In this document: piece after piece, positions 1-64,000 of the stretch | How positions within the stretch are numbered: the first letter of the stretch is position 1 | Layout: each line of letters opens with the position of its first letter | DNA from: Minisyncoccota bacterium | GTDB taxonomy: Bacteria; Patescibacteriota; Minisyncoccia; Phycocordibacterales; CSBR16-119 | DNA: 64,000 nucleotides | Direction: 5' to 3' | Assembly: GCA_041389065.1 (NCBI GenBank) | Contig: JAWKSM010000001.1 | Coordinates: 9,461 to 73,460 of the forward strand | Position numbers and translations under genes: made by a program | The notes under the pieces: generated by a model | What the model saw: only the letters and a program-made list of their open reading frames with translations | Databases searched by the model: none | What the model was told of the DNA's origin: nothing

Positions 1-1
1 C

Positions 2-625
2 CCAACCATGTTCATAGATCTCAACTATACCTTCACGCCATTCGCCATGGTCGAAGCAGGCAAAGCGAACCCAGAGGAAATCGTCGGCACTACGCCAGAT
101 TGTGCCCAGAAAGTGCACCCTGAGGGTGTCACCGTAATCCTTCTTCTTCCAGGTATCGGGGATGAACTCGGGGTTCTTTTTCAAGAACCCAAGCACGCAG
201 GCATTTAGGAGAGGTTTCTCGGCGATCTCCCTTTGAATGTCGTCCTTGCTAACCAACCTAAGTTTCGGTCGGTAAAGAACAACCTTCTTGCCATCGATAT
301 AGAGATCGTTGGGTGATCGTTTTTCGATCAACACTTTCCCTTCGCCAATATGGCTTTCAATCTTCATGCTAGAATTGAGCCACGGCGGCATCGCCTCGCT
401 ATCGAGATCGATGGTGGCAGAAAGCCACTCTGAGCGCTCATACTCCCTAACCCCCACGATCTCGTGTGAGCCTTTAACCAATCCCATCAGATCCTCCTTG
501 CGGATTTGATGAAAACGGTCAATGACGGGCTTGAAACTACCAAACCATCCGAGCCACTTCTTCAGGAGCTCGAGAGAAGATGCAAGGTTTTCACCTAACA
601 TCTCAACGACTTGTGTGTAAGCCAT
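2..625 (-). CDS. Hypothetical protein, N-terminal 208 codons. The ORF continues past the left window edge and is compositionally foreign.
   Basis: Hand translation of the minus strand from the ATG at 625-623 gives 208 sense codons with no stop down to position 2 (MAYTQVVEMLGENLASS...GEWREGIVEIYEHGW). It is absent from the supplied track because it has no in-window stop. It is visibly GC-richer than the flanking AT-rich DNA. A consensus promoter lies at 737-764. Confidence 0.6.
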   Translation of the reverse strand, partial: MAYTQVVEMLGENLASSLELLKKWLGWFGSFKPVIDRFHQIRKEDLMGLVKGSHEIVGVREYERSEWLSATIDLDSEAMPPWLNSSMKIESHIGEGKVLIEKRSPNDLYIDGKKVVLYRPKLRLVSKDDIQREIAEKPLLNACVLGFLKKNPEFIPDTWKKKDYGDTLRVHFLGTIWRSADDFLWVRFACFDHGEWREGIVEIYEHGW

Positions 626-736
626 TGCTATGTGAATTTAGTTACACTGGGCATTATTGCCACAGCTTTTAAAGCTCATAAAGCACTAAAAGCTATGGCA
701 AACGCTCATTTATATATAAAAGTACTTATTATATAT

Positions 737-764
737 ATTATAGCATATTCATTATTTTTGTCAA
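737..764 (-). promoter_or_regulatory. Sigma70-like promoter, TTGACA-16-TATAAT
   Basis: Minus strand reads TTGACAAAAATAATGAATATGCTATAAT (-35 at 764-759, -10 at 742-737). It lies about 110 nt upstream of the ATG at 625. A 12-bp hairpin (about 661-700) sits in the predicted 5' UTR. Confidence 0.5.
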
Positions 765-785
765 TACACGCCCAGTAACCACTTC

Positions 786-982
786 CGACCGTTTTAAATA
801 TTGCGACGCAAAAATAATAGTATTTTGCCTTAGAAAATGATGCTGTTTGAGCCAGAAGAAGAAGTGTATATACACTTCTTCTTCTGGCGAGTTCATCATT
901 TTCTTGGCTCAAAATCTATTATTTTAAGCAATATTTAATTAGGTCTTGAATTTTTGTTACTTTTGCTTCAAGACAAAAGTAA
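786..982 (-). repeat. TCAAACAG-loop structured element, copy 1 (full length)
   Basis: Minus-strand order: 5' AT hairpin TTACTTTTG..CAAAAGTAA (982-957), then CAAAAATTCAAGAC, then the long hairpin at 925-811. The hairpin core is GAAAATGATG-AACTC-GCCAGAAGAAGAAGTG-TATATA-CACTTCTTCTTCTGGC-TCAAACAG-CATCATTTTC (903-833). A tail, GCGTCGCAATATTTAAAAC, follows. Confidence 0.7.
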
Positions 983-991
983 GAGAAAATC

Positions 992-1015
992 AAAAAATCC
1001 CCGAAGGGATTTTTA
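992..1015 (-). terminator. Intrinsic terminator after the T4CP-like gene
   Basis: AAAAATCCC-ttcg-GGGATTTTT hairpin with a T-run on the minus strand, immediately after the stop at 1016-1018. Confidence 0.6.
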
Positions 1016-3748
1016 TTAGAATTTCTCAAATTTCTCCATCACCTCCCCCTCTACTTCATCTCTCGGCCGACCAAATTTCATATATGAAAGTTCTTTTATC
1101 GGATCAACTATCGAATTATTTCCTTGTGGCCAGTTGTCGGTTTTCATACTAAAAGGTTTTGCTGGCTGTCCGCCCATAATCATCGCCATATACGCGTTTC
1201 GGTTATCGAGCTTGATAATATCGGAAACAGTGAAAATTGGTTCAACTCTTTTTTGTAAAGCTTCTGCATCTTCGGCACTAATTCTGAAAATCGCCATCGA
1301 ACCCACGTTACCCAAAACAGCACTTTTAATATTGTCGGGAAGCTGAGCCAAATATTGATGTGCCACATTTAAAGACAGCTTATACTTTCTAGCTTCTGAA
1401 AGGATTGAAGTTATTGAAGGTGTGACAACGTTTTGGAATTCGTCGATATAAAGATAGAAAGGTGAAAAATTTGTTCCAACAGAATCTGCTCGAGATAGCG
1501 CTGCCATTTGAAGCTTACCGACGAGAATAAGTCCGATAAGGTTTGAGTTTATCTCACCAAGTCTTCCCTTTGAAAGGTTCACAAGCAAGATCTTTTTATT
1601 GTCCATAATATCCCGGAAATTAAATGCCGACTTTTCTTGAGTAACTATCGGTCTCATAATTTCGTTTGAGATAAATGTATCAAATTTTGAAGTGATATAC
1701 GGAACGAAGTTTTCAAGACCTTGTTCTCCTTGGGTTGCTTCAGCATTTTTCCAAAATTGCTTTACGAGCGGGTTGTTTGTTTTTGCCAACTTCATATCGC
1801 GGAATTTTTTGTCTGACAAAACACGGCTAATTTCAAGCAAGGTCGAACCTGTTTCTGGATCGTCCATAACCAAGTTTGCACTGTTTTTGAAATATTGTTC
1901 GAACATTGGACCACCGGCTGTTTTCATATCAAAAAGCTGATTGAAAATTCCCATAAGTTCGTTTATCACAAAAGTTTTTTGCTCTGGTCTTGAAATGTCA
2001 TATTCGAGCATGTTTAGTCCCATTGGGCGCGGCGTATATGCTGGATCAAAGTAAATAACATCATCGATTCTTTCTTTTGGAATATTCGCGAGAATCGTTT
2101 CAATATCGTTTCCATGAGGATCGATATAACAAACACCATTTCCAGCTTGGATATCTTGAATAATCATATTCATCATAATTCCAGTTTTTCCTGTTCCTGT
2201 TTGACCGATAATATAAAGGTGTCGAAGCCTGTCTTCTGGCTGCATGAAAACTGGAGTTTCTTTTCCTCTGTAAATATTTGTTCCAAGACGAAGTCCTTCG
2301 AGTGTCATGTTTGTCGGAGCTGGCGCTTGTCCAGCTTTTGATTCTTTCAATTCTGGAGTTGTTGATTCGCTTATTGGGAAGTGAAAAACAGTCGAAAGCT
2401 CTTCGAGGTTTAGTGACATCGATTCTTTTTCGTTTGGAACTCTGAAAGAAAAATTATGCAAAAATACTGGCAAAGAAGATTCTTTTACTCTTTCAAATTT
2501 AAAACTATTTGATTTTGATTTATTAAACTGCTCGAAAGAAGATTCAATATCAGAAACAATATCTTGTGCTCTGTTTTTAGAATGTGCCGAAGCAATAATT
2601 CTGATACTTGTATTCACGACCGTGCTTTTTAGCTTTTTGTTTATAGCTTCAATAGCATCTGTGTCAGCTTCTTTTCTCTCTTCTTCTTTTTCAACTTTTT
2701 TCGGATTGAAAATTCCAACTGCAAAGTTTTTCAGTTCTTTTTTTACGACAGCGTATTCGTCGATAGCATCTTTAAGCTTTTCACCCTTTTTAACTTTTTC
2801 TAAAATCCCAGAAAACTTTTTTATCAAACTCTCACCCATTGGCACCACGACAATCTGAATCGCCGCACCTTCTGAATCGAGCCCGAGTTTTGAAAATGCA
2901 TTTAAAACAGCGTTCATCGGGTCGTGACCAAGCTCATCGTGAGTTGCTATTGGAAAAACATCTTCTTCACGAAGAGTTGCATATGAAGCGACGATTTCAG
3001 AGTCCTGACTAAAAATATTGTAATCATCTGTAACTTCGTTTATCTTTGCGCTGTGATAGAAAGCTAGGATTTGCTTTTCGAGTAATTCCTTTTTTTCTCT
3101 TGGAACAGAAACGTAAATAACCAAGTCGTTTGAATTGTAAGCATTTGCGATTTCAAGAGTGTAATATTGTTTGTCTTTATTGTGTTCACCGCGAGAGATT
3201 GCCTGCATTCCAGAAAGAAACTGCTTCATTCCTGTAATAAAATCAATGAAAGTTCTTTTTTCTTCTTTTACATTTCCTGGCAAAGTAATTTCAAAAAGCG
3301 CAAGATTTAGAGATTTAAATTCTGGTGAAGTCTCTTTTAATCCTGGAATATTTCCACTTGCATGCAAAAATTGAACCAAAAATCTATGAACGTCGTCTTC
3401 GATATGTGGGTTGTTCATTCGAGAAACCAGGTCGAGTGTGTTTTTTATCCCGTGTTCTAAAAGATATCCGTAGATTTCAGACATTTTGTCATCGTGCTCT
3501 TCTGGTTTTAATTTCAAAACAACTTGCTCTGCGTGTTTTTCTTCTGCTTTGTATCCTTTATTTAAAATCTCTTCGCTGTCTAACATTTCATATGCAGAAA
3601 CAGCTTCTCTTGAAACTTCTTCGCGTGATTTTGAAATATTTGATTCACGAAGTTCTTTTTCTCTCTCTTCGATATGTTTACGCAAAAAATCTATCTCCTC
3701 TTCTGGAGAATTAAACTTCGGAGTTTCTTTAAAATATGTACCTTCCAT
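1016..3748 (-). CDS. VirD4/TraD-like type IV coupling-protein-family ATPase with a long N-terminal extension
   Basis: 910-aa ORF. The C-terminal half carries Walker A IIGQTGTGKTG, Walker B YLYIDEFQNV and a downstream LNVAHQYLAQL motif typical of T4CP / TraG-D_C ATPases. No obvious N-terminal TM helices. Confidence 0.75.
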   Translation of the reverse strand: MEGTYFKETPKFNSPEEEIDFLRKHIEEREKELRESNISKSREEVSREAVSAYEMLDSEEILNKGYKAEEKHAEQVVLKLKPEEHDDKMSEIYGYLLEHGIKNTLDLVSRMNNPHIEDDVHRFLVQFLHASGNIPGLKETSPEFKSLNLALFEITLPGNVKEEKRTFIDFITGMKQFLSGMQAISRGEHNKDKQYYTLEIANAYNSNDLVIYVSVPREKKELLEKQILAFYHSAKINEVTDDYNIFSQDSEIVASYATLREEDVFPIATHDELGHDPMNAVLNAFSKLGLDSEGAAIQIVVVPMGESLIKKFSGILEKVKKGEKLKDAIDEYAVVKKELKNFAVGIFNPKKVEKEEERKEADTDAIEAINKKLKSTVVNTSIRIIASAHSKNRAQDIVSDIESSFEQFNKSKSNSFKFERVKESSLPVFLHNFSFRVPNEKESMSLNLEELSTVFHFPISESTTPELKESKAGQAPAPTNMTLEGLRLGTNIYRGKETPVFMQPEDRLRHLYIIGQTGTGKTGIMMNMIIQDIQAGNGVCYIDPHGNDIETILANIPKERIDDVIYFDPAYTPRPMGLNMLEYDISRPEQKTFVINELMGIFNQLFDMKTAGGPMFEQYFKNSANLVMDDPETGSTLLEISRVLSDKKFRDMKLAKTNNPLVKQFWKNAEATQGEQGLENFVPYITSKFDTFISNEIMRPIVTQEKSAFNFRDIMDNKKILLVNLSKGRLGEINSNLIGLILVGKLQMAALSRADSVGTNFSPFYLYIDEFQNVVTPSITSILSEARKYKLSLNVAHQYLAQLPDNIKSAVLGNVGSMAIFRISAEDAEALQKRVEPIFTVSDIIKLDNRNAYMAMIMGGQPAKPFSMKTDNWPQGNNSIVDPIKELSYMKFGRPRDEVEGEVMEKFEKF

Positions 3749-3790
3749 TCCTCTATTGTAGCAAAATAATTTTTATTTAAGAAAAGGAAA

Positions 3791-3814
3791 GCACCTCCGC
3801 ATGTGCGGAGGTGC
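3791..3814 (-). terminator. Hairpin terminator after the 238-aa ORF
   Basis: GCACCTCCGCATGTGCGGAGGTGC is a perfect palindromic GC stem, 20 nt downstream of the minus-strand stop at 3835. Confidence 0.5.
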
Positions 3815-3834
3815 TCAAGATTGTCACGTTTTCA

Positions 3835-4551
3835 TTACCTTTTTGAAGGCTCGTGAACCCAACCTTCACCATTATTGTTAACAACATCTATAAACCATTC
3901 TGTTTTCTCCTCGTCATGGAATATTTTATACTTAACGTAACCCCAGAAATTTTCTTGACGATTCGGATCATCGCCAAAGATATCCTTGGTTACATTTTGA
4001 GGTATTCTTACCCCAATATAAGAATGAAGGTCTGAAATGGTAAAACGAGGTTTTTCAATACCTTGTTTTTTACCATATTTCTCCACCCAATATTCTTCAT
4101 AGTCGCAACGACTTTGGTTTTTTGTATCAAGGAATTCTTTTCCATTCCCAGCATTAAAGCTGTGAAGCATAGTGTGTACCTCATCATCTCTTAAGTTCTG
4201 ACTTACAAAACCAAAAATATGAGAACTCCATTGCTTGCTATTTATCGCAAGATATGACGCCGCAATATGACACGTCCAAGGAACCTCTGGGTCATTGACC
4301 CTGGAGTATACCTTTTTAACTTCTGGGGTTTCGTCTAGAGGTTTTCTGTCAGAAATATCAAATCTCAGTAAATTGGTTTTCCGAAAAAATATATGAACAT
4401 TTTTTACTAAATCCATATTGTAGAAATTCTGCCGCTCTAGAAAGTCGAGTACTTCTTCATCTTTTTGACGATCGAATGAAAAACTACTGGTATCAAAATG
4501 ATTTTTAAAAGATGCAAGGAATTCAAAGGTTTGGTCGAACACGCTACTCAT
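3835..4551 (-). CDS. Hypothetical protein (238 aa)
   Basis: Long ORF with its own candidate promoter (4604-4631) and terminator. I recognise no motif. Confidence 0.65.
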   Translation of the reverse strand: MSSVFDQTFEFLASFKNHFDTSSFSFDRQKDEEVLDFLERQNFYNMDLVKNVHIFFRKTNLLRFDISDRKPLDETPEVKKVYSRVNDPEVPWTCHIAASYLAINSKQWSSHIFGFVSQNLRDDEVHTMLHSFNAGNGKEFLDTKNQSRCDYEEYWVEKYGKKQGIEKPRFTISDLHSYIGVRIPQNVTKDIFGDDPNRQENFWGYVKYKIFHDEEKTEWFIDVVNNNGEGWVHEPSKR

Positions 4552-4603
4552 GCGGTTGAGTTTTAGTTTTCAGCCCTTAAAATCAAAGAGCTTTATTGTT
4601 TTT

Positions 4604-4631
4604 AGTATAGTCATAGAAAGAATAAAAGCAA
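4604..4631 (-). promoter_or_regulatory. Sigma70-like promoter, TTGCTT-16-TATACT
   Basis: Minus strand reads TTGCTTTTATTCTTTCTATGACTATACT, between the map stop and the 238-aa ORF. Confidence 0.4.
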
Positions 4632-4673
4632 GAAAACCAAAAATAAAATATTATTGAGGTTTTTAAAATCAAG

Positions 4674-5435
4674 CTATTTTGTCAACACCTCACAACCATC
4701 CTCAGTCACCAAAATAGTATGTTCAAAATGCGCAGAGATTTTTTCATCGGCAGTTATATAAGTATATTCGTCATCGGTTACAAAAACTTCATCTGTTCCT
4801 AAATTAAGCATTGGTTCAACGGCAATAACCATCCCGGGAACAAGCTCGTCACCTGTTCCAGCCTTTCCGTAATTTGGCACATATGGATCTTCGTGAACAG
4901 AATATCCAACACCATGACCAGAAAGAATTTTTACAATTCCATATCCATAAGGCTCGACAAATTTTTCTATTGCGTTTCCAATATCACCTGTTTTGTTACC
5001 TGGCTTTATTTGTTTTATAGCAACACTCAAAGCCTCTCGTGTTATATTCATGAGCTTTTCTGCTTCTTTTGAAACATTTCCCACCGGAACTGTTATGGCT
5101 GCATCAGTAATCATCCCTTTGTGAACAAGACCCAAATCTAAAGAAACAATATCGCCTTCTTCCAAAACAAAATCAGACGGAATTCCGTGAACAATTTCAT
5201 CATTTACAGAAACACAAAGCGATGCTGGATACGGGTAAGAAACACCTTCTGGGGTGTAGCCAAGAAATGCCGGAGTGTCACCACCTTCGATGATAAGCTG
5301 ATGCGCATATTCGTCGAGCTCTTTTGTTGTCACGCCCGGTGCGACCATGTCAGAAACTTTTTTCAAGATAAAAGCATGGCGTTTTCCGCCCTCTCTAAGT
5401 TTTTCAATATCTTCTTTTGTCTTGATTCTTATCAT
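4674..5435 (-). CDS. map: Methionine aminopeptidase type I
   Basis: 253 aa. Contains conserved metal-ligand blocks (VHGIP, DLGLVHKGMITD, SGHGVGYSVHE, IAVEPM, FEHTILVT). It is in the canonical position after adk. Confidence 0.95.
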   Translation of the reverse strand: MIRIKTKEDIEKLREGGKRHAFILKKVSDMVAPGVTTKELDEYAHQLIIEGGDTPAFLGYTPEGVSYPYPASLCVSVNDEIVHGIPSDFVLEEGDIVSLDLGLVHKGMITDAAITVPVGNVSKEAEKLMNITREALSVAIKQIKPGNKTGDIGNAIEKFVEPYGYGIVKILSGHGVGYSVHEDPYVPNYGKAGTGDELVPGMVIAVEPMLNLGTDEVFVTDDEYTYITADEKISAHFEHTILVTEDGCEVLTK

Positions 5436-5436
5436 T

Positions 5437-6042
5437 TTATTTTGTGCCGAAAATTTTTGAAATTATTTCTTCGTGAACTTTTTCTATTGGTTGCTCACCG
5501 TTTATTTCTATGAAATTAAAATCTCTGCTTTCTCGGAAATAAAACATTGAAGGAATAACGTTCCAGTCGAACCATTCAAGTTTTCTAAGCATATCTTCTT
5601 CTCTGTCGTCGTCTTCTCGTCCTCTTGATTTAAGTCTTTCAAGCGACCACTCTTTTCCTGTTTTTATGTAGATAACATTTGGCTTTTCAAGTCCGTAAAA
5701 CTTTATTGCAGAATCAAGCACAGGTGCTTCGTCTGGTCTTCGGCAAAGTCCATCCAAAATTAAATCTTCTTTTCCAGTGAACCTTTTTTCTAATTCTCCA
5801 GCCCAAAGCCAAATTGGCAAAAAAACCGGCATTAAACCTCCTTCATCCAGAACATTTTTTGTTAGAGAAGATGTGTAGTTATGTTCCCTTCCAATAAAAT
5901 CTCGAAACTTTTGACCAGTTTCGACATACAGAGTTCCGTTGTTTTTATTCTTTTCTAAATATTCTATTAAAAGCTTTGCTTGTGTTCCTTTTCCTGACCC
6001 CGATCTTCCAAAAAATATAAATGTCTGTTGATTGTTTTGCAT
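5437..6042 (-). CDS. adk: Adenylate kinase / nucleoside-monophosphate kinase family
   Basis: 201 aa with P-loop FFGRSGSGKGTQAKLL, in the secY-adk-map position. Confidence 0.8.
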   Translation of the reverse strand: MQNNQQTFIFFGRSGSGKGTQAKLLIEYLEKNKNNGTLYVETGQKFRDFIGREHNYTSSLTKNVLDEGGLMPVFLPIWLWAGELEKRFTGKEDLILDGLCRRPDEAPVLDSAIKFYGLEKPNVIYIKTGKEWSLERLKSRGREDDDREEDMLRKLEWFDWNVIPSMFYFRESRDFNFIEINGEQPIEKVHEEIISKIFGTK

Positions 6043-6098
6043 AATTTAAAATTATTTATAAAGCTAGAATACCAGATTTATAACCTAAAAGCTAACAT

Positions 6099-6126
6099 TT
6101 GACTACTTTGTAAAAATAGATAATAT
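6099..6126 (+). promoter_or_regulatory. Sigma70-like promoter, TTGACT-16-TAATAT
   Basis: TTGACTACTTTGTAAAAATAGATAATAT, 14 nt upstream of the ATG at 6140. Confidence 0.45.
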
Positions 6127-6139
6127 TTAAATAAAAACG

Positions 6140-6598
6140 ATGTTGTACCTACTACCCTTAATCATCCTGTTTTTCCACTACTGGAATTGGATGTGGAAAA
6201 AACTGGAAACCCTTCGTGAAAAAGTAAGGGTGTCCAGGAAAATATATACATACGAACATGAGCGTCAGTTTCTCAGCTTCATCGAGACGGAAAGTGGGTA
6301 CTCAGACACAAGCCTACATTTAGGTTTATACAAAAACCAACCAGAATTCAAAGAGCTGAGTAAAAACAGGTTAAGGTATTTCAAAGCTCTTTACAGATTA
6401 AGAGAAATGCAGAGAGCTATGTTCTTTTTTGAAGATGTCGACATGAACCCAGAAGAAATAGACGATATTGATATTTGGGACATGAAGATGAAATACAAAC
6501 TCGGGATAAATAAGAAAAACTTTTTCTCTTATTACCCCGAGTACATAAGAAGCGTGTTTGGAATCAAAACCACGACCCAAACAAAAAACCCGGCATAG
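6140..6598 (+). CDS. Hypothetical membrane-anchored protein (152 aa), opposite-strand orphan between secY and adk
   Basis: ORF with an N-terminal hydrophobic segment (MLYLLPLIILFFHYWNWMW). It has its own promoter and a bidirectional terminator. Confidence 0.6.
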   Translation: MLYLLPLIILFFHYWNWMWKKLETLREKVRVSRKIYTYEHERQFLSFIETESGYSDTSLHLGLYKNQPEFKELSKNRLRYFKALYRLREMQRAMFFFEDVDMNPEEIDDIDIWDMKMKYKLGINKKNFFSYYPEYIRSVFGIKTTTQTKNPA

Positions 6599-6616
6599 AG
6601 CCGGGAATTTTGTTAT

Positions 6617-6649
6617 TAAAAAGCGCGGGCCTTCGGCCCGCGCTTTTTA
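6617..6649. terminator. Bidirectional intrinsic terminator
   Basis: AAAAAGCGCGGGCCttcGGCCCGCGCTTTTT lies between the convergent 6140..6598 (+) and secY (-), with an A-tract and a T-tract on either side. Confidence 0.65.
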
Positions 6650-6658
6650 AATTCTCTT

Positions 6659-7924
6659 TTAGTATTGTCTCATTGAGATTTGTCCATCAACTTTCTTCAA
6701 TATATCAAGAATAACAGAAACGACAATCAAAAGTGCTGTACCTCCAATCGCCAATGTCTGAATACCTGAAATTTGTTGCAAGATAAACGGTAGAACAGCA
6801 ACCAATCCAAGGAACAACGCACCCATGAAAGTTACTCTTGTAACAATCTTACTGATATATTCTGTTGTAGATGTTCCTGGTCTAATTCCTGGAATAAATG
6901 CTCCATTTTTTTGAAGATTTGTTGCAACTGATTCTGGTTCGAATGTAATCGCTGTGTAGAAATAAGTGAATCCAAACACAAACACAAAGTAAGCTACAGA
7001 ATACCAAAGTGTTGCTTGAGAGAACCAGATAAACCAATTCCCCACAGTTGAAATAATTCCGATATTTGAACTCGCCATAATACCCGAAAGCATTTGCGGC
7101 AAAGAAAGTATCGATAGAGCAAAGATAATCGGCATAACTCCCGCTTGGTTTATTTTAAGTGGAAGATATGAAGATGATTGACCCAAAGCCCCACCTCGAA
7201 CTTGTCTTGCGTAAGTTATTGGAATCAATCTTTCAGCTTCAGTTACCAGAACAACACCGGCAACAATCAAAACAATCGCAGCAAGCAGTGCCAAATATGT
7301 TGGAATTTGTGCTTGTGTGAAAGTAAAGATTAGTTGATTTATTTGTCCAGGAATTGAAGCAACGATACCAGCGAAAATAAGAATTGAAATTCCATTTCCG
7401 ATACCCTTTTCACTTATAAGTTCACCAAGCCAAACAAGGAACATTGATCCAGCTGTTACAACAATAAGTGCAACCGCTTTATCAAAAGAAGTCATTGCTT
7501 CTAAAATTCCTTGACTGTCTAGCAGTTTCAAAAGTGCAAAACCTTGAATTGCTGCAAGTGGAACTGTAAGTATTCTTGAATATTGAGAGAATTTTGTTCT
7601 TCCCGCTTCACCTTCATCGTGGTAAAGAGATTTCAATCGTGGCGACATCATTGTAAGAAGTTGCATCACAATAGAACCTGTAATATAAGGACCAACTCCG
7701 AGCATTACAATCGAAAGCGCAGAAAGTCCTCCACCAGAAAAGATGTTTAGTATTCCCAAAAATTGGCTACCTTGTAGGAAACCTTGAAGTCTGAAAGTGT
7801 CGACTCCAGGTATTGGGATTGAAGAGAGAAGTCTAAAAATAACCAGAATAAACAATACGAATAAAATTCTTTTTCTTATAGACTTATCTTTAAATGCTAT
7901 TTTTATTTTTCTCCAAAAGCTCAT
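6659..7924 (-). CDS. secY: Preprotein translocase subunit SecY
   Basis: 421-aa polytopic protein with the typical SecY N-terminus (RKRILFVLFILVIFRLLSSIPIPGV) and position after rplO. Confidence 0.95.
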   Translation of the reverse strand: MSFWRKIKIAFKDKSIRKRILFVLFILVIFRLLSSIPIPGVDTFRLQGFLQGSQFLGILNIFSGGGLSALSIVMLGVGPYITGSIVMQLLTMMSPRLKSLYHDEGEAGRTKFSQYSRILTVPLAAIQGFALLKLLDSQGILEAMTSFDKAVALIVVTAGSMFLVWLGELISEKGIGNGISILIFAGIVASIPGQINQLIFTFTQAQIPTYLALLAAIVLIVAGVVLVTEAERLIPITYARQVRGGALGQSSSYLPLKINQAGVMPIIFALSILSLPQMLSGIMASSNIGIISTVGNWFIWFSQATLWYSVAYFVFVFGFTYFYTAITFEPESVATNLQKNGAFIPGIRPGTSTTEYISKIVTRVTFMGALFLGLVAVLPFILQQISGIQTLAIGGTALLIVVSVILDILKKVDGQISMRQY

Positions 7925-7932
7925 AATATTTT

Positions 7933-8388
7933 TTATTTAGATTTGATAGTACCTCCGGCTTTAGTGATTCTGTCTTGTGCAGACTGTGAAGCGAAGCATC
8001 CTACAACATTTAATTTCTTAGAAATTTCTCCTGTTGCAAGAATTTTAACTTCTGGGTTCTTCCCTTTTACCAAAGAAATCACACCTTTTCTAACCAAATT
8101 TTTTGGCGAAACAGTTTCTCCGTTTTCAAAACTTGTATCAAGAGCTGAAAGGCTCACAGAAACAGGTTTTACTACAGAACTGTTAAATGTTTTTCCTCGG
8201 TTTTTTCCGTGACCTCGAAGTTTCGGGAACTTCTTAATAATATCACGCATTTGCGGTCTCATACCATGTGAACCGTGTTGACCTTGTCCTTTGTGACCTC
8301 GGCCTGAAGTTTTTCCTCTTTTACCACCTCGGCCAACATCTTTTTTCTTCGGATTTTTTGTTTTTCTTGTAAGATTATTTAGTTGCAT
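7933..8388 (-). CDS. rplO: 50S ribosomal protein L15 (uL15)
   Basis: 151 aa with a Gly/Arg/Lys-rich N-terminus (GRGGKRGKTSGRGHKGQ); spc operon order. Confidence 0.95.
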   Translation of the reverse strand: MQLNNLTRKTKNPKKKDVGRGGKRGKTSGRGHKGQGQHGSHGMRPQMRDIIKKFPKLRGHGKNRGKTFNSSVVKPVSVSLSALDTSFENGETVSPKNLVRKGVISLVKGKNPEVKILATGEISKKLNVVGCFASQSAQDRITKAGGTIKSK

Positions 8389-8398
8389 AGTAGTGTGA

Positions 8399-8989
8399 TT
8401 ATTTACGTGCTTTTAGTTTACCAAAAGCCTTAATAGCAGCTCTAGCATTGTTTAACTGATTCTTACTTCTTGAAAGAATTTTTCCTGATACGTTTTTCAT
8501 ACCAGCAAGATTCAAGATATCTCGAACAGCTCCTCCGGCCACAAGACCTTTTCCTTTGTTTGGCATTAGAAAGATCTCAGAAGCTTTGTATTTTGCCTTT
8601 ACGTCATGAGAAATTGACATTTCTTTTGTAGTCAAAATCTTAATCATATTTTTTCTTGCGTTCGCAACTGCTTTTGATATTGCAAGAGTTGTGTCGTTTG
8701 ATTTACCAAGGCCAATCCCCACAGAACCTTTTCGGTCACCGATTAGCATTGCTACAGAGAAAGAGAATCTTCGTCCTCCAGCCATAACACGAGTAACTCG
8801 TCTTATACTTAGGATTTTTTGATCAAATTCTGGCTTTGGACGTTCTGCAAATTTTCTATTTGGTTTTCTGTCTCCACCTTGTCCTGACTTTCTGCCAAAA
8901 CTTCGTCCACCTCTAAATGGAGGTTTTGTTGACGAAGTTGGAGCTCCAGCAACACCTTCTGTTTTTGTTTGTTTTGTATCTGTTGTCAT
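8399..8989 (-). CDS. rpsE: 30S ribosomal protein S5 (uS5)
   Basis: 196 aa with an R/G-rich N-terminal extension followed by a conserved S5 core (VTRVMAGGRRFSFSVAMLIGD). It is directly followed by rplO, with no L30 gene between them. Confidence 0.95.
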   Translation of the reverse strand: MTTDTKQTKTEGVAGAPTSSTKPPFRGGRSFGRKSGQGGDRKPNRKFAERPKPEFDQKILSIRRVTRVMAGGRRFSFSVAMLIGDRKGSVGIGLGKSNDTTLAISKAVANARKNMIKILTTKEMSISHDVKAKYKASEIFLMPNKGKGLVAGGAVRDILNLAGMKNVSGKILSRSKNQLNNARAAIKAFGKLKARK

Positions 8990-9007
8990 ATATTTTAAGA
9001 AACAAGA

Positions 9008-9358
9008 TTAGAAGTTTAATCCAGCCTCTCGAGCGCTGTCAGCTAAAAGTTTAATTCGACCTGTATAATTAAAACCATTTCTATCAAAAACGATTTCTTT
9101 TATTTTCATTCCAAGTGCACCTTCTGCGATAATTTTACCAACAGAAGAAGCTCTTTCTTTCTTTGTACCTTTAATACCTTTTACGTCAGACGCAGAAATT
9201 AAAGTCTTTCCAGAGTTGTCATCGATAAGCTGAGCGTAAATGTTTTTGTTTGATTTATAAACAGAAAGTCTAGGTCTAGAAGATGTACCAGATACTTTTG
9301 ATCGTATCTTTCTTTTTATTCTAGCTCTTTTTTCTGTTTTAGGATTTTTTGATTTCAT
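9008..9358 (-). CDS. rplR: 50S ribosomal protein L18 (uL18)
   Basis: 116 aa; PRLSVYKSNKNIYAQLIDD and FDRNGFNYTGRIKLLADSAREAGL motifs. Confidence 0.95.
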   Translation of the reverse strand: MKSKNPKTEKRARIKRKIRSKVSGTSSRPRLSVYKSNKNIYAQLIDDNSGKTLISASDVKGIKGTKKERASSVGKIIAEGALGMKIKEIVFDRNGFNYTGRIKLLADSAREAGLNF

Positions 9359-9375
9359 AATACTAAAATAAAATA

Positions 9376-9912
9376 TTAAGCAGACTTCTTACCTTGCTTT
9401 CTTCTAATAAATTCACCGTCATATCTAATACCCTTTCCTTTGTAAGGTTCAGGTTTTTTGTAATCTCTAATTTTCGCAGAGAAAAGACCAACAAGCTCTT
9501 TGTCGATACCAGAAATTGTCATTGTACTTTTTTCTGTTGTAACAGTTAGTCCTTCTGGGATTGGCACCAAAACTTCGTGAGAAAATCCAAGTGACATTTT
9601 TACATTCTTTCCAGAAACTTCCCATTTATAACCAACTCCTTCCACAAGCAATTTCTTTTCAAATCCTTCGTTAACTCCCTTTATCATGTTTTTAACATGA
9701 GAAGCATAAGTTCCCCAAAGTGCTTTCGCAAAATTTGAATCTTTTTGTGGAGCAAATGTTATTTCGCTGCCGTTAATATTAACCACAACAACATCTGTCT
9801 TTAAATCTTTTTTAAGTTCTCCCTTTTTTCCTTTTACAGTAATTACACCACCAGCAAGATTAACATCTGTGCCATTTGGTATTTCTACTATTTGTTTTCC
9901 TACTCTAGACAT
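9376..9912 (-). CDS. rplF: 50S ribosomal protein L6 (uL6)
   Basis: 178 aa; MSRVGKQIVEIP... and YKGKGIRY motifs; operon order. Confidence 0.95.
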   Translation of the reverse strand: MSRVGKQIVEIPNGTDVNLAGGVITVKGKKGELKKDLKTDVVVVNINGSEITFAPQKDSNFAKALWGTYASHVKNMIKGVNEGFEKKLLVEGVGYKWEVSGKNVKMSLGFSHEVLVPIPEGLTVTTEKSTMTISGIDKELVGLFSAKIRDYKKPEPYKGKGIRYDGEFIRRKQGKKSA

Positions 9913-9921
9913 AAAATATAA

Positions 9922-10311
9922 TTACCAAATTTTAAATAATGCTTCTCCGCCGACCAACTCTTTTCGAGCTTCATCACCTGTTAGAACACCTTTTGGTGTT
10001 GAAACAACAAGCAAACCAGCGCCGTTTTTAACAGGTCTGATTTCTTTTGCTTTTATATAAATTCTTCTTGAAGGTTTTGAGATTCTTTCCACGTTTGTAA
10101 CTTTTGGAAGTCTTCCTTCATAAGAAATAGATATTTCAAGAACAGGTTTGTTTTTCTTGTCTGTCTTCTTTGCAATAGTGCCTACGTAATTTTGTTTAGA
10201 AAGACATTCTGCAACTGCATGTCGCAAGTTTGAATAAGGAAGTACAACACTCGCTTTTGATGCTCGTCCTGCATTCTTTATTGTTATTAACATTTCTCCG
10301 ATTTTATCCAT
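9922..10311 (-). CDS. rpsH: 30S ribosomal protein S8 (uS8)
   Basis: 129 aa; DKIGEMLITIKNA and GGEALFKIW termini typical of S8. Confidence 0.95.
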   Translation of the reverse strand: MDKIGEMLITIKNAGRASKASVVLPYSNLRHAVAECLSKQNYVGTIAKKTDKKNKPVLEISISYEGRLPKVTNVERISKPSRRIYIKAKEIRPVKNGAGLLVVSTPKGVLTGDEARKELVGGEALFKIW

Positions 10312-10323
10312 AAAATTTGTAGA

Positions 10324-10593
10324 TTACCAAGAAGATTTTCTAATACCTGGAATTTCTCCTTCATTTGCCAATTCTCGAAACTTGATTCGAGAAAGACCAA
10401 AATCACGAAGAAAACCTTTTCCTCGACCTGTTGCCACGCATCTATTTTTTAGTCTCGATGATGAAGAATTCTTTGGAAGTTTTTGCAAAGCTTCAAAATC
10501 ACCAGAGGCTTTTAGTTCTGCTCGTTTTTTAGCAAATTTTGCGTGAAGTTTTACGCGTTTTGCTTGTCGAGCCAAGACTGATCTTTTTGCCAT
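10324..10593 (-). CDS. rpsN: 30S ribosomal protein S14 (uS14), long form
   Basis: Start re-assigned to the internal ATG at 10593 ([20 protein letters not shown]...GIRKSSW, 89 aa). The 39-codon upstream extension in the track has no S14 similarity. Confidence 0.9.
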
Positions 10594-10749
10594 ATTCTGA
10601 TCTAAACCAAAAGCAAGCTTTTGGTTGTTATTTATAAAAGAAACTGCAATATCTCGTGTTTTTACTTGTATTTTCGAGCCAAATGGCCAGAAAAACACAA
10701 GGAGAAACACGGATTAAACAGGATCTATCAGCTTTTTGCTGATGTTTGT

Positions 10750-10777
10750 ATATTAACAAAAAGGACTAAAAAGTCAA
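10750..10777 (-). promoter_or_regulatory. Sigma70-like promoter, TTGACT-16-TAATAT, re-starting transcription into rpsN
   Basis: Minus strand reads TTGACTTTTTAGTCCTTTTTGTTAATAT. It lies 9 nt outside the 5' hairpin of element copy 2. Confidence 0.45.
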
Positions 10778-10785
10778 TGGGCCTC

Positions 10786-10925
10786 CTTACTTTTTCATTA
10801 CCAAAAAGTAAGCAAAAGGCTAGACCCACACATACCACCTAAAAATAATAGATTTTAAGCTAAGAAAATGATGAACTCGCCCCGCAAAGAAGTGTTTAAT
10901 ACACTTCTTTGCGGGGCTCAAACAG
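10786..10925 (+). repeat. TCAAACAG-loop structured element, copy 2 (5' part only, interrupted)
   Basis: CTTACTTTTT..AAAAAGTAAG hairpin, CTAGACCCACAC motif, then AAAATAATAGATTTTAAGCTAAGAAAATGATG-AACTC-GCCCCGCAAAGAAGTGT-TTAA-TACACTTCTTTGCGGGGC-TCAAACAG. The 3' arm of the outer stem is missing, and Asd-like coding sequence starts at 10926. Confidence 0.7.
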
Positions 10926-11831
10926 GGTGGTTTCAATAGAGACCGGGTCAGAGTCTCTGGATCTTCTCGAAGGGGTGGGCTTACAACCGTTGGAGAACTC
11001 TTGAGCGAACCCCCAAACTTTATTTTGTCTGCCCTACCAGCCAAAGCTGCAAAGGAGATACTTCCTGAGTTTTCTGCAAGAGGCTCAATCGTTATCGATA
11101 AATCCGATGCATTCAGAATGCAGGAAGAGCCGGCTATTAAGTTGATCGTGCCTGAAGTAAATGGGCATTTACTGATAGGAGATGAAAGGATCGTTGCAAG
11201 TCCAAACTGCACAACCACACAACTTGTTGTTGCAATTAATCCCCTTCACAAGGAACTTAGGTTGTCCTCGCTTCACGTTACAACCTTTCAATCTGCAAGC
11301 GGGGCTGGGAAAGAAGGGTCTGAACAACTGCGCAAAGAGTCTCTGCGAATACCCGTTCCGAAAACTGAAATGGTTTTTCGACCACAGCTTTTCAGGAACG
11401 TGGTTCCAGTTTGCGGAAGTATCACAGGAAGCGGTGAAAGTACCGAGGAGCTAAAGATCAAAATGGAAACCAGAAAGATCATGGAGCTCCCCGACCTTCC
11501 GGTCTATGCAACATCGACAAGGGTTGCTGTTGAAAGATCGCACTCAATGTCTGTAGTTGCGAGATTTGAAAAGCCAACAACAGCAGCTTCTGTGATGGAA
11601 ATACTATCTCGAGAAGGTACTGGGGTTGAAATACCCTGTGACAACAGTGAGTATTTCACCGCCTTAGAAGCCTCTGGAGAAAACCTGGTCTATGTTAGCA
11701 GAATTCGCGTAGACAAAGATGATCCAAGAATTGTGAGCCTTTGGGTTGTTGCCGACAACCTAAGAAAAGGTGCGGCACTCAACGCTTGGCAAATAATGAA
11801 AATAATAATGAATCGCAAAGGGTGGTCCTAA
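10926..11831 (+). pseudogene. asd: Aspartate-semialdehyde dehydrogenase, 5'-truncated (no Rossmann GxxGxxG segment, no start codon)
   Basis: Translation shows Asd blocks: VSGSSRRGG, VIDKSDAFRM, LIVPEVN, active-site SPNCTTT, QSASGAG, VERSHS, ADNLRKGAALNA. Similarity continues upstream of the track's TTG start (11001) to about 10926 without any start codon. About 30 N-terminal residues are absent. GC is clearly higher than the host's. Confidence 0.8.
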
Positions 11832-11841
11832 CAGGACCACC
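11821..11841 (+). terminator. Hairpin spanning the asd stop codon
   Basis: GGTGGTCC-taaca-GGACCACC followed by CAATTTTATT. It probably travelled with the asd fragment. Confidence 0.4.
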
Positions 11842-11857
11842 CAATTTTATTAAAAAC

Positions 11858-11881
11858 AAAAACCACCTCTCGGTGGTTTTT
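11858..11881. terminator. Bidirectional intrinsic terminator directly after rplE
   Basis: AAAAACCACC-tctc-GGTGGTTTTT with flanking A- and T-runs, 10 nt from the rplE stop (11891). On the minus strand it would end the transcript inside the spc operon. Confidence 0.6.
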
Positions 11882-11890
11882 GTTTTTGAA

Positions 11891-12457
11891 TTATTTCTTC
11901 TTTTTCTTTGGTTCTGAGACTTTTTTAAATGGCATTCCGATGTGATCAAACAAAGCTTTTGCTTCTGCTTTTGTTTTTGCTGTAGTTGCAATAGTTACCG
12001 CCATTCCGAAAACATCTTTCAATTCTTCATCACCTGTTTCTGGGAAAATAGTGTGTTCGCGAACTCCAAGAGTTAGGTTTCCAATATTGTCGATAATTTT
12101 TGAATCAACTCCTCGGAAGTCTTTTGTTCGTGGAAGAGCAATGTTTATCAGCTTATCAATAAAAGAATACATTTTTTCTCCTCGAAGCGTTACCATCATA
12201 CCGATTGGCTCACCTTGTCTAACTTTGAATTGAGCGATAGATTTCTTTGCTTGTCGCATTGCTGGTTTTTGACCAGTGATTTTTGCAATTCTGTCTGCGA
12301 TAAAAGTGTTTTTGTTTTTATCGTTTCGCATTTTTGAACCAGTTCCCACAGAAATAACCACCTTTGTGATTTTTGGAGCGGCCATAGAATTTTTATAGCC
12401 AAACTCTCCTTTCAAGGCGTTATACGAATCTTTAATTTTTTCTTTTACTGTTTTCAT
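11891..12457 (-). CDS. rplE: 50S ribosomal protein L5 (uL5)
   Basis: 188 aa; conserved L5 blocks (PKITKVVISVGTG, MVTLRGEKMYSFIDKLI). Confidence 0.95.
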   Translation of the reverse strand: MKTVKEKIKDSYNALKGEFGYKNSMAAPKITKVVISVGTGSKMRNDKNKNTFIADRIAKITGQKPAMRQAKKSIAQFKVRQGEPIGMMVTLRGEKMYSFIDKLINIALPRTKDFRGVDSKIIDNIGNLTLGVREHTIFPETGDEELKDVFGMAVTIATTAKTKAEAKALFDHIGMPFKKVSEPKKKKK

Positions 12458-12484
12458 AATATTTATGTGGGTTATATAACAAAA

Positions 12485-12730
12485 CTATTTCTTTGATTTT
12501 GCTGTCTTTTTTGGTGCGTCAGCAAGTTTTACGTTTGAAATATGGATAGCAGCAGGAATTTCGATAATTTGTCCTGGTTGCTTTGTTCCTTTTGCTTTAG
12601 TGTGTCGCTTTTTTATTGCAATACCTTCTACAATAACTTTTGACTCAGCACTTAAAACGCGAAGAACTTTTCCCTTCTTACCTTTATCACTTCCTGTGAT
12701 AACTATTACGTTGTCGTTTTTCTTAATCAT
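12485..12730 (-). CDS. rplX: 50S ribosomal protein L24 (uL24)
   Basis: 81 aa; KKNDNVIVITGSDKGKKGKVLRV KOW motif. Confidence 0.95.
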   Translation of the reverse strand: MIKKNDNVIVITGSDKGKKGKVLRVLSAESKVIVEGIAIKKRHTKAKGTKQPGQIIEIPAAIHISNVKLADAPKKTAKSKK

Positions 12731-12734
12731 AAAA

Positions 12735-13106
12735 TTATAGTACTTCAGGTGCTAAAGAAACAATTTTTTGGTATCCAAGTTCACCAATTTCTCTTGGAAT
12801 AGGACCAAAGATTCTACCCGCTTTTGGTTCTTTCTTTCCTTTATCGATAATAACAACTGCGTTGTCATCAAAACTGATATAAGAACCATCCTTTCTTCTG
12901 AAAGGTTTTCGTTGTCTTACAACAACAGCGTGGTGAACATCTTTTTTCTTGATCATTTTTCGAGGTTCTGCCGACTTTATAGAAATAACAACCAAGTCGC
13001 CGATTTCTGCATATCGTCTTTTTGAACCACCAAGCACTTTGAAAACTTTGGCGTCTTTACCACCTCCGTTGTCTGTTACTTTTACATTTGAGCCATCTTG
13101 TATCAT
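12735..13106 (-). CDS. rplN: 50S ribosomal protein L14 (uL14)
   Basis: 123 aa; MIQDGSNVKVTDNGG...LAPEVL. Confidence 0.95.
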   Translation of the reverse strand: MIQDGSNVKVTDNGGGKDAKVFKVLGGSKRRYAEIGDLVVISIKSAEPRKMIKKKDVHHAVVVRQRKPFRRKDGSYISFDDNAVVIIDKGKKEPKAGRIFGPIPREIGELGYQKIVSLAPEVL

Positions 13107-13116
13107 AAAATTATTG

Positions 13117-13368
13117 TTATTTCTTTATAACAAATCTCTTTGTTTTAGAGATTGGTCGTACTTCTTGTATTTCGACCTTATCGCCCACAGCCGCTGAATT
13201 TAGTTCATCATGAACTTGATATTTCTTATCTTTCTTGAAGAACTTGTGATATTTAGGGTGCTTAACGAATCGTGCAACAGAAACAACCGCAGTCTTGTCG
13301 TTCTTTGTTCCCACGACAACTCCGCGCAATATCTTTGGATTTTTAGTTTTTGTATCTGTTGTTTTCAT
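13117..13368 (-). CDS. rpsQ: 30S ribosomal protein S17 (uS17)
   Basis: 83 aa; LRGVVVGTKNDKTAVVSV...HPKYHKF motif. Confidence 0.95.
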   Translation of the reverse strand: MKTTDTKTKNPKILRGVVVGTKNDKTAVVSVARFVKHPKYHKFFKKDKKYQVHDELNSAAVGDKVEIQEVRPISKTKRFVIKK

Positions 13369-13375
13369 ATTTAAA

Positions 13376-13567
13376 TTATTTACTTAATTCTCTTTTTTTG
13401 ATTTCAGTCAAAATTTTTGAAATGTCTCTTTTAAGATTTGATTGCTTTTTCGTATCTTTGTTTCCTCCGTGCGAAAAAGTAAATTTAATCTTTTGGAGAT
13501 CAGCTCGTCTGCTTTGCAGTTCTTTTGCGAGCTCATCGTTTTTCATTTTGCTAAAATCTTTTCTCAT
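13376..13567 (-). CDS. rpmC: 50S ribosomal protein L29 (uL29)
   Basis: 63 aa; small helical K/E-rich protein in the L16-L29-S17 position. Confidence 0.9.
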   Translation of the reverse strand: MRKDFSKMKNDELAKELQSRRADLQKIKFTFSHGGNKDTKKQSNLKRDISKILTEIKKRELSK

Positions 13568-13568
13568 A

Positions 13569-13997
13569 TTATTTATGTTCTCTTGAAACTATTCTTGTCT
13601 TAACAGGTAGTTTTGTTCCAGCTTTTCGAAGCGCTTCTCTTGAAACAGTTTCTGAAACTCCATCTACTTCAAAGATCATTCTTCCTGGTCTCACCTCAAA
13701 GCAATATCCTTTAAGGTCTCCTTTACCCTTACCCATACCAACTTCAGCAGCCTTTGCAGTTATTGGTCTATCTGGGAAAATTCTGATCCAAATCTTTCCA
13801 ACCTTTGTCAGCTCTCTTACAAGTGCTTTTCTGGCTGATTCGATTTGATTTGAAGTGATTCGTGAAGGAGATTCTGCCTTAAGACCATATGAACCAAAGG
13901 CAAGAGTAATACCTCTTGTATCAGGTCGCAAAAGTCGCGCAGGATTCTTTCTGCCTCTTTGCCATTTTCTGAATTTTACTTTCTTTGGAAATAACAT
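13569..13997 (-). CDS. rplP: 50S ribosomal protein L16 (uL16)
   Basis: 142 aa; MLFPKKVKFRKWQRGR... typical N-terminus. Confidence 0.95.
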   Translation of the reverse strand: MLFPKKVKFRKWQRGRKNPARLLRPDTRGITLAFGSYGLKAESPSRITSNQIESARKALVRELTKVGKIWIRIFPDRPITAKAAEVGMGKGKGDLKGYCFEVRPGRMIFEVDGVSETVSREALRKAGTKLPVKTRIVSREHK

Positions 13998-14007
13998 GGT
14001 AATTTAA

Positions 14008-14673
14008 TTATTTTTTATCTTTATCAAAAACTTCTCCTTTGTAAATCCAAACTTTGATACCGATAACACCGTATGACATATTAGCTCTCTCACGAGCAAA
14101 GTCAACATCGGCTCTAAAAGTCTGAAGAGGAATACTTCCCTTCTTTACATATTCTGTTCTCGCCATATCAGCACCGTTTAGACGACCTCCAATAAGGATT
14201 CTAGCTCCTTTTACTTCTCTAACAGCCATAACTTTTTCAAGTGTTTGCTTTAGAACTCTTCGGAAAGGTAATCTTTTTTCAAGACCTTCTACAATAGAAA
14301 GCGCAACGATCTTTGCATCAGCGTCTGGATTTGAAACTTCAACAATATCGACTTTCAGATCTTCTGGAATAGCAATATCGTTCTTTCTCATCATTTTTAG
14401 AAGATCATCTTTTAGTTTTTTAGCACCTTCACCTTGTCGGCCGATAATAACACCAGGTCGTGATGTTTTGATTATTACTCTGATACCGTTTCGACTTCTT
14501 TCAATTTCAATAACAGAAACAAAAGAGCCTTTTAGTTTCTTCATCAAATATTCTTTAATGAAAATATCTGCTCTCAAAAAGTCTGAGTATTTTTTATCAG
14601 TAGCAAACCATCGAGATTTCCAATCTCTAAGTATTACCATTCTATGTGAATATGGGTGAACTTTCTTTGACAT
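14008..14673 (-). CDS. rpsC: 30S ribosomal protein S3 (uS3)
   Basis: 221 aa; KVHPYSHRMVILRDWKSRWF and KH-domain GRQGEG motif. Confidence 0.95.
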   Translation of the reverse strand: MSKKVHPYSHRMVILRDWKSRWFATDKKYSDFLRADIFIKEYLMKKLKGSFVSVIEIERSRNGIRVIIKTSRPGVIIGRQGEGAKKLKDDLLKMMRKNDIAIPEDLKVDIVEVSNPDADAKIVALSIVEGLEKRLPFRRVLKQTLEKVMAVREVKGARILIGGRLNGADMARTEYVKKGSIPLQTFRADVDFARERANMSYGVIGIKVWIYKGEVFDKDKK

Positions 14674-14676
14674 AAA

Positions 14677-15132
14677 TTATTTATTATCCGCCTTTGGCGC
14701 TACTTTTTTAACAGTTTTTTTTGCGACCTTTTTCTTTGCTGGTGCCTTCTTTTCTGTGTTTTCAACCGGCTTTTCAACCTTTTTTGAATTCTTTTTTGAC
14801 TTCATCAAAGAAGCGTCGGCCAAAGTAACTACAATATTACTTGTTCTTTTGTTGATTCGGTAAGCTGAACCTCTTGCTCGTGGTCGGTATCTTTTTAGAG
14901 TAACACCTTGGTTGATTTCAATATTTTGAACGAAAAGTTCTTGATTTGCATCAAAATTTTCTTTTGCGTTTGAGGCTGCAGAAGCTATTAGTTTTTCGAT
15001 AACTTCAGTTGCTCGTTTTGGCATGAATTTAAGCTTTAGAAGAGCTTCTTCTACTTTTTTACCTTTAACAGAGTCAGCCACTAGGCGAACTTTTCTAGGA
15101 GATTGTCTGTAATTTTTTAATATTGCTTTCAT
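14677..15132 (-). CDS. rplV: 50S ribosomal protein L22 (uL22) with Lys-rich C-terminal tail
   Basis: 151 aa; YRQSPRKVRLVADSVKGK, RPRARGSAYRINKRTSNI. Confidence 0.95.
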   Translation of the reverse strand: MKAILKNYRQSPRKVRLVADSVKGKKVEEALLKLKFMPKRATEVIEKLIASAASNAKENFDANQELFVQNIEINQGVTLKRYRPRARGSAYRINKRTSNIVVTLADASLMKSKKNSKKVEKPVENTEKKAPAKKKVAKKTVKKVAPKADNK

Positions 15133-15152
15133 ACAAATATAAATAGAGATTA

Positions 15153-15497
15153 TTATTTCTTAGCTGATGAAGCTGCTGTTTTAGCTGCTTGTGCTGCTGC
15201 AATTTCAGATTCTTTCTTCTTTTGCTCAAGCTCTTTCATAAGCTTACCTCCGTGTCTGTGGAAAGTTCTTGTAGGAGAAAATTCTCCAAGTCTGTGACCA
15301 ACCATGTCTTCAGAAACAAGAACTTCAATGTGCTTTCGACCATTGTGAACACCAAAGATAAAACCAACCATTTCTGGCGCAATCTGAGAAGATCTTGCCC
15401 AAGTCTTAATAACCCCAGTTTCTTGAGGTTTTTTTCCAGCTATCTTTTTAAGTAGCTTTACGTCTACGTATGGACCTTTTTTAAGTGATCTTGTCAT
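15153..15497 (-). CDS. rpsS: 30S ribosomal protein S19 (uS19)
   Basis: 114 aa; [12 protein letters not shown]...HNGRKH...[13 protein letters not shown]. Confidence 0.95.
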
Positions 15498-15504
15498 AAT
15501 TTAA

Positions 15505-15600
15505 ATGATTAGAATCGAACCTGTCCGAACGGACTTCGTCCGGGCGGGTACATGGCTAGGTCGTGTATCCAAGGCATAGCCTTAGGGTTCACCGCCATCT
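15505..15600 (-). promoter_or_regulatory. GC-rich structured leader immediately upstream of rpsS (function unknown)
   Basis: Minus strand contains a CUAAGGC-UAU-GCCUUGG hairpin (15585-15569), an enclosing GGCGG/CCGCC pairing, and three segments CGGAC-gaa-GUCCG-uu-CGGAC (15542-15523). The middle segment can pair with either neighbour. It is much GC-richer than its surroundings. It contains a GGTTCGATTC T-loop-like string, but no tRNA cloverleaf can be drawn. Confidence 0.4.
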
Positions 15601-15652
15601 CTATATTTAGTTTAATTAGGTAAAAAAATTCCAGCCAAAACTGGATTTGCCT

Positions 15653-15681
15653 ATACTATCAGATAGGGGTTTTGTTGTCAA
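15653..15681 (-). promoter_or_regulatory. Sigma70-like promoter, TTGACA-17-TAGTAT, re-starting transcription into rpsS
   Basis: Minus strand reads TTGACAACAAAACCCCTATCTGATAGTAT, 15 nt outside the 5' hairpin of element copy 3. It is followed by a small CCAG..CTGG hairpin plus a T-run (15644-15621). Confidence 0.45.
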
Positions 15682-15695
15682 ACGATTTTAGACAT

Positions 15696-15916
15696 GTCAC
15701 TTTTTTCTTAGCAAAAAAGTGACCAAAAAGCCAAGACGCAGAAAAATCTAGCTAAAAACACAGGCTTTTTGTTGAGAAAACTGTGAACTCGCTTTTAGCT
15801 CAAACAGCACAGCTTTTCTAGAACAAAAAGCCTGTGTTTTCTTTACGCTATATTTTAAGCGTCGAAAGATTTTAATTTAAAACGAAGCCCCGCACCTTAC
15901 GGCGCGGTCTCAAAAT
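15696..15916 (+). repeat. TCAAACAG-loop structured element, copy 3 (full length, short inner stem)
   Basis: GTCACTTTTTT..AAAAAAGTGAC hairpin, CAAAAAGCCAAGACGCAG, then the long hairpin AACACAGGCTTTTTGTTGAGAAAACTGTG-AACTC-GCT-ttt-AGC-TCAAACAG-CACAGCTTTTCTAGAACAAAAAGCCTGTGTT. The tail is ACGCTATATTTTAAGCGTCGAAAGATTTTAATTTAAAACG. A GCCCCGCACC..GGCGCGG hairpin then follows, followed by CTCAAAAT. Confidence 0.7.
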
Positions 15917-15925
15917 AATAAAACT

Positions 15926-15953
15926 AGACCCCGCGACAGTTGTCGCGGGGTCT
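15926..15953 (-). terminator. Intrinsic terminator after the 120-aa ORF
   Basis: AGACCCCGCGACA-gt-TGTCGCGGGGTCT is a perfect 13-bp stem, 8 nt after the stop at 15961, with a T-rich run on the minus strand. Confidence 0.6.
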
Positions 15954-15960
15954 GATATGA

Positions 15961-16323
15961 CTACTGATTGCCGTTTTGGACAATCTTGTAGAAAAAAAGT
16001 GTGGTCTTGATGTACCCTGCTTCCCTTGGGTCGTGCACATACTTACTTGGATTTGTGTCACGTATATCACCAAAAACAATCTTCTCCACCAAAGCATTTA
16101 CGTGGGTTGCTCCGATATTCTTAGCCTTGGTCCCTGCAAAACGAATAATACTTGGATATGCAGACCACAAAAAGAAACTATTTCTGAAAACTGTCTCTTG
16201 TCGGACAGGCTCGTAAAATTCAAATCCAGAAAAACTATAGCCAAGTGAAATAACAATTTCTCCATCTACAAAAGGTTCTAGCTTAACTAAACCTTCTTTG
16301 TCTGAAGCGATTACTTTTATCAT
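15961..16323 (-). CDS. Hypothetical protein (120 aa), orphan inside the S10 operon
   Basis: Longest ORF in the segment, bracketed by hairpin terminators. No motif recognised. Slightly GC-richer than the r-protein genes, by eye. Confidence 0.55.
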   Translation of the reverse strand: MIKVIASDKEGLVKLEPFVDGEIVISLGYSFSGFEFYEPVRQETVFRNSFFLWSAYPSIIRFAGTKAKNIGATHVNALVEKIVFGDIRDTNPSKYVHDPREAGYIKTTLFFYKIVQNGNQ

Positions 16324-16378
16324 CTTCGGGAGGTTTTAATTAAAGATATGATATTTAAAATCTTTTGTCAAAAATGAA

Positions 16379-16403
16379 GAACCCCGACCATTGGCCGGGG
16401 TTC
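16379..16403 (-). terminator. Hairpin terminator after the 147-aa ORF
   Basis: GAACCCCG..CGGGGTTC stem located between the two orphan ORFs. Confidence 0.45.
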
Positions 16404-16423
16404 GAGGTGTGGTAGAAAGTTCA

Positions 16424-16867
16424 TCAATCAACGTCCGAGGAAACGTTTATTTCCCATGCAGAAGGTGCGCCACTAGGGAAAAATGCAATGAAGAAAGCAG
16501 ATAGTTTATTCCAGAAATTAGGGGTTGAAAACCTTCCTTCTGGAAAAAGGCTCCCGATTGTTGAAGACAAGTGCTTATCCCAGTTCTTCTGAAGGTTGAG
16601 GTGTCTCCTCAGCTCGTGAACAAGACGAGCATATTCTCCATTAACTTTACTTTTATCAATAACCATAAGATCGTCTATCAATGGATGCTCTCCACTTATA
16701 TCGAGTTTGAATTTCCTCACTGGACCAAGCTCATAGAGGAAGCGAAGCCAAAAAGTACAAAGCCATAGCGCAATTCGAGCACCAAAGTTTCCATGACCAA
16801 TCTTAAAGGTCTCAAGACTATAGCGAGCCTTTGCAAACCTGATATGTGATTTGTTTTTCTTTTCCAT
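16424..16867 (-). CDS. Hypothetical protein (147 aa), orphan inside the S10 operon
   Basis: Longest ORF in the segment; the overlapping plus-strand ORF is shorter. No motif recognised. Confidence 0.55.
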   Translation of the reverse strand: MEKKNKSHIRFAKARYSLETFKIGHGNFGARIALWLCTFWLRFLYELGPVRKFKLDISGEHPLIDDLMVIDKSKVNGEYARLVHELRRHLNLQKNWDKHLSSTIGSLFPEGRFSTPNFWNKLSAFFIAFFPSGAPSAWEINVSSDVD

Positions 16868-16916
16868 CTTAGTAAGGTTCTAGTGGTTTTAAATCAATCC
16901 TACAACATAAAAATAC

Positions 16917-16947
16917 AAAAAGCCAGGCCGCAAGGCCTGGCTTTTTG
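16917..16947 (-). terminator. Strong intrinsic terminator directly after rplB
   Basis: AAAAAGCCAGGCC-ttgc-GGCCTGGCTTTTT on the minus strand, about 40 nt after the rplB stop. This position is normally read through into rpsS. Confidence 0.65.
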
Positions 16948-16985
16948 TGTTCTACGTTCCACGTTTTAAGCTTCACGTTTAACGA

Positions 16986-17840
16986 TTATTTTGATCTTTG
17001 TTGATTTCTTTTTGTTTTTCTTCGAGTAACAATAAACTTATCAGAGTATTTCTTCGATCGTCGTGTTTTAACTCCGTAAGCAAGCTTACCGTGTCGTGTC
17101 TTTGGACCTCTTCGAAGACCGATTCCTTGTCGACCTTCACCTCCTCCGTGTGGGTGGTCTACTGGGTTCATGGCCGTACCACGAACTGTAGGTCTGATTC
17201 CAAGCCATCTGTTTCTTCCGGCTTTTCCTCTTTTAACAAGTTTAAATTCAGCGTTTGAAACTTCTCCAACTGTTGCAAAACATGTTGAAGGAACTTTTCT
17301 AATTTCACCTGATGGCATTTTTAGAGAAGTTTTTCCTTCATCGTGAGCAACAACTTGAACGAAAGATCCTGCACCTCTTGCGATTTTTGCACCTCCTTTG
17401 AACTTCAATTCAACGTTGTGAACAAAGTTACCTACAGGAATGTTTACAAGAGCCATTCTGTTTCCAGCTTTTACTTCTGCTTCTTGTGAGACAACAAAAG
17501 TATCGCCAACATTCAACCCTTTTACCGCAAGAACGTATCTCTTTTCTCCATCTTTGTATGAAACAAGAGAGATGAAAGAGTTTCTGTTTGGATCGTATTC
17601 AACAGACTTTACTGTCGCTGGGATATCAAATTTATTATAAGTAAAATCGATATCTCGATATCGTCTCTTGTGTCCACCACCTTGGTGGGGAACAGTTACA
17701 ATACCTCTGTTGTTTCGTCCGCCTTTTTTCTTAAGACCTCGTAGAAGTTTTTTTGTTGGACGTGTGCCCGACAAAGCTTTTCTATAATTTGTTGTCACCA
17801 GGTTTCTTTTACCTGCTGACGTTGGTTTATGTATTTTCAT
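16986..17840 (-). CDS. rplB: 50S ribosomal protein L2 (uL2)
   Basis: 284 aa; GRNNRGIVTVPHQGGGHKRRYR, MNPVDHPHGGGEGR. Confidence 0.97.
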   Translation of the reverse strand: MKIHKPTSAGKRNLVTTNYRKALSGTRPTKKLLRGLKKKGGRNNRGIVTVPHQGGGHKRRYRDIDFTYNKFDIPATVKSVEYDPNRNSFISLVSYKDGEKRYVLAVKGLNVGDTFVVSQEAEVKAGNRMALVNIPVGNFVHNVELKFKGGAKIARGAGSFVQVVAHDEGKTSLKMPSGEIRKVPSTCFATVGEVSNAEFKLVKRGKAGRNRWLGIRPTVRGTAMNPVDHPHGGGEGRQGIGLRRGPKTRHGKLAYGVKTRRSKKYSDKFIVTRRKTKRNQQRSK

Positions 17841-17898
17841 GTTGATTTACAATCTATAATGAATTATCTTTTCTTATTCTCAGATTGTTATATTAATT

Positions 17899-18291
17899 TT
17901 AAACAAACTCTATTTTGTCTCCCTTTTTAAGAAACACATAGGCTTTTTTACCGCCACCTTTTTGTCCAAGAATATTTCTTCGAACAACTCTTTTTGTAGG
18001 AATAGCAGTAATGTTTACTTTTACTGGAGTTACGTTGTACAAAGCTTTTACAGCTTTCATAACTTCAACTTTTGAAGCTCTCGAAGAGATATCAAAAGTG
18101 TAAACATTTTTATCTGATGCATACGCAGCTTTTTCTGTAATTCTTGGATTTGCGATCACAGAACCAGAATCAAAGTTTGATACATTTTCACTCTTAGAAA
18201 TTTTCGCTTTTACTTTTTTGGTTTCTTTAACGACAACTTCTTTTGTTTCTTCTGACTTTTTGTCAGAGTCTTTTTTGTTAAATAATCCCAT
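17899..18291 (-). CDS. rplW: 50S ribosomal protein L23 (uL23) with Lys/Glu-rich N-terminal extension
   Basis: 130 aa; the C-terminal 85 aa form the L23 core (NPRITEKAAY...YTFDIS...KKAYVFLKKGDKIEF). Confidence 0.9.
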   Translation of the reverse strand: MGLFNKKDSDKKSEETKEVVVKETKKVKAKISKSENVSNFDSGSVIANPRITEKAAYASDKNVYTFDISSRASKVEVMKAVKALYNVTPVKVNITAIPTKRVVRRNILGQKGGGKKAYVFLKKGDKIEFV

Positions 18292-18292
18292 A

Positions 18293-18955
18293 TTACTTTA
18301 GCTTAGCTTCTAATGTTTTAATACTTTCTGTCGGGTTAACAATAACCAAGTATCGGTGATTTAGAACATCCAAGATATTTAGATTTCTAATTTCGTTCAC
18401 TTCTACGTGAGGAATATTGTTGAAACTTTTTATTACAGTGTCATCTTTTGAGTCAGTCGCAAAATGAGCAACAACCTTTTTTGAACCCAAAAGTCTTTCA
18501 AATCCTTCGATTTTTCCAAGAGACGTAACTGTGTTGAAAGCTTCTTTTGTCTTAATTTCTGAAGGTGTAATACTGTCCACAAAAAGAATTCTTCCAGCTT
18601 TGAACTTTTCAGACAAAGCAGTGAAAAGGGCTTTCGCATTCATTTTCTTGTTGATCTTCTTTTTGTAGTTTCGAGTATTCTTTGGACCGTGAGCAACTCC
18701 TCCACCAACCCAAATTGGTGATTTTCTGTCTCCGTGTCGTGCTCGTCCTGTTCCTTTTTGTTTCCAAGGTTTCTTACCTGTTCCAGATACTTCTCCTCTA
18801 TCTTTTGTGTGAGCAGTATTTGTTCTTTGGTTAGACATTGTACTTACCACTACTTGGTGAACCAAGTCTGCATTTTTTGGAAGTCCGAAAATAGTTTCTG
18901 GCAGAGAAATATTTCCTGCAACCTCCCCTTTTTTGTTATATATTTTTGCTTCCAT
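18293..18955 (-). CDS. rplD: 50S ribosomal protein L4 (uL4)
   Basis: 220 aa; KPWKQKGTGRARHGDRKSPIWVGGGVAHGPK. Confidence 0.95.
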   Translation of the reverse strand: MEAKIYNKKGEVAGNISLPETIFGLPKNADLVHQVVVSTMSNQRTNTAHTKDRGEVSGTGKKPWKQKGTGRARHGDRKSPIWVGGGVAHGPKNTRNYKKKINKKMNAKALFTALSEKFKAGRILFVDSITPSEIKTKEAFNTVTSLGKIEGFERLLGSKKVVAHFATDSKDDTVIKSFNNIPHVEVNEIRNLNILDVLNHRYLVIVNPTESIKTLEAKLK

Positions 18956-18958
18956 ATA

Positions 18959-19573
18959 TTATCCTTTAATAGTGATAACTGTCCCTCGTCGACCAGGCAA
19001 GGCACCTTTTATAAGTAACTGATTATTTTCAGCATCAACAGCAAGAACTTTTAGGTTTTTTACAGTAACCAAATCAGATCCCATTCTTCCTGCCATTCGA
19101 ATTCCTTTTGCAACACGTCCTCCAGCTCGTCCACCTGATCCACCGATAGAACCAGCTTCTCTTTCAGAGTGCTTTTGTCCGTGTGAGCGTCGTCCTCCAT
19201 GGAAACCATGTCTTTTAACAACACCTTGGAATCCTTTACCTTTAGAAATTCCTGATACAGAAACAGTGTCGCCTGTAGCAAACACAGAAGCGTCAATCTT
19301 GTCGCCAGTATTAAGATTAAGACCTTCCAATCTAAACTCTTTTAGAAGTTTAAAATTTCCAAGATCTTTTACGTGACCTTTTACAGGTTTTGAGATTCTT
19401 GATTCTTTTTGTTCACCAAAACCAAGCTGTACTGCTTCGTATCCATCTTTTTCTTTTGTTTTTTTGTATACCACAGTAACAGGACCAGCGTTCACGATTG
19501 TTGCTGGAAAAACTTGTCCAGCTTCATCGAAGAACTGTGTCATGTTCTGTTTAGTTCCGATTATAAATTTCAT
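18959..19573 (-). CDS. rplC: 50S ribosomal protein L3 (uL3)
   Basis: 204 aa; GKGFQGVVKRHGFHGG motif. Confidence 0.95.
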   Translation of the reverse strand: MKFIIGTKQNMTQFFDEAGQVFPATIVNAGPVTVVYKKTKEKDGYEAVQLGFGEQKESRISKPVKGHVKDLGNFKLLKEFRLEGLNLNTGDKIDASVFATGDTVSVSGISKGKGFQGVVKRHGFHGGRRSHGQKHSEREAGSIGGSGGRAGGRVAKGIRMAGRMGSDLVTVKNLKVLAVDAENNQLLIKGALPGRRGTVITIKG

Positions 19574-19654
19574 AGAAATAGTTAAGTTATCACGACGCCC
19601 CGCTCCTTTTAAGGAATCGGGGTCGTGACATTGTACCTATATTAACTTTGTAAA

Positions 19655-20005
19655 TTACTTCATTGTTACATCAACCTCCACACCTGATGGAAGATTGAGG
19701 TTTGTAAGAGCTTCGATAGTCTTTGCGTTTGGATTCAATATATCGATAAGTCTCTTGTGAGTTCGCATTTCGAATTGTTCTCGTGCGTCTTTGTATACGA
19801 ACGGAGATCTGTTTACTGTGTACTTTTTTATATCAGTAGGCAGTGGAACAGGACCCAAGATTTTTGCGTCATAGCGAAGTGCTGTGTCGATAATTTGTTT
19901 TACCGAATTATCTAAAATCTTGTTTTCGTACGCTCTAACTCGAATGCGAAGCTTTACTTCACCTTCTTTATTTGCGGTTTTTGATTGTGCTTTTTTAGCT
20001 ACCAT
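19655..20005 (-). CDS. rpsJ: 30S ribosomal protein S10 (uS10)
   Basis: 116 aa; [14 protein letters not shown]...GPVPLPT...[24 protein letters not shown]. Confidence 0.95.
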
Positions 20006-20029
20006 ATTAATGAACTGTATTAGTTGGAA

Positions 20030-21226
20030 TTATTTGATGATTTTAACTACAACTCCGGCACCAACTGTTCTTCCTCCTTCTCGCACCGCAAATCTTTGTT
20101 GTTCTTCAAGGGCGATAGGTGCAACCAAGTTTACTTTGATATTTACAGTATCTCCTGGCATAACCATTTCTGTTCCTTCTGGAAGTGTTACTTCACCTGT
20201 TACGTCTGTTGTTCGAAGATAGAATTGTGGTTTGTAACCTTTGAAGAATGGAGTGTGTCGTCCACCTTCTTCTTTCTTTAGAACGTAGATTTCAGCTTCA
20301 AATTCTGTGTGAGGTTTTACTGAACCAACAGCAGCAAGAACTTGTCCTCGGTGAATATCTTCTTTCTTAGTACCTCGTAGTAGAAGTCCAGCGTTGTCTC
20401 CAGCCATACCTTCAGAAAGTTGTTTGTTGAACATTTCAACTCCTGTGATAGTTGTTTTTGTTGTTTCGTGTAGACCAACAATTTCAACTTCTTGACCAAC
20501 TTTGATAACACCTCTTTCAATTTTACCTGTAGCAACAGTTCCTCTTCCTTCGATAGAGAAAATGTCTTCAACTGGCATAAGGAAAGGTTTGTCTAGATCT
20601 CGAACTGGTTCTGGGATGTATGTATCAAGAGCATCCATAAGTTCCATAATCTTTCCAACCCAAGGATCGTTAGGATCTGTAGCTTCAGTAGCTTTTAGAC
20701 CTGATCCCTTAATAACTGGAGTGTTAGCTCCATCGAATCCGTTCTTTGTAAGAAGTTCTCGAATTTCTTCTTCAACAAGCATTACCATTTCTTCGTCTTC
20801 AACCATGTCTACTTTGTTTAGGAAAACAACGAATCTTGGCACACCTACTTGTTTTGCAAGAAGTACGTGTTCACGAGTTTGTGGCATCACACCATCTGTA
20901 GCTGCAACCACTAGGATTGCACCGTCCATTTGTGCGGCACCTGTAATCATGTTTTTGATGTAGTCAGCGTGACCTGGCGCGTCGATGTGCGCGTAGTGTC
21001 GCTTTTCTGTTTCATACTCTTGGTGAGAAAGAGAGATAGTAATACCTCTTTCTTTTTCTTCAGGAGCATTATCGATATCTGCTACTGACTTCATTGAAGC
21101 CATAAACCCCTTAAGCTTTAGAGCGTTAAGGATACCTGCAGTAAGAGTTGTCTTACCGTGGTCAACGTGTCCAATTGTACCCACGTTTACGTGAGGCTTT
21201 GAACGATCAAACATTTCTGCTGCCAT
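20030..21226 (-). CDS. tuf: Elongation factor Tu
   Basis: 398 aa; [22 protein letters not shown]-motifs. Confidence 0.98.
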
Positions 21227-21339
21227 AATATTATATATTGGTTGATGTCTTTAATTTTGTGCACGAGAACTGTGACAAAACCAACGACACCAACATAATT
21301 ACTTAATAATTTACTAATGTGCACTACACATATTTTCAT

Positions 21340-21507
21340 CCTAAAATCGGTTTTTAGGAAACAAAAAGACGCGTAAGTGCGCTGTGGAGTATTGTATATG
21401 AAAAGAGTTGAGGCGTCAAGGAGTTTTTTTCTTTTATTAAATGAAAGGATTTAATTTAAAAAGAAAGCCCCGCAGTCCTTCCGGACTGCGGGGTTTACTC
21501 AAACAAG
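21340..21507 (+). repeat. TCAAACAG-loop structured element, copy 5 (degenerate)
   Basis: CCTAAAA..TTTTAGG hairpin, AAACAAAAAGACGCG, then the tail GAGGCGTCAAGG ... GGATTTAATTTAAAAAGAAA. A GCCCCGCAGTCC-ttcc-GGACTGCGGGG hairpin follows (same GCCCCGCA/TGCGGGG ends as the copy 2 inner stem), followed by TTTA-CTCAAACA-AGG. The long outer hairpin is missing. Confidence 0.5.
21391..21419 (-). promoter_or_regulatory. Sigma70-like promoter, TTGACG-17-TACAAT, reading toward tuf
   Basis: Minus strand reads TTGACGCCTCAACTCTTTTCATATACAAT. The -35 box is the reverse complement of the conserved GCGTCAAGG tail motif of the element. Confidence 0.4.
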
Positions 21508-21517
21508 GAACAGATCA

Positions 21518-21787
21518 CTATGTCAGCATCTGCATCTGGTAGTTGGGTCGGACAACCGTTCCATTGTCGAGAAGAGGTTTCAGGTCAAGCCAGACCAGCT
21601 CATGCAAACGAGGCAACGGGAATTTTGGCTGAGGTAACATCTCAACATCAAGCTTCTCTAGTAGAGCTTTGGCGAGATACTCATTAAGCTCTGACTCATT
21701 TGCGATAGTGTCTCCCTCTAGCCAATCCCGGAAGCGAAAGAGGGATTCCATGAACCCAAGCTTCGATTTCCGAATTGCGCTCATCAT
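21518..21787 (-). CDS. Hypothetical protein (89 aa), orphan between fusA and tuf
   Basis: ORF in a GC-richer segment, downstream of the 62-aa ORF on the same strand in a different frame. Confidence 0.5.
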   Translation of the reverse strand: MMSAIRKSKLGFMESLFRFRDWLEGDTIANESELNEYLAKALLEKLDVEMLPQPKFPLPRLHELVWLDLKPLLDNGTVVRPNYQMQMLT

Positions 21788-21840
21788 GTCACCGTGACAT
21801 AGATGACGGCAACACTCCTGTGGAAGCTGGTTTGACAGAT

Positions 21841-22029
21841 TTAGTATGAAGATGACAGATCTATTACCAGCCTTATCAATAATGCGAGCTTCCCGGACCA
21901 GTAACTCGGAAGTGAGTGGCGCACCTTATGTCCCCAATCATCCTCATATTGAGGTCCAGCGTTTTCGGAATTATCCTGAAAACCCACACGAAATTCGATA
22001 TTCATGGTTACTCCTTCGAGAGTTTTCAT
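21841..22029 (-). CDS. Hypothetical protein (62 aa), orphan between fusA and tuf
   Basis: ORF preceded by the promoter at 22072-22100. It could be a separate small gene or the 5' part of a frameshifted gene continuing in 21518..21787. Confidence 0.4.
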   Translation of the reverse strand: MKTLEGVTMNIEFRVGFQDNSENAGPQYEDDWGHKVRHSLPSYWSGKLALLIRLVIDLSSSY

Positions 22030-22071
22030 GGTGTTTCGTTCTAGTTAGAAGTGCTTTCTTCTTCAAAATTA

Positions 22072-22100
22072 ATATTACTCTTACTAAAAAACTTTTGCAA
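22072..22100 (-). promoter_or_regulatory. Sigma70-like promoter, TTGCAA-17-TAATAT
   Basis: Minus strand reads TTGCAAAAGTTTTTTAGTAAGAGTAATAT, about 40 nt upstream of the ATG at 22029. Confidence 0.45.
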
Positions 22101-22108
22101 GCCAAAAC

Positions 22109-22134
22109 AAAAATCTCCCTCTCGGGAGATTTTT
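22109..22134 (-). terminator. Intrinsic terminator directly after fusA
   Basis: AAAAATCTCCC-gaga-GGGAGATTTTT, 22 nt after the fusA stop. fusA-tuf is normally co-transcribed. Confidence 0.6.
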
Positions 22135-22155
22135 GCTTTTGCTTATTTAAATTAT

Positions 22156-24309
22156 TTAAGCTGTTTGTCTTTTTTTGATTATTTCTTCTGAAACGTTCTT
22201 TGGAACAACATCGTATCGTAGGAATTCCATTGTGAAGTTTCCTCGTCCTGCAGTCATTGATCGAAGATTGTTGATATATCCGAACATTGATGAAAGTGGA
22301 ACAACTGCTTTAATAGCTTGAACCATTCCTCTGTCTTCTGTTCCTTCGATAAGCCCTCTCTTTGATGCAATATCTCCAGTAATGTCTCCCATATATGAGT
22401 GAGGGGCAACAACTTCAACTTTCATCATCGGTTCAAGAATAACAGGACTTGCTTTCTTTGCAGCATCTTGGAAAGCCATTGATGAAGCAATTTTGAACGC
22501 AATTTCAGAAGAGTCCACGTCGTGATACGATCCATCGTATAGATCAACTCGAATATCAGTCATTGGGTATCCAGCAAGAACACCTCTTGCCATTGATTCT
22601 CTAAATCCTTTTTCACAAGCTGGAATATATTCTTGAGGAATAACACCACCTTTGATTGAGTTTACAAATTCCAAACCATCTTCTCTTGAAACGTTCTTTG
22701 GCAAATCTTCTTCAGCCACAGAATAATCAAGTGGAGAAACTCTGATCTTAACGTGACCGTATTGTCCGCGACCTCCTGATTGTTTGATGTATTTATTTTC
22801 AACGTCAGCAGTTCCAGAAATAGTTTCTCGGAAAGCAACTTGTGGAGCACTTGTATTTGCTTCAACAGAAAACTCTCTTTTCATTCTGTCTACGATAATA
22901 TCAAGGTGAAGTTCTCCCATACCAGCGATGATTGTTTCGCCTGTTTCAGGATCTGAAGAAACTCGGAAAGTTGGATCTTCTGCTTGAAGTCTGTTTAGAG
23001 CAAGACCCATTTTTTCTTGGTCTGCTTTTGTCTTTGGTTCAATTCTCATTGAGATAACCGGTTCTGGCGCAACAATCTTTTCAAGCATTATTGGATGATC
23101 TTCATTACAAAGAGTGTCTGATGTTGTTGTATCTTTAAGACCAACAGCAGCAGCGATTTCTCCAGCGTAAACAACCTTCACTTCTTCTCTGTCGTTTGAG
23201 TGCATTCGAAGAATTCTACCGACTCGCTCTTTTATACCTTTTGTAGCGTTGTAAACATAAGAACCTGATTCTAGTTTTCCAGAATATACTCGGATGAAAG
23301 TTAGCTGACCAACGTATGGATCTGATTGAAGCTTGAAAGCCAGTGCAGCAAGCGGGGCTTCGTCAGAAACTTCTCTTTCAACTGTTTCGTTTGTTTCTGG
23401 ATCAATACCTTTTGGTTTTGGAATATCAAGTGGACTTGGAAGATAATCAACAACACCATCCAAAACCAATTGCACTCCTTTGTTCTTTAGAGCTGATCCA
23501 CAAAATACTGGGAAAATTTCATTTTTGATAACAGCAGATCGAAGAGCTTTTTTCAAATCTTCAACAGAAAAATCTGTCTTTCCTTCAAGATATTCTGACA
23601 TCATCGCTTCGTCAGTTTCTACAATTTTTTCTACAAGCTCCATTCGAAGTTTTTCAGCCTCATCTTTGTATTCAGCTGGAATTTCCATTTCTACAATGTC
23701 TTTTCCTTTATCTCCTTCGAACTTATAAGCTTTCATTTTTATAAGATCAATAACAGCTTCGAACTTGTCTTCAAGTCCAATAGGAATTTGAATTCTGACA
23801 GCCTTTTTTGTAAGACGCGCCAAAATACTTTCGAAAGATCTTTCAAAAGAAGCACCTGTTCTGTCTAGTTTGTTAATAAAACAAAGTCGTGGCACGTTTC
23901 CATCATCAGCATATCTCCAGTTTGTTTCTGATTGCGGCTCTACCCCAGCCACTCCATCGAAAACAACAACAGCACCGTCCAAAACTCGAAGAGATCTTTT
24001 CACTTCAATAGTGAAGTCGATGTGACCCGGTGTGTCGATTAGGTTAAACTGACACTTTTTTGAAGTATCTGTTGCAGGCATATATGAAGGGCTCCAAAAT
24101 GCTGTTGTCGCAGCAGAGGCGATAGTGATTCCTCGCTCTCTTTCTTGTTCCATCCAGTCCATCACTGTTTCTCCGTCGTGAACTTCGCCTATTTTGTGAC
24201 TTTCACCAGTATAAAAAAGCACACGTTCTGATGTTGTTGTTTTACCAGCATCGATGTGAGCAATGATTCCAAAATTTCTAACTTTAGCGAGTGGGTAGTC
24301 TCTGTTCAT
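22156..24309 (-). CDS. fusA: Elongation factor G
   Basis: 717 aa; [21 protein letters not shown] motifs and full domain complement. Confidence 0.98.
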
Positions 24310-24419
24310 ATATAAAATTCTTCAATATTTATAAAATAATAATACCTGTTATCACAAGATATAATACATCATAATTATTTAAATATCATTATTAGGAGAT
24401 ATTTATTTTGTATGACGAA

Positions 24420-24890
24420 TTACCAAGCAAAGTGAGCGAAAGCTTTGTTTGCTTCAGCCATTTTGTGGGTATCATCTCGTTTTTTGATAGCAGCACCTTC
24501 GTTGTTGAAAGCTGAGATAATTTCTTCTGTAAGAGCCGTATCCATAGTTACGCCTTTTCTTCCTCGAGCAGCTTCAATAATCCATCGCATTGCAAGTTGT
24601 AGTCTTCTTTCAGCTCTAACTTCTCGTGGAACTTGATAGTTTGCACCACCAACTCTTCGAGATCTTACTTCCATAACTGGAGAAGCATTTTTAAGAGCAC
24701 CATCAAAAACCTCTAAAGGATTTGGGTTTTGTGTTTTTTCAGCAACTTTTTTAAGAGTTTTATAAACAACAGTTTCTGCTGTTGTTCTTTTCCCATCCAA
24801 CATAACATAGTTAATAAACTTAGAGAGTTTCTCTGAGTTATACATTCTGTCAGCTTCTGTTATATTTTTCTTTTTAATTGGTCTTCGCAT
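24420..24890 (-). CDS. rpsG: 30S ribosomal protein S7 (uS7)
   Basis: 156 aa; MRRPIKKKNI...VRSRRVGGANYQVP...AFAHFAW. Confidence 0.95.
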   Translation of the reverse strand: MRRPIKKKNITEADRMYNSEKLSKFINYVMLDGKRTTAETVVYKTLKKVAEKTQNPNPLEVFDGALKNASPVMEVRSRRVGGANYQVPREVRAERRLQLAMRWIIEAARGRKGVTMDTALTEEIISAFNNEGAAIKKRDDTHKMAEANKAFAHFAW

Positions 24891-24895
24891 ATTTT

Positions 24896-25315
24896 TTATT
24901 TAGCAGCTTTTGGTTTTTTAGCACCATATTTACTTCTAGCATTTCTTCTCTTTTCTACTCCACCAGCATCGAGAACTCCTCGAACAACTGTATATCGCAC
25001 ACCAATAAGGTCTTTCACTCTACCTGATCTAAGCATTACCACAGAGTGTTCTTGAATATTGTGTCCTTCTCCTGGAATATATGCTGTTACTTCGTAGTGA
25101 TTAGTCAAACGAACTCTGGCAATTTTTCGAAGCGCTGAGTTTGGCTTCTTTGGAGTTGTTGTTGTAACTTTTGTACAAACACCTCTTTTAAAAGGAGAAG
25201 CGTATGATGTTGGTCTATTTGTAATAGAATTAAAACCACGTCGAAGAGCAAGAGTTTTTACAACTCTTTCTGACTTCTTTCTTCCCTTTTTAACTAATTG
25301 ACTTATTGTTGCCAT
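24896..25315 (-). CDS. rpsL: 30S ribosomal protein S12 (uS12)
   Basis: Start re-assigned to the ATG at 25315 ([14 protein letters not shown]...). Conserved [22 protein letters not shown]. The 22-codon extension in the track is not S12-like. Confidence 0.95.
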
Positions 25316-25408
25316 AATTTGAAAAATAGCCCTTAAAAAGACTAGTCGGCATACTTTACTATGTGTATAAAAAAAATGCAAGTGTTATTTGCAATTTTCA
25401 AAAAGAAA

Positions 25409-25432
25409 GGCCCGCCCCTCATGGGGCGGGCC
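25409..25432 (-). terminator. Intrinsic terminator after T9SS-CTD protein A
   Basis: GGCCCGCCCC-atga-GGGGCGGGCC followed by TTTCTTTTT on the minus strand, 20 nt after the stop at 25452. Confidence 0.6.
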
Positions 25433-25451
25433 ATCATTCTCCCGAAGGAAA

Positions 25452-27293
25452 CTAGTTCAGAACAACCTTCACACTTTCGGTTTCTTGTTCACCGATAATG
25501 ATCAGGTTGTACACACCAGGCGATCCTTTTATGACCACCTGGCTACCACTCCTTTGCACCGAAGCTTCTCGACCGAGATGGTCGAAAGCTTGAATGCTTT
25601 GGAATTCACCCTTGATGTTAATCGCTTCACCCAGTCGAGCTGGGTTCGGATACACCAAGTAGCTGTCTGGTTTTTCAGGCCAGAAGCTGAAAGGTTTGAT
25701 GTTTGAAAAGTCATACGACCCGTCAAGGTCGACAGACTTCAGTCTGTAGAAGCTAAGCCCTTCAAGAGGACTCTCATCCACAAACTCATATTGGATCATC
25801 TGCTGGCTATTACGAGAAGCCTCGACAGACCCAACACTTTCAAACACCCTCCCGTCGACTGATCGCTCGACGTCGAAGTGACTACTTCCTTGCTCGCTGG
25901 CAGTCTGCCAAGTTACAAGCGCGGTTTCGTTTTCTCCTTCGACGTCAAACGAAGCAAGTTCGACAGGAAGAACCTGTCCACACGGCACAACCACAGGCTG
26001 GTAGGAGTCGAGCTCCACCAACGCTTCGGTCATTGTCGTGTTTGTAGTCGTTGGAACGTTTTGCACCTGGTTAAAGAATGCTGGGTAAGCGGTGAGCTCG
26101 ATACTCCCCGCCTCTTCACAAGAGCTAAGCACCAATCCTTGGCTTCCGACCGGCGTCACTATGGACCCAGTCGAAGAGTCTTTGTCTTGGTAACTCAGCA
26201 TTTGGAAGTAAGTGGATTCGATAATCCCCTTTCCCGGGGCGCCTCCACCTTCGTAAACGGTTTTGGTCCACGACGCACCCAAAGTGACTTGATCAACCTT
26301 AGACACGAACGAATACGACATGTCTGGGTCTGGCGACGAATTGATCGCTTGACCAGTCATGTAGATACTCGTTCCGTCGGTAGTTAGGTAACCACCATTG
26401 ACCGTCCAACCCGATGGCGCGAAGATGATGCTTGCGCTAAGCAGGTTCAGGCTGCCGTCAGTGCGGACAAGTCCCAAGTGCTGACTCGATGACCCTCTGT
26501 ATGAGAGAAGGAATCCACCTTGATATGGAACTGCGTCGCGCAGAAACTCATCAGCAGTGGACCCGATGGTTGTTTGCCTGTGGCATACACCCAGGTTATC
26601 AAACACCGTCACCGAAATGTCATACGGACCTCCCGATGTTGGATTGCTCCCGAAAAGGAAAATCGAATCCCCGGAAGCAAAAACTCGTTCAGCATGATGA
26701 CCACCGCTAAGCGATCTATCAACTGACTTCCACCACAGGATGTTTCCCGCAGCGTCGAGCTTGCCGATCATCTGGGTTCTCGTCGAGGACGATGTTCTCT
26801 TTGTCCCAGCAACGATTATCTCACCGCTAGGATTTTCAGAAACCGAAGTCAGAACTTCTGTCGTGTCTCGCGACACAATTGGAGTTCCCAAAACCTTCGC
26901 CCAAATAACGTCGCCAGATTGATTCAGTCTCATCGCCAACGCATCTTGCTGGTATTCGCCAACAATAACGATGTCTCCGTTCGAAGCCAGCAGCATGTCG
27001 TTGAAACGACACGTTGCCATAGCGATATCGCAGGAACTCACCGGAATATATACCAGAGTGTCCGAAAGGGTTTTGGCCCAAACAGTTCCTCCAGCATTGT
27101 GACGTGCCACGAAGGCGTTATCGAAACCGTCCCTGGTGTTGTAACCAGAAACGATGAAGTCTCCACTTACAGGAAGACTCACAATCCTTTGACCAACAAG
27201 AGCTTGCCCTGTGGTCGCCGGATCAAGATTGATCTGCTGAGCTGCCAACTCGAAAGTCAGGAGCCCAAAGGCGAAAACAAGGAAGTTTCTCAT
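25452..27293 (-). CDS. Secreted repeat protein with T9SS type-A C-terminal sorting domain (Por_Secre_tail-like)
   Basis: Start set at the ATG at 27293, giving signal peptide MRNFLVFAFGLLTFELAAQQ. The C-terminus VYPNPARLGEAINIKG...GVYNLIIIGEQETESVKVVLN matches the T9SS CTD pattern. It is preceded by the ELASF...W.T.SE...F.VERS.DG...YRLK..D.DG module common in Bacteroidota. GC and GC3 are clearly higher than the host's. Confidence 0.8.
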   Translation of the reverse strand: MRNFLVFAFGLLTFELAAQQINLDPATTGQALVGQRIVSLPVSGDFIVSGYNTRDGFDNAFVARHNAGGTVWAKTLSDTLVYIPVSSCDIAMATCRFNDMLLASNGDIVIVGEYQQDALAMRLNQSGDVIWAKVLGTPIVSRDTTEVLTSVSENPSGEIIVAGTKRTSSSTRTQMIGKLDAAGNILWWKSVDRSLSGGHHAERVFASGDSIFLFGSNPTSGGPYDISVTVFDNLGVCHRQTTIGSTADEFLRDAVPYQGGFLLSYRGSSSQHLGLVRTDGSLNLLSASIIFAPSGWTVNGGYLTTDGTSIYMTGQAINSSPDPDMSYSFVSKVDQVTLGASWTKTVYEGGGAPGKGIIESTYFQMLSYQDKDSSTGSIVTPVGSQGLVLSSCEEAGSIELTAYPAFFNQVQNVPTTTNTTMTEALVELDSYQPVVVPCGQVLPVELASFDVEGENETALVTWQTASEQGSSHFDVERSVDGRVFESVGSVEASRNSQQMIQYEFVDESPLEGLSFYRLKSVDLDGSYDFSNIKPFSFWPEKPDSYLVYPNPARLGEAINIKGEFQSIQAFDHLGREASVQRSGSQVVIKGSPGVYNLIIIGEQETESVKVVLN

Positions 27294-27364
27294 GGGTTTG
27301 TGTGTTTTATGTGTGAATGTTCGCAAAGTGCGAACGTGTCTTACAATGTACTTTCTCAGCCTCT

Positions 27365-27393
27365 TTTATACCATTTTTGACATAAAAAGTCAA
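27365..27393 (-). promoter_or_regulatory. Sigma70-like promoter, TTGACT-17-TATAAA
   Basis: Minus strand reads TTGACTTTTTATGTCAAAAATGGTATAAA, in the AT-rich spacer upstream of protein A. Confidence 0.4.
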
Positions 27394-27429
27394 GTGTATG
27401 CGTGGATTATAAATTAACCTAAAAAAAAC

Positions 27430-27458
27430 TTGATTTTACTGCTTTTATGTGTTATTAT
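27430..27458 (+). promoter_or_regulatory. Sigma70-like promoter, TTGATT-17-TATTAT
   Basis: TTGATTTTACTGCTTTTATGTGTTATTAT, 28 nt upstream of the ATG at 27487. Confidence 0.4.
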
Positions 27459-27486
27459 TTAGCCGAACAACAAACACCATCAAACG

Positions 27487-28641
27487 ATGAAACAGCTAAC
27501 GCTTCTCTTTGCTTTGATGGTCGCCACCGGCACCTTCAAAGCTTACGCTCAGGATGTCGTCTACACTTTCGAAGCCCCCTGCACGAACACACTTTGCCCT
27601 TCTGACCAATGCCACGGAGTTGGAGTTGCAACCCCAAGCACCCTTAACACAAGCGTTTTCGCTTCTGCAAGCGCGCTAAATCCATCACCCTCCCTAGGAA
27701 CAAGTAGTTCATTTTGTGGAACGGCCATGAATGGATTTGCTGCGGGAAACCCAAACAATCCGAACCGTGCTCGTTGGGCCCAGAACTGGACTAGCTCTAC
27801 TACTATAAACACGAATCACTATTTTGGATTCACTCTTGGAGCAGTTCAAAATGGATACATTTCCATATCAAGAGTGGATTTACAAGACAGTAGAAGTGGA
27901 TCTGGCCCACTAACAATCGAACTTCGTTCAAGTGCAGACAACTTTGCAACAACAATCTGGCAACAAACATTGCCAGACAACACTGGGTGGAGATCTTGGT
28001 CAATAACTACAGGACTACCGAGCTTCTACAACTCTCTGACTTTTAGAATCTATGCATACGCAAGCCAGACGACATCTGGCGCTGCATGGAGGATTGATAA
28101 CGTCAAAGTCTGGGCTTCGGTCACCAACCTCCCTATCGAGCTAATCTCTTTCACTGGAGAAAAGTTTGAACAGGATGTACGACTTCGTTGGAAAACAGCC
28201 AGCGAGCAAGACAACGAGCACTTCACTCTCTTTCGTTCACGGGATGCAATAGACGCAACATCCTGGGAAGAGATTGGAAGAGTTCCTGGAGCAGGAACAA
28301 GTCAGAGTCCTATCGACTACGAGTATGTAGATGAGTCACCGAACATCGGGACAAACTACTACCTTCTTCGTCAAACGGACTTTGATGGAACATTCACCAG
28401 TAGCAACATTGTTGCTGTCGAATTCCTAGCTTCAAAGGACTTCTCAGTGTTCCCAAATCCGACATCGCGTGGTAGCCCCGTCAGAACTTCCAAGAGAATC
28501 GACTTCATTTTCGATGATCTTGGTAAAATGACGAGGTTTGACCCGAACAACATCACACTTGAAGTGCCTGGGGTCTACACCCTGGTCCACCAAAGTGAAA
28601 ACGGTTTTTCGGAAACAATCCGACTAATCGTCACCCCCTAG
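27487..28641 (+). CDS. Secreted protein with T9SS type-A C-terminal sorting domain
   Basis: 384 aa; signal peptide MKQLTLLFALMVATGTFKAYAQD. Contains the same ELISF...RWKTASEQDNEHF...YYLLRQTDFDG module as protein A. The C-terminus is FPNPTSRG...GVYTLVHQSENGFSETIRLIVTP. Confidence 0.8.
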   Translation: MKQLTLLFALMVATGTFKAYAQDVVYTFEAPCTNTLCPSDQCHGVGVATPSTLNTSVFASASALNPSPSLGTSSSFCGTAMNGFAAGNPNNPNRARWAQNWTSSTTINTNHYFGFTLGAVQNGYISISRVDLQDSRSGSGPLTIELRSSADNFATTIWQQTLPDNTGWRSWSITTGLPSFYNSLTFRIYAYASQTTSGAAWRIDNVKVWASVTNLPIELISFTGEKFEQDVRLRWKTASEQDNEHFTLFRSRDAIDATSWEEIGRVPGAGTSQSPIDYEYVDESPNIGTNYYLLRQTDFDGTFTSSNIVAVEFLASKDFSVFPNPTSRGSPVRTSKRIDFIFDDLGKMTRFDPNNITLEVPGVYTLVHQSENGFSETIRLIVTP

Positions 28642-28651
28642 AAATTCTAGG

Positions 28652-28686
28652 AAGACCTTCGCCTCACGGCGAAGGTCTTTTCTTTT
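28652..28686 (+). terminator. Intrinsic terminator after protein B
   Basis: AAGACCTTCGCC-tcac-GGCGAAGGTCTT followed by TTCTTTTT. Confidence 0.65.
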
Positions 28687-28694
28687 TATTTATA

Positions 28695-28722
28695 TTGACA
28701 AAAAATATTTCTGTGATATTAT
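28695..28722 (+). promoter_or_regulatory. Sigma70-like promoter, TTGACA-16-TATTAT
   Basis: TTGACAAAAAATATTTCTGTGATATTAT, 39 nt upstream of the ATG at 28762. Confidence 0.45.
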
Positions 28723-28761
28723 TCAACCAAAACAAACCCCGTCCTTTAACAGAAACAGATC

Positions 28762-30465
28762 ATGAAAAAACTACTGACCATAATCATGACGCTTTGCGTC
28801 TGCTTTGTGTACGCGCAAGACCAGATCAGCTGGGTGCGTTTCCAGTGCGGCGATAGCAGCACGGTGAGATACATCTCACTCGAGGACCGCAAGACCATGT
28901 TCAAGGTGAACATGTCCTGGCCCGAGAATGAAACGCGAGAAGTGTTCCAACACTACAACGACAACCCCATTGGCGTGTCCATGGGGCAAATGCAGGGTGG
29001 TGAATACTTCATCACCCTGGATCACCCTGGTGATAGTATCAATCCAGTAATCGGATACCAGAGCATCTACACTGTCAGACTGGGAACCGCAAATGGGAAT
29101 CACACGGAAGACTGCAATGTCCGCACTGAACCAACACCAGTTATTCAAGCCACTATGAGCACCAGCCCGCTTTCGGGCGGCGGCTCACTCGTAACCATTA
29201 TTGGAAACTCACACACAGCAGACACTGTAGCGAGCAACCATAGTGGTTGGGGCTGGATAAGTAATAGCGAGCTACCATGTAGTCGCCACGAGATCTCCAT
29301 CATCACCGATGTGTTTTCTGAAGACGGCCTGGTGTTTTCGGACACGACGGTATGTGTTCCGGGTGTGCCAACAGACTTCTCTGCTGAGTTTGACTATACG
29401 GGTCCGTACACCATATTGTGCGCGGAAAGCCGAATGGAAAAACGAAGCATGGAAGTTCCTGCCGAATTTCCAACACGAGTTATTGTTCTCAGCAGTCAAA
29501 CGTGTCAGATGGCAGGGCAAGTTCCTCCGAGCATCGAGCTTTTGAGAACTTGTGAAGATGGCACTATCGGCACACCACCGACAACAGGAGACAGAGAGTT
29601 CCTCGTTCGATTCAATATCGATTGGCCGGGCGACGATGAGCAGAAACTCCTCTACTACACCGTCCCGAACAACAATACCGGACTACCGAATTTGGTGAGC
29701 AGTGGACAACTCTTCCATCGTGGGCAAAACTACATCGTGATTGAACACGATGATATTGACCCCGTTTCGGGAAGTGCATACTTCCAGGAATGGCACACCA
29801 AGCTGGCCTTCCGTTACGGTGAGGAGTTCATCTACAGTCAGCTTTTCATCGCGTCGACGGAACCCGCGCCAGTGCTCGAAGGATCGTGGCTCCCTGTAAG
29901 TGGAGACTCGGTGTCGTTCTCTTACCGAGAGCACACGGAACTATCCGAAGCGCTCGGCTGGGGATGGATTCTGGGCATATGTCCAGAATATGAGCTCATA
30001 CTCATCAAACGGGTGACCGATAGCGATGGAGAAACAGTGTTCACGGACACGGTCTTCCTCACTCCGGGAATACCTGTTGATGAAGAAGATGGCTTCCTTT
30101 ATACAGGCAACTCAACCGAGCTCTGCCTTGAACTCGAGATGCAACGCATTCACCTCGCTGATTCGGTTCACTTCGAGCCGCAAACAATCATAACGGTGGA
30201 TGGTGGATGCATTGGAAGCTCGACAGCGATTAGCGAAAGCGAAGGTGTTGCCGAGAACCAAACTCGAATCTTTCCAAACCCAACAACGGGGCGAGAAGTT
30301 CGGATACTCGGAGCCATACCTAGCTCGAAGTGGTCTGTCTTCAGTACATCAGGAAGCCTGGTGTTGACTGGAGCAGGTCAGATGATCGATGTTTCTACGC
30401 TGTCCTCTGGTGTTTACGTGGTGAACATTGAAGGCGGCGCCACTGTTCGGCTTGTCCGACAGTAG
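28762..30465 (+). CDS. Secreted protein with an internal ~240-aa duplication and a T9SS type-A C-terminal sorting domain
   Basis: 567 aa; signal peptide MKKLLTIIMTLCVCFVYAQD. The two halves share TEP(T/A)PV, GWGWI, VF(S/T)DT, PG(V/I)P and YTG blocks. The C-terminus is FPNPTTGREVRILG...GVYVVNIEGGATVRLVRQ. Confidence 0.8.
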   Translation: MKKLLTIIMTLCVCFVYAQDQISWVRFQCGDSSTVRYISLEDRKTMFKVNMSWPENETREVFQHYNDNPIGVSMGQMQGGEYFITLDHPGDSINPVIGYQSIYTVRLGTANGNHTEDCNVRTEPTPVIQATMSTSPLSGGGSLVTIIGNSHTADTVASNHSGWGWISNSELPCSRHEISIITDVFSEDGLVFSDTTVCVPGVPTDFSAEFDYTGPYTILCAESRMEKRSMEVPAEFPTRVIVLSSQTCQMAGQVPPSIELLRTCEDGTIGTPPTTGDREFLVRFNIDWPGDDEQKLLYYTVPNNNTGLPNLVSSGQLFHRGQNYIVIEHDDIDPVSGSAYFQEWHTKLAFRYGEEFIYSQLFIASTEPAPVLEGSWLPVSGDSVSFSYREHTELSEALGWGWILGICPEYELILIKRVTDSDGETVFTDTVFLTPGIPVDEEDGFLYTGNSTELCLELEMQRIHLADSVHFEPQTIITVDGGCIGSSTAISESEGVAENQTRIFPNPTTGREVRILGAIPSSKWSVFSTSGSLVLTGAGQMIDVSTLSSGVYVVNIEGGATVRLVRQ

Positions 30466-30481
30466 CAACAACCCTAATGGG

Positions 30482-30516
30482 AAAGGCCCGGCGCATGCGC
30501 CGGGCCTTTTTGTTTT
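30482..30516 (+). terminator. Intrinsic terminator after protein C, at the right edge of the GC-rich island
   Basis: AAAGGCCCGGCGC-at-GCGCCGGGCCTTT followed by TTGTTTTT. Confidence 0.65.
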
Positions 30517-31316
30517 TAATATTTTGCTTTTGGTTCTTCTTTTGTTTCTTCTGGTTTAACGATAATTCCACTTGGATTCAAATATGTATGCGGAGCAAAG
30601 TTTACAAGATCGTGAGCGTGAAGGTTTTTTTCCTCTGTTGAGAAAAGATGATCACTAATTTCATTTTCTGTAATATTTCCATCAGTTAATGCGCTAGTTC
30701 TAATATAGCTAATATGATCAAGCGTCATTCTCAGGTTTTGAAGTTCAACAAATTGAGAGTTAGAAGTGAAGTTTGCTATAACTTGGAATTGTTTTGTTGC
30801 CCCGGCAGGAATTAAATATGTAGTTACAACAAAAGGATCAGCGTAGTAATTATAAATATATGTATCATTACAATCCAAGCAAACTATATTTTCGTTTGCA
30901 ACAACATCGATCAAAATAGTTGAGTTGTCTGGTCTTGAAACAAATTCACCAGCACTGTTTCGATATTGTGCATCGAATAATTTAAATCCTCCAAAATTAG
31001 TAAAATCTTTAGCATCAGAAATTATTCTAACATCAAAAGTACATTTATTTTTTACAGAAAAGTAAGAAATGAAATTTGAATATCGATATGGATTTCCTTC
31101 TTCATTAGAATAATAATTCATTTTATCCTCGTTATATTTATGCTCTACCTCCAAACAAGTTCTTCTTGTTACCTGGGCGCTTTGGTCGCTATTTTTTATT
31201 TTTTGTTGAACGTTTAAGATTGCCGATGTTTGAACAAGCGAACCAATAAACAAAAGAGATAGGAGACCCATCATCACTTTGTTGTTTTTAATATCTAGTT
31301 TTTTTAATAATCTCAT
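30516..31316 (-). CDS. Hypothetical secreted or membrane-anchored protein (266 aa)
   Basis: N-terminal hydrophobic segment (MMGLLSLLFIGSLVQTSAIL); host-like AT-rich composition; no motif recognised. Confidence 0.65.
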   Translation of the reverse strand: MRLLKKLDIKNNKVMMGLLSLLFIGSLVQTSAILNVQQKIKNSDQSAQVTRRTCLEVEHKYNEDKMNYYSNEEGNPYRYSNFISYFSVKNKCTFDVRIISDAKDFTNFGGFKLFDAQYRNSAGEFVSRPDNSTILIDVVANENIVCLDCNDTYIYNYYADPFVVTTYLIPAGATKQFQVIANFTSNSQFVELQNLRMTLDHISYIRTSALTDGNITENEISDHLFSTEEKNLHAHDLVNFAPHTYLNPSGIIVKPEETKEEPKAKY

Positions 31317-31403
31317 AAAAATTTTTGCTAATAATTTGTTAATTTAATTATATCAGTATTTAAAATTTAAAACTCCCTTTTGTTCTACTTTTGTGGAAAA
31401 TTA

Positions 31404-32534
31404 TTAATTCTGGTTTTCACTCATATTTAAAGCTTCAATTCCGGGCAAAGTTCCAGAAGAAAGAAAATCTAGCATTGCCCCACCTCCGGTTGAGATAAAA
31501 GAGATACTTTTTTCAAGACCTGTTTTTTTAACCAAGGCAACAGTGTCTCCACCACCAACGACAGAAAATACATTCATTTCAGAAATTGTTTTTAAAATTT
31601 CTCTTGAAGACAGATCAAAACCTTCTTCGTAAAGCCCGAGTGGACCATTCCAAAGAATTGTTTTTGCGCCTTTAATTGTTTCTTTTAAATCTTCCAAAGT
31701 TTCGGGTCCCATATCGACAATAATATCTTCTTTCGACAGAGAATTTGGAGATTTTGCTTCTCCTGTTTTTACAATCACATCAAAAGGTATTTTTATATTT
31801 GGTCTATCAAAAAACTTTGCAACATTTACAGATTCATCCAAAAGAGACTTTCCTGTTTCAAAACCAATCTTTTTCATAAAGTTGTTTGCCAGCGCGCCAC
31901 CAATAAAAATATTGTCTGCTATTTTCGAGAACTTTTCTATCAAAGGAACTTTTGTTTCAAACTTTGCACCACCTAAAATAAAAAGAAAAGGTTTTTCTGG
32001 CTCGTCCATTTTTTTCAAACTTTCAACTTCTTTTTGAAACCAAATTCCAGCATAAGAAGGTAAAAACTTTGTAACACCAACAACAGAAGCGTGCTCTCTA
32101 TGAGAAACTGAGAAAGCTTCGTTCACATACAAATCAGCTAAACTCGCCAAATAAGCAGCAAACTCTTCTGTGTTTTTTTCTTCACCCTCGTTGCTTCTTA
32201 GATTTTCTAAAAGAATTATTTGTCCTTCGCTTAAATTTTCTGCAATTCCTAAAACTTCTTCACCATATAAAACTGGAACAAAAGTTACAGCAATAAATTT
32301 CTTCAAATATTCCGCCACAGGTGCTAAAGATTCTTTTGGATCTCTACCAATATGACTTATCAAAACAACTTTCGCCCCCATTGTAGATAAGTGCTTTATA
32401 GTATCCAATGCTTTTTCGATTCTTGTTCCTTCGTTTTCACCAACAGTGCCATCCGGACCAATCGGAACATTGAAGTCCACTCGCACAAGAGCTGTTCTAC
32501 CTCTCAAATTTTTAATCTCAAGAATTGAACGCAT
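31404..32534 (-). CDS. pgk: Phosphoglycerate kinase
   Basis: 376 aa; RVDFNVP N-terminal motif, GGAKFETK, GGGDT-like VVGGGDTV. Confidence 0.95.
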   Translation of the reverse strand: MRSILEIKNLRGRTALVRVDFNVPIGPDGTVGENEGTRIEKALDTIKHLSTMGAKVVLISHIGRDPKESLAPVAEYLKKFIAVTFVPVLYGEEVLGIAENLSEGQIILLENLRSNEGEEKNTEEFAAYLASLADLYVNEAFSVSHREHASVVGVTKFLPSYAGIWFQKEVESLKKMDEPEKPFLFILGGAKFETKVPLIEKFSKIADNIFIGGALANNFMKKIGFETGKSLLDESVNVAKFFDRPNIKIPFDVIVKTGEAKSPNSLSKEDIIVDMGPETLEDLKETIKGAKTILWNGPLGLYEEGFDLSSREILKTISEMNVFSVVGGGDTVALVKKTGLEKSISFISTGGGAMLDFLSSGTLPGIEALNMSENQN

Positions 32535-32535
32535 A

Positions 32536-33312
32536 TTATCTTTTTAGTAAATCTGCTTTTTTAATAATCTCTGTAAACTTTTTTGGATCCAAACTTGCTC
32601 GGCCGACAAGCACTCCATCCACTCCACCACTTTTTAAAATAGATTCAATATTTTTTTCATCAACAGATCCACCGTAGAGGATTTTTGTTGGAGGAACAGA
32701 TTTTGTGTCATATATATCGCTTAAAACTTTTTTGATAAAAATAGAAACTTCAAAAATTTCTTTTACCAAAGGTTCTCTTTTTGCCGAAGCGCCAATAGCC
32801 CAAAGCGGTTCATAAGCAATAACAATATCTTTAATTGATGTTTTTGGTAAACCAGACAAAGAAGACAAGAGTTGTTCTTTTATACTTCCTAAAAATTCTC
32901 CTTTTTCATCACGAGTAGATTCTCCGACACAAATAATCGGCGTAATCATTCCTCGCAAACTTGCCTTTACTTTTTTGTTAACATCTTCGTTTGTTTCCCC
33001 TTCTCTTCTTTTTTCTGAGTGACCGACAATAGAATAAATTACACCAAGATTTTTAAGCTGAAGATAAGAAACATTTCCCGTAAAAGATCCTTCGGCTTCA
33101 GGAAATAGATCTTGAGAACCTAAAACGATTCTGTGTCCAGAAGTTTTTAATTTTTCAAGATAAATAAAAGGCGGACAAATGACTGTCTCTGTATTTCTGG
33201 TTTTGTTTGCAACTTTTTTTATTGAAGAAAAAGTTGCCGATGCAATTTTTGAAGAAACTGGATTCATTTTCCAATTTCCAACAACAAGCCATTTTTGTGT
33301 TTTCTTAACCAT
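32536..33312 (-). CDS. tpiA: Triosephosphate isomerase
   Basis: Start re-assigned to the ATG at 33312 (MVKKTQKWLVVGNWKMN...). Contains VGHSEKR, AYEPLWAIG and YGGSV motifs. It is adjacent to pgk. Confidence 0.93.
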   Translation of the reverse strand: MVKKTQKWLVVGNWKMNPVSSKIASATFSSIKKVANKTRNTETVICPPFIYLEKLKTSGHRIVLGSQDLFPEAEGSFTGNVSYLQLKNLGVIYSIVGHSEKRREGETNEDVNKKVKASLRGMITPIICVGESTRDEKGEFLGSIKEQLLSSLSGLPKTSIKDIVIAYEPLWAIGASAKREPLVKEIFEVSIFIKKVLSDIYDTKSVPPTKILYGGSVDEKNIESILKSGGVDGVLVGRASLDPKKFTEIIKKADLLKR

Positions 33313-33351
33313 AGCAATAATTATATCAGATATTGAAAAACTGATAAAAAC

Positions 33352-33375
33352 AAAAACACCCTTTCGGGTGTTTTT
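33352..33375 (-). terminator. Intrinsic terminator after the glycine-rich giant gene
   Basis: AAAAACACCC-gaaa-GGGTGTTTTT. Confidence 0.6.
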
Positions 33376-33383
33376 GTTTTCTA

Positions 33384-36263
33384 TTACCAAGAGATTCTAA
33401 TTCGTCCGTTTTGTGCTGTTCCTTGGTAAATGTTTTGTGTTGGGTCTGAACAAGTTCTTGGTGCTCCGTTTCCAAATCCAAGAGTTGTTGTTATTGATTC
33501 GCTAGCCAAGTTACATGGACCTGTTGCGCTACCGCTGACAGCAGCAGCACCTTCCTGACCTCGGTTGTAAGTTGAACTGTTTGCAGTAGTATATGTTCCT
33601 TCTGGATTGGCAACATTACCTGCTGTATACATCCATCCACCACCTTTTCCATATCTTAGAGGGATAGTCGTGTTAAATAGGTTTCCACCATAGCCACCCC
33701 ATCCTCCTTCTGCTAAGGCTGAACTTGATCCAGTCAATCTAGTAGTTCCTCCTCTTTCTCCAGGAACTGGAGATGATCCGCTAGTTCCGTTTGCACCCTT
33801 TGCCCCAACAGTGAATTGAAGAGTAGGATTTACAAGGTTTGTTCTAGATATATTTATCTTTTGATATTCTCCAGAACCACCCGCACCTGATTTGTTGTTT
33901 GAACCAGTATAAACTCCACCAGCACCTCCTCCTGCTCCCCAAAGTTCGATTGTGAAGTTTTCTACACCTGCTGGGATAACATTGTTAATTTGGAATGTAG
34001 AAAGTGAGTGTTGTCCAGGTGTATCGAATACAATTTCGCCAGCTTGACTTGTTGTTGGAAGTCCAGAGATTATTACATAACCACTTCCTCCACAACCACC
34101 GCGTCCACCTTTAAAGCTAAATGTGAAAGGTGACATGTTGTAGTATCCTCCGTAACCTCCTCCACCTCCTCCACCTCCATGTCTTGGAGAACCACAGTAT
34201 CCATTTTTACCAAGTCTGTCAGAATATGAATCTGTTCCTCCAGGAGTACCTCCACCTCCACGCGCACTTGTTTGAGATCCGTTTAAGTTAAGTCTAAGGT
34301 CTCCATTTGTGTCATATGACTCACCCCAGCCACCAATACCTCCGCAAGAAACACAAGATGGATTAGAGTTTGGTGTTGCACCTGATTGTCCGTTGAATCC
34401 CCAGTTATAAGCTCCGGTAGAGAGTGCAAGATTTGCATGAGTACCGATTGCAGGAAGACCGTTTATTAAACCTTGTCTAACTGATCCTCCAGGTCCACCA
34501 CCCAAACCTCCGTTAACTGTTGGACCAACTTGAGCTTCTGGTCCACTTGTTGGATCAAAGAATATTGCAGTGTTTCCTCCAGCCTGACCAAAATATGCAT
34601 TGTTATCAATATTAGTTCCTCCTCCAGAAGTCCATTCAGCACCACCTCCACCATTACCACCATAACCGATATTCCAAGTAAGAACATCTCCAGGAACAAC
34701 ATCTACGTCTTCTGTTGAACAATCTCCAGCTGCACCACCTCCACCACCTGAACCACCTGTTCCGATATTATTTGGAGATTGACCAAGATTAGGGTTTCCA
34801 GGAGCTCCGATTCCTCCACCCCCTCCACCTCCTCCAGCACCACAGTATTTGATAGTTACAGTACCGCTAAAGTTAAAGTTGTATTGAGATCCATTATCTT
34901 CTGAAGTAAACATTATTGTTCCATCACCTGCAGGACCACTTACTCCTATTGGAGTTGTTGTTCCCGGAACCGTTGGAGCATCTTCACCTGGAGTTCCAGA
35001 CGGTGGACACATCACAACTTTAAATGATCCTTCTATATAACAAAGATGTTTTACACTTCCGTTTACCCATTGACTGTAAGAAGCGCCATCAAGACCCTCT
35101 AGATACAAGTCACCACCTGTTCCGACATATGTATCTCCTTGAAGCATTGAAAGACCTTGATTTGAAAAAACACCAATACCTTCTGTTGGGTTTGCTAGTT
35201 CCAAAGAACCAATATTTAACCCTGGAGCAAACGGTATTAAGTTATAAGTAAGATTCTTGTTCCATTTAAATGTTCCATCTATGTCCATAGACATCGGGAT
35301 TCTTCCTGGACCAGCGTCTAAAAGAGATGGGTTTGAAATCGGCCCCTTAAACTTAACAGCAGATGAGTTGAAAGTTACATTTTGAGAAGGAGTAAACTGA
35401 CCAAAAACAGTATTACCAGAAGAAACTGTTAAATTATCTGTATTAGAATCACCTAGAACTATATTTGTAGAACTTATGTCTGTAAGATTAGAAATTATCT
35501 TTGTTATATCAGAACTAATTTGAGTAGCACCCAAATTATTTCTACCTATATAACTAGTTGTAGCATCTACTTGGAAAATATTATTTGTAACTATTGTTCT
35601 TGGTATTGCTGGAGAAGATATTGTATCATGTTTTATCCGGTCAGTCGCCTCCCACTGATTTGTCGCACCGTTGTACCACATTGTTTGACCAGCCGTTCCT
35701 GGTGGAAGACCTGGGCCACCTGGATTAACTGTTACGGGTCCTGTTACCCAACATTGACAATCAACATCCCATATAAGAGTATCTCCATCCTCTCCACCAT
35801 CAGGTATTCCTGGCCCCCAAGTTACATTTCCATCTGTATCTGCAGATTTCAAAACTGAACCAGCTTGTGGTTGCGCACTACCAGAAGTAGGTTTGAATCG
35901 TAGTCTACCGAAAATATTTAATTCTGAAGGAGAGTTTTGTAGTCCAACGTTTAACATATTTGTAAAATATGAAGGAACGTAAGACATGAAGAAGTTATTT
36001 TGACCATTTGCAGAGTCGTCGGCAATAAATGGCACGTTAACCGCAGCTCCACCTCTAACATTCAAACCTCCCCCAAGACCAATTCCACCTTGTTTAAATT
36101 GATCTTGAGCACCGATGTTTATCGGAGATGGTGTATTTGTTCCTATAGTCGGAGCCCCGGTTGGAGCAGTCCAGTTGTTTTCTGTTTGCGCAAATAGACT
36201 TGCTGGCACAGAGAATACTGCAACAAACATTAGTAATAAAAATTTTGATAAAAATGTACGCAT
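33384..36263 (-). CDS. Giant secreted glycine-rich protein (959 aa) with repeated GAGGGGG beta-modules
   Basis: Start set at the ATG at 36263 (signal peptide MRTFLSKFLLLMFVAVFSVPASLFAQ). Repeated blocks include TVTIKYCGAGGGGGGGGIGAPG, FTIELWGAGGGAGGVYTG..GAGGSGEY, GGRGGCGGSGYVIISG and GRIRISW. These resemble the bacterial glycine-rich domain family (Pfam Gly_rich, ALK-type GRD). This is recalled from memory and was not searched. Confidence 0.7.
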   Translation of the reverse strand: MRTFLSKFLLLMFVAVFSVPASLFAQTENNWTAPTGAPTIGTNTPSPINIGAQDQFKQGGIGLGGGLNVRGGAAVNVPFIADDSANGQNNFFMSYVPSYFTNMLNVGLQNSPSELNIFGRLRFKPTSGSAQPQAGSVLKSADTDGNVTWGPGIPDGGEDGDTLIWDVDCQCWVTGPVTVNPGGPGLPPGTAGQTMWYNGATNQWEATDRIKHDTISSPAIPRTIVTNNIFQVDATTSYIGRNNLGATQISSDITKIISNLTDISSTNIVLGDSNTDNLTVSSGNTVFGQFTPSQNVTFNSSAVKFKGPISNPSLLDAGPGRIPMSMDIDGTFKWNKNLTYNLIPFAPGLNIGSLELANPTEGIGVFSNQGLSMLQGDTYVGTGGDLYLEGLDGASYSQWVNGSVKHLCYIEGSFKVVMCPPSGTPGEDAPTVPGTTTPIGVSGPAGDGTIMFTSEDNGSQYNFNFSGTVTIKYCGAGGGGGGGGIGAPGNPNLGQSPNNIGTGGSGGGGGAAGDCSTEDVDVVPGDVLTWNIGYGGNGGGGAEWTSGGGTNIDNNAYFGQAGGNTAIFFDPTSGPEAQVGPTVNGGLGGGPGGSVRQGLINGLPAIGTHANLALSTGAYNWGFNGQSGATPNSNPSCVSCGGIGGWGESYDTNGDLRLNLNGSQTSARGGGGTPGGTDSYSDRLGKNGYCGSPRHGGGGGGGGYGGYYNMSPFTFSFKGGRGGCGGSGYVIISGLPTTSQAGEIVFDTPGQHSLSTFQINNVIPAGVENFTIELWGAGGGAGGVYTGSNNKSGAGGSGEYQKINISRTNLVNPTLQFTVGAKGANGTSGSSPVPGERGGTTRLTGSSSALAEGGWGGYGGNLFNTTIPLRYGKGGGWMYTAGNVANPEGTYTTANSSTYNRGQEGAAAVSGSATGPCNLASESITTTLGFGNGAPRTCSDPTQNIYQGTAQNGRIRISW

Positions 36264-36373
36264 GATATTAATAATAAATTTATAAATGCTTCTTATATAA
36301 TAACATTTTTGTATTTGTAAATTGACACTAAACATTTACATTGTGGAAAACTTTTAAAATTTTTTACAAAACA

Positions 36374-36401
36374 AAAACATCTCGCAGTGCGAGATGTTTT
36401 T
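36374..36401 (-). terminator. Intrinsic terminator after the 753-aa gene
   Basis: AAAAACATCTCGC-act-GCGAGATGTTTTT. Confidence 0.6.
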
Positions 36402-36405
36402 GTTT

Positions 36406-38667
36406 TTAGAATTCTTCGTAACCTGGAATATTTGAACCTGGTGCAGGCGGACATTCTGGAGAACCAATTGGACAATCATAGTCTTCGATGACAACGTTTA
36501 CACTATCACTTGCCGATACATTATCATCATTTACACAAGTTAGTGTAAATAGACTTGGGTGATAATAAAACGAAGACTGTGTCATATCAATAACTATTGA
36601 TCCTGAACTTGGTGCAAAACTGTTACCGTCCCAAACACCATTTGCGCCTTGATTATACATACTCGATGTTCCAACACAAGATGTTGCATTTTGAACAGAC
36701 CAACTAATAGTTACAGGTGCTCCAGCAACTGGAAGAAGTTCGTAGTCTGATCCATAATTGTTATCTGGATTAGTAATTACCAAATCAACTACTGGTATTG
36801 GCGCTGCTGGTGGTGCATTTCTTTGAACATTTATAGTATCTGATGCTGGAGGAATTGTAGTTCCGTTGTTTGACTGACAAGTAATTGTAAATCTAATTGG
36901 CGTTACTCCTACTGGCAATGTTGAAACGATCGATGATAGATCAAATCCCGATATAGAGAAGTTTGGATTTGGTCGCGAACCTGTCCATCCAGAAAGACTT
37001 TGGATAACATTATTTACCCTAAATGTTCCCACGCATGAGTTTGGTGCAATTATCGAAGTATTTCCTGAAGTCCAACTTATAGTTCCAGTATCGTAATCCC
37101 CACTTCCGTAAACTATAATATCTTCTTCAACGTCTAGATTAAGTGTTGTTGTCGGAGTTGATGTATTTCTGAAGACAACATTATTTCCATCACCAAAATT
37201 ATTTCCGTCTATATCTGTACAAAGTATTTTGAAGCTAAATGTATCTCCTGCGCCGACTGTTGGTAGCGTCGCAAATTCATGAACATTGTGAACTCCAGAG
37301 TGAGGACCAGCATAGTATCCGTTTGATGCAGTTGGAACAGCTAGGGTTCCGTTGGTCCATCCATTTAGAGATCTTGGAACATCATTGTCGTCATAGAATT
37401 CTCCCGTACAAGCCGCGACTCGTGAAGGGTTTGTGAATGTCCATCGAGGGCTAACGTTGTAATCAACCACACTCTGACTTCCGACAGGCAGTGTATTGTT
37501 TGGCGTAAATCCTGTAACCAAAACAAGACTAACTGTTGGAGCACCAGTATCGTATGTACAGTCACCTGGGATTGTGGCTTGTGGATTATAGTTTGAAGCT
37601 GTGTCATCCATACAACCTTGAACAGCATCAACAACTGTTACTGTTGCAGTTCTTTGTGGAAGCGAAGTTCCATCTGAAGCCTGACAGTTTATTCTATATG
37701 TAGTTGTTTGGTTAATGTTGTTAATTGGGTGACTTCCGATTGGCAAGTTTCCGGCTACTGTGCTGATTGCACCCACGTTTGTGCTGTCTCCACCTGTTGA
37801 TCTCCAGTGAGTATAGTTGCTTGAGTTACTGTATGTATTACATGATACAACTCTTTTTTGTGGAGTATCTATTGCTTCCCAGCGAAGAATTGTACTTCCA
37901 CCTTGTGGAACAACGGTGTTTTGTGCCCAAAAATCAACTCTTGCAACACTTGGAAGTGTTACAGATGTATCACAAAATCGACATTCTGGATTTTTGAAAC
38001 TAATCCAACCAACAACTGGTCCACCCCAGGCCCAACCTGTAAGATCACCTGTTGTTAAGTCAAGTTTTACACCGTAAGACTCCCCACCGTTAAAGTTTAC
38101 ACAGCCATCCCATCCATCGCCAATAGTGTCATCGCCCGCAAGAAACTTTGCCCAACCAGCAACTTTTCTAAAGTTTCCATAAGATGTGTCTGCAATATCA
38201 AGATTTGTAACAGTTGCTACGTTGTTCCAGGCTGAAGGATAGTTTTGCCAACAACTGCTAACTGTCGCATCGTCAAAGACAAGAAAGCCCAGATTGTTGC
38301 TCCAAGCTTCTCCGGACATTTTTCCAAGCTGACTACCTGGCTCTAAATTTATTTTCACTCCCCAAGTTCTGTTTGTACAGTATTCTGGTTCGCAATTGAA
38401 TTTTAGCCATCCACCTCCACCCTGACTAGTGTTTGGATCACTAATACCTGTTCCCATCCATGCAAAACCGTAAACATCTGCCTCACCACGAAGCTCAAGC
38501 CCTCCAGGACCTGTTGGTCTTACTGGCGGATTTACGCTTCCTGGTCCAAGTGTCGCTTCTACAACATTTGCAACAAAGATAAATGACAAGCTAAGCGCAA
38601 TAACGGCAAAAACAGATACGAGTATCTGTTTGCTATATTTCTGAAAAATGTTTCTTAAAAGAGCCAT
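36406..38667 (-). CDS. Large secreted or membrane-anchored repeat protein (753 aa)
   Basis: N-terminal TM/signal segment (ILVSVFAVIALSLSFIFVANVVEA). Shows a recurring G.AW....GW(I/L).F motif (GFAWMG..GGWLKF, GEAWSNNLGFLVF, GWAWGGPVVGWISF), followed by Ig-like Thr/Ser/Asn-rich repeats and a Cys/Pro-rich C-terminus. Confidence 0.7.
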   Translation of the reverse strand: MALLRNIFQKYSKQILVSVFAVIALSLSFIFVANVVEATLGPGSVNPPVRPTGPGGLELRGEADVYGFAWMGTGISDPNTSQGGGGWLKFNCEPEYCTNRTWGVKINLEPGSQLGKMSGEAWSNNLGFLVFDDATVSSCWQNYPSAWNNVATVTNLDIADTSYGNFRKVAGWAKFLAGDDTIGDGWDGCVNFNGGESYGVKLDLTTGDLTGWAWGGPVVGWISFKNPECRFCDTSVTLPSVARVDFWAQNTVVPQGGSTILRWEAIDTPQKRVVSCNTYSNSSNYTHWRSTGGDSTNVGAISTVAGNLPIGSHPINNINQTTTYRINCQASDGTSLPQRTATVTVVDAVQGCMDDTASNYNPQATIPGDCTYDTGAPTVSLVLVTGFTPNNTLPVGSQSVVDYNVSPRWTFTNPSRVAACTGEFYDDNDVPRSLNGWTNGTLAVPTASNGYYAGPHSGVHNVHEFATLPTVGAGDTFSFKILCTDIDGNNFGDGNNVVFRNTSTPTTTLNLDVEEDIIVYGSGDYDTGTISWTSGNTSIIAPNSCVGTFRVNNVIQSLSGWTGSRPNPNFSISGFDLSSIVSTLPVGVTPIRFTITCQSNNGTTIPPASDTINVQRNAPPAAPIPVVDLVITNPDNNYGSDYELLPVAGAPVTISWSVQNATSCVGTSSMYNQGANGVWDGNSFAPSSGSIVIDMTQSSFYYHPSLFTLTCVNDDNVSASDSVNVVIEDYDCPIGSPECPPAPGSNIPGYEEF

Positions 38668-38674
38668 ATAAAAT

Positions 38675-38980
38675 CTATTTTCTTAAAGATTCTAGGATTG
38701 ATGTCTTTTGTTCTTCTGAAAGTGATGTGTTACTTTTACTGTCTTTTTCTATGTCTGCTTTGATTTTTGCTTTTTGATCGGCTGTAAGAGCTGGTTGTGA
38801 ACTTGATGATTTTCTAACTTCATCTAGGATTTTTGCTTTTTGTGAGTCACTAATATTGTTTTGATTGTTTCCAATGTTTATAACATCATTTTTTCTAAGC
38901 AAAAGTGCGATTGCAACAACGATAATAACTCCGGTAACAATAACTACTAATTTTTTGTTGTGAGATTTTTGATTGTCCAT
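38675..38980 (-). CDS. Small single-pass membrane protein (101 aa)
   Basis: TM segment LVVIVTGVIIVVAIALLL, followed by repeated (D/E)QK..I motifs. Confidence 0.6.
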   Translation of the reverse strand: MDNQKSHNKKLVVIVTGVIIVVAIALLLRKNDVINIGNNQNNISDSQKAKILDEVRKSSSSQPALTADQKAKIKADIEKDSKSNTSLSEEQKTSILESLRK

Positions 38981-39079
38981 ATATTTTATAGAGCTTTTAT
39001 TAAATGTTTAACTAATTTAATCATATCATCAGATTTGTTTAGTAGAAGAAAATTTTGCAGACTAATGTGGATATCGATT

Positions 39080-39397
39080 TTAATTATTGTTTTCTTCTGG
39101 AGCTTTTAACGCTTCGTATGCCATCTGATAAAGCTCAGCTTCTGTGTACTGCTTCATCTCACCTTCTGGAGCTTTGAGTTCCTCGTAGGCTTTTTGATAG
39201 AGCTCGGCTTCTGTATATTGTTTCATTTCACCTTCTGGGGCTTTCAGAGCTTCGTATGCTCTGGCATACATTTCTTTCATTACTTTTCTATTTTCAAAAT
39301 GTTTAACCAAAACTATTACAAGAACAATCGCTAAAATAAAAAGGAGAAAGATGAATGTCTTTTTTTCTTTTTGAGATAATTTTACTTGTGACTTCAT
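39080..39397 (-). CDS. Small single-pass membrane protein (105 aa) with 23-aa tandem repeats
   Basis: TM segment FIFLLFILAIVLVIVLV. The C-terminal part is 2.5 copies of AYE.LKAPEGEMKQYTEAELYQ. Confidence 0.6.
   Translation of the reverse strand: MKSQVKLSQKEKKTFIFLLFILAIVLVIVLVKHFENRKVMKEMYARAYEALKAPEGEMKQYTEAELYQKAYEELKAPEGEMKQYTEAELYQMAYEALKAPEENNN
39095..39265 (-). repeat. 69-bp in-frame tandem repeat, about 2.5 copies
   Basis: Units start at 39095, 39164 and 39233 (plus coordinates). The encoded peptide is nearly identical between units, while many third-codon positions differ. Confidence 0.8.
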
Positions 39398-39493
39398 AAT
39401 TATGTAGAATTTTTATTTCTAAAATATTTAACAAAATAATTATAACACTCTTATTTCTAAAAAAATTTATATAAAAGCACTATTGTGGATAAT

Positions 39494-39522
39494 TTGACCA
39501 AATCAAAAAAATAATTTATGAT
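39494..39522 (+). promoter_or_regulatory. Sigma70-like promoter, TTGACC-17-TATGAT, upstream of nusA
   Basis: TTGACCAAATCAAAAAAATAATTTATGAT, 77 nt upstream of the ATG at 39599. Confidence 0.4.
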
Positions 39523-39598
39523 AGTTTATGTAAATTGTCCTGCACCTGCCGGACTTTTTTTAATGAATTAAGGGGTATTACAATTAAATATAAACAAT

Positions 39599-40804
39599 AT
39601 GTTAGATTTAAAAGCTTTAAAGTCGGCATTACTACAACTAGAAGAAGAAAAGAAAATACCAAAGGAGAAAATCGTTGATGCGATTGAACAATCTTTGGCT
39701 GCCGCATATAAAAAAGACTATGGAAAGAAAGGTCAAATAGTTCGAGTAAAGCTCGATCTTGATTCTGGTGCAACAGAATTTTATCAAGTTAAAATCGTTG
39801 TGGACGAATCGACTGTTCGATTTCTTGAAGAAGATGAAAATATTGAAGACTTCTTGGAAGAAAACACAGAAAATCTCGAAGAAGATGTAAAACCAGTTTT
39901 CAATCCTGAAAAACACATTCTTTTAGCTGATGCGAAGAAAATTAAAACTGATGCAAAACTAGACGAAGAAATTATATTCCCTCTTGAAATGAAGGATGAT
40001 TTTGGTCGTGTTGCAGCGCAAACAGCAAAACAAGTTATTATCCAAAGAATCAGAGAAGCTGAGCGAGGAGCTGTAATGGAAGAATATGGTGATCAAGAAG
40101 GAGAAATTGTAAATGGAATCGTTCAAAAAGTAGAACGAGGTATTGTTTTTGTTGATTTCAATAAAGCGACAGGAATAATCCCACGAGAAGAACAAATTTT
40201 CGGAGAACGATTTGTTACAGGACAAAGAATTAAAGCATATCTAACAAAGGTTGAAGAAGGTCACAGAGGAATTAATCTTTTCCTTTCGAGAACACATCCT
40301 AAATTCATTGAAAGACTATTTGAAGTTGAAGCGCCAGAAATCGCAAACGGAATTGTGGAAATAAGAAGTATTGCGCGAGAAGCTGGAGCAAGATCAAAGA
40401 TTGCTGTTTTTTCACACGATAGCAACGTAGACCCGATTGGAGCATGTGTTGGACAAAGAGGTGTAAGAGTTACGACAGTAATGAACGAACTTGGAGGAGA
40501 AAAAATCGATATTATTCCTTGGAGTGAAAATCCTGAAGAATTTGTTGCATCTGCAATATCTCCTGCGAAAATACTTTCTATTAAGACAACTACGAAGAAA
40601 AACGAAGAAGGTGTTGAAGAAAAAGTTGCAGAGATTGAAGTTGCAAATGATCAGCTTTCATTGGCTATTGGAAAAGGTGGACAAAATGTACGACTTGCTG
40701 CAAAGCTAACTGGATGGAAAATTGATATTAAAGGAGGAGAGGCAGAAGAAGCCCCAGAAGTAGAAGGTGTTGAAGAAGAAAATGAATCAGGTGAAGAAGA
40801 ATAA
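39599..40804 (+). CDS. nusA: Transcription termination/antitermination factor NusA
   Basis: 401 aa with an S1 domain (GEIVNGIVQKVERGIVFVDF), two KH domains (DPIGACVGQRGVRV; LAIGKGGQNVRLAAKLTGWKIDI) and an acidic tail. Confidence 0.95.
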   Translation: MLDLKALKSALLQLEEEKKIPKEKIVDAIEQSLAAAYKKDYGKKGQIVRVKLDLDSGATEFYQVKIVVDESTVRFLEEDENIEDFLEENTENLEEDVKPVFNPEKHILLADAKKIKTDAKLDEEIIFPLEMKDDFGRVAAQTAKQVIIQRIREAERGAVMEEYGDQEGEIVNGIVQKVERGIVFVDFNKATGIIPREEQIFGERFVTGQRIKAYLTKVEEGHRGINLFLSRTHPKFIERLFEVEAPEIANGIVEIRSIAREAGARSKIAVFSHDSNVDPIGACVGQRGVRVTTVMNELGGEKIDIIPWSENPEEFVASAISPAKILSIKTTTKKNEEGVEEKVAEIEVANDQLSLAIGKGGQNVRLAAKLTGWKIDIKGGEAEEAPEVEGVEEENESGEEE

Positions 40805-40828
40805 TATTATTTTTAACTTAATTAATAT

Positions 40829-41368
40829 ATGAATCTTTGGCACGAAGTATCAAAAGGTGAAAATATTCCAGAAGCAATAAATGTAATTATCGAAATACCG
40901 AAAAATTCACCGAACAAATATGAGATTGATAAAGAAACTGGATTGATTAGCCTTGATCGAGCAAACTACAGCTCTGCACCCTACCCTTTTGATTATGGAT
41001 TTGTTCCGCAAACACTTTGGGAAGATGGTGATCCGCTTGATGTTGTTGTTTTAACGACTTTCCCACTGCATCCAGGAATACTTGTGAAATCAAGACCTGT
41101 GGCTGTTATGGAAATGATAGACGATGGCGAATCTGACTATAAAATTATTGCAGTTCCAGTAGATGATAAAAGATGGGACGATACACATGATTTGGGAGAT
41201 TTGAACAAACACATGGTAAAAGAATTTGTTCACTTCTTTGAAACATACAAAGAATTAAAGAAGGGGCAAAAAGATATTGTGAAAATCCCGAAAATCTCTG
41301 GAAAGAAAGAAGCAATGGAAGCTGTACTTAAATCAATCGAGATTTATAACGAAAAATTTGGGAAGTAA
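40829..41368 (+). CDS. ppa: Inorganic pyrophosphatase (family I)
   Basis: 179 aa; EIPKNSPNKYEIDKETG, YPFDYGFVPQT, DGDPLDVVVL. Confidence 0.95.
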   Translation: MNLWHEVSKGENIPEAINVIIEIPKNSPNKYEIDKETGLISLDRANYSSAPYPFDYGFVPQTLWEDGDPLDVVVLTTFPLHPGILVKSRPVAVMEMIDDGESDYKIIAVPVDDKRWDDTHDLGDLNKHMVKEFVHFFETYKELKKGQKDIVKIPKISGKKEAMEAVLKSIEIYNEKFGK

Positions 41369-41372
41369 TAAG

Positions 41373-41410
41373 AAAGGACGGCGCGCGAAGCGCGCCGTCC
41401 TTTCTCTTTA
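41373..41410 (+). terminator. Intrinsic terminator after ppa
   Basis: AAAGGACGGCGCGC-gaa-GCGCGCCGTCCTTT followed by CTCTTT. Confidence 0.6.
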
Positions 41411-41465
41411 CCAAAAAACAGAAAAATTATACAATTTGAATATTATCAGATTAAGACAAAAAACA

Positions 41466-42110
41466 ATGAAAAAATATAAATATTTAATAGTTATTGCTCT
41501 ATTTTTTGGATTATTCCCTTCACAAGGAAATGCTGAAATTGGAGTAAGAGCAGAATCAAAAGTAAAGGTAGAATCGTCATCAGAAAGTAAAATAGATTTA
41601 AGAAAATTAGATCTACAAAAAAGATTGTTTCAAGAAAACAACAAAGATGAAAGAGGAGAATTTATGAAAGCTAGAGAAGCATTTATGAACGCAAGTTCTG
41701 AAACTCGAAATATGTTAAGAAATGAATTTCGAGGAAAGTTTGTTGCAAGATTTGAATACGCACAAAAAAAACTAGCAGAATTTCAATCAAGAATGGATGT
41801 TAAATTAGAAGAAGAAGCAAAGGCTGGCGTAGATACAACTCTTGCAGAAGCAAAACTTGAAGAATCAATTTCTTTTATGGCAAAAATTGAAGCAGACGTG
41901 TCAAAACTTCAGTCAATATTAAATGAAAAATATTCTGAAGAAGAAAGAGCTGCAAAAAAAGAAGAAGTTAAAAAGTTGGTTGAAGATCTAAAAACAAATA
42001 TTAAAGCATCTCACAACGCACTAAAAGAATCTTTCAAAGAACTAAGAGCTGCGATAAAAGCAAAGATGGAAGTCGAAACATCTGTAGAAATTAATACTTC
42101 AGTAAACTAA
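41466..42110 (+). CDS. Secreted coiled-coil protein (214 aa)
   Basis: Start re-assigned to the ATG at 41466 (signal peptide MKKYKYLIVIALFFGLFPSQGNAE). The track's upstream extension overlaps the ppa terminator. Confidence 0.65.
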   Translation: MKKYKYLIVIALFFGLFPSQGNAEIGVRAESKVKVESSSESKIDLRKLDLQKRLFQENNKDERGEFMKAREAFMNASSETRNMLRNEFRGKFVARFEYAQKKLAEFQSRMDVKLEEEAKAGVDTTLAEAKLEESISFMAKIEADVSKLQSILNEKYSEEERAAKKEEVKKLVEDLKTNIKASHNALKESFKELRAAIKAKMEVETSVEINTSVN

Positions 42111-42117
42111 AAATAAA

Positions 42118-42381
42118 ATGGAACAAGAGAAAAAAGGCGGAAAATTTGGAGTTGTTTTGGTGATAATTATTATTTTGGGAATAGCTTTATACTATTTCAA
42201 AAATAAAGAAGAAGTTCCGACAAATAACACAGAACAAGAAGCAAGCCAAACCATGGAAGAAAACCAAAGTATGACTCAAGAAGAAAATACTTCTGTCGAA
42301 TCGAGCACAAGTCTTGAAACAGAAGTTGAAAATCTTGATACAAATTTTGAAGACATGAATTCAGAAGATCTAGATGTGTAA
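42118..42381 (+). CDS. Small membrane-anchored acidic protein (87 aa)
   Basis: TM segment FGVVLVIIIILGIALYYF followed by an E/T/N-rich tail. Confidence 0.55.
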   Translation: MEQEKKGGKFGVVLVIIIILGIALYYFKNKEEVPTNNTEQEASQTMEENQSMTQEENTSVESSTSLETEVENLDTNFEDMNSEDLDV

Positions 42382-42385
42382 AAAG

Positions 42386-42420
42386 AAAAATCGCCGACAC
42401 AGTCGGCGATTTTTCTTTTT
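42386..42420 (+). terminator. Intrinsic terminator
   Basis: AAAAATCGCCGAC-ac-AGTCGGCGATTTTT followed by CTTTTT. Confidence 0.6.
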
Positions 42421-42480
42421 ATTGGACAAAAAACTACATATAAGTAATATACAGATATATTCACTTAATTTAAAAGTCAG

Positions 42481-43539
42481 ATGAAAATACAAAACCTAGA
42501 AATAAACAAAAAAGACAAGTCTATAATCGAAATCAAAGGAGAAGTTGATACTTCTGATTTTGAGGCTTCTCGAGAAGAAGCAATAGAAAAACTTTCTTCG
42601 CATGTTGAAGTTGATGGCTTCCGAAAAGGAAAAGTTCCAAAAGAAATGGCAATCAAAAAATTGGGAGATCAGATTATCCTTGAAGAAATGGCGCAAATAA
42701 CTCTTTCAAAGGCATATCCGCAAATTGTTACAGAAAACAAAATTGACGCTATTGGATATCCGCAAATCAGTATCACAAAATTAGCAAAAGGAAATCCTCT
42801 TGGTTTTACTATTTTAACTGCAGTTATTCCAGAAATTAATCTTCCTGACTACAAAAATCTTGCAAAAGATTTGAACAAAAATTCTGAAACTGCAGAAGTT
42901 AAAGACGAAGAATACGAAGGATTTATAAAACAAATTAAAAGAGCAAAAGCTCACGATGATTTTCACAAAGCAAATCCTGATGTAAAAGGACACGATCATC
43001 CGGAAACAAAAGACGAAGATTTGCCAGAGCTTGATTTGGAATATTTGAAAACTCTTGGAAACTTTGAAGACATGGCAGACTTTGAGAAAAAAGTTAGAGC
43101 CGATATTTTAAAAGATAAAGAATTTAGATTGAAAGAAAAAAATCGACTAGCTTTGATTGAGAAAATCGAACAAGAAACAAAAATTGATGTTCCAGAAATT
43201 TTGATAAATAGTGAAATTGAGAAAATTGTTGCCCGAATGAAAAGTGATGTCGAAAGAATGGGATTGAAATACGAAGATTATCTAAAAAGTCTTGGGAAAA
43301 ATGAAGAAGAGATGCGAAAAGATTTCAGAGGTGACGCAGAAAAAAGAGCAAAGATTCAAATGATTGTTGGAGAAATTGCAGTTAAAGAAAATATCAAGCC
43401 AGACGCAGAAAAAGTAAAAGAAGAGATTAAAAAAGTAATGGATGCTTATAAAGATGCTGATGAAAACAGCGTTAGGATGTATGTAGAAAGTGTGCTGATA
43501 AATGAAGAGGTGTTTTTGTTTTTGGAGAATCAAAAATAG
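42481..43539 (+). CDS. tig: Trigger factor lacking the FKBP/PPIase domain
   Basis: 352 aa. Has the N-terminal ribosome-binding domain with the GFRKGKVP signature and a C-terminal arm domain. The stretch where the ~90-aa PPIase domain normally sits is replaced by a short His/Asp-rich linker directly before LPELDLEYLK. Confidence 0.85.
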   Translation: MKIQNLEINKKDKSIIEIKGEVDTSDFEASREEAIEKLSSHVEVDGFRKGKVPKEMAIKKLGDQIILEEMAQITLSKAYPQIVTENKIDAIGYPQISITKLAKGNPLGFTILTAVIPEINLPDYKNLAKDLNKNSETAEVKDEEYEGFIKQIKRAKAHDDFHKANPDVKGHDHPETKDEDLPELDLEYLKTLGNFEDMADFEKKVRADILKDKEFRLKEKNRLALIEKIEQETKIDVPEILINSEIEKIVARMKSDVERMGLKYEDYLKSLGKNEEEMRKDFRGDAEKRAKIQMIVGEIAVKENIKPDAEKVKEEIKKVMDAYKDADENSVRMYVESVLINEEVFLFLENQK

Positions 43540-43550
43540 TTTTATATCAG

Positions 43551-43571
43551 AAAGCCCGAAAGGGCTTTTTT
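43551..43571 (+). terminator. Intrinsic terminator after tig
   Basis: AAAGCCC-gaaa-GGGCTTTTTT. Confidence 0.6.
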
Positions 43572-43642
43572 GATTTTTCTTTAAAAGTATTAATTTACTT
43601 TTTTCATAAAAATCTCCTTTTGTTTTTCCTTAAAATATCTCC

Positions 43643-43955
43643 TTACTTTTTTCATGATAAAAAAGTAACAAAAAATCTAGACCCACACTTCACACTTAAA
43701 ATACCATCTTTCTTTTCCCTTGAAGGAAAAGAAACAAAAGTTCAAGACGCAGAAAAATATATCTAAAATTTATTCAATTTTGGCTAAGAAAGTGATGAAC
43801 TCGCCCGAAAAAGAAGTGTCTATACACTTCTTTTTCGGGCTCAAACAGCATCACTTTCTAAAGCAAATTAAATAAATTTTCGGACGATATATTTTAAGCG
43901 TCAAGGGATTTTAATTAAAAAGAATAAGGGCGACCCCGGTGAGGGTCGCCCTTTT
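43643..43955 (+). repeat. TCAAACAG-loop structured element, copy 4 (full length, duplicated 5' module, own terminator)
   Basis: TTACTTTTTT..AAAAAAGTAA hairpin; CTAGACCCACAC motif; a second hairpin TTCTTTTCC..GGAAAAGAA; TTCAAGACGCAG. The long hairpin follows: AAAATTTATTCAATTTTGGCTAAGAAAGTGATG-AACTC-GCCCGAAAAAGAAGTG-TCTATA-CACTTCTTTTTCGGGC-TCAAACAG-CATCACTTTCTAAAGCAAATTAAATAAATTTT. The tail is GACGATATATTTTAAGCGTCAAGGGATTTTAATTAAAAAG. It ends in GGGCGACCC..GGGTCGCCC plus TTTT (43928-43955). Confidence 0.75.
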
Positions 43956-44099
43956 AGTTCTGCACCCATGGTGCAAGGAGCTTGGTTTACTCCTTTTTGT
44001 GGCTATGCCAAGTGTGGTTCCTTAGGTTACGGATTTTCATTCCGACCCAGGCACGTGGCGTGGTTTAGCTCATCGTTCGCCACGAGACGATGAACTTCT

Positions 44100-44609
44100 T
44101 CAACACAGCAGCGTAAGCGTCCAGCCAGGGCGCACCATCACCCACACCATCCGGTGCGAATGCAGGGCGGCCGCGGTGCTCACGTTCACATGGTTGAAGC
44201 TGTTGTCGCCGTTCATGATCATGCAGCTGCACGATCGTTCAGGCTCCAGCACCACCATGCGGCCGCTGCTCACGTTCACCAACTTGTCGAAGTTCAGGTC
44301 CAGGTTCGTACACATATTGAAGTTCTTCGTGTGGTCGCTCGAGGCGAAACCGGTGTTGCCGACCGTATGATCGGATCGGTGCACCACGGTCTCCTGGCCG
44401 CTGACTTGCGCGAATGCGCTGCAATACTTGTTGGTGATGCTGGCCAGGAAGATCCCTTGCTCGGGCATGATCTGGTCGGCCGATGCGCTGCTGTTGTCGA
44501 CTACTTCGATGTTGTCCACCTTCGGCCCCGTGTCGGGTGCCGAGAAGGCGGGTTTGACACTGAACGCCAAGCCGGCGATCAGTGCCATGATTCCAATGTG
44601 CATCTTCAT
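44100..44609 (-). CDS. Hypothetical secreted protein (169 aa) in a very GC-rich foreign segment
   Basis: Signal peptide MKMHIGIMALIAGLAFSVKPAFSA and strongly G/C-ending codons. The overlapping ORFs on both strands look like high-GC artefacts. The promoter at 44661-44688 points into it. Confidence 0.6.
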   Translation of the reverse strand: MKMHIGIMALIAGLAFSVKPAFSAPDTGPKVDNIEVVDNSSASADQIMPEQGIFLASITNKYCSAFAQVSGQETVVHRSDHTVGNTGFASSDHTKNFNMCTNLDLNFDKLVNVSSGRMVVLEPERSCSCMIMNGDNSFNHVNVSTAAALHSHRMVWVMVRPGWTLTLLC

Positions 44610-44636
44610 GGTATGAAGGGATTTGTTGCGTCGGAT

Positions 44637-44649
44637 TGTTTGAGCCCGA
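44637..44649 (-). repeat. Inverted partial copy of the element core (TCGGGCTCAAACA)
   Basis: Minus strand reads GAGTCGGGCTCAAACAATCCGAC. The 13 nt TCGGGCTCAAACA are identical to the copy 4 core at 43835-43847 but in opposite orientation, on the far side of the GC-rich segment. Confidence 0.55.
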
Positions 44650-44660
44650 CTCTGGGAGGA

Positions 44661-44688
44661 AGTATAGCATATTATAAAAACTTGTCAA
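44661..44688 (-). promoter_or_regulatory. Sigma70-like promoter, TTGACA-16-TATACT
   Basis: Minus strand reads TTGACAAGTTTTTATAATATGCTATACT. It shares TTGACAA and AATATGCTATA, at the same spacing, with the promoter at 737-764. Confidence 0.45.
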
Positions 44689-44754
44689 GCATTTTATTTT
44701 ATGGTATAGTCAAAAACGTATAAAACCATTATTTATCAACATATTTTAAATACC

Positions 44755-45345
44755 ATGTTAATACCAACAGTAATCGAAAAAACACATAACGGCGAACGAG
44801 CATACGATATTTATTCTCGCCTTCTAAAGGAGAGAATCGTCTTTCTTGGAATGGGAGTTGAAGAAAATTCATCGAGTAATGTAATTGCACAGCTTCTTTT
44901 TTTAGAGTCAGAAGATCCTAAAAAAGATATTTATCTTTATATAAACTCACCAGGAGGAAACGTAAAGGATGGTCTTGCAATAATAGACACAATGAATCAC
45001 ATAAAACCAGATGTGGCGACTGTGTGTGTCGGGATGGCAGCTTCAATGGGCGCAGTAATTCTTTCAGCTGGTGCAAAAGGTAAAAGATTTATACTGCCAA
45101 ACGCCGAGGTTATGATTCACCAACCATTAGGTGGAGTTGAAGGTCAAGCTTCTGATATTGCTATTACTGCGGAAAGAATTATAAAAACAAAAGCAAAACT
45201 TAATAGAATTTTGGCAGAAAATACTGGTCAGAAAATAGAAAAAGTTGAAAAAGATGGAGACCGAGATTATTGGATGGATGCAAAAGACGCTCTAAAATAC
45301 GGAATCGTGGACAAAATAATGGAAAAACCAAAATCTAAGAAATAA
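44755..45345 (+). CDS. clpP: ATP-dependent Clp protease proteolytic subunit
   Basis: 196 aa; [19 protein letters not shown], catalytic [11 protein letters not shown] and MIHQPLGG blocks. Confidence 0.97.
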
Positions 45346-45358
45346 TTAAATAAAACGC

Positions 45359-45388
45359 GGCGGGGCGCTTCGCGCCCCGCCTCTTTTT
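45359..45388. terminator. Bidirectional terminator between clpP and the T4SS-like operon
   Basis: GGCGGGGCGC-ttc-GCGCCCCGCC with flanking A/T runs, between convergent genes. Confidence 0.6.
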
Positions 45389-45393
45389 ATTCC

Positions 45394-46986
45394 CTACAAC
45401 TTGCTCAAATCAATCCCGTAAAGATTTAAGTCGTGTTTGTTAGTAAATATAAAGTAATCTTCTTTTTGATTTACCATTGGATTTGTCATGTCTAACTGAT
45501 TTGCGGTCTTTGCAGTATCTAAAATAATTTTTGCAGTATTTGTTGTTGCGTCAACTTTCCAAAGCATGTCTCTAAACAAAGTTTCTCCTTTGTACCAATC
45601 ATCAGGGAAAAGAGAGAGCGGCATCGCGCCCGGGGCGCCACAATAAATTGTTTTACTATCTGTTGTCCAAACACATTTTTCTGGAAGAGTTGTTGGAGAA
45701 AAATCTGATATCTTCCCTGTTGCAATATTTAGCAACAAAGTTTTAAGCGATCCGTTTTCATATGAACTATAGATAACCATTTTCCCATCAGGACTAACAT
45801 TTGTAGTGAGACCGTTTACATTTGAGATTATATTTCTCATGCTGTTGTTCTTTATATCCAAAATATACGAATTGCCAGGATATTTACCCGACGCCCTCGT
45901 TGTCAAAGAAACTGTATTTTCGTTTATCCATTGTGGAATAAAATCTGAAAACTTAGAATTCCAAACTTTTTTTGTTTGCTTTGTTTTAAAATCATAAACA
46001 TAACCAGCCGATCCAGAAGATTCTTTTGTTAGATAGAAAACTTTTTGACCACTTAAAAGCGGCGAAACAAAAGAAATTTTGTTATTCAAAAGCGTTGTTT
46101 CTATGGTCGAATAACTTCGAGCTGTTTCAGTTTCGATGGCTGGTTTTTTGATTGAAGCTACAATATTTTCAACAACTCCATCTTTTAAATATCTCATCAG
46201 AACAGAACTTTTTGAATTATCAAAATATGCTTCATAAACTCTTGCAACCTGAGAACTAGTAATCCTTGTAAGAGGCTCACTAATTTTTGTTGTTTTGTCA
46301 TAAATATATCCATTTGCGCGATCAACAAACCGAACAAATTCTACAGTTTCTTTTTCTGGAGCTTTTGTTGTTTTTGGTGCAATACCCTGAAACTCATTTA
46401 ATTTTCTGTATGTTCCGCTTCCAACAACCCCATCCGGAGTAAGTCCATTTTTTTCTTGAAATTCGATAACAGCATTTTTAAGATTTGTATCAAAGGCGTT
46501 GTCTATTGTGAGCGAAGGTGAAGGAGTTTGTCTATTCAAAACTGTTTTTATGTCAGCAACTTCTTTTCTATCGTCGCCAAATTTAAGTGAAGGATATCCT
46601 GTAAAATCATAACCCTCTACAAGATTTGCGGAAACTTCTTCCGGAAGTTTTATCTCACGTTCAACATACATAAAAGTTGCGCCGGCAACAGGTTCTTCAC
46701 TTATCTTTTTCAAAGTTGAAGAATCGTCATTTGATACGAAGTCGACAGCAATTGGTGTTTTTGTATTTTCTTCTTCGTTTGTTTGATTGTTCTGAGAATT
46801 TGAATTGTTTCCCCCGCTTCCACCGATTGAAGTGTCGTCAGAATCTATTCCAAACGGGTTTTCAATATTTGTTTGAATTTGAGTCGCATCTTTTTTATTT
46901 TTCGCCCGCACAAGAATAACGCCAAGAATAACCAAGCCGATAGCAAGAACTGATACAAGTAAAATTTTAAAAAGTTTTTGTGACAT
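45394..46986 (-). CDS. Membrane-anchored protein with a peptidoglycan-binding domain and a probable beta-propeller C-terminal region
   Basis: Start taken at the ATG at 46986 (MSQKLFKILLVSVLAIGLVILGVILV). Contains a PG_binding_1-like block (LKNAVIEFQEKNGLTPDGVVGSGTYRKL). The C-terminal 300 aa have repeated TolB-like strand patterns. It is the last gene of the operon. Confidence 0.7.
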   Translation of the reverse strand: MSQKLFKILLVSVLAIGLVILGVILVRAKNKKDATQIQTNIENPFGIDSDDTSIGGSGGNNSNSQNNQTNEEENTKTPIAVDFVSNDDSSTLKKISEEPVAGATFMYVEREIKLPEEVSANLVEGYDFTGYPSLKFGDDRKEVADIKTVLNRQTPSPSLTIDNAFDTNLKNAVIEFQEKNGLTPDGVVGSGTYRKLNEFQGIAPKTTKAPEKETVEFVRFVDRANGYIYDKTTKISEPLTRITSSQVARVYEAYFDNSKSSVLMRYLKDGVVENIVASIKKPAIETETARSYSTIETTLLNNKISFVSPLLSGQKVFYLTKESSGSAGYVYDFKTKQTKKVWNSKFSDFIPQWINENTVSLTTRASGKYPGNSYILDIKNNSMRNIISNVNGLTTNVSPDGKMVIYSSYENGSLKTLLLNIATGKISDFSPTTLPEKCVWTTDSKTIYCGAPGAMPLSLFPDDWYKGETLFRDMLWKVDATTNTAKIILDTAKTANQLDMTNPMVNQKEDYFIFTNKHDLNLYGIDLSKL

Positions 46987-46994
46987 GGTTTTAA

Positions 46995-48542
46995 TTATTG
47001 AAAGGTAATGTGCCAATGCTGATTTGTAGTATTACTTGTAGCCCCAGATGGTTCAGCATAAAATCTACCAACTCCTGAAATATTTATTGTGGCACCTCTG
47101 GGGAAATTAGGACTTTCATTTGGTCCACCAGGCAAAGATGTAAGATAAGAATTTAAAGATTGTGTCGCCCGCATATCTACAATTTTTTTATTTGGACCAT
47201 GAGTTGTGTGTAACCACGCCTCACTTCCACCGGTTATAACTATCTCACAATTACATGAATTTTTGAAGTTTATTATTTGAGAAATAAGATCAGAGGCAGG
47301 ACCTTCGAAATAAACAGAAGTACAACCAGAACCACCGGCGGTTGGAGAACAATCGTTTGATGTATTTACTGTAATGCCTGCTGCAGCCAACTGACTTCTT
47401 TGAGCAGAGTCACTTGGCCAAGGCATTCCTTGAAGTATTGGCTGGCCACCAAGACTTGCTGTTGGAGCAATATTTGTTCCTGGCGTAGCATTACCATTAT
47501 TCCACTCTTTTGTTGGTCCATCTAGAGAAACTGCTGGTATAGTCAAATTCAAATCCTCAGCAAGATTTGGGTTTATTGTATTTAATATGACCCAAGCACC
47601 CAGAGCTAAAACAAGTCCAATAATCGCGTTTATTATATATTCCTTACCCTTCCCCTTTCCTCCAAAAGACTCAGATGTAACGTAAGTTATACCACCAACA
47701 ACAATCATTATTAAAGCCAAAATTCCAGCGATTACAATAAGCAAGGTAAAAAGTGATTCAAACCATTGACCCAAATTTGGGTTTCCTGTAAATCCTGGAA
47801 GCGGAGCAAGCGGCTCGGTGGAATAATCGTCGGAGATTACACTTGTTGGTGTACCAGTAACGCCAGTAGGGTGGGTTGTAATATCAATAGTTTCTGTGTT
47901 TGTCGAACAAATATTAGGTGCGCCATAGTCTAAAACATTTGGCGCAACACCAGCACCCTGAGGACAACCAAGTCTCCAATCTTCATCGCAAAAATAGTCA
48001 CACTCATAATCAATATTTAATCCAGATGAATCAATAGCAAAAATTTGTGGGCTGCCAGTAGCACTTGTGTTATATATTTTTAATGAAAGCTGGCAATCAT
48101 CAACTCCCGCCAACCACTCACAAGAACCAAGATTACCCTCTTCTCCAACAATAAGGGGAATTGTAAAATTACTGTTTGTTGTTTCAAAATTTACGAAACC
48201 ACCTTGAGTAGATGTTGAACCAGCCTGCTTAATTCTCACACGGAAATTTTGTATATCATATATTTCAATCCCTGGTGCCCCTAAATTACCTATAAGATCT
48301 AGGTCTAGGTTTTGAATTACAAAATTTAGAACATTTCCTGCCTGAGTATCACAGTTTTGTGTTTGGACATCAAAATAAATATATGGAGGAGTCTCGTCAC
48401 TATATTCGTTTATAGTAAACCATCCCGGCGGTCTTGCGTTAAATGATGATATTTCGCAAGCTTCTGCGCTAACTCCAGAAAATACAAAAAAGCCGAGAGA
48501 TAGCGTGAAAACAAAAATTATTTTTTTAAAAAAATTATTCAT
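46995..48542 (-). CDS. Secreted protein with an internal T4SS_pilin-like two-helix module and a C-terminal putative cell-wall hydrolase-like domain
   Basis: 515 aa; signal peptide. The two-TM hairpin LFTLLIVIAGILALIMIVVGGITYVTSESFGGKGKGKEYIINAIIGLVLALGAWVI matches the CPR T4SS pilin pattern (GG..Y.TS.G...K.....I.GL). The C-terminal GGSEAWLHTTHGPNKKIVDMR is reminiscent of LAS/VanY-type H..H..D motifs, but this is a weak call. Confidence 0.65.
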   Translation of the reverse strand: MNNFFKKIIFVFTLSLGFFVFSGVSAEACEISSFNARPPGWFTINEYSDETPPYIYFDVQTQNCDTQAGNVLNFVIQNLDLDLIGNLGAPGIEIYDIQNFRVRIKQAGSTSTQGGFVNFETTNSNFTIPLIVGEEGNLGSCEWLAGVDDCQLSLKIYNTSATGSPQIFAIDSSGLNIDYECDYFCDEDWRLGCPQGAGVAPNVLDYGAPNICSTNTETIDITTHPTGVTGTPTSVISDDYSTEPLAPLPGFTGNPNLGQWFESLFTLLIVIAGILALIMIVVGGITYVTSESFGGKGKGKEYIINAIIGLVLALGAWVILNTINPNLAEDLNLTIPAVSLDGPTKEWNNGNATPGTNIAPTASLGGQPILQGMPWPSDSAQRSQLAAAGITVNTSNDCSPTAGGSGCTSVYFEGPASDLISQIINFKNSCNCEIVITGGSEAWLHTTHGPNKKIVDMRATQSLNSYLTSLPGGPNESPNFPRGATINISGVGRFYAEPSGATSNTTNQHWHITFQ

Positions 48543-49503
48543 TGCTTAAAAAATTTAATCGAAGAGTTCTTCCGTTTTTTTGTAAAAGCTGTGCTGAGTT
48601 GTCTGTACCAAAACCAAGATCAATACTATTTACGTTGTTTGCAATTGAAAGAATTATACTATTTTTTGTTTCTGTTGGTGTTACTCGACGATTAATCCTC
48701 CATTCTGTTTTCAAAGAAGGGTCATTTAAATTATTAGTGAAAATAAAATATGGCTCAGCAACAATATTTAAAGTTTTTTTAGAAAATGTTTGATTGTCTT
48801 TTATTGCTTTGTTGTAAAGTGGTCCATACGCAAGACTATTTTCATAGAAATGAAGTTCTGATGAAGCCGGCGCAATAGAAGCGCTTTTTGCAAGAGATCT
48901 TGAAAAACCTGTAGCAGAAACTTCAACCCTATTTTCTTTATCCAAAACCGAAGGTGAATAAACAAAACTATTTACTCCATAACCAGATTGACCAGGCGCA
49001 TTTGATCCATCTTTTCGCCAAGCATAGACAAAAAGGCTTGGATCTAGAACATAACCTCTTTCATTTTTAATTTGAGGAATTGCGACAACTCTGATACTTG
49101 AACCCTTTATTGGGGTAATTTTTCCTTTATAAAATGGTGGTTCATAAGCCCCAACAACCTCCCACAAAACGTCGACAGAAGAAGGATTTATTCTTATAGT
49201 TTGCCCTACTACTTGATTGTTTACTTTTACAGACACTCTAATAGTGTTGCCATTTTCACCGATTAAAAAATTATAGCTTTTCATCCCAACACCTTTTCTG
49301 TCGAATTTTCCATCTTTATACCAAGAAACTTCAGCATTGTTTATATCAATATCAAAAGAAGAAACTGTAACCGAAACATTGTCGCCGGTAGCAGGATAAA
49401 GAGAGGAAGCTCGAAGCTCAATAGACTCAGCGTGAGAAAAATTTGGTACAACTAAAAAAAGAAAAGTGACAAAAATAAATTTCTTTAACAAAGATGTACT
49501 CAT
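48535..49503 (-). CDS. Hypothetical secreted protein (322 aa)
   Basis: Signal peptide FIFVTFLFLVVPNFSHAE. It overlaps the downstream gene by 8 nt, which suggests translational coupling. Confidence 0.65.
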   Translation of the reverse strand: MSTSLLKKFIFVTFLFLVVPNFSHAESIELRASSLYPATGDNVSVTVSSFDIDINNAEVSWYKDGKFDRKGVGMKSYNFLIGENGNTIRVSVKVNNQVVGQTIRINPSSVDVLWEVVGAYEPPFYKGKITPIKGSSIRVVAIPQIKNERGYVLDPSLFVYAWRKDGSNAPGQSGYGVNSFVYSPSVLDKENRVEVSATGFSRSLAKSASIAPASSELHFYENSLAYGPLYNKAIKDNQTFSKKTLNIVAEPYFIFTNNLNDPSLKTEWRINRRVTPTETKNSIILSIANNVNSIDLGFGTDNSAQLLQKNGRTLRLNFLSNE

Positions 49504-49509
49504 AATATT

Positions 49510-49734
49510 TTATGAATTTAATTCTTCTTCAACTTCTTTTTCAATATTCGATATTTCTCCTGAAATTGCTTCAACTTTTCCCAACTGCTTCTCAATCTTG
49601 TCTTTCGATTCTTCAAGTTCTTTTATCAGACCAATACCTTTTGCAATATCTTCTTTAACATGCTTTAAATCATCTAATTCTTTTTGAACTTCTTTCTTTT
49701 TCAGACCAAGTTTTTCTTGAATTTTTACAAGCAT
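49510..49734 (-). CDS. Small coiled-coil protein (74 aa)
   Basis: K/E-rich heptad-like sequence in an operon position. Confidence 0.5.
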   Translation of the reverse strand: MLVKIQEKLGLKKKEVQKELDDLKHVKEDIAKGIGLIKELEESKDKIEKQLGKVEAISGEISNIEKEVEEELNS

Positions 49735-49760
49735 TCCTCGAAGACCTGTAACTTTTTCAT

Positions 49761-50165
49761 TTAAAGATGTTGTTTTTGGTTCGTCTTTTGTCCAACTGTT
49801 TGATTAAATTCTTGTTCTAGGTCAGACACGCTTGCTGAAGGTTCCTCTTTTTTAGGTTCTGGTGCTTTAGACTGGTCGGTTTTTGGAGCTTGTGAATTTT
49901 GACCTATAGAAGCATCAGAATTATTTTTATCCATTTGCTCTTTTAGTAAATTCAAATCTTCTTTGTTTTCATTTGAAACAAAATTTAAACCTATTTTTTT
50001 AAGGTCTGGATCGTCACCGACCGGTGGCGCACTATCAATATCTACAAATGTTTCCCCTTTTTCCTCTGAAGACAAATCTACTCCGGCGTTATGAAGAGTA
50101 TCTTTTTCACCTCCAGTAATATTCGTTTCTTCTGTTGTTTTTTTATCTGTATCCATTGCTAACAT
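49761..50165 (-). CDS. Acidic, probably disordered protein (134 aa)
   Basis: Low-complexity D/E/K/T-rich ORF directly downstream of VirB4. Confidence 0.5.
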   Translation of the reverse strand: MLAMDTDKKTTEETNITGGEKDTLHNAGVDLSSEEKGETFVDIDSAPPVGDDPDLKKIGLNFVSNENKEDLNLLKEQMDKNNSDASIGQNSQAPKTDQSKAPEPKKEEPSASVSDLEQEFNQTVGQKTNQKQHL

Positions 50166-50207
50166 TATAGCAAGAGATTTCGAAAAAGCGTCTAAATATT
50201 GTGAATT

Positions 50208-52274
50208 CTAGTCTTGTTCTAGGAACATCTTTTCAAGCTCTTCTATTTCAGAATCGAGCTTTTTTCGTTCGTCGTCCATAAAGTCCGCATCTGATTTTGA
50301 CTCTTGTTTTGATGATTTTTCGGGTTTTGACTCTGAAACTTCAACTTTTTCTGGTTTTTCTTCAAAAACCTCTTCTTGAACCAGACTTTCTTCTGGTTTT
50401 TCCGATCTTTCGTATGAAATATTTGGTATTTCTTCCCTTTCAGATTCACCTTCTTCTTGCAAATATTCTTCTTTTGCCTTTTTTATGGCCAAAATCTGCG
50501 ATGGGTCGGAAGTAATAATTTGATCTTCGGTGTATGAAGCGATAATTTTAATAGCAACGTGCTTTAGTCCAGCAAAGAATATTCCCTCTCCGACTTCGGA
50601 CTCCAAAAGAAGATATTTTTCTTCGTCTGTAAGATTGAACACTTTTTGAAGAGCGTCGGCAGAACTTGTGGACTGCTTCAAAAGAAGTTGCATTGAAGAG
50701 TTTGTCACGATTGGCATTCCGTATGGAGAATTAATGAAGTCGTTCACGTCTTGAGTGATAGTCGAAAGACCGAGATAGTATTTTCTACCTCTTTTTGCGA
50801 TTGAATAAAGAAAACTTGCGGTGTCTTCTGATTTCATCATCCACCAAGCCTCGTCCACAATCAAAAGTCGCTTTTTTAGATTTTTTCTAACAGCGTTCCA
50901 GATAAAGTGAGTAATAATATACATCGCAACTGGCTTTAGGTCGTCTTCCATATCTCGAACAGAGAAAACAATAAACTTTCTGTTTATATCAACATTTGTT
51001 GGCTGGTTTAGGAAATTTTTCCATGTTCCTTGAGTATATTTCAAAAGTCTTGTAACCACAGATTCACTTCCTTCAAGCCCAGAAAGAACCATTTCAAAAT
51101 CAGAAAGAAGCGGTGGTTCGATATTTGCAAAATCAGAACCAGCTGAAATATCTTTCATTGCGTACGTTTCTGTAATCGCTTTGTCGATAAGAGCATCTTC
51201 TTCTGGTGTAAGTCCGCCGAGCATAATTCGGAAAAGTCCAACAAGCTGAATCGTGTTACTTCGCAAAACATCTTCTGCGGTTTCGTCACCTGTCGGCATT
51301 GGCAAATCAAAAGGATTTATATGGTGTTCAGAAGAAAGAGAAATATTAAAATATCTTCCGCCAATAGCTTCGGCTAAATATTCGTATTCGCGTTCTGGGT
51401 CGATAACAATAACTTCTGCGTCAAACATCAGAGTTCTCAAAATTTCAAGTTTTGTTGAATAAGATTTACCAGAACCAGACTTGGCAAAGGTAACAGAGTT
51501 GTAGTTTTCAAGAGAAAATCTATCGAAAATTATAAGTGATGAATTGTGTCTGTTTACACCATAAAGAATTCCTTTGTCAGAAGACAAGTCAAAAGAAACA
51601 AAAGGAAACAGACTCGAAAGTGGTTCAGAGTTTAGCTTTTGGTGAATAGCAAGAAAGTCGTTTCCTGTTGGAATCACACTGTTAAAACCAACATCCTGTT
51701 GGAAAAGTGCTGGTTTAATGTAGACAAGTTTTGACTCAAGCATCGATTTTACTTCGCTTTCTATTTTTGAAAGTTCTTTTTCTGAATCTTCATAAATTGT
51801 TATATACAAACCAACGTCGAACATTTTTTGTTGCGCTTGTTGAAGGCTGTCTCGCAAACTCTCCAAGTCTTGATACGCAGTATCCAAAACAGGATCACGA
51901 ACCAAACCTTTTGATTCACGAACATTTATCTGACTTTGAACTTCGGCAACCTTCTTTTGAAATTTCTTCAAAATATCTTCTGTGTTTATGTTATGAATAT
52001 GAATTGCAACATCAAAAATTTTATCCAAGTTGATTATTGGAGTGAACCAGTTGTCAGACAGATATCTTGGATAAGAAATAACAAAATATGTTCTTGTTAT
52101 CTTATCTCCAAGATTTAAGTTTTTTGGCGAAACTTTTAAAGCAGATGGCGCTAAAATATCTTGAAGCTCGAGAGTCGCAGCTTCATAAATTTCTTTTGGC
52201 AAAACTGGCATTATTTCACGCTTTTTTGAACCAGATTTAGTATTTGATTTTAAGAAATTATCAAACAATCCCAT
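50208..52274 (-). CDS. virB4: VirB4/TrbE/CagE-family T4SS ATPase
   Basis: 688 aa; Walker A FAKSGSGKSYSTK, Walker B LLIVDEAWWMM, and the typical VirB4 N-terminal domain pattern (YFVISYPRYLSDNWF). Confidence 0.85.
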   Translation of the reverse strand: MGLFDNFLKSNTKSGSKKREIMPVLPKEIYEAATLELQDILAPSALKVSPKNLNLGDKITRTYFVISYPRYLSDNWFTPIINLDKIFDVAIHIHNINTEDILKKFQKKVAEVQSQINVRESKGLVRDPVLDTAYQDLESLRDSLQQAQQKMFDVGLYITIYEDSEKELSKIESEVKSMLESKLVYIKPALFQQDVGFNSVIPTGNDFLAIHQKLNSEPLSSLFPFVSFDLSSDKGILYGVNRHNSSLIIFDRFSLENYNSVTFAKSGSGKSYSTKLEILRTLMFDAEVIVIDPEREYEYLAEAIGGRYFNISLSSEHHINPFDLPMPTGDETAEDVLRSNTIQLVGLFRIMLGGLTPEEDALIDKAITETYAMKDISAGSDFANIEPPLLSDFEMVLSGLEGSESVVTRLLKYTQGTWKNFLNQPTNVDINRKFIVFSVRDMEDDLKPVAMYIITHFIWNAVRKNLKKRLLIVDEAWWMMKSEDTASFLYSIAKRGRKYYLGLSTITQDVNDFINSPYGMPIVTNSSMQLLLKQSTSSADALQKVFNLTDEEKYLLLESEVGEGIFFAGLKHVAIKIIASYTEDQIITSDPSQILAIKKAKEEYLQEEGESEREEIPNISYERSEKPEESLVQEEVFEEKPEKVEVSESKPEKSSKQESKSDADFMDDERKKLDSEIEELEKMFLEQD

Positions 52275-52275
52275 A

Positions 52276-52911
52276 TTATTCTTTACTAAAATTTACTTTT
52301 GCTTCAGCATCGCCTGGATTAAATACTTTGTAAAACAATTCAACTTCTTCGTCCGTTTTTAAAGCTACGGTTCTCACACCAACACGAGAAAGCCCTTGTT
52401 GCACAAGAGAAACTCTTTGCTCAAGCTGTGAACGATATGTTTCGAATTCCGCTTTTTTATCTTTTTCAATATTTGAACTCGGTAAAATTTTTCCCAAAAG
52501 TCCGCCAGAAGTTACAAGATTTGCGGGAGTATACGGAACAATAATAAAAAAGTGCTTTGTCATAATATTTACATTGTCAGTAAAATTTTGAATAAACTGC
52601 ATGTATTCTTGTGTTTGAACTTTCAAAAGAGGTTCTGTTTGATTTTTAAGTTTTTCTTCAAGCGTTGCAAGATATGAAGTAACGTCATATTTTCTTGATT
52701 GGATAGAAATTTGAACAGAAAAATCTAAAGTGTTTAAGAAATTTTGAAACTGCATAATAATAGCATTTTGTTCATCTTCGGACTTTAGAGAAATGTTTAC
52801 AGAAGACGCCATTAAAACAGATCGCAATCCACCATCTTTCAAAACAACGATTCCATCTTGAATCTCTTTTATTGGTACAAATTCTTGTGATGCACGTGCG
52901 TTTAATGCCAT
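52276..52911 (-). CDS. Protein resembling the extreme N-terminal segment of Gram-positive-type VirB4 ATPases (separate ORF)
   Basis: 211 aa. FVPIKEIQDGIVVLKDGGLRSVLMASSVNISLKSEDEQNAIIMQFQNFLNTL matches the P.eeI.dG...tkdG.y..il.v..iNf.l.s..Eq pattern that normally opens VirB4-like proteins of Firmicutes-type conjugation systems. Its stop (TAA) is separated by 1 nt from the virB4 ATG. Confidence 0.6.
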   Translation of the reverse strand: MALNARASQEFVPIKEIQDGIVVLKDGGLRSVLMASSVNISLKSEDEQNAIIMQFQNFLNTLDFSVQISIQSRKYDVTSYLATLEEKLKNQTEPLLKVQTQEYMQFIQNFTDNVNIMTKHFFIIVPYTPANLVTSGGLLGKILPSSNIEKDKKAEFETYRSQLEQRVSLVQQGLSRVGVRTVALKTDEEVELFYKVFNPGDAEAKVNFSKE

Positions 52912-52951
52912 GATAAGTAAATAAGGTTACTTTGTATATTCTATCACACAA

Positions 52952-53368
52952 CTACTTCTGTCTTTTGTTCATATCCAAAACATCAAGACTCCATGAAATG
53001 TCTTTTAATTTATTTTCTGTTAGCTTTGGTAAATTTGAATCCAAAGAAGGTCCTGATTTTTTACTTGGAAGAACTTTTTCTTTTTTAGGTGCGCGTTGTT
53101 TCCAAACAAAAAGCTTACTTCTAAAAAAATATATAAAAGATGATTGTAAAACTTCAGAAAAATCTCGACCATTTACTTTGTAAAAAGTAAGCGCCAAAGC
53201 AAGACCGACAACAGCAATAATCAAAGGAACTGCAATAAAAATTGGCAGAACTTTGTAAAAAACATAACCACCGCCGGCACCACCCAAAAGATAGATGAAC
53301 TGCTTAAAAGTAAACGGGCCAAAAATTTTATCTTCAATCTCGATAAATTGTGGAACTTGAAATCTCAT
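52952..53368 (-). CDS. PrgI/VirB3-like small membrane protein
   Basis: Start re-assigned to the ATG at 53368 (MRFQVPQFIEIEDKIFGPFTFKQFIYLLGG...), followed by two TM helices. It is in the classic position just upstream of VirB4. Confidence 0.65.
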   Translation of the reverse strand: MRFQVPQFIEIEDKIFGPFTFKQFIYLLGGAGGGYVFYKVLPIFIAVPLIIAVVGLALALTFYKVNGRDFSEVLQSSFIYFFRSKLFVWKQRAPKKEKVLPSKKSGPSLDSNLPKLTENKLKDISWSLDVLDMNKRQK

Positions 53369-53411
53369 ACTTATATTATAGTAAAGTGTTTTAAAAGTAG
53401 TAAGTGGAAAG

Positions 53412-53436
53412 AAAAAATCCCTCACGGGATTTTTTC
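53412..53436 (-). terminator. Terminator-like hairpin inside the T4SS-like operon
   Basis: AAAAAATCCC-gtga-GGGATTTTTT, between the 211-aa acidic protein gene and the PrgI-like gene. Confidence 0.45.
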
Positions 53437-53437
53437 T

Positions 53438-54073
53438 TTATTCAATAGGTTCACGATAAGGATCAAATTTTATTTCTGGAATTTTTATCACATTATCTTT
53501 TACTTGTTGCTCTGGAACATTTTGTGGTTCTTTTTTCTCTATGACAATCTCTGGATTTGGCTCTGGTTTTGGTGTTGGGATATTTTCTGGCACCGGCTTT
53601 TCTTCTACTGGTGGTTTTGGTTTTGGTCTATTGTCGACCATTGTTTGAATATTTCTTTTTTCTGTTTTCGGCCTGTAATTTTCATCCAAATCAACGCCAG
53701 CGTGGTGAAGTTCATCTTTTTCTTCATCGGCCATAATCTCGCCTGTCGCAACTTTTTCATAATGAATCTTCAGCGCATCTCTTATTTTTGAAAAAAGTTT
53801 GCTATTTATTTCATCAACAATATTTACAAGTTCGTCGTCACTTAATCCTGTTCGTTTTTGAACATTTTCAGGGAAATCTTTTGGATGTTCGAGGCCAATC
53901 ATTGTCAAAATAGTTTCAATAGAAAGCACGTCAATATCGTCTATATGCATTTTGTGTTCACGTCCAATATTAAACACAATCCTTTCCCAATCGGAACCTT
54001 TAATAGCATTCCGAACCTCTTCGGGAATATTTTGCATTTGCTCTTCTATTAACTTTTTTTGATTTTCATCCAT
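53438..54073 (-). CDS. Acidic hypothetical protein (211 aa)
   Basis: ORF in an operon position with a Pro/Glu/Lys-rich C-terminal half. Confidence 0.6.
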   Translation of the reverse strand: MDENQKKLIEEQMQNIPEEVRNAIKGSDWERIVFNIGREHKMHIDDIDVLSIETILTMIGLEHPKDFPENVQKRTGLSDDELVNIVDEINSKLFSKIRDALKIHYEKVATGEIMADEEKDELHHAGVDLDENYRPKTEKRNIQTMVDNRPKPKPPVEEKPVPENIPTPKPEPNPEIVIEKKEPQNVPEQQVKDNVIKIPEIKFDPYREPIE

Positions 54074-54076
54074 GTT

Positions 54077-56179
54077 TTATTGTTTATTTTCTTTCTTATC
54101 TTCGTCTTTTGGTTTTTCTTCTTTCTTGTCTTCGTCTTTCTTTTCTTTTTGTTGCTCTTCCATATATTCTCGAGCAGCCCTTTCTGCTTTTTCTTTTTTA
54201 GTCTCATCTTTTATTGACCTTATTTTATCAGCAGTCTGTTTTGCATTACCGGTTGCAATGTTATACGGATTAAATACATTTTTTATCCAACCATCTTCAA
54301 CTGTTCTTGCGTACTCATCTCTACGCCTTTTCTTTTCTTCCTCAACACTCATTGATTTACCCTTAAATTCATCACTGTTTTTAATATCTTCTATTGCTTT
54401 TTCTTTTTCAGAAATTTTTACTTTTATTTTTTCCTGCTTACTTTGAAGTTCTACTATCTCATTAGATTCTTGCTCTGTTCTAACTTCTGGGCCAAGGTCT
54501 TTTAGTTCATTTAGTCTTTTATCAATTCTTTCTTCTTCAATTCTGGAAACTTTAAGTTCTTTTTCTTCATTATCAATCTTTTCTTTATAGACCTTGCTCC
54601 TGCTCTCTATCTCTTTTTTCTCAAAACTAGAAACATTTGATAAATCTTTTGCCATTTCAATCTTCTGTTTCTCTTTTTCTTCTTCATATTTCTTTCGGCT
54701 TTGATCAGAGCCTTTACCAAAATTAAACTTATCTCCACCAAAACCTGTCATTCCATAAGTTAAACCAGTTCCAGCTTGTCGAGAAATCCAACCTGGTATT
54801 CCTTTTGCTTTTGAAGCATTCCGAATATCTAAACTGCTCTCACTAACCTTTTTAAGTGCATTTCGCTGAACCATCAGTTGCCACTTATTTAAACCTTTAG
54901 CATCTGTAATTCTTTGCTCAAACCTACCACTTTCAAGTGCACCTTTTGCAACCCTACCCACTGTAGCCCGCCCCGCAAAAGCAGTTGCGCCCAGCGCTGC
55001 ACCTCCAACAACCCCAAGAGCTTTTCCAACCATGCCTTTTACCATTCCGCCAAGTTTTCCAGCCATACTTTCTGTTGTGCTTTTTGCAATTTGTAATAAC
55101 GTTATTATAAAAATAAAAGGAATAAAAACCCTCATCAAATTAATAAAAATATCACCGCCTTCTACGGGAAGAAGGTCTGAACTACTGCCAATAATAGTTA
55201 GGAAAGAAATAGTTAGATACAAGAAAAATATAAAGACTGGCGCCATAAAAGAAAGCTTTATAACATTATCCTTCCATGAATCAAAGCTCATATCTTTAAA
55301 TATTGAACCACTTCCTGGAACAGCTAAAGTAACGAAAGCTATCGGCGAGAAAATCATTGCGAACCAGAGACCAATAACTCTGGCAACAAAATACAAACAA
55401 ACTGAAAGGAATGTCCAGGCGAGTATTAAGTTAACGATGACCATTAATATAAATACACCGAAAATTGTACCTTCTTTTCCAGCAAAGCTCGGGGTTACTT
55501 CTCCGGCAAACCCGCCCGTTTGTGCATTATATTCACCAATAAAATTACTTACCCCTTTTTGAAAAACAGCATCACTTAAAATTTTCTGAGGATTTATTTT
55601 ATCTACAAGCCCAAATGTTATTGATTTGTAATTTTCTACGTCGCCATAAGTCTGATCATTTTCAATAACAATACTGCCATAAAAAGCTCGAGCCAAAATA
55701 TTTCCAGCGTCTATGACAATTTTAGTAAAAAACAAACTGAAGTTTAAAAGAAGAGCAACGATAATTAAAGTTGGGATGTACTTTTTAGAGCTCGATCCAA
55801 GAATATGCCTTATCGCAAGATACAAAAGAGTAAAAATGAAAGCAATGTTTGAAATATCTCTAATCAGCCCCCAACCTTTTGTAATAAATTCAGCTTGATA
55901 AGCATTTGAGTCCAAGCTATATCCCAAGAAAAAGTCTAGGACTTTAGCGGTTAGCCCAACCAACAAAAAGCTTGGTTCGAGAATAACATTGTAAAAAGCA
56001 TATAAAAGACAGTTTGCTGAAAATACATTAGCGGTAGCACAATTTTCATTCACAGCATTTTCAATATCAGAATTAACACTCAATGGTGTGGTTTGCGCAT
56101 GCACAAAAGTAGCAGGATAGGCAAAATATCCAGAAAAAACAACAAATATTAAAGCGATAACGGTTGCTATTTTTTTCAT
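54077..56179 (-). CDS. Polytopic membrane protein, VirB6/TrbL-like, with a ~230-aa Lys/Glu-rich coiled-coil tail
   Basis: 700 aa with a signal peptide, at least 6 predicted TM helices and a Gly-rich loop (GKLGGMVKGMVGKALGVVGGAALGATAFAG). Its size and position are typical of the T4SS channel subunit. Confidence 0.6.
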   Translation of the reverse strand: MKKIATVIALIFVVFSGYFAYPATFVHAQTTPLSVNSDIENAVNENCATANVFSANCLLYAFYNVILEPSFLLVGLTAKVLDFFLGYSLDSNAYQAEFITKGWGLIRDISNIAFIFTLLYLAIRHILGSSSKKYIPTLIIVALLLNFSLFFTKIVIDAGNILARAFYGSIVIENDQTYGDVENYKSITFGLVDKINPQKILSDAVFQKGVSNFIGEYNAQTGGFAGEVTPSFAGKEGTIFGVFILMVIVNLILAWTFLSVCLYFVARVIGLWFAMIFSPIAFVTLAVPGSGSIFKDMSFDSWKDNVIKLSFMAPVFIFFLYLTISFLTIIGSSSDLLPVEGGDIFINLMRVFIPFIFIITLLQIAKSTTESMAGKLGGMVKGMVGKALGVVGGAALGATAFAGRATVGRVAKGALESGRFEQRITDAKGLNKWQLMVQRNALKKVSESSLDIRNASKAKGIPGWISRQAGTGLTYGMTGFGGDKFNFGKGSDQSRKKYEEEKEKQKIEMAKDLSNVSSFEKKEIESRSKVYKEKIDNEEKELKVSRIEEERIDKRLNELKDLGPEVRTEQESNEIVELQSKQEKIKVKISEKEKAIEDIKNSDEFKGKSMSVEEEKKRRRDEYARTVEDGWIKNVFNPYNIATGNAKQTADKIRSIKDETKKEKAERAAREYMEEQQKEKKDEDKKEEKPKDEDKKENKQ

Positions 56180-56254
56180 TATACGCAGATGAAATCTACT
56201 GTATAAAATTATAACATTGTTATTAAAAACAAAGAGTTTTTTATGTGTAAATCC

Positions 56255-58645
56255 CTAGAAAAGAGATTGCAAAATATTGGCAAATGTTTGAGTGCTTGTT
56301 GTTGGAACAGTTATATTTTGACCATTAAATCCTGACAAGTCTATTTGTCCTGTATCGTCACCAAAACTTAAGTTGCTTAGATAGTGGTTTTGGTTTGGTG
56401 CTGGAATTGCAGAGAAAGAGGCGTTTTGAGAAATCGATGGATATGGATATGGAATTCTTTCGTTTAGTCCAGCATAGTTTACTGAAGTAACTTCTTGAAT
56501 ACATTGGTTTATATAGTTGTTTGCGGCAAATGTCTGAGATTCGTATAGTAAAATATCTTGCCCAAGTTGGTTTAGCTGTGATTCGTTTACTAAAACACCT
56601 TGGTTAATAACTTGATTTAATAAAGATGAGATTGTTTGCATTTCAGGACTACTAGAATCAGCCTGTTGTTCTGGAGTAAGTGCAGCCATCTGACTTTGGA
56701 TAAGTTGAAGTTGCGGCATCACAGACACAATTCCGGTTATTTGATTTTGTAATTCTGTAACCCTATCTGAAAGCTGAGTTATTTGTGAGTAAAGATTTGT
56801 GGCAATTGGTCGAACGGTCGGGATTGTACCAGAAGTAGGATAAGCAGAAATCATTGCCTGTCTATAACCTGAAAAAACATAGTTTATAAAAGCAATAAAT
56901 TGATTGTAGTCAGGAACAACAGAGTCTTGAATATTAATTCCTGTCATTATTTCAACTTGATCAGCATAATAACTTGCTGTTTGACCAGAATAAACACCGC
57001 CTACAATATTTTCTAAATTTATTTGTCCATTTTCATACCATCTTGGGTTTGGTCCAGGAATACAATAATCAAGGGTTCTTATATCTCTTACTAGTGTGTT
57101 GATTGAATCAATAGCGCTTCCAGCTTGAAGAAGATAGTTTTGTTGAATCTGCAAAAGGTTTTCATTACCACCCCCTCCCGATGTTCCACCGACACCAGAA
57201 ACACCATTAAGAATATCTTGAGTTGATGGCTGACTATAATTTGAACCAAAATCGGGATCGTTTGCTTGTGCCCAAAGAGCGTTATAGTTTGGAGAATTTG
57301 GATCAGAACTATAGTTTCCATCTGTTCTTTGGAATGATCTAAGTCCACGCTCTGCAAATTGAGCAATAAGGGCATCAAAGATAAGTCCGAGGTTCTCGTT
57401 TACTTCATCACCCAGCTCTAAACTTCTAAGATGAGAACCGAGTGCGTGAGTTGTTTGCTCTGCAATAAATCTCCCAGGAGTAACTGTCTCCCATTGTGCA
57501 CAATGACTTCTTTGAATATACCAATTAATCATCTCTCTTCTTGCATCTATACTTGTCACATCAGAAAGCTCATTTTGAACAGCCTCAGGAAATAAATCAA
57601 AAACCTCATTTGGATCTGTGTTTGATGACAGAACACTATAATCACCCATATATAGAGGATCGGTTCTACTTATATAATCATCTTCGCCAGTTTCTGAAGC
57701 ACGGCAAATTCTTTGATTTAAAAGCCCTCCAGATTCTTGTAATTCTTTTGCAAAATTTGCAGCAACAGTTACATTTGTACCAGCTGTTTGACGAGCCAAG
57801 TGATTTGTTGCCATTAAATAATTTCCAAAAACATTGTTGTTTGGCTGAGCAAAAGCTCGATAACCCGCCCATCCGCCGACACTAAACCTTGCCTGGAAGT
57901 TTTCATAAGTGGCATATTGATTTCCATGCTGAAGAACTTGATTTAAAGAAAAACGAAGGTTGTCTTGCACAGTATTTTGGACTGTAAGCAAAATTGTTTC
58001 TGAAATAATTCGACCAAAAGGATAGTCTGCAGGGTTTACAGAAAACCAACCAGTAAAACCAGTGATTTCATCTTTTGCAATTTGTTCAAAAAAATTTTGC
58101 CTATCTTCTGGATAAAATGGATTACCATCAAAACCACTATTTATCCACTCGACAGTCATAAATGTTATTTTATCGATAGCTTTTAGAGCTAAATATCTGG
58201 CTATAAGGTCTAAACATTCTTCTTTAAAATTTCCTAAAGTATTTTCTACATCTATCTTTGTTGATTCTACTTTCGTTGTTACGATATGAGCATCATCTAC
58301 TACTGGAACTTTTGGGGCGGGCGTTGTACCATCAACGATACTGGTTGGGTCTATTCCGACCAAAGGCTCTGCCGCATCTCCAACTGCATCCACGGCAGCC
58401 TCTTCCCCTTTTCTTGCAAGTGCGGCTGCAGCCTTTGCAGCCTTTCTTTTAGTAAAATAGGTAACGGTACATCCAGCCGCAACAGCAGCAATCCCGCCCG
58501 CAGTTCCAGTAGCATTAGCGTTGCCACTCCCAGAAAAAAGTTGGGCATTCACTTTTTGTGGATAAAAAGAAAAGCTTGAAACAAAGAATACTGAAAACAA
58601 AAGAAGCGATGAAATTATTTTTTTAAATGTAAAATTAATACTCAT
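56255..58645 (-). CDS. Large secreted or membrane-anchored hypothetical protein (796 aa)
   Basis: N-terminal signal plus a hydrophobic segment (GGIAAVAAGCTVTYF). No motif recognised. Operon position. Confidence 0.65.
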   Translation of the reverse strand: MSINFTFKKIISSLLLFSVFFVSSFSFYPQKVNAQLFSGSGNANATGTAGGIAAVAAGCTVTYFTKRKAAKAAAALARKGEEAAVDAVGDAAEPLVGIDPTSIVDGTTPAPKVPVVDDAHIVTTKVESTKIDVENTLGNFKEECLDLIARYLALKAIDKITFMTVEWINSGFDGNPFYPEDRQNFFEQIAKDEITGFTGWFSVNPADYPFGRIISETILLTVQNTVQDNLRFSLNQVLQHGNQYATYENFQARFSVGGWAGYRAFAQPNNNVFGNYLMATNHLARQTAGTNVTVAANFAKELQESGGLLNQRICRASETGEDDYISRTDPLYMGDYSVLSSNTDPNEVFDLFPEAVQNELSDVTSIDARREMINWYIQRSHCAQWETVTPGRFIAEQTTHALGSHLRSLELGDEVNENLGLIFDALIAQFAERGLRSFQRTDGNYSSDPNSPNYNALWAQANDPDFGSNYSQPSTQDILNGVSGVGGTSGGGGNENLLQIQQNYLLQAGSAIDSINTLVRDIRTLDYCIPGPNPRWYENGQINLENIVGGVYSGQTASYYADQVEIMTGINIQDSVVPDYNQFIAFINYVFSGYRQAMISAYPTSGTIPTVRPIATNLYSQITQLSDRVTELQNQITGIVSVMPQLQLIQSQMAALTPEQQADSSSPEMQTISSLLNQVINQGVLVNESQLNQLGQDILLYESQTFAANNYINQCIQEVTSVNYAGLNERIPYPYPSISQNASFSAIPAPNQNHYLSNLSFGDDTGQIDLSGFNGQNITVPTTSTQTFANILQSLF

Positions 58646-58659
58646 AATAATTACCCCAA

Positions 58660-59547
58660 TTATATACTATATTCTATGAAATATTTTTTAAAAGAATCAA
58701 TATTGCTTACGATGCGACTTGAATATTCATCGTATTGACTCAAATAAGACATTACCCTTACTGGATCATCTTCAATAAAAACCACACTTTGGACTATCTC
58801 TGACATTTTATATAGATTGTTTATATAAGACAGATGAAGACCAGCATTACTATTTGGAACATTCATTGACAACAAGCCATTTATTAAACTATTTATATAA
58901 GACATATAACTTCCAAGCTCAGCTAAAGCATCCTTGTCTGTTGGGTCTTGCATAACATAAGCAATAAGAGTTAATTCGTTTGCTTCTGGGGCATCCAGAC
59001 TGTTGAAAAGTTGTGAAATATTATCTTTGTATTGCAAAACAGATATACCTGAAAGTTTCAGATCAGCTAAAGAATACTTGTCTTTTATACTAAAATTTTG
59101 AATTGATTGACTTATACCATTTGAAACATTATCTACTGCATCCTGATTAAAACCCCCGTTTTGATTTAAAACCGATGCAGTAGTGAAAAATTGTTTTGCG
59201 AAAGCCTCTGTTTCGTTTGACGGATCAGCCTTGTAGGACTCGTCAAAATCGCTTGTTTTTCTTTTATTTTCAACATACTTTTTGTCATCTATTCCGTCAC
59301 CGTCTGTGTCTTTCAATGTTGAATTTGTTCCCCATAAAGCCTCTTCCCAATCATAAAGACCGTCACCGTCTGTGTCTTGTGAAAAATAATCTTGATTTTG
59401 ACTTGAAGCAATAGTTTTTTCTGATAAATTATTATTCCAAACTGTTTTTTTATTTATAATTTTACCAACAAAAAAAATAACTAGTCCACCTAAAACCGCG
59501 AGGAAGATTATTCTAACAAATTGTTTACTTGGTAAATATTTTTGCAT
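58660..59547 (-). CDS. Membrane-anchored protein with thrombospondin type-3-like Ca-binding repeats
   Basis: Start taken at the ATG at 59547 (MQKYLPSKQFVRIIFLAVLGGLVIFFVG). Contains DTDGDGLYDWEE and DTDGDGIDDKKY repeats. Confidence 0.65.
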   Translation of the reverse strand: MQKYLPSKQFVRIIFLAVLGGLVIFFVGKIINKKTVWNNNLSEKTIASSQNQDYFSQDTDGDGLYDWEEALWGTNSTLKDTDGDGIDDKKYVENKRKTSDFDESYKADPSNETEAFAKQFFTTASVLNQNGGFNQDAVDNVSNGISQSIQNFSIKDKYSLADLKLSGISVLQYKDNISQLFNSLDAPEANELTLIAYVMQDPTDKDALAELGSYMSYINSLINGLLSMNVPNSNAGLHLSYINNLYKMSEIVQSVVFIEDDPVRVMSYLSQYDEYSSRIVSNIDSFKKYFIEYSI

Positions 59548-59551
59548 AATT

Positions 59552-59932
59552 TTATGCTGGTAAATCAATAGGAACAGAGGTTCCAAATATGGTCGCCTTA
59601 AAAACAGGCATCACCGTTCCAGCCGGCGGGATACCGACAGTACAATCTGGTATTGGTGTTGGTAAATATAGACCAAGTATCCAAGCACCCGGCACAGTTT
59701 GTCCGAAAGCTTGAGGTCCTGGAACCTCAGCAAAAGGTCCAACAATAGTAGCGCCAGATGGAACAACTATAAAAGGACTTGTTGGCTCTAGAGCTGTTGG
59801 GCAAATTGCTCCTGGTATGGGAGCCGTGGTAATTAGTCCACCAAAAGGAATAAGTGGAGAAGCTTGCGCAAAAGCGCTTTCGGCAAAGACACCAAAAACC
59901 AGGACAAAAGAAAGAAATATGATTTTTCTCAT
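59552..59932 (-). CDS. Small secreted Pro/Gly-rich protein (126 aa), first gene of the T4SS-like operon
   Basis: Start taken at the ATG at 59932 (signal peptide MRKIIFLSFVLVFGVFAESAFAQA). The mature part is rich in P/G/A/T/V and contains two Cys. Confidence 0.55.
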   Translation of the reverse strand: MRKIIFLSFVLVFGVFAESAFAQASPLIPFGGLITTAPIPGAICPTALEPTSPFIVVPSGATIVGPFAEVPGPQAFGQTVPGAWILGLYLPTPIPDCTVGIPPAGTVMPVFKATIFGTSVPIDLPA

Positions 59933-59973
59933 ATTGTCATTATATAACAAAGAAAAAACTTGTTATGTGGATA

Positions 59974-60747
59974 TTAGACAAGTTTTAATATTTCCATCCA
60001 ATCTGAGATTTTCAACTTTTCAGCTCTTATATTTTCATCCAAATTTAAAGATTTTAAAGCGTTTTCAGTCTTTTCTTTAGAAAACCCATTTTGAGACAAG
60101 TTTTTCAAAAGAGTCTTTCTTTTCTGAGAAAAACCAGATTTTACCAATTTAAAGAATTTTTCTTTATCTTTTTTAGATAAATCATTTTTTATATTATCGA
60201 TAAGTAAAATAGCTGAGTCTACTTTAGGCTCTGGAGAAAAATATCTAGCTGGTATTTTACTTATAAATTTTGGTTCACCAAAAACTCTAACACTCATCGA
60301 AAGAATACTTTCTTTTTCGTCACGAGCAACAATCCTCTCGGCAACCTCCTTTTGGATTATTACCGCCATGTTTTGTGGCTTATGAGAAGAATCTAAAAAT
60401 TTTTCTAAGATCGCTCCAGTTATATAAAAAGGAATGTTTGCAACAACCTTGTAAACTTTTGGTAAATTTGAAAGGTCAAAAGTTAAAACATCGTCAGTCA
60501 GCAAAACAAGTTTTTTTGATTTTATTTCTTGACTAAACTTTTCTTCCAAGATTGGAATCAAATCTTTGTCTTTTTCGATAGCAATAACTTTTCCAGCCGA
60601 CTCCAATATTTTTTCTGTCAGCGCGCCCTTCCCTGGACCAATCTCAACAACAACATCTTTTTCAGATATTTTTGCAGCCGAAACAATATCTTTCAAAGCT
60701 TTGTTAGATTTTAAGAAATTTTGCCCTAAGTGTTTTTTAGCTTTCAT
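59974..60747 (-). CDS. rsmA: 16S rRNA (adenine1518/1519-N6) dimethyltransferase
   Basis: 257 aa; KKHLGQNFL, VVEIGPGKGALT, ANIPFYIT motifs. Confidence 0.93.
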   Translation of the reverse strand: MKAKKHLGQNFLKSNKALKDIVSAAKISEKDVVVEIGPGKGALTEKILESAGKVIAIEKDKDLIPILEEKFSQEIKSKKLVLLTDDVLTFDLSNLPKVYKVVANIPFYITGAILEKFLDSSHKPQNMAVIIQKEVAERIVARDEKESILSMSVRVFGEPKFISKIPARYFSPEPKVDSAILLIDNIKNDLSKKDKEKFFKLVKSGFSQKRKTLLKNLSQNGFSKEKTENALKSLNLDENIRAEKLKISDWMEILKLV

Positions 60748-60752
60748 GTAAC

Positions 60753-62681
60753 TTAAATATACACAATATTGTTTCCAAATCCACTACTGTCGCGTTCTTC
60801 TCGATGAACAAATTCTTCTGGAATATCTTCCAAAAATTCTGACGGAAAACGAACTTCAGTATTTCCAAAAACCATTCGAATTGTCGCATAGCTCAAGAAA
60901 AGTTTTTTCTTTGACCTTGTAACGGCAACATAGAAAAGTCTTCTCTCTTCTTCTTCGTTATAATCTTTATTCATTGATTTTTTCCCGTGCGGAAACAGGT
61001 CGTCTTCCAATCCAACGATAAAAACATGATCGAACTCAAGACCTTTTGAAGCGTGAACCGTCATAAGCTTTACACCATTTTTGGGCTTTTTCTTTACTGT
61101 TTCGCTAAGTGAATCTTGATCAGAAGCCAAAGCCGCCTCTTCGAGCAAAAGCTCTATCCCTTCTGTTTCTTTAAGTTCGTCGTATTTTGTGGCAAAAGTC
61201 ACAAGTTCTTTTACGTTTTCAAGTCTTTCCAAATCTTCTTCAAGTCCAGAATTTAACAAAGAATCTTGTATGCCAGATTCTTTAATCGCAAAAGCAACAG
61301 ATTCCGAAGGCTTGTGTGTTTCAATATAATTTTTTATTTTTTCAAGCGATTCATAAAAACTTTTTATTTTTAACTTTGTTTTTATCGGAAGTGAAGACTC
61401 TTGCCCACTAAAAAATTTATCGAGTGTAGTTTTTCCCAGACCTCTTTTTGGTTCGTTGATTATTCTCTTTACATCAGAAAGTGAATCTGGATTTAAACTC
61501 GCCCTGATATACGAAAGAACATCTTTAATTTCTTTTCGATCAAAAAACCGAACACCCAAAACTTGGTATGGGATTGAATATTTAAGCATGTATTCTTCAA
61601 AAAGTCGTGACTGAAAATTCGCCCGATAAAGCACGGCGATATTATTTGGATCAATTCCTTTGTCCAACATTTCTGTTATTTTATCCGCAACAAATTCAGC
61701 TTCGTATTTATCATTGTAAGCTTCAAAAACAGAAATGAGCTCACCATCTTCGTTTTCTGTAAACAAATTTTTATCTTTTCGTTGTTTGTTTTTTTTAATA
61801 ATGTTATTTGCAACTTCAATAATATTTTTTGTTGAACGATAATTTTGTTCGAGTAAAACAACTTCAGCACCAGGATAATCTTCTTCAAAATTTAAAATAT
61901 TTGTGATATCAGCCCCACGCCAACTGTAAATATTTTGATCTGAATCACCAACCACGCAAATATTTTTATACTTTTTTGCGAGAAGTTTTGTCAAAAGATA
62001 TTGAACGGTGTTTGTGTCCTGATATTCGTCAACGTGAATATATTTCCAAAGTTCTTGATACTTTTCCAAAATATCTTTATTTTCTTCAAACAAACGAACA
62101 GTTTTTAAAATCAAATCATCAAAATCCAGACCTTTTTCTTTAGTCTTTTTTTCTTCGTATTTTTGCCAAACACGAGCGATAACTTGAGCTCCGTACGAAG
62201 CTGCATTTTTACCAAACTCTTCCAAGCTTGTGTAATTATTTTTTTGATTTGAAATAACGCTTTTGAACATTCTGACCGGACTTTGCTTTGGATCAATATT
62301 TAAGTCTTTTAAAACTTCTCGGAAAATTGAATTTGTATCTGCGTCGTCCAAAATTACAAAGTGGCGATTTAAGCCAATTCTTTCTGCATTGTCGCGCAAA
62401 ATTTTTACCGAAAGAGAGTGAAAAGTTGCGATCATCGGTTTCGACAAAAGTCCGCGAGGAATCATTTCAGAAACTCTTGTAGACATTTCTTTTGCAGCTT
62501 TATTTGTAAAAGTAACAGCTAAAATATTTTCTGGTGAGACACCTTTTTGAATAAGGTGAATAATTCTGTGTGTTACGGTTTTTGTTTTTCCAGCACCGGC
62601 CCCAGCAACAATCAAAAGTGGACCTTCGGTATGAAGAACAGCTTTTTTTTGACGTTCGTTTAGAGAATTTAAGTAATCCAT
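60753..62681 (-). CDS. UvrD/PcrA-family ATP-dependent DNA helicase
   Basis: Start taken at the ATG at 62681 (MDYLNSLNERQKKAV...). Walker A AGAGAGKTKT, DEYQDTN, and a VHASKGLEF motif VI-like block. Confidence 0.9.
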   Translation of the reverse strand: MDYLNSLNERQKKAVLHTEGPLLIVAGAGAGKTKTVTHRIIHLIQKGVSPENILAVTFTNKAAKEMSTRVSEMIPRGLLSKPMIATFHSLSVKILRDNAERIGLNRHFVILDDADTNSIFREVLKDLNIDPKQSPVRMFKSVISNQKNNYTSLEEFGKNAASYGAQVIARVWQKYEEKKTKEKGLDFDDLILKTVRLFEENKDILEKYQELWKYIHVDEYQDTNTVQYLLTKLLAKKYKNICVVGDSDQNIYSWRGADITNILNFEEDYPGAEVVLLEQNYRSTKNIIEVANNIIKKNKQRKDKNLFTENEDGELISVFEAYNDKYEAEFVADKITEMLDKGIDPNNIAVLYRANFQSRLFEEYMLKYSIPYQVLGVRFFDRKEIKDVLSYIRASLNPDSLSDVKRIINEPKRGLGKTTLDKFFSGQESSLPIKTKLKIKSFYESLEKIKNYIETHKPSESVAFAIKESGIQDSLLNSGLEEDLERLENVKELVTFATKYDELKETEGIELLLEEAALASDQDSLSETVKKKPKNGVKLMTVHASKGLEFDHVFIVGLEDDLFPHGKKSMNKDYNEEEERRLFYVAVTRSKKKLFLSYATIRMVFGNTEVRFPSEFLEDIPEEFVHREERDSSGFGNNIVYI

Positions 62682-62703
62682 GAAAGATACTATAGCATAA
62701 AAC

Positions 62704-62729
62704 AAAAATCTCCCGAGCGGGAGATTTTT
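62704..62729 (-). terminator. Intrinsic terminator
   Basis: AAAAATCTCCC-gctc-GGGAGATTTTT. The stem is identical to the one after fusA (22109-22134). Confidence 0.6.
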
Positions 62730-62735
62730 GTTTTA

Positions 62736-63965
62736 TTATTTTTGAGCTTTTTCGTAAACCAGCATTATCTTATATTCTCCTGTAGCGTCTACCCTAACCG
62801 CAATTTGATCAACAAGCTTACCTAATATTTTTTCATTTTGATTTTTAGCAACAAGCAACTCTTTTAATACCGTACTTTGATCCTTTCCTTGTTCATAGAA
62901 ACCAATATATCTTTCTCCAAAAGTTGAAACGTTTCCAGAAACTTTTGGTTTCCCATATAATTCAACAGCTTTTTTGAAAGCGGCGCTATCTCTGTCAATT
63001 AAATCATTTGAGGTTTTTACGATTTCCAAATCATCTATTTTTATAATGTTTGGATTCTTTGAAACACTTGGCGCCTCTTCAGTAGAAACAGTACTTGGAT
63101 TTATTCTCGGGTCTACTTGATTATCGGTACTGAAGTACGTTGTAGGTTTTCCGCCCATTCTTTCAATTATTGAAGGTTTGTATCCACTGTTGAAAGCTCC
63201 GTTTGTTTTCAAGCTAACATCTCGGCCTAATCTATAAACATCGTTTTTTAAGAAAGTTGCTTGATCGGCTGTTAAGTTGCCAGCTGGCGCATCCAAAACA
63301 TTTTTCTTTGCAAGAAACTCTTCGATAAGTTTTCCATTGTCTCTTAAAGTTTTTATTGCAAAAGAATCTGTTTTCGCAAGAAGTGTTGTTCCAGAAAGAT
63401 CTTTATTAAGAAAAGATGCTGGATTTCTTCTAAACTTCAAAACTTCATCGGAAATCATTTTTGAAGTATCGATTCCAACTATTTTTCCATCAGGAGAAGT
63501 TAAGAATTTATATTCACCGCGAACAGGCGAAACTCCAAACTCAGTCGGAACAGGTTTTTCATACCAAGATTTTGGTTCTTGTGTGGGGGGTTCAAGTCTT
63601 GTTCTTACATAACCTTCGTTTACTTGTGCTGGACCTCTATATGAAGAATTTTCTGCAAAAGAACTTGTTTCAAGACTTGGATTTTTTTCCGCTAAAGGAT
63701 TTGCTTCAACTTTAGCCGTGTTTCCTGAGTCAAAAAATCTTCTTTCTGACTCAACAGGAGAAACGCCTTCCACTCCTTTTGGAACATACATTTCATCTGT
63801 TCCGTTTAATCCCACAAATCTTACAACTCCCTTTGAATCAATAGAAAGACCTTCGCCCTTCATTATCGCGGCGCTTTCATTTACTTCACCTGGATTGTAA
63901 ACTCCCCACTCTTTTGCCAAAACGTGCGGATTTTTTGACATAAATTCTTGGTATTGTGCCGGCAT
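62736..63965 (-). CDS. Hypothetical protein (at least 409 aa; may extend past the right window edge)
   Basis: ORF from the track. The 11 in-frame codons upstream of the ATG at 63965 (up to 64000) contain no stop, so the true start may lie outside the window. Confidence 0.6.
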   Translation of the reverse strand: MPAQYQEFMSKNPHVLAKEWGVYNPGEVNESAAIMKGEGLSIDSKGVVRFVGLNGTDEMYVPKGVEGVSPVESERRFFDSGNTAKVEANPLAEKNPSLETSSFAENSSYRGPAQVNEGYVRTRLEPPTQEPKSWYEKPVPTEFGVSPVRGEYKFLTSPDGKIVGIDTSKMISDEVLKFRRNPASFLNKDLSGTTLLAKTDSFAIKTLRDNGKLIEEFLAKKNVLDAPAGNLTADQATFLKNDVYRLGRDVSLKTNGAFNSGYKPSIIERMGGKPTTYFSTDNQVDPRINPSTVSTEEAPSVSKNPNIIKIDDLEIVKTSNDLIDRDSAAFKKAVELYGKPKVSGNVSTFGERYIGFYEQGKDQSTVLKELLVAKNQNEKILGKLVDQIAVRVDATGEYKIMLVYEKAQK

Positions 63966-64000
63966 ATTTGCGCCAAATCGAAGTTTGAGTTTGTCTTGTA

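Follow-up and report, generated by a model that had tools for sequence, protein, structure and literature searches.

The str-S10-spc ribosomal-protein supercluster of a Minisyncoccota bacterium as a probable inherited chain of five collinear operons with invaded gaps

Introduction

Few features of bacterial genomes are as well conserved as the gene order of the ribosomal supercluster. To our knowledge, where it is cut into operons and how these are regulated has been worked out in only a handful of model phyla. In model bacteria, str, S10, and spc each form an operon of their own, concatenated with the others (PMC6735719). In the 64,000-nt stretch of DNA analyzed here (the window), the cluster lies on the minus strand and cargo occupies four gaps between its genes. 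The locus raises the question of where its transcription units begin and end, and of whether the intervening DNA set those limits. We compared the window with four genus-level related contigs (L203, L205, L207, and L209), with 17 family-level Paceibacteria, and with 10 more remote Patescibacteria; gene coordinates in the relatives are approximate, from tblastn.

Results

Four terminators and the promoters that follow them

The genes form five groups, arranged in the same way in all four related contigs, including the gene upstream of rpsL. No L30 gene was found in unit 4 (6659..10593) from the ORFs, the tblastn map, and Pfam.

22156..25315, minus strand: unit 1, rpsL, rpsG, fusA (ORFs and tblastn map)
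16986..21226, minus strand: unit 2, tuf, rpsJ, rplC, rplD, rplW, rplB (ORFs and tblastn map)
11891..15497, minus strand: unit 3, rpsS, rplV, rpsC, rplP, rpmC, rpsQ, rplN, rplX, rplE (ORFs and tblastn map)
6659..10593, minus strand: unit 4, rpsN, rpsH, rplF, rplR, rpsE, rplO, secY (ORFs, tblastn map, and Pfam)
4674..6095, minus strand: unit 5, extended -10 promoter, then adk and map (promoter sequence conserved in relatives)

A preliminary description of this DNA had placed intrinsic terminators directly after fusA, rplB, rplE, and secY. In-silico scoring bears this out, with canonical hairpins of dG -17 to -26 kcal/mol and T-runs at all four sites.

22108-22135, minus strand: bidirectional intrinsic terminator after fusA (stop 22156), hairpin and T-run, dG -19.0 kcal/mol
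16915-16948, minus strand: intrinsic terminator after rplB (stop 16986), 15 pairs, 8 of them GC, dG -26.2 kcal/mol
11850-11889, minus strand: bidirectional intrinsic terminator after rplE (stop 11891), hairpin and T-run, dG -17.2 kcal/mol
6616-6650, minus strand: bidirectional intrinsic terminator after secY (stop 6659), 16 pairs, 9 of them GC, dG -21.1 kcal/mol

Each is a GC-rich stem-loop of 12-18 pairs lying 8-37 nt downstream of the stop codon, and a separate scan of the coding (minus) strand found a T-run after every hairpin. Since each has an A-tract on its 5' side and a T-tract on its 3' side, all four are predicted to be bidirectional. Across the 19.9 kb scanned, 35 terminator-like sites were observed, against 15.4 +/- 4.0 in shuffled sequences, and the strongest 11 are confined to the four gaps, about 4.2 kb of sequence in total.

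The sigma70-like promoters that had been described for tuf, rpsS, and rpsN were recovered at exactly the same coordinates, with -35 and -10 hexamers and spacers within 16-18 nt. The adk promoter is weak, with 3/6 and 4/6 hexamer matches plus a TGn, and its sequence is conserved in the window, L203, and L209. Upstream of unit 1, the rpsL promoter-like region and the terminator before it are conserved in the window, L203, L205, and L207.

25409-25432, minus strand: terminator of the upstream 624-aa gene
25351-25382, minus strand: rpsL promoter-like region, start of unit 1
25335-25347, minus strand: rpsL leader hairpin and T-run, just downstream of that region
21391-21419, minus strand: tuf promoter, TTGACG-17-TACAAT, 10/12 hexamer matches
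15653-15681, minus strand: rpsS promoter, TTGACA-17-TAGTAT, 10/12, TG-extended
10750-10777, minus strand: rpsN promoter, TTGACT-16-TAATAT, 9/12, TG-extended
6066-6095, minus strand: adk promoter, extended -10, TTAGCT-18-TGgTATTCT

As a class, promoter-like sites are not enriched in the window (45 versus 42.3 +/- 7.2). Within the window alone such sites are at chance level, and these promoters therefore take their weight from position and conservation.

The break points are conserved among relatives

For the comparison we used the motif TTGACN-N16-18-TAnn[AT]T, which has a background of 0.043 per 250 nt. In the family-level Paceibacteria it occurs upstream of rpsS in 17/17 and upstream of rpsN in 15/16, and most of these relatives also carry it upstream of tuf. 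Upstream of rpsS and rpsN it was found in none of the 10 distant Patescibacteria.

The terminators are likewise conserved at orthologous positions, with covariation in their stems. Orthologues of the rplB and rplE terminators, with compensatory stem changes, are present in all four genus-level relatives; the fusA hairpin has an orthologue in L203, L205, and L207, and secY is followed by a terminator in L203, L205, and L209. At the family level, a terminator follows rplB in 12/14 and rplE in 14/17 genomes (rpsJ, 9/9; secY, 10/13; fusA, 4/9), and terminators are nearly absent at other cluster positions. Among the more distant Patescibacteria, at most 1/10 has a terminator after rplB or rplE.

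Mis-assembly or chimerism of the contig, or accidental motif matches, would be compatible with the chance-level number of promoter-like sites and with a GC-rich segment at 26-30 kb. Against such an artifact, which we regard as extremely improbable, the rplB gap with its island recurs in an independent assembly (L001, 95% nucleotide identity), the four related contigs share the architecture, and the conservation of the signals far exceeds background.

Altogether, the comparative data support a predicted subdivision into rpsL-fusA, tuf-rplB, rpsS-rplE, rpsN-secY, and adk-map. Given strong terminators and conserved promoters at the four junctions, and a weaker promoter at adk, the earlier count of five or more units can reasonably be upheld. 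As we infer from these signals, the terminators would end, and the promoters initiate, a sizable proportion of transcripts in the living cell.

Structured leaders precede tuf, rpsS, and rpsN

Between each of these promoters and its first gene lies a leader conserved among relatives.

21227-21390, minus strand: tuf leader, 164 nt, conserved, opens with a hairpin and T-run
15498-15652, minus strand: rpsS leader, 155 nt, structured, hairpin and U7 at 15630-15645
10594-10749, minus strand: rpsN leader, 156 nt, structured (sequence comparison with relatives)

The rpsS leader contains a 29-nt GC-rich mini-insert (15520-15548). Leader hairpins show compensatory changes, with 4 such pairs in the rpsS leader and 6 in the rpsN leader, in a comparison of only five close relatives. 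At 37/50 promoters, a hairpin with a T-run was found no more than 55 nt from the -10 box, compared with 27/264 random windows, and many transcripts could end at these promoter-proximal hairpins and U-runs. A search of the window against Rfam 15 gave 0 hits at the gathering threshold, only sub-threshold terminator-type matches, and no match of the three leaders to any Rfam leader. The leaders may give operon-specific feedback, through attenuation or translational autoregulation by an encoded r-protein.

Cargo occupies the gaps between terminator and promoter

In the window, the gaps measure 616-1488 nt and are filled with cargo.

21468..22107, minus strand: island 1, ORFan ORFs of 62 aa (21841-22029) and 89 aa (21518-21787) (ORF list)
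21468-21493, minus strand: island 1, own terminator (hairpin scan)
15890..16914, minus strand: island 2, ORF o147 (16424-16867) and terminator 16379-16403 (ORF list, hairpin scan)
15961-16323, minus strand: island 2, ORF o120, with promoter 16343-16371 (motif scan)
15926-15953 and 15890-15907, minus strand: island 2, terminators after o120 (hairpin scan)
11001..11842, plus strand: island 3, 5'-truncated aspartate-semialdehyde dehydrogenase (asd) fragment, own terminator 11820-11842
6099..6605, plus strand: island 4, ORFan of 152 aa (6140-6598), promoter 6099-6126, terminator 6589-6605

Searches of Pfam and NCBIfam gave no match for the ORFs of islands 1, 2, and 4. The asd fragment matches Pfam PF02774 at 4.5e-34 and PF01118 over its last third only; its reading frame lacks the N-terminus and is open into a repeat element described below. 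The rplE terminator also faces this convergent fragment. Cargo varies among genomes whose RplB proteins are 86-93% identical: the relatives hold different cargo at the fusA/tuf site, and island 4 is absent from L203 and L209. Fast-evolving orthologues of o147, the first ORF past the rplB terminator, occur in L001, L209, and L205; at least this ORF is an old, fast-evolving resident rather than a fresh insertion. On a reasonable reading, the cargo ORFs would be additional small separate units beside the main ones.

The cluster might instead be transcribed mainly as one or two long transcripts, with the hairpins serving as partial attenuators or as RNA-stability or processing elements, and with the internal promoters only adding to the expression of downstream genes, much as in regulated read-through from one concatenated operon to the next. 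Junction terminators in Salmonella can be leaky and regulatory (Brandis et al., PMC6735719), and the units here may therefore be partly co-transcribed. In addition, collinearity is strictly retained despite invasion, which suggests selection for linkage, and cargo ORFs in the relatives are mostly co-directional. However, the terminators are very strong, with long U-runs, each unit is served by a conserved promoter and leader of its own, and two junctions in the window hold opposite-strand genes, so that read-through would yield antisense RNA. We therefore consider predominantly long transcripts unlikely.

A structured repeat lies beside the promoters

Four copies of a repeat element are present in the window. 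Two of them end just upstream of promoters; after copies 1 and 4 come terminators and no promoter.

15696..15861, minus strand: element copy 3, 58.6 bits, E 1.3e-12, its end 14 nt upstream of the rpsS -35 box
10786..10925, minus strand: element copy 2, without the 5' arm, its end 9 nt upstream of the rpsN -35 box

These distances agree with the 9-15 nt that had been given between the element hairpin and the two promoters. From this proximity it had been proposed that inserted modules brought, or selected for, replacement promoters, in a systematic re-wiring of a strictly co-expressed operon. Recent splitting of a single operon by mobile modules would also accord with the relatives, in which copies lie just upstream of the tuf promoter (L205, L207, and L209) or the rpsS promoter (L205 and L207), and in the last hairpin of the element the A-rich arm would occupy the position of an UP element. 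The element is absent, however, from the tuf site in the window and L203, and from the rpsS site in L203 and L209. The same promoters and leaders are kept in L203, which has no element copy, and the family-level relatives that carry the rpsS (17/17) and rpsN (15/16) promoters have no copy at these loci; none was found in 27 other r-protein loci. Nor is cargo needed: in L209 only 8 nt, and no cargo, separate the T-run of the rplE terminator from the rpsN -35 box, and in L006 the rplB/rpsS gap is just 59 nt with the promoter still present. In L203, 17 nt lie between cargo and the rpsS promoter. Comparison with related genomes, for which an uninterrupted cluster had been expected, instead showed the break points to be spread across a whole Paceibacteria clade; they are ancestral to this clade and not recent. 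Creation of the breaks by mobile modules is accordingly very unlikely, and the proposal of re-wiring is not sustained.

The element itself is an imperfect long palindrome with variable internal insertions that sits in terminator-promoter gaps. Its internal loop is invariant (UGCUGUUUGAGC...GCGAGUUCA) and asymmetric (5'-UG CUGUUUGA GC ... GC GAGUU CA-3'), its apical stem is variable, its 3' hairpin, U-rich and A-rich, is conserved, and its stems covary. It is also found across phyla and in viral contigs. It matches no Rfam 15 family, and at 18 other loci no Rfam hit coincides with the motif. As in MITEs, its presence is polymorphic at orthologous sites. Assignment to MITEs with terminal inverted repeats (TIRs) and target-site duplication is not supported: the palindrome is internal and structured rather than a simple TIR pair, no target-site duplication was seen when filled and empty sites were compared by inspection, and no partner transposase was seen. 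The element resembles a conserved structured RNA more than a decaying MITE.

In this genus, the element may have repeatedly settled directly 5' of the tuf, rpsS, and rpsN operon promoters. There it might affect expression, for example by offering an UP-like or protein-binding platform, or through an RNA that reads into the leader mini-terminators. We put forward only tentatively, as a doubtful possibility, that it belongs to a cross-phylum class of structured RNA or folded ssDNA rather than to a local MITE family, and that the leaders are new Patescibacteria r-protein regulatory RNAs.

Discussion

Our preferred explanation, which we consider probable, is that the str-S10-spc supercluster consists of five collinear operons in a clade-ancestral partition, whose gaps were later invaded and whose promoters did not come from the cargo. 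The sequences themselves establish that the signals are present, how strong they are, where they lie, and that they are conserved, and likewise that the cargo turns over. Each operon would close with a canonical intrinsic terminator, and the next would restart from a sigma70-type promoter. Downstream of that promoter would come a conserved structured leader, 120-165 nt long, opening with a small terminator-like hairpin and a U-run. The partition would be ancestral to the Paceibacteria clade. In its simplest form, the terminator would adjoin the next promoter (operon concatenation); the gaps between them would accept additional DNA, namely fast-evolving ORFans, the decaying asd fragment, and copies of the structured repeat (invasion), none of which would supply the operon promoters. 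A T-run abutting or overlapping the next promoter was found in L209 and L203 and at no junction of the window. Since abutment occurs only in those two and the gaps of the window are cargo-filled, the window would represent the derived, invaded state.

If so, a different partition, with breaks at rplB/rpsS and rplE/rpsN, is stable across a Patescibacteria clade with lineage-specific promoters and leaders, and inter-operon gaps are small hot spots of ORFan turnover. The three leaders, five promoters, and four terminators offer sequence targets for studies of regulation in uncultured small-genome bacteria, and the model of operon concatenation and invasion would extend beyond Proteobacteria and Firmicutes. 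The widespread invariant-loop element, without an Rfam match, could outweigh the original finding if it is undescribed.

ERIC, REP/BIME, Correia, and RUP are intergenic palindromic repeats or MITE-like elements. Like them, the element is palindromic, intergenic, patchy among relatives, and subject to variable insertions; unlike them, it has an invariant asymmetric loop common to several phyla and viral contigs.

Overall, the layout is consistent with concatenated operons whose intervening gaps were invaded (PMC6735719, PMC8046335), with unusual break points. Brandis, Cao & Hughes (2019) described terminator-promoter overlap in Gammaproteobacteria, where the str, S10, spc, and alpha operons are concatenated (PMC6735719). 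As there, collinear translation-apparatus operons have a terminator directly before the next promoter in L209 and L203, whereas terminators and promoters in the window are 0.6-1.5 kb apart with cargo between. Unlike in E. coli, the rplB/rpsS and rplE/rpsN breaks fall inside the S10 and spc operons, a further break separates fusA from tuf, and there is none at tuf/rpsJ or rpsQ/rplN. The invasion-separation model (Brandis 2021, PMC8046335) describes the entry of a few genes into the space separating two concatenated operons; in the present case, invasion has reached three to four junctions in one genus with the operons still collinear, and the invaders are fast-turnover ORFans, a pseudogene fragment, and a structured repeat. 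Lineage specificity is a known property of autoregulatory r-protein leaders, examples of which are the S10 leader with L4 attenuation and the spc mRNA with S8 (Fu et al. 2013, PMC3616713). The leaders in the window resemble them in their length, conservation, and structure ahead of r-protein operons and in a terminator-like hairpin close to the 5' end. They differ from those of E. coli in preceding rpsS, rpsN, and tuf, none of which is a leader-controlled first gene there.

Four gaps separate units with their own predicted transcription signals

The ribosomal cluster runs on the minus strand of the window from rpsL (25315) to map (4674), in a region of about 36% GC, with L15 directly after S5 and no L30 gene between them. 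Among GTDB species representatives, the closest are Paceibacteria/Parcubacteria MAGs, at an RpsC identity of only 52–68%; the window therefore comes from a Patescibacteria (CPR) genome that lacks a close reference. The otherwise tight cluster is broken by four gaps, between the proposed operons rpsL-fusA, tuf-rplB, rpsS-rplE, rpsN-secY, and adk-map:

fusA to tuf, 929 nt
rplB to rpsS, 1488 nt
rplE to rpsN, ~1300 nt
secY to adk, 616 nt

An independent assembly (L001) also contains the island after rplB, with a nucleotide identity of 95%. Over the whole window (1–64000), a tRNA scan found no tRNA gene and Rfam gave no family above the gathering threshold.

The preliminary description had placed terminators after fusA (22109–22134), rplB (16917–16947), rplE (11858–11881), and secY (6617–6649). 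All four hairpins were found at these positions, with coding-strand ΔG values of −19.0, −26.2, −17.2, and −21.1 kcal/mol, respectively, and a T-run after each. They also carry 5′ A-tracts and should therefore be able to work in both directions. Terminator-like sites were twice as frequent as in shuffled sequences (35 observed versus 15.4 ± 4.0), and the 11 strongest all lie within the four gaps. An E-value Rfam scan of 4.5–25.5 kb returned only sub-threshold matches, to terminator-containing families at the hairpin positions.

The promoters described for tuf (21391–21419), rpsS (15653–15681), and rpsN (10750–10777) have exactly these coordinates, and their scores rank near the top. As a class, however, promoter-like sites are at chance level (45 versus 42.3 ± 7.2, no enrichment), and the window alone is no proof of promoters. 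The cargo genes in the gaps (ORFs of 62 and 89 aa, o147, o120, an asd fragment, and ORF152) all have signals of their own, and the adk and ORF152 promoters are divergent, back to back within ~60 nt (6066–6126). Upstream of rpsL, a conserved promoter-like region accompanies a terminator. These additional features are as follows:

21468–21493, cargo terminator
16379–16403, cargo terminator
15926–15953, cargo terminator
15890–15907, cargo terminator
11820–11842 (+), cargo terminator
6589–6605, cargo terminator
16343–16371, o120 promoter
6099–6126 (+), ORF152 promoter
6066–6095 (−), conserved extended −10 promoter of adk, TTAGCT-18-TGgTATTCT
25409–25432, terminator upstream of rpsL

Beyond rpsL, the gene at 25452–27326 (−) encodes 624 aa with a C-terminal sorting domain of the T9SS (Por) type and lies within a GC-rich stretch (26000–30000; 48–49% GC versus 36% for the genome). 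Since a protein of ~600 aa also lies upstream of rpsL in three genus-level relatives (L203, L205, and L207), this segment is not a chimera; the T9SS-tailed protein may have been acquired long ago from Bacteroidota. Elsewhere, three tandem 69-nt direct repeats of 78–86% identity (39094–39259) are probably internal to a coding sequence.

The subdivision recurs among family-level relatives

The comparison covered 17 family-level GTDB relatives, 52–68% identical in RpsC, and 11 Patescibacteria at a greater distance, with gene boundaries in relatives taken from tblastn. The breaks recur at the same junctions within the family, and the junctions of the distant group are tight. Among family-level relatives, the rplB–rpsS gap measures 193–2738 nt, or rplB is wholly missing from the upstream flank, and the rplE–rpsN gap reaches 5461 nt. 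Expansion likewise affects the junctions fusA–tuf, secY–adk, adk–map, and rpsJ–rplC, the last of these having no expansion in the window.

In family-level relatives, a hairpin plus T-run follows rplB (12/14), rplE (14/17), rpsJ (9/9), secY (10/13), and fusA (4/9), and is nearly absent after other genes; at most 1 of 10 genomes of the distant group has one after rplB or rplE. A strict promoter motif (TTGACN-N16-18-TAnn[AT]T, sought within 250 nt upstream of the gene; sense-strand background 0.043 per 250 nt) precedes rpsS in 17/17 family-level relatives, rpsN in 15/16, and tuf in most. The distant group has no such motif before rpsS or rpsN. At one relative's locus (L006), the rpsS promoter is present even with an rplB–rpsS gap of only 59 nt.

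Promoters and terminators are conserved while cargo turns over

Within the genus-level set (L203, L205, L207/L208, and L209; RplB 86–93% identical), all relatives have the same promoters and, behind fusA, rplB, and rplE, orthologous terminators whose stems show compensatory changes. The cargo varies between these genomes. Between fusA and tuf, the window encodes 62 + 89 aa, and the others 310 + 205 aa, 224 aa, or 145 aa + HIT + 155 aa; between rplE and rpsN, the window has the asd fragment, and the others 216 aa, 182 aa, 386 aa + tRNA-Ile, or nothing, such that in L209 only 8 nt separate the rplE terminator from the rpsN promoter. Searches of window cargo against the relatives' junctions (tblastn and blastp) indicated mostly unrelated sequences, and Pfam and NCBIfam matched no cargo ORF except the asd fragment. 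The tRNA-Ile(UAU) gene lies at L207:16664–16737; between it and the rpsN promoter, close to the latter, stands what is left of a 3′ hairpin of the structured element described below.

Two fast-evolving families account for the first ORF past the rplB terminator: one comprises o147 and ORFs of 149 aa (L001), 142 aa (L209), and 83 aa (L205), and the other ORFs of 171 aa (L203) and 153 aa (L207). A short region upstream of this ORF is conserved, which marks the ORF as a long-standing resident rather than a recent arrival. A localized hypervariable segment in o147 (16658–16945) shows 72–93% nucleotide identity to L001, with indels; its flanks are 97–100% identical, and RplB and o120 are 100% identical as proteins. 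The fragment of asd, the gene for aspartate-semialdehyde dehydrogenase (10899–11842, +), is 5′-truncated, without the N-terminal Rossmann part, and its open frame runs into or abuts a 5′-truncated element copy, which suggests that one deletion took both ends. In L006, a protein 46% identical to a VirD4/TraG-like coupling protein of the window (Pfam PF12696; 1016–3748, −; adjoining element copy 1) is encoded between fusA and tuf (L006:2245–4920); conjugation-type genes therefore also land in these junctions.

A structured repeat element lies next to the promoters but did not bring them

The window holds four copies of a structured repeat element:

808–985 (+), copy 1
10786–10925 (−), copy 2, 5′-truncated
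15696–15861 (−), copy 3
43704–43900 (−), copy 4

Further copies occur at L205:6172–6346, L205:11386–11563, L207:6226–6388, L207:11479–11646, L209:161–372, L113:5561–5788, and in L210–L213. The preliminary description had noted copies just outside the rpsS and rpsN promoters; these exist, with the last hairpin of the element 14 and 9 nt, respectively, from the −35 box. It had further proposed that the inserted modules appear to bring, or to have selected for, replacement promoters. This part is not supported: the same promoters and leaders are found in L203, without the element, and in family-level relatives, and window copies 1 and 4 are followed by terminators rather than promoters. A covariance model found no element copy in 27 other ribosomal protein loci. 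Within the genus, the element sits just 5′ of the promoter of tuf, rpsS, or rpsN, in every case in the same orientation as that promoter, and a site occupied in one genome may be empty in another; copies resemble each other more within a genome than between orthologous sites.

The core of the element is a long covarying stem around an invariant asymmetric internal loop (UGCUGUUUGAGC...GCGAGUUCA), read as UG-CUGUUUGA-GC, a variable apical hairpin, and GC-GAGUU-CA. On its 3′ side follow UUUAG, GCCUUGAAyUUUUUG, and a conserved U-rich/A-rich hairpin (GUUCUUUUG...CAAAAGAAC). Full-length copies aligned with MAFFT and folded with RNAalifold did not yield the long stem, as the arms were misaligned; the structure was instead specified by hand on short-loop copies. 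Copies in the core covariation table were selected for paired flanks, making its count circular for those pairs; independently of this table, the stem is tested by the proportion of raw pattern matches whose flanks are complementary. Metagenome contigs scanned for the exact pattern gave at least 124 core matches. Among those listed, 41 of 124 have flanks complementary at ≥8/9 bases and, with the TG prefix added, 75 of 91 at ≥7/9, against a chance expectation of at most ~2%. The stems also reach further out (duplex energy −25.5 versus −12.9 kcal/mol for shuffled flanks; 37 of 41 copies among the matches listed).

Carriers among the listed matches cross phyla and include AT-rich CPR, GC-rich contigs, and human-gut contigs; the element also lies in intergenic positions of four IMG/VR viral contigs. 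BLAST gave no match among annotated phages; its plasmid matches were confined to the 3′ module and to two unannotated plasmids of Persicobacter. No conserved protein family was found among its neighbors, Rfam 15 gave no family match (the window, and 18 motif-bearing loci at the gathering threshold), and a literature search with the motif sequence returned primer matches only; the element may be listed, unnamed, in bulk candidate-RNA catalogues (PMC8040213, PMC10690425). By inspection, we rejected a k-turn (C-stem unpaired), an integron attC site (R boxes absent, conservation at the wrong end), and group II intron domain V, SRP RNA, 6S RNA, and a tRNA T-arm.

Conserved leaders precede tuf, rpsS, and rpsN

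Long conserved leaders between promoter and first gene are common to the genus-level relatives:

21227–21390, tuf leader, ~165 nt
15498–15652, rpsS leader, 155 nt (~120 nt in relatives)
10594–10749, rpsN leader, ~155 nt

Predicted leader structures include hairpins with compensatory substitutions (covariation from five sequences). A short GC hairpin plus T-run lies ≤55 nt from the −10 box at 37 of 50 rpsS, rpsN, and tuf promoters across all relatives, compared with 27 of 264 random windows, and starts a few nucleotides past the predicted transcript start. In the window, it is found in the rpsS leader (15630–15645, with U7) and the tuf leader (within 21360–21385); the rpsN leader starts with a hairpin that no U-run follows. 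This position suggests promoter-proximal attenuation or a 5′ stabilizing stem, and together with leader conservation would be consistent with operon-specific feedback, by analogy with ribosomal protein operons. Leader RNAs of such operons are lineage-specific (PMC3616713), and the three leaders are candidates for new ribosomal protein regulatory RNAs.

The extra length of the window's rpsS leader comes from a GC-rich mini-insert of 29 nt (15520–15548), a nested hairpin of ~30 nt (CCCGCCCG...) absent in four relatives. Similar GC-rich inserts lie inside element copies (L113 ~5700–5735, L209 ~290–325), and the hairpin may be a second, miniature mobile palindrome. A tRNA-like reading of GGTTCGATTC in this leader was dropped; the tRNA scan found none.

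Relation to known operon architectures

Altogether, as far as sequence and comparison can show, the subdivision is real and ancestral. Of the proposed systematic re-wiring by insertion, the division into at least five units stands, whereas the layout is inherited and clade-wide, with its gaps invaded: the modules sit in gaps that had a terminator and a promoter at their borders beforehand. In Gammaproteobacteria and Bacilli, operons are concatenated through terminator-promoter junctions (PMC6735719) and inter-operon regions are invaded (PMC8046335), and the arrangement of this locus and its relatives corresponds to that description. Compared with Escherichia coli, its breaks fall inside the S10 and spc operons; what is new here is the position of the breaks and their repeated invasion without loss of collinearity.

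Follow-up and report, generated by a model that had tools for sequence, protein, structure and literature searches.

Between the ribosomal protein genes rplE and rpsN of a Paceibacterota contig, a copy of a long palindromic repeat is joined to an aspartate-semialdehyde dehydrogenase gene (asd') that lacks its 5' end. The locus probably represents an islet that arrived in a permissive gap by horizontal transfer and was damaged, leaving an asd pseudogene. Related strains fill the same gap otherwise, and the join between the repeat and asd' therefore looks like genomic debris, not like a new recombination site. All positions refer to the window, the whole 64,000-nucleotide stretch of DNA that was analysed.

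The broken repeat and the truncated asd gene

The repeat is present several times in the window, and copy 2 (+ strand) is the broken one. It begins with hairpin A (10786-10812; CTTACTTTTT / loop / AAAAAGTAAG), which aligns with the covarying hairpin A of 8 other CPR copies and whose GTTACTTTTT..AAAAAGTAAC+CAAAA module is also found in Filimonas and Acinetobacter. The 5' arm of the giant hairpin B follows (10820-10878 by alignment) and ends in the closing stem GATG and the 5' loop strand AACTC. Next come an apical inner hairpin (10879-10917), predicted by folding and accompanied by compensatory differences among copies 1, 2 and 3, L124, L125 and L127, and the 3' strand of the invariant internal loop (TCAAACAG, 10918-10925), whose alignment columns are invariant and which forms the final bases of the element. 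In copy 1 the counterpart of the 5' arm pairs with a 3' arm (fold z = -10.7). Copy 2 matches the intact copies up to ...GGCTCAAACAG and then the whole 3' arm is missing. Its similarity to copies 1 and 3 and to L125, the closest intact copy (84%), ends exactly at 10925, and BLAST similarity to L125, L126, L124 and L127 stops at the same base, which confirms an earlier note on this DNA that had placed the break right after the conserved loop. The junction reads ...GATGAACTCGCCCCGCAAAGAAGTGTTTAATACACTTCTTTGCGGGGCTCAAACAG|GGTGGTTTC... (break after 10925). GCTCAAACAG is unchanged in 9/9 aligned CPR copies and is followed in the intact ones by CATCA(T/C/G)TTTCT, which copy 2 does not have.

The bases just 3' of the break (GGTGGT...GGGTC) are able to pair with the lower 5' arm of copy 2. 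The duplex energy is among the best 0.5% of windows across the 64 kb, with a caveat that a second site within asd' pairs better. Because of this pairing, the join can be placed only within 10926 to ~10950. It might point to an event with more structure to it, or to a remnant of the 3' arm, and as such speaks against the damaged-islet reading; the candidate leftover of the 3' arm was found to be statistically ambiguous.

The asd' gene itself (10926-11831, + strand, stop codon included) was recognised from Pfam, NCBIfam and PDB matches, from alignment and from GC3. It lies in a stop-free frame of 318 codons (10875-11831; 0/20000 shuffles were stop-free), preceded in frame by TGA TGA at 10869-10874. 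Semialdhyde_dhC (PF02774) is matched in full (profile positions 2-184 of 184, E 6.6e-34), and of the NAD-binding domain PF01118 only profile positions 68-116 of 121 are covered. The NCBIfam PRK14874 alignment begins at profile position 73. From these match starts, profile-detectable Asd homology begins at about 11016-11043. A profile search had been suggested as the way to fix the start of homology, but it was the global alignment with 11 homologues that carried homology back to GGF (10926-10934). The residue number in the earlier note (28-35) was slightly too late, since the alignment gives about residue 25-27. The GxxGxxG / GATGxVG columns of the Rossmann start are missing, as had been stated, and the same alignment contains a 15-residue gap after SSRRGG. 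The gene had also been said to have no start codon. There is none at the truncated 5' end, but the earliest possible start is the TTG at 11001, and this is the start used in a public MAG, where the ORF (11001-11831, +, 276 aa, GGAG 7 nt upstream) matches P0001 at 100% and is labelled 'MAG: aspartate-semialdehyde dehydrogenase [Candidatus Paceibacterota bacterium]'. A terminator-like hairpin from the terminator scan (11820-11842, +) overlaps the stop codon; asd' runs to its own stop and hairpin, as first described.

The composition of asd' is likewise as described earlier, richer in GC than the host (46% vs ~35%), with a GC3 of 0.405 vs 0.17-0.28 for host genes. Its best non-self homologues are just 37-47% identical. 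The earlier note held that an intact asd N-terminus nearby would speak against truncation, and none was found elsewhere in the 64-kb window. The piece is foreign-looking, 5'-truncated and most likely non-functional: it lacks the Rossmann start, has the extra 15-residue gap and has no N-terminus nearby. This part of the earlier interpretation is supported.

A working shortened Asd-like protein, started from the TTG at 11001 and retained for some function with its catalytic and dimerisation domain, appears improbable. Several features would suit it: the frame is open, the active-site C112 (SPNCTTTQ) and H223 (RSHSMS) stand in invariant columns, 48/52 homologue-invariant columns are retained (the level of the most divergent true homologues), the PRK14874 score of 237.1 exceeds the cut-off of 223, and the public record annotates asd. 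However, the nucleotide-binding fold would be without the first beta-alpha-beta with GxxGxxG and without 15 more residues, substitutions stand at otherwise invariant positions (RVPV to RVAV, GHSE to SHSM), among them an invariant P and E neighbouring the active-site residues, and the TIGR01296 score of 218.3 is far under the cut-off of 324.2. The promoter scan of the + strand gave only a weak 9-of-12 match, located inside the element, and the gene is missing from the closely related strain L001.

The rplE-rpsN gap in related strains

The left flank of the variable segment belongs to rpsN (S14, 89 aa; 10324-10593, - strand), identified from its ORF and translation; an identical product with a Pfam Ribosomal_S14 match is encoded on the Logan contig L001. 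Upstream of rpsN lies a conserved structured 5' leader with several small hairpins (10594-10749, -), which is kept in L001, L128, L129 and L133. The predicted rpsN promoter (10750-10777, -; TTGACT, 16 nt, TAATAT with TG) was found by promoter scan, and TTGAC(A/T)...TA(A/T)(T/A)AT occurs at the matching place in the same four relatives. On the right, rplE (L5; 11891-12457, -; an ORF 100% identical to P0121, named 50S ribosomal protein L5) is followed by a predicted bidirectional terminator (11850-11889), which matches L001 3-36 at 97%. Equivalent hairpins come after rplE in L128, L129 and L133. Similarity to L001 stops at 10761, in the promoter. The variable segment is bordered by the promoter (10761) and the terminator (11850).

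The contents of the gap differ in every relative. In L133 the site is near-empty, one of the outcomes that the earlier note had suggested looking for in sister genomes: its rplE-rpsN spacer of 209 nt consists of the terminator, TTGACA-17-TAATAT and the conserved leader. In L001, a strain 98.7% identical, the gap holds an NYN protein gene and a 160-aa ORF but no asd'. L128 has a 216-aa ORF there and L129 ~300 nt of GC-richer non-coding DNA. Judging from these sequences, the rplE-rpsN site is an insertion hotspot, and another of the same sort lies upstream of rpsS. Pfam searches of the small 'cargo' ORFs beside copies 1, 3 and 4 and in the relatives detected NYN in L001 only, and scans for tRNA and tmRNA genes found none.

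The earlier note had treated the position inside the spc operon as an oddity. The insert does lie between rplE and rpsN, but the oddity was overstated, as the relatives have the terminator and then the promoter there, with four other contents. The comparison shows that in this Paceibacterota clade the spc string is already split at rplE-rpsN by a predicted terminator, immediately followed by the predicted promoter and leader of rpsN, and that DNA placed between the predicted terminator and promoter would leave expression undisturbed. The ribosomal-protein string of the clade is cut before rpsN and before rpsS into separate transcription units, each with a predicted promoter and a structured leader of its own. 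Foreign DNA lands in these gaps, and this is relevant to how genes enter very small genomes.

The insert in the window consists of a copy of a widespread palindromic repeat and a foreign asd with its own terminator, both oriented against the operon. One non-specific event probably took the 3' arm of hairpin B, the intervening DNA and about the first 25 asd codons; the long palindrome may have stimulated a deletion, or the fragment may have been joined illegitimately on uptake. Another 15 codons of the Rossmann domain would have been lost too. The position of the break at the conserved loop may be a coincidence or may reflect the fragile tip of a long palindrome, with no dedicated cleavage site. 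The event was probably recent, since the asd pseudogene has kept its open frame and shows little decay. The nearest sequences to copy 2 are L125 and L126, from other metagenomes (84%), whereas copies 1, 3 and 4 in its own genome are less similar to it (75-77%), which is expected if it came with the islet. Further pieces of foreign composition occur on the same contig, among them genes with T9SS sorting domains. We infer the deletion rather than see it, because the nearest Asd among 5.8 billion proteins is 47% identical and no ancestor with an intact element and then a full-length asd was found in that search. On this reading there is nothing unusual about the broken copy or the asd fragment, both being debris that horizontal transfer left in a permissive gap.

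An assembly or binning artefact, by which asd' from another organism was wrongly joined into the contig, was also considered and is unlikely. Several other segments of the contig are deviant, with a GC3 of 0.41 to 0.84 and genes with Bacteroidota-type T9SS sorting domains. The co-occurring strain variant L001 has other content and its contig ends in the rplE terminator, which implies that the assembly graph branches at the site. An exact-sequence look-up of P0001 and of the window RplE in a gene-position index returned no contig on record, and in the protein collection P0001 represents one contig. The asd' haplotype was thus not seen in any independent assembly. Against an artefact, two false joins would be required, because host-type sequence flanks the asd' segment on both sides in one contig. 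Copy 2 diverges from the other window copies by >15%, and the longest stretch in common with them, as read off the alignment, is ~20 nt, a length that would not lead to a repeat-induced misjoin with the usual k-mer sizes. The right-hand part has the asd' terminator and then the host terminator, a plausible order.

The repeat as a cross-phylum family

Apart from copy 2, the window contains three further copies and one more fragment. Copy 1 (736-984, -) is intact and is followed by an outward TTGACA-N17-TATAAT; it was found by repeat search and folding and is 90% identical to L069 and L124 despite unrelated flanks. Copy 3 (43707-43900, +; repeat search and alignment) is also intact. Copy 4 (15697-15880, +; alignment) lies between rplB and rpsS and has its apical hairpin shrunk to a short loop. 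The fragment (43642-43705, +; repeat family D13) comprises hairpin A and the first ~30 nt of the 5' arm only. Its similarity to L125 covers 191-249 (95% identity) and goes no further, and it is broken ~45 nt before the core, at a position differing from the break in copy 2.

The core of the element (TGAACTCGC, a variable hairpin, GCTCAAACAGCA) was found in >118 occurrences in Bacteroidota, Proteobacteria, Desulfobacterales, Clostridia, Omnitrophota, CPR and one viral contig. The element is not CPR-specific: what had been taken for a local CPR element belongs to a family of palindromes that is very widespread. Units are 170-300 nt long, plus hairpin A. The closing stems (80 distinct) covary, with 80-95% paired vs 36-52% with shuffled partners, and all four pair types occur at each of the six freely varying positions. 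G-T and A-C mismatches in the closing stem are equally frequent. Most copies (95/108) lie outside ORFs and there is no orientation bias of the flanking genes (22 (+,+), 24 (-,-), 11 convergent, 9 divergent). In Geofilum the element forms tandem arrays with hairpins spaced 168-365 nt apart and no ORFs between them. It is probably mobile, because it is multicopy and near-identical within some genomes, with some copies at contig ends and one on a viral contig. Filimonas SCN18, Desulfobacterales SOY_30 and Geofilum rhodophaeum HF401 each have many near-identical copies, and Acinetobacter lwoffii, Geofilum and Salinimicrobium are carriers that can be cultivated.

Rfam 15 at the gathering score gave no match in the window or in 15 loci from >=8 lineages. 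At E up to 10, the matches of copy 3 were at chance level, the best being MicX (33.7 bits vs a cut-off of 75), resting on terminator-like hairpins. All-against-all clustering of 1100 neighbouring ORFs, searched for a partner protein, returned housekeeping families only (histidine kinases, OmpR, efflux proteins). When collections of phages and plasmids were searched with the element by BLAST, no phage matched, and in Acinetobacter baumannii records the match is hairpin A plus CCAAAAAAC only, beside a different hairpin and unannotated. In the literature search, motif strings led to primers only and keywords to no description of the element.

The idea that a promoter (TAGACC...AATAAT) and a small RNA make up the element was dropped because the supposed -35/-10 is the lower 5' arm, which pairs with the 3' arm. 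None of several known motifs appeared to fit: boxA, the Cas9 repeat/anti-repeat, hammerhead, hairpin and twister ribozymes, the kink-turn, parS and the pC194-type nick site CTTGATA, a string that occurs only in the loop of hairpin A of Filimonas.

The earlier note had proposed that the junction of loop and stem is a site of hairpin-guided cleavage or strand exchange. The element would then serve for recombination or transposition of a folded strand, as attC and the ends of IS200/IS605 do. Cleavage or strand exchange on the 3' side of the invariant loop, at its edge, would have attached it to a random piece of foreign DNA that chanced to begin within asd. We consider such site-specific capture unlikely. 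The break does lie where the invariant GCTCAAACAG ends, the covarying closing stems mark a real, selected hairpin that is probably mobile, and the equal G-T and A-C mismatches and the absence of orientation bias fit action at the DNA level. Yet in a break-point survey of 0.96 Mb of fetched loci with about 140 cores, the closing arm was missing in copy 2 only (chance coding matches and copies cut by contig ends set aside), and all CPR copies other than copy 2 were intact. The fragment at 43642-43705 is broken elsewhere along the element, and no recurrent recombinase, integrase or transposase family was found among the 1100 clustered neighbouring ORFs. The conserved strands are not complementary R boxes, the closing stems are without a conserved AAC/GTT, and the Geofilum arrays are ORF-free, unlike cassette arrays. 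Cargo swapping downstream of copy 1 was rejected, since the downstream gene is orthologous in the relative L127 (38% amino-acid identity). The proposal of hairpin-guided cleavage is not supported. The fuller version, in which an undescribed cross-phylum DNA-level mobile or recombinogenic hairpin with the loop AACTC / TCAAACAG left copy 2 as the footprint of cleavage at the 3' edge of the loop and of joining to foreign DNA, is less likely still; if true, it would define a new kind of gene-capture site. Only a few bases separate the break from the border of the best-conserved motif, an a priori small target, and this stands as an observation against the damaged-islet reading.

The cross-phylum element is the more interesting lead, having an invariant internal loop, no Rfam entry and no obvious partner protein. 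If truly undescribed, it merits a study of its own.

Comparison with known systems

REP/BIME elements and REPINs resemble the element in being multicopy and mostly intergenic, without orientation preference, with some tandem clusters and with covarying stems. The element is far longer (hairpin A and a 170-300 nt hairpin vs the short 20-40 nt REP unit), its alignments contain no GTAG/CGTC tag, and its invariant asymmetric internal loop is common to several phyla, whereas conservation of REPs is known only at the species or genus level. Integron attC sites are also imperfect hairpins with a variable tip and unpaired conserved bases, and small cargo genes sometimes adjoin the element too. Unlike attC, it has no complementary RYYYAAC/GTTRRRY boxes (AACTC and TCAAACAG are not complementary) and no conserved AAC/GTT in its closing stems, and it forms ORF-free arrays with no integrase among the clustered neighbouring ORFs.

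IS200/IS605 ends, their ORF-less derivatives (PATEs) and IS1397-type loop insertion share with the element hairpins that act as DNA, apparent mobility and the lack of an ORF of its own. In contrast to them, no Y1 (HUH) transposase or TnpB recurs near the element (1100 neighbouring ORFs), and its conserved part is the middle of a single long hairpin instead of two different subterminal hairpins. Long inverted repeats are deletion hotspots in E. coli genetics. The join in copy 2 is like a palindrome-stimulated deletion in having one end near the tip of a ~200-nt palindrome, and differs in that the other end and any microhomology are not reconstructable without the ancestral sequence. With strain-variable intergenic islets, which are terminator-promoter hotspots, the locus shares the same borders with differing contents and a near-empty relative, and, as in gene remnants known from such islets, its content is foreign in composition and partly degraded; unlike them, the hotspot here sits inside an otherwise highly conserved ribosomal-protein gene string.

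The asd remnant between rplE and rpsN

The ORF listing places rpsH (9922-10311), rpsN (10324-10593) and rplE (11891-12457) on the minus strand, with a gap of 1297 nt between rplE and rpsN. Read left to right on the plus strand, this gap holds the rpsN leader and promoter, half an element, an Asd (aspartate-semialdehyde dehydrogenase) frame, a hairpin and the rplE terminator. The rpsN promoter (TTGACT-16-TAATAT; 10777-10750, minus) lies next to the structured rpsN leader. The 5' half of element copy 2 occupies 10786-10925 (plus), and the truncated gene, asd', follows at 10926-11831 (plus). As the earlier note had it, asd' runs to its own stop codon (11829-11831) and a terminator-like hairpin (11820-11842, plus). 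The terminator scan places a bidirectional terminator at the end of rplE (11850-11889, both strands).

The frame is free of stops over 10875-11831 (stop-free shuffles: 0 of 20,000), is preceded in frame by TGA TGA, and has its first start codon, a TTG, at 11001. Pfam detects a complete Semialdhyde_dhC domain but, of the NAD-binding domain, just the final third, and the NCBIfam and PDB alignments begin at positions 72-92 of the profiles or chains of close Asd relatives. In a global alignment with 11 homologues, similarity reaches back to GGF (10926-10934), with a 15-residue gap after SSRRGG. A search of the window for an Asd N-terminus elsewhere found none. The profile matches, the alignment and the missing N-terminus agree with the earlier note in calling asd 5'-truncated, and the two checks it had proposed, on the start of homology and on an intact N-terminus nearby, point the same way. 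Its placement of homology from 10926 on stands; its equivalence to about residues 28-35 moves slightly earlier, to about 25-27 in the alignment.

The remnant is GC-richer than its host, as previously claimed (46% GC; GC3 0.405 vs 0.17-0.28 for host genes). Its best protein matches are only 37-47% identical and are spread over many phyla, so by sequence comparison no donor can be named. Of 52 homologue-invariant columns 48 are kept, no worse than in the most divergent genuine Asd proteins, and the replacements beside the catalytic His and in RVPV are unusual. Such retention would fit a recent truncation. The 276-aa ORF starting at the TTG (11001-11831) and L5 are 100% identical to proteins on a 151-kb contig of a Candidatus Paceibacterota (CPR) MAG. 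That this ORF encodes a functional protein is unlikely, because the nucleotide-binding elements are missing and the ORF is absent from a near-identical strain (locus L001).

Insertions in ribosomal protein gaps and other foreign-looking segments

By comparison with relatives, the rplE-rpsN junction is an insertion hotspot. The comparison with sister genomes suggested earlier yielded a near-empty spacer in one fetched locus and other contents in three. In L133 (RplE identity 84%) the 209-nt spacer consists of a terminator, TTGACA-17-TAATAT and a conserved leader of ~150 nt. The gap contains a 216-aa ORF in L128 (88%) and ~300 nt of GC-richer non-coding DNA in L129 (88%). Over 10761-9087 L001 matches the window at 98.7% identity, and its other end matches the rplE terminator; where the window has the element and asd', L001 has an NYN-domain gene plus a 160-aa ORF. 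Every insert falls between terminator and -35 box, so the rplE-rpsN 'operon' already forms two transcription units at this point, with a gap that tolerates insertion. This is equally so upstream of rpsS, where the gap is occupied by copy 4 and two small ORFs just outside a conserved promoter and leader.

Several observations accompany these comparisons. In L001 (1-1400; Logan SRR27197494) the 98.7% identity spans rpsN-rplF, and the 160-aa protein is putatively membrane-bound or secreted. The spacer DNA of L129 (2500-2760) has hairpins and could represent a small RNA gene or a further remnant. In this clade a strong promoter belonging to rpsN and its conserved, structured leader (~150 nt) come immediately behind the rplE terminator (10594-10777, minus, in the window; L133 4065-4273, L128 4760-4944, L129 2700-2933). 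No Rfam family matches the leader, a possible autoregulatory one of S14 or S8 type. The rpsS leader (15498-15690, minus; also L128 300-448 and L133 300-451) has its own promoter, TTGACA-17-TAGTAT, and in the window an extra GC-rich hairpin (~15510-15545) absent from L128 and L133. The ORFs accompanying copy 4 in the rplB-rpsS gap (120 and 147 aa) both lack a Pfam match.

Other foreign-looking pieces are found on the contig. Three 50%-GC genes at 25.4-30.5 kb form an island (25452-30465) adjoining rpsL, and two of them encode T9SS type A sorting domains (Por_Secre_tail, scoring over the curated cut-off), which are characteristic of Bacteroidota; the island is either a horizontal transfer from Bacteroidota or a sign of a chimeric contig. 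Just after element copy 3, between tig and clpP, a segment of up to 58% GC (43930-44730) includes a 169-aa ORF (44100-44609, minus) with GC3 0.835, a signal-peptide-like start and no Pfam match. Downstream of copy 1, a gene of unassigned function lies behind a TTGACA-N17-TATAAT promoter and a hairpin leader, GCCATAGCTTTTA...TAAAAGCTGTGGC, that is conserved (625-735, minus; also L127 960-1119). The gene is likewise conserved, with 38% amino-acid identity to its L127 counterpart, and has GC3 0.60 in the window.

The break in copy 2

The element is a palindromic repeat composed of hairpin A and a giant hairpin B, whose core comprises two conserved loop strands around a variable apical hairpin. 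There are four copies in the window, the repeat comparison placing copies 1 (984-736, minus), 3 (43707-43900, plus) and 4 (15697-15880, plus). Alignment of the four with five additional CPR copies, drawn from other genomes and metagenomes, showed GATGAACTCGC and GCTCAAACAG to be invariant, copy 4 having GTGAACTCGC, and revealed compensatory substitutions in the apical hairpin and in the closing stem adjoining the core. Copy 2 tracks the other copies as far as CAG at 10925, and similarity to its closest relative, L125 (84%), ends exactly there; beyond it copy 2 has GGTGGTTTCAAT, the others CATCA(T/C/G)TTTCT. The description of a copy intact to 10925 whose 3' arm is replaced by Asd-like sequence is thereby upheld. 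Since CCACC and GACCC in the lower 5' arm of copy 2 offer pairing partners for GGTGGT (10926-10931) and GGGTC (10945-10949), the join can be placed only within 10926 to about 10950; this duplex ranks in the top 0.5% of windows across the 64 kb, yet a second site within asd' pairs better.

An assembly chimera is improbable: two wrong joins would be required, and by inspection of the aligned sequences the exact match between copy 2 and other copies extends over just ~20 nt.

Among ~140 cores in 0.96 Mb of fetched loci, once coding-sequence matches due to chance and copies cut off at contig ends are set aside, only that of copy 2 lacks a closing 3' arm; the remaining CPR copies are all intact. 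A second truncated fragment (43642-43705) directly precedes intact copy 3. It comprises hairpin A and ~30 nt of the 5' arm start, shares 95% identity with L125, and breaks off ~45 nt ahead of the core; truncations thus occur at differing positions. The conserved strands are not complementary boxes such as attC has, and no integrase or Y1 transposase linked to the element was found in its neighbourhoods. The loop/stem junction had been proposed as a site of hairpin-guided cleavage or strand exchange, a proposal these results do not bear out. Site-specific capture at the element has one coincidence in its favour, the break at the edge of the invariant loop; beyond it a dedicated cleavage site has no support, and such a mechanism is unlikely.

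Copy 2 resembles elements of other metagenomes (84%) more closely than it does the remaining copies of its genome (75-77%), and it shares its orientation with asd', which retains its own terminator. Element and asd probably arrived as foreign DNA, together or successively. One non-specific event would then have taken the 3' arm, the intervening sequence and about the first 25 codons of asd, either through deletion promoted by the long palindrome or through an illegitimate join at uptake. Copy 2 and asd' make up an unremarkable remnant within an insertion hotspot. The view of asd' as captured junk DNA is supported.

A cross-phylum element family

What was first seen as a CPR element is a member of a cross-phylum family. 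The pattern TGAACTCGC-N(5-35)-GCTCAAACAGCA, searched in one-genome-per-species contigs, occurs at more than 118 places among the matches listed, ~8 of them estimated as chance. Hosts in Bacteroidota include Filimonas (at least 17 copies), Geofilum, Salinimicrobium, Tannerella and Chitinophagaceae; others include Acinetobacter, Acidovorax, Variovorax, Achromobacter, Desulfobacterales (at least 8 identical copies, many at contig ends), Clostridia, Omnitrophota, Margulisiibacteriota, Ignavibacteria and several CPR groups. The pattern is also present on one viral contig.

In every real copy the core lies inside a hairpin. At the six positions adjoining the core, pairing in the 80 distinct closing stems is 80-95% (36-52% with shuffled partners), and each position shows all four Watson-Crick pair types. 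Outward from the core, hairpin B grows to a size of 170-300 nt, with a fold z of -10.7 in copy 1. Ahead of it stand hairpin A (GTTACTTTTT..AAAAAGTAAC), which also covaries, and CAAAA, a module common to CPR, Filimonas and Acinetobacter; the family order is hairpin A, CAAAA, then a giant hairpin whose invariant loop is AACTC / TCAAACAG. The viral contig has the hairpin A variant GTTCTTTTCTTA..TAAGAAAAGAAC with GAAAAG. Rfam 15 has no match for the family. A promoter reading of the element was dropped, the supposed promoter being the lower arm of the big hairpin.

Individual hosts show further arrangements. On the viral contig (L120, 10.9 kb), two copies ~850 nt apart (7050-8040) flank two short reading frames on the strand examined. 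Eight Acinetobacter genomes (L026, L029, L032, L042, L045, L058, L102, L106) have one copy between ompR and a histidine-kinase gene, probably envZ, and in A. baumannii hairpin A and CCAAAAAAC stand beside a different hairpin. The arrays of Geofilum rhodophaeum (L100 996-1460; L107 3320-4250; L093) have 168-365 nt spacing and no ORFs.

Outside ORFs lie 88% of copies, without preference for the direction of flanking genes, and closing-stem mismatches are equally often G-T and A-C. Tandem arrays contain two to six copies, for example immediately upstream of dnaA in Geofilum. Among neighbour genes no recurrent protein family was found, and the literature searched by motif and keyword yielded no described family matching the element. 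It is this widespread family, rather than the copy 2/asd' remnant, that merits follow-up. The element behaves as a REP- or MITE-like sequence acting as DNA; while its behaviour is like theirs, an invariant internal loop common to several phyla is unusual.

Follow-up and report, generated by a model that had tools for sequence, protein, structure and literature searches.

The S10 operon, the order rplB-rpsS included, is a textbook case of gene order frozen across bacteria, and the ribosomal-protein block forms the backbone of the concatenated trees that place the lineages of the Candidate Phyla Radiation. In the 64,000-nucleotide stretch of DNA analyzed here (hereafter, the window), rplB and rpsS are both on the minus strand and lie 1,488 nt apart. 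The host is a tiny-genome, groundwater-type bacterium of Candidatus Paceibacterota. What fills this gap, and how did it arise? A sequence-only reading had taken it for a self-contained module placed in a conserved junction, and its premise that the junction is tight in bacteria at large was confirmed: in about 55 non-Patescibacteria loci the rplB-rpsS spacer is at most 113 nt, with four spacers that were computed as negative being treated as adjacent or overlapping genes and not as measurements.

The gap contains two orphan ORFs, each self-contained, together with a terminator, a palindromic repeat, a promoter and a structured leader. All are on the minus strand, and each feature listed in that reading was found in place or within a few bases of it. 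rplB (16986-17840; Pfam L2_N and L2_C) is the last gene of a tuf-S10-L3-L4-L23-L2 unit and is followed by the strong intrinsic terminator T1 (16915-16948), with a 15 bp stem and a T-run. Next come a -10-like TAGGAT (16897-16902) and the 5'UTR motif AGAACCTT (16874-16881), which together (16874-16902) may serve as promoter signals that lack a canonical -35. They precede ORF147 (16424-16867), whose 147-aa product belongs to an orphan family and is soluble, with a pI of 9.6 and a predicted helical structure; a terminator, T2 (16379-16403), follows. The strain-specific orphan ORF120 (15961-16323; 120 aa) has upstream a promoter-like TTGACA-17-TATCTT (16343-16371; 10 of 12 matches), which lacks comparative support, and downstream two terminator hairpins, T3 and T4 (15926-15953 and 15890-15907). 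The remainder is made up of the repeat, here called copy 3 (15696-15856; long hairpin at about 15743-15856, short hairpin at 15696-15723), the rpsS promoter TTGACA-17-TAGTAT with an extended -10 formed by an upstream TG (15653-15681), and the rpsS leader (15498-15646). rpsS itself (15153-15497; Pfam S19) is the first gene of the rpsS...rplE unit.

The terminators and promoters are predictions from sequence throughout. Terminator-like matches are enriched in the region (24 versus 9.0 expected), whereas promoter-like matches as a class are not (25 versus 23.9 expected); the weight of the rpsS promoter comes from its conservation in relatives. The two ORFs had been described as slightly GC-richer than the flanking genes; this is true at third codon positions (GC3 of 0.38 and 0.35 for ORF147 and ORF120, 0.24-0.25 for the flanking ribosomal-protein genes), but overall GC is equal. 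The codon usage of ORF147 is intermediate. The in-frame codon score of ORF120 is positive and above those of all five other frames, and this codon-usage score is the only basis for its coding status.

Self-contained modules, atypical GC3 and a repeated palindromic element within the interval would all fit a single recent mobile cassette, comprising the terminator, the two ORFs, the repeat and the promoter, that was put into an intact rplB-rpsS operon. However, the interval contains no mobility genes, its two small ORFs being the only ones and neither having a Pfam match, and a repeat search revealed no direct or inverted repeats bounding 15498-16985. Thus, the transposase, integrase or flanking direct repeat of a transposon, IS element or integron was not found. 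One might also suspect a chimeric join made during assembly or binning, as the window comes from a metagenome-assembled genome and two contigs (L001 and L002 among the loci compared here) stop inside the repeat element, which indicates that assemblers struggle there. Yet the order rplB-ORF147-ORF120 is identical in three independent assemblies from different samples (ENA ERZ27248697, Logan SRR8206192 and Logan SRR32609001), the rpsS leader was recovered, strain-specific hairpin included, in L095, and collinearity of the flanks extends to L097, which lies on a 162-kb contig. An artefact of this kind has a negligible probability.

The sequence-only reading had suggested asking whether the junction is empty in related genomes. 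In the closest Paceibacterota sampled the junction is open and filled with unrelated genes. Among the GTDB species representatives closest in L2, the rplB-rpsS spacers are 132, 164, 552, 579, 658, 770, 809, 842, 1104, 1109 and 3535 nt, and in three loci (L011, L012 and L023) the distance between the two genes exceeds 4 kb; spacers in the ABY1-type loci (Uhrbacteria, Kerfeldbacteria) are 6-78 nt. A terminator is present 3' of rplB in all closest Paceibacterota relatives sampled, and a TTGAC(A/T)-17-TAnnAT promoter precedes rpsS in the sampled Paceibacterota loci with rpsS nearby. The genes in these spacers are mutually unrelated (DgkA, DUF5674, pyrF/pyrD/pyrE-like genes and several orphans); the other occupants are the ORF147 family, ORF120 and ORFs of 171, 123, 222 (with an HExxH motif) and 376 aa. 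Thus, the same conserved flanks enclose non-homologous content in many genomes, the variable segment being bounded by the rplB terminator and/or the rpsS promoter in the window, L001-L009, L090-L094, L097 and 11 GTDB loci. Two exceptions are L004 and L005, in which fusA, not rplB, lies upstream of the ORF147 homologue, so that the idea that ORF147 is always bounded by rplB was rejected; the slot in these two loci is defined by rpsS and the shared terminator, and not by rplB. Loci anchored on ORF147 are an ascertained sample, and the unbiased comparisons are L097 and the GTDB set only. The split of the junction is common to the Paceibacterota relatives compared. No earlier description of an S10 operon split in this way in Patescibacteria turned up in literature searches.

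These relatives contradict the single-cassette explanation in its whole-interval form. The terminator, the ORF147 family, the rpsS promoter and the leader occur in relatives without ORF120 and the repeat (L004, L091, L094 and L097), L097 being without ORF147 too, and the junction was already open in the sampled Paceibacterota relatives. The behavior of a recent insert is seen at most in about 15688-16375. This segment includes the ORF120 block, which does speak for a cassette, being strain-specific and, between strains with differences elsewhere, 100% identical. A cassette inserted as one piece is thus very unlikely. Promoter/ORF/terminator modules are indeed there, but not as one cassette in an intact operon, and their layers differ in age.

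The ORF120 block deserves a closer look. Its protein matches only itself, its DNA is 100% identical in L001-L003, and it is absent from L004, L005, L008, L009, L091, L094 and L097. Compared with L001, the window differs in rplB by 12 synonymous changes and no non-synonymous ones (pS of 0.059, or 5.9% of synonymous sites) and its ORF147 is 91.8% identical, with indels, whereas the next 650 nt, including ORF120, have no differences (P of about 1e-4 at the rplB rate). ORF120 and the repeat are thus a strain-level addition, and the ORF120 block is the sole recent part of the interval. A comparison with L097 also revealed breakpoints. From the tuf promoter (21420) to the rplB stop (16984) the two sequences are collinear and 86.2% identical; identity is 76.9% through the terminator and the 5'UTR, ending 7 nt before the ORF147 ATG; from there to the -35 of the rpsS promoter homology is nil; and at 15683 collinear homology resumes, with 84.6% identity to 11849 (the end of rplE). 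In this alignment, the breakpoints coincide with expression signals. Such mosaic identity with sharp breakpoints was seen in three pairwise comparisons that involve a few short contigs, and is not a population-level result.

ORF147 belongs to a small family of about 10 clusters in protein databases of 5.8 billion and 1.8 billion entries. An exhaustive HMM search of the 1.8 billion representatives recovered five clusters only, all of this family, and a metagenome scan with the ORF147 alignment added only one further locus. The sequence-only reading had recognized no motif in either ORF; searches of Pfam, PADLOC, PHROGs and PDB sequence profiles gave no match for ORF147 or ORF120, save a chance-level PADLOC match of ORF120 (E of 0.022). 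AlphaFold2 models of ORF147 had pLDDT values of 40 and 44 (alignments of 6 and 10 sequences, respectively), and matches from a fold search would therefore be meaningless. A membrane protein was considered and rejected, the maximum 19-residue hydropathy being 1.25. dN/dS is 0.06-0.17 between distant members and 0.44 for the closest pair; changes cluster in the middle of the ORF. The homologues, the most diverged of which is 32% identical, come from lineages with L2 proteins that are 72-100% identical, and all are at this locus; each is preceded by the rplB terminator or followed by the rpsS promoter, or has both, T1 is kept in every relative that carries ORF147, and the family is upstream of rpsS wherever the downstream sequence was recovered. 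These data argue that ORF147 is a real gene under purifying selection, tied to this locus.

Nevertheless, the gene is replaceable. In L097, whose L2 is 93% identical, an unrelated 171-aa ORF (hhalign probability of 0.06%) takes the place of ORF147. An alignment of upstream regions showed that the TAGGAT and AGAACCTT signals are conserved across relatives, and they precede this unrelated ORF as well. L092 and L093 have flanks that are 99.2-99.6% identical and identical S19 proteins, whereas their ORF147-family genes are 44% identical as proteins and non-homologous as DNA; a 222-aa ORF is present in L092 in addition. ORF147 is thus an old occupant of the interval, polymorphic rather than fixed. 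It had been proposed that the recent-insertion view would fail if the same ORFs occurred clade-wide with host-like codon usage; the outcome is half of this, in that ORF147 is old but polymorphic, with its intermediate codon usage, and ORF120 is a strain-level gene.

We consider it probable that the interval is a long-standing slot for accessory genes, insulated by a terminator and a promoter, which acts as a recombination hotspot between ultra-conserved genes and did not originate in one recent insertion. According to this explanation, an intrinsic terminator would cut the S10 operon after rplB in the sampled Paceibacterota relatives, and transcription would restart at a sigma-70-type promoter before rpsS where rpsS is nearby, so that the spacer between the two could hold extra genes and leave ribosomal-protein expression undisturbed. 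The flanks, which are among the most conserved DNA of the genome, would act as homology arms, through which homologous recombination would exchange the slot contents across strains and species. In the genus-level clade of the window, the first slot position would consist of fixed signals (the rplB terminator, the TAGGAT/TAGTAT -10 and the AGAACCTT 5'UTR) around a replaceable ORF, which in the window is the fast-evolving orphan ORF147. The strain group of the window would have gained a second module, in which ORF120 has a promoter-like site and a terminator of its own and which the palindromic repeat adjoins, and in the rpsS unit the transcript would begin with a hairpin, followed by a conserved structured motif. 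That the slot genes are accessory is our assumption.

The slot resembles the hotspots flanked by core genes in that one conserved gene pair encloses different accessory genes in different genomes with no mobility genes of their own, and in that the cluster loosens after invasion (fusA upstream in L004 and L005; the distant rpsS of L011, L012 and L023). It differs in that the break interrupts a single operon, S10 (rplB|rpsS), and not a boundary between operons, is common to the sampled Paceibacterota relatives and not sporadic, and accommodates single tiny orphan ORFs, the first position keeping its signals around a replaceable ORF.

It is also conceivable that selfish or conflict genes (a homing endonuclease, a toxin or immunity gene, an anti-phage gene) fill the slot and persist there because of their place between indispensable genes and of diversifying or frequency-dependent selection. 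This explanation overlaps with the slot, as it concerns function and not architecture. It would account for a fixed location amid highly conserved genes together with variation, among near-identical strains, in both the presence and the alleles of the slot genes, for the clustered changes in the middle of ORF147 and the dN/dS of 0.44 in its closest pair, and for the occupants, all of which were counted as orphans. Known parallels are the homing endonuclease genes that stand free between conserved genes of phages, and the defence or immunity islets that consist of a single gene; the slot ORFs are similarly small, self-contained and polymorphic among close strains at a fixed site between conserved genes. 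However, no nuclease, toxin or defence motif was detected by the domain searches (Pfam, PADLOC, PHROGs, PDB sequence profiles), and the setting is a cellular ribosomal cluster of Patescibacteria. Moreover, the slot ORFs had no match in GenBank phages (tblastn) or IMG/VR (pattern scans), the simplest loci (L091, L094 and L097) have no partner gene, and selection among distant alleles of ORF147 is ordinary purifying selection. We therefore regard conflict genes as quite unlikely.

The structured leader, which the sequence-only reading had noted together with the TTGACA-17-TAGTAT promoter and copy 3, may have a role of its own. The rpsS promoter is kept in L004, L005, L008, L009, L091-L094, L096 and L097. 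At the 5' end of the predicted transcript is a hairpin with a U-run (15622-15645), which covaries among relatives (tccag/ctgga versus ttcggcc/ggcctgaa); the arrangement of promoter, hairpin and U-run before rpsS is also present in more distant Paceibacterota. The leader motif (15552-15598) is formed by AUGGCGGUGA and CACGACCUAGCCAU on either side of a variable hairpin. The window has a single instance of the exact pattern, against none expected by chance, and the pattern is also present in L004 and L091-L094; in most relatives the motif ends 17-25 nt from the start codon. A covariance model of the motif scored 66-85 bits in seven distinct sequences. Its inner helix shows double changes in five of seven pairs, with 90% of cells paired versus 15-50% when the partners are slid, whereas its outer helix is uninformative on covariation because it is invariant. 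A GC-rich hairpin of about 37 nt (15515-15549), an insertion that separates the motif from the rpsS start, is strain-specific: it is present in L095 and absent from L004, L091-L094, L096 and L097.

Rfam searches at gathering thresholds had no matches over the 64 kb. At E values up to 10 there were none on 15498-15650, and those elsewhere were spurious miRNA and sRNA matches to hairpins and terminators; ARAGORN found no tRNA, and no rRNA of the organism lies in the window or in the loci compared. Among the sampled Paceibacterota the covariance model detected the motif only in the clade that bears ORF147, L097 keeping it without ORF147, and a fuzzy regular expression for diverged versions returned only noise over 97 loci. 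An invariant motif and a covarying hairpin in a conserved 5'UTR element, together with the lack of an Rfam match, make this leader a candidate new ribosomal-protein leader, and it is most likely autoregulatory, although its regulatory role is a proposal drawn from structure and conservation. A leader before rpsS as a first gene makes sense only because the operon is split. The leader of the E. coli S10 operon, with L4, is an autoregulatory ribosomal-protein leader. The rpsS leader is like such leaders in being a structured 5'UTR before a ribosomal-protein operon, with an invariant internal loop closed by a covarying hairpin; it is unlike them in its lack of an Rfam match, in the position of rpsS as the first gene, and in its seven sequences from one clade. 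A candidate L2 leader upstream of rplB-rpsS-rplV-rpsC was described in alphaproteobacteria (Eckert and Weinberg 2020, PMC7247131). For the uncultured group studied here, the rpsS leader would offer a compact candidate for an RNA that regulates ribosomal-protein synthesis.

The persistence of ORF147 at one locus across such divergence could alternatively stem from a functional tie between its product and the ribosomal genes, for example as a lineage-specific ribosome-associated protein or as a protein that binds the rpsS leader. Its place beside the rpsS promoter is kept where L2 is only 72% identical, it is basic and under purifying selection, and the ORF147 family and the leader motif share one clade and occur nowhere else among the sampled Paceibacterota. 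On the other hand, this co-distribution may be due to shared ancestry, terminators insulate ORF147 on both sides, its codon usage is unlike that of ribosomal-protein genes, L097 keeps the leader motif with an unrelated ORF instead of ORF147, and alleles that are 44% identical coexist with identical S19 and an invariant leader core. These features do not fit a novel ribosomal protein, and such a tie has a slim chance of being correct.

The slot explanation could be extended, in a form that we consider doubtful as a whole: the ribosomal super-cluster of Paceibacterota would be a series of promoter-to-terminator units (tuf...rplB, rpsS...rplE, rpsN...) parted by dedicated slots that swap orphan ORFs under conserved signals, with the ribosomal genes as cross-species homology arms, the occupants, ORF147 included, as strain-specific conflict or host-interaction factors, and the rpsS leader as a new RNA, born of the split, that binds a ribosomal protein or ORF147. 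If the slot itself is real, a large candidate phylum appears to cut this operon routinely, and the constraint would be on transcription units and not on the whole cluster. It would also account for contig breaks and odd ORFs in the ribosomal blocks of Paceibacterota metagenome-assembled genomes, and would offer a place to look for strain-variable genes that is small and simple to find, in organisms whose annotated accessory functions are nearly nil.

Copy 3 of the palindromic repeat is one of at least four intergenic copies in the 64 kb, the related copies being at about 808-985, 10790-10945 and 43640-43880. The copies consist of a short hairpin and a long one of about 115 nt, which is imperfect and in copy 3 carries a GCTGTTTGAGC...GCGAGTTCA core; they occur in both orientations, with boundaries too diffuse for target-site duplications to be recognized; the predicted energies of the hairpins are -56 to -88 kcal/mol. 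Further copies are present in L003, L092, L093 and L096, and the variants in the last three lie at the same site, upstream of the rpsS promoter, with compensatory changes in the arms. The element was rejected as the source of the rpsS promoter, as the promoter is present in L004, L091, L094 and L097, all of which are without the element. REP/MITE-like elements are palindromic intergenic repeats, and the element resembles them in its dispersed intergenic copies, long and short hairpins and two orientations. It differs from them in having no similarity to Rfam families above chance and in the tendency of its copies to lie just 5' of promoters.

The window derives from a metagenome-assembled genome of Candidatus Paceibacterota. 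Its minus-strand ribosomal cluster runs in the order fusA, tuf, S10, L3, L4, L23, rplB, a 1,488-nt interval, rpsS, L22, S3, L16, L29, S17, L14, L24 and L5. The interval separates rplB (L2; 16986-17840) from rpsS (S19; 15153-15497). Reading along the minus strand from rplB, it contains a predicted intrinsic terminator with a 15 bp stem (16915-16948), an orphan ORF of 147 aa (ORF147, NCBI R3B39_00200; 16424-16867) followed by a predicted terminator (16379-16403), a promoter-like TTGACA-17-TATCTT site (16343-16371), a second orphan ORF of 120 aa (ORF120, NCBI R3B39_00195; 15961-16323) with two predicted terminator hairpins (15926-15953 and 15890-15907), a palindromic repeat copy (about 15696-15856), a predicted TTGACA-17-TAGTAT promoter with an extended -10 (15653-15681) and the leader of rpsS (15498-15646). 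Each item that the sequence-only reading had listed for the interval was re-found. The rplB-ORF147-ORF120 order was recovered in three independent assemblies and is therefore not a chimera. No mobility genes were present in the interval, and Rfam and ARAGORN matched no known RNA or tRNA in the window. We interpret this locus as a split operon that is probably also a recombination hotspot, and the rpsS leader as a candidate for a new ribosomal-protein leader.

Eighty loci around L2 relatives were collected, one genome per GTDB species, and the distance to rpsS was measured. In about 55 non-Patescibacteria loci the rplB-rpsS spacer did not exceed 113 nt and was typically 15-35 nt; it was 78 nt in an Uhrbacteria-labelled locus and 6 nt in a Kerfeldbacteria-labelled one. 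The loci nearest to the window by L2 (53-61% identical) had spacers of 132, 164, 552, 579, 658, 770, 809, 842, 1104, 1109 and 3535 nt, and in three more rpsS was not found within 4 kb of rplB. These loci are labelled Paceibacterota, Taylorbacteria, Zambryskiibacteriota, Kaiserbacteria, Minisyncoccia and, in several cases, TPA 'Saccharibacteria', the labels being untrustworthy for several GTDB contigs. Their spacer contents (DgkA twice, DUF5674, a pyrF/pyrD/pyrE-like trio, orphans) are mutually unrelated. All have a strong predicted terminator directly 3' of rplB, and those with rpsS nearby have a predicted TTGAC(A/T)-17-TAnnAT promoter and then a short hairpin with a U-run directly 5' of rpsS; the almost empty junctions of two loci, L010 and L034, also carry this promoter, hairpin and U-run. 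Since the terminator occurs in all of these loci and the promoter in those with rpsS nearby, the operon cut after rplB looks ancestral to the sampled Paceibacterota group, and the comparison establishes a cut-and-restart anatomy, built of predicted signals, together with its distribution among these relatives. The observation of the sequence-only reading was confirmed, and its interpretation, a single 1.5-kb cassette inserted between normally adjacent genes, was partly supported: the local content is there, but synteny suggests that the gap pre-existed, the junction being open in the sampled relatives. The DgkA (prokaryotic diacylglycerol kinase) gene lies immediately 5' of the rpsS promoter in two separate Paceibacterota lineages (L016, 4849-8385; L029, 4849-5402), and the L016 spacer holds the pyrF-, pyrD- and pyrE-like genes besides.

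Two database-wide searches yielded ORF147 homologues in only about ten clusters, 29-88% identical. Among the loci reached in this way, which are an ascertained sample, the homologue directly follows the rplB terminator in L001-L003, L007, L008, L090 and L091, and directly precedes the rpsS promoter in L004, L091, L092, L093 and L094. In L092 and L093 a further small ORF separates the homologue from rplB, and in L006 the homologue is followed by an unrelated 376-aa ORF and then the contig end. In L004 (2-1042) and L005 (2-361), two independent assemblies that agree, the homologue is preceded not by rplB but by fusA (EF-G domains III, IV and C) and then by the same terminator sequence as after rplB in the window, which argues that in this lineage the tuf-S10-L3-L4-L23-L2 unit as a whole no longer lies in its usual position and has moved. 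The dN/dS of ORF147 was 0.06-0.17 between distant pairs, as befits a real protein-coding gene, and its distribution marks it as an old but polymorphic resident of the slot. The protein is soluble, with a pI of 9.6, and predicted to be helical; two AlphaFold2 runs (pLDDT 40-44) were both unusable.

Pairwise comparisons show that ORF147 is strikingly variable relative to its neighbors. Between the window and L001, the L2 proteins are identical with 12 synonymous changes, whereas ORF147 is 85% identical (BLASTP) with indels grouped at 16647-16702. L092 and L093 have flanks 99.2-99.6% identical in DNA and identical S19, whereas their ORF147-family proteins are 44% identical and the genes for them non-homologous in DNA. 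L093, otherwise 99.5% identical, lacks the extra 222-aa ORF of the L092 slot (1118-1786), which has an HExxH motif (MHELWH) and no significant Pfam match. L097, on a 162-kb contig, is the one close relative regarded as unbiased, having been picked through L2 (93% identical). Its slot has an unrelated 171-aa ORF (hhalign probability 0.06%) instead of ORF147. Homology with the window is 86.2% over the stretch between the tuf promoter and the rplB stop and 76.9% over the section with the terminator, the TAGGAT/TAGTAT -10 and the AGAACCTT 5'UTR, ending 7 nt 5' of the start codon; it is zero over the ORF region, returns at the -35 of the rpsS promoter and continues at 84.6% until rplE ends. At the first slot position, then, the predicted expression scaffold is conserved and the ORF exchanged. 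These comparisons establish a polymorphic slot with breakpoints at putative expression signals.

In L004, L005, L008, L009, L091, L094 and L097 the terminator of the slot ORF leads more or less directly to the rpsS promoter, and nothing there corresponds to the window segment between about 15688 and 16375; ORF120 was found only in the window and L001-L003. Over 650 nt (15799 to 16448) these are identical, though 5.9% of the synonymous sites in rplB differ, a pattern that points to the ORF120 block having been transferred or swept recently. Had it diverged at the per-site rate of rplB, about 9 differences would be expected; 0 were seen (P about 1e-4), a value that hinges on the neutrality assumption: 0.011 if only ORF120 synonymous sites are counted, 1.6e-9 if intergenic bases are neutral too. 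The ORF120 codon score is best in its own frame, yet under the host mean (0.19 vs 0.36 ± 0.13), and its GC3 is 0.35; it is probably, not certainly, coding. Both ORF120 and the palindromic repeat in the slot appear to be recent.

This repeat belongs to a family with at least 4 copies in the window (808-985, 10790-10945, 15696-15856 and 43640-43880) and others in L003 (1400-1579), in L092 and L093 5' of rpsS, and in L096 (1-200). In each, an imperfect hairpin of about 115 nt, which contains a conserved GATGCTGTTTGAGCC...GGCGAGTTCATC core, is separated by a spacer from a second, 3' hairpin of about 28 nt; both short (apex deleted) and long forms exist. The copies are intergenic, in both orientations and often just 5' of a promoter. 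Variants stand at the equivalent place in L092, L093 and L096, the hairpin arms showing compensatory changes between strains; the L001 and L002 assemblies end within the element. The element as source of the rpsS promoter was rejected, because the promoter exists without it in L004, L091, L094 and L097.

All members of the clade to which the ORF147 carriers belong have two elements 3' of the rpsS promoter. The first is a hairpin with a U-run at the transcript 5' end, whose stem covaries (e.g. tccag/ctgga vs ttcggcc/ggcctgaa). The second is a motif, AUGGCGGUGA-[hairpin]-CACGACCUAGCCAU, whose hairpin is distinct in each of seven lineages (arms CCuAAGGC/GCCUUGG, UUCAGU/ACUGAA, CCCGAGCC/GGCCCGGG, CCUUG/CAAGG, CUUUGGA/UCCAAAG, CCUA/UAGG and CCCUAGA/UCUAGG). 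A covariance model scored it at 66-85 bits in the seven sequences and found none in the rest of 250 kb of Paceibacterota loci. The inner helix has double changes in 5/7 pairs, and paired cells amount to 90% vs 15-50% with slid partners; the outer helix does not vary at all, so it says nothing about covariation. In most relatives 17-25 nt separate the end of the motif from the start of rpsS; in the window and L095 a further, strain-specific hairpin of about 37 nt (15515-15549) lies between them. No Rfam family matched the leader, and a 2020 catalogue of new ribosomal leaders (PMC7247131) has none starting at rpsS. This anatomy gives modest support, from seven sequences of one clade, to a candidate ribosomal-protein autoregulatory leader, which might provide feedback regulation of the now independent rpsS...rplE unit.

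In the mechanism proposed, the terminator and promoter would keep the spacer from affecting transcription of the ribosomal genes, so that insertions would be tolerated. The ribosomal genes on either side, which share 85-99% identity within the genus, would act as homology arms by which slot contents are replaced after DNA uptake, a recombination inference based on three pairwise comparisons; the occupants might be accessory genes, perhaps subject to frequency-dependent selection. The closest phenomena described, within a keyword search of open-access full text, are core-gene-flanked integration hotspots and junction invasion in the str-S10-spc-alpha cluster (PMC8046335). In contrast to these, the break in the window falls within the S10 operon, is common to the sampled relatives rather than sporadic, carries single orphan ORFs as cargo and retains a conserved expression scaffold at the first slot position. 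The relevance is chiefly for researchers of Candidate Phyla Radiation genomes and ribosomal operon evolution.

Two further spacers in the cluster are variable. The one between fusA (22156-24309) and tuf (20030-21226), at 21227-22155, has two small ORFs, one of 89 aa (21518-21787) and one of 62 aa (21841-22029), a predicted terminator (21468-21493) and a predicted TTGACG-17-TACAAT promoter (21391-21419). Homology with L097 starts exactly at the tuf promoter (21420), 5' of which L097 has an unrelated 205-aa ORF. The second cluster break (10711-11890), between rplE (11891-12457) and rpsN (10324-10710), contains a predicted bidirectional terminator (11850-11889), a 5'-truncated aspartate-semialdehyde dehydrogenase fragment on the opposite, plus strand (11001-11831; just the final part of the NAD-binding domain is left, GC 0.457 vs 0.37 for the genome), palindromic copy 2 (about 10790-10945) and a predicted TTGACT-16-TAATAT promoter (10750-10777). 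Homology with L097 ends at 11849; this junction holds ORFs of 274 and 58 aa in L091 and a different ORF in L097. A recurring terminator form, AAAACAAAAA-stem-loop-TTTTTGTTTT, is found at 11852-11887, 22104-22139, 33346-33381 and 62699-62734, and this style also follows rplB in many Paceibacterota loci; its symmetry may allow termination in either direction. In its listed form the S14 ORF (10324-10710) has 128 aa and a GTG start, but the Pfam S14 domain covers residues 75-127 only and the L091 orthologue is just 89 aa long. The true start probably lies further downstream, which would make part of the listed ORF 5'UTR and put a hairpin ATCAGC...GCTGAT (about 10726-10744) near the transcript 5' end.
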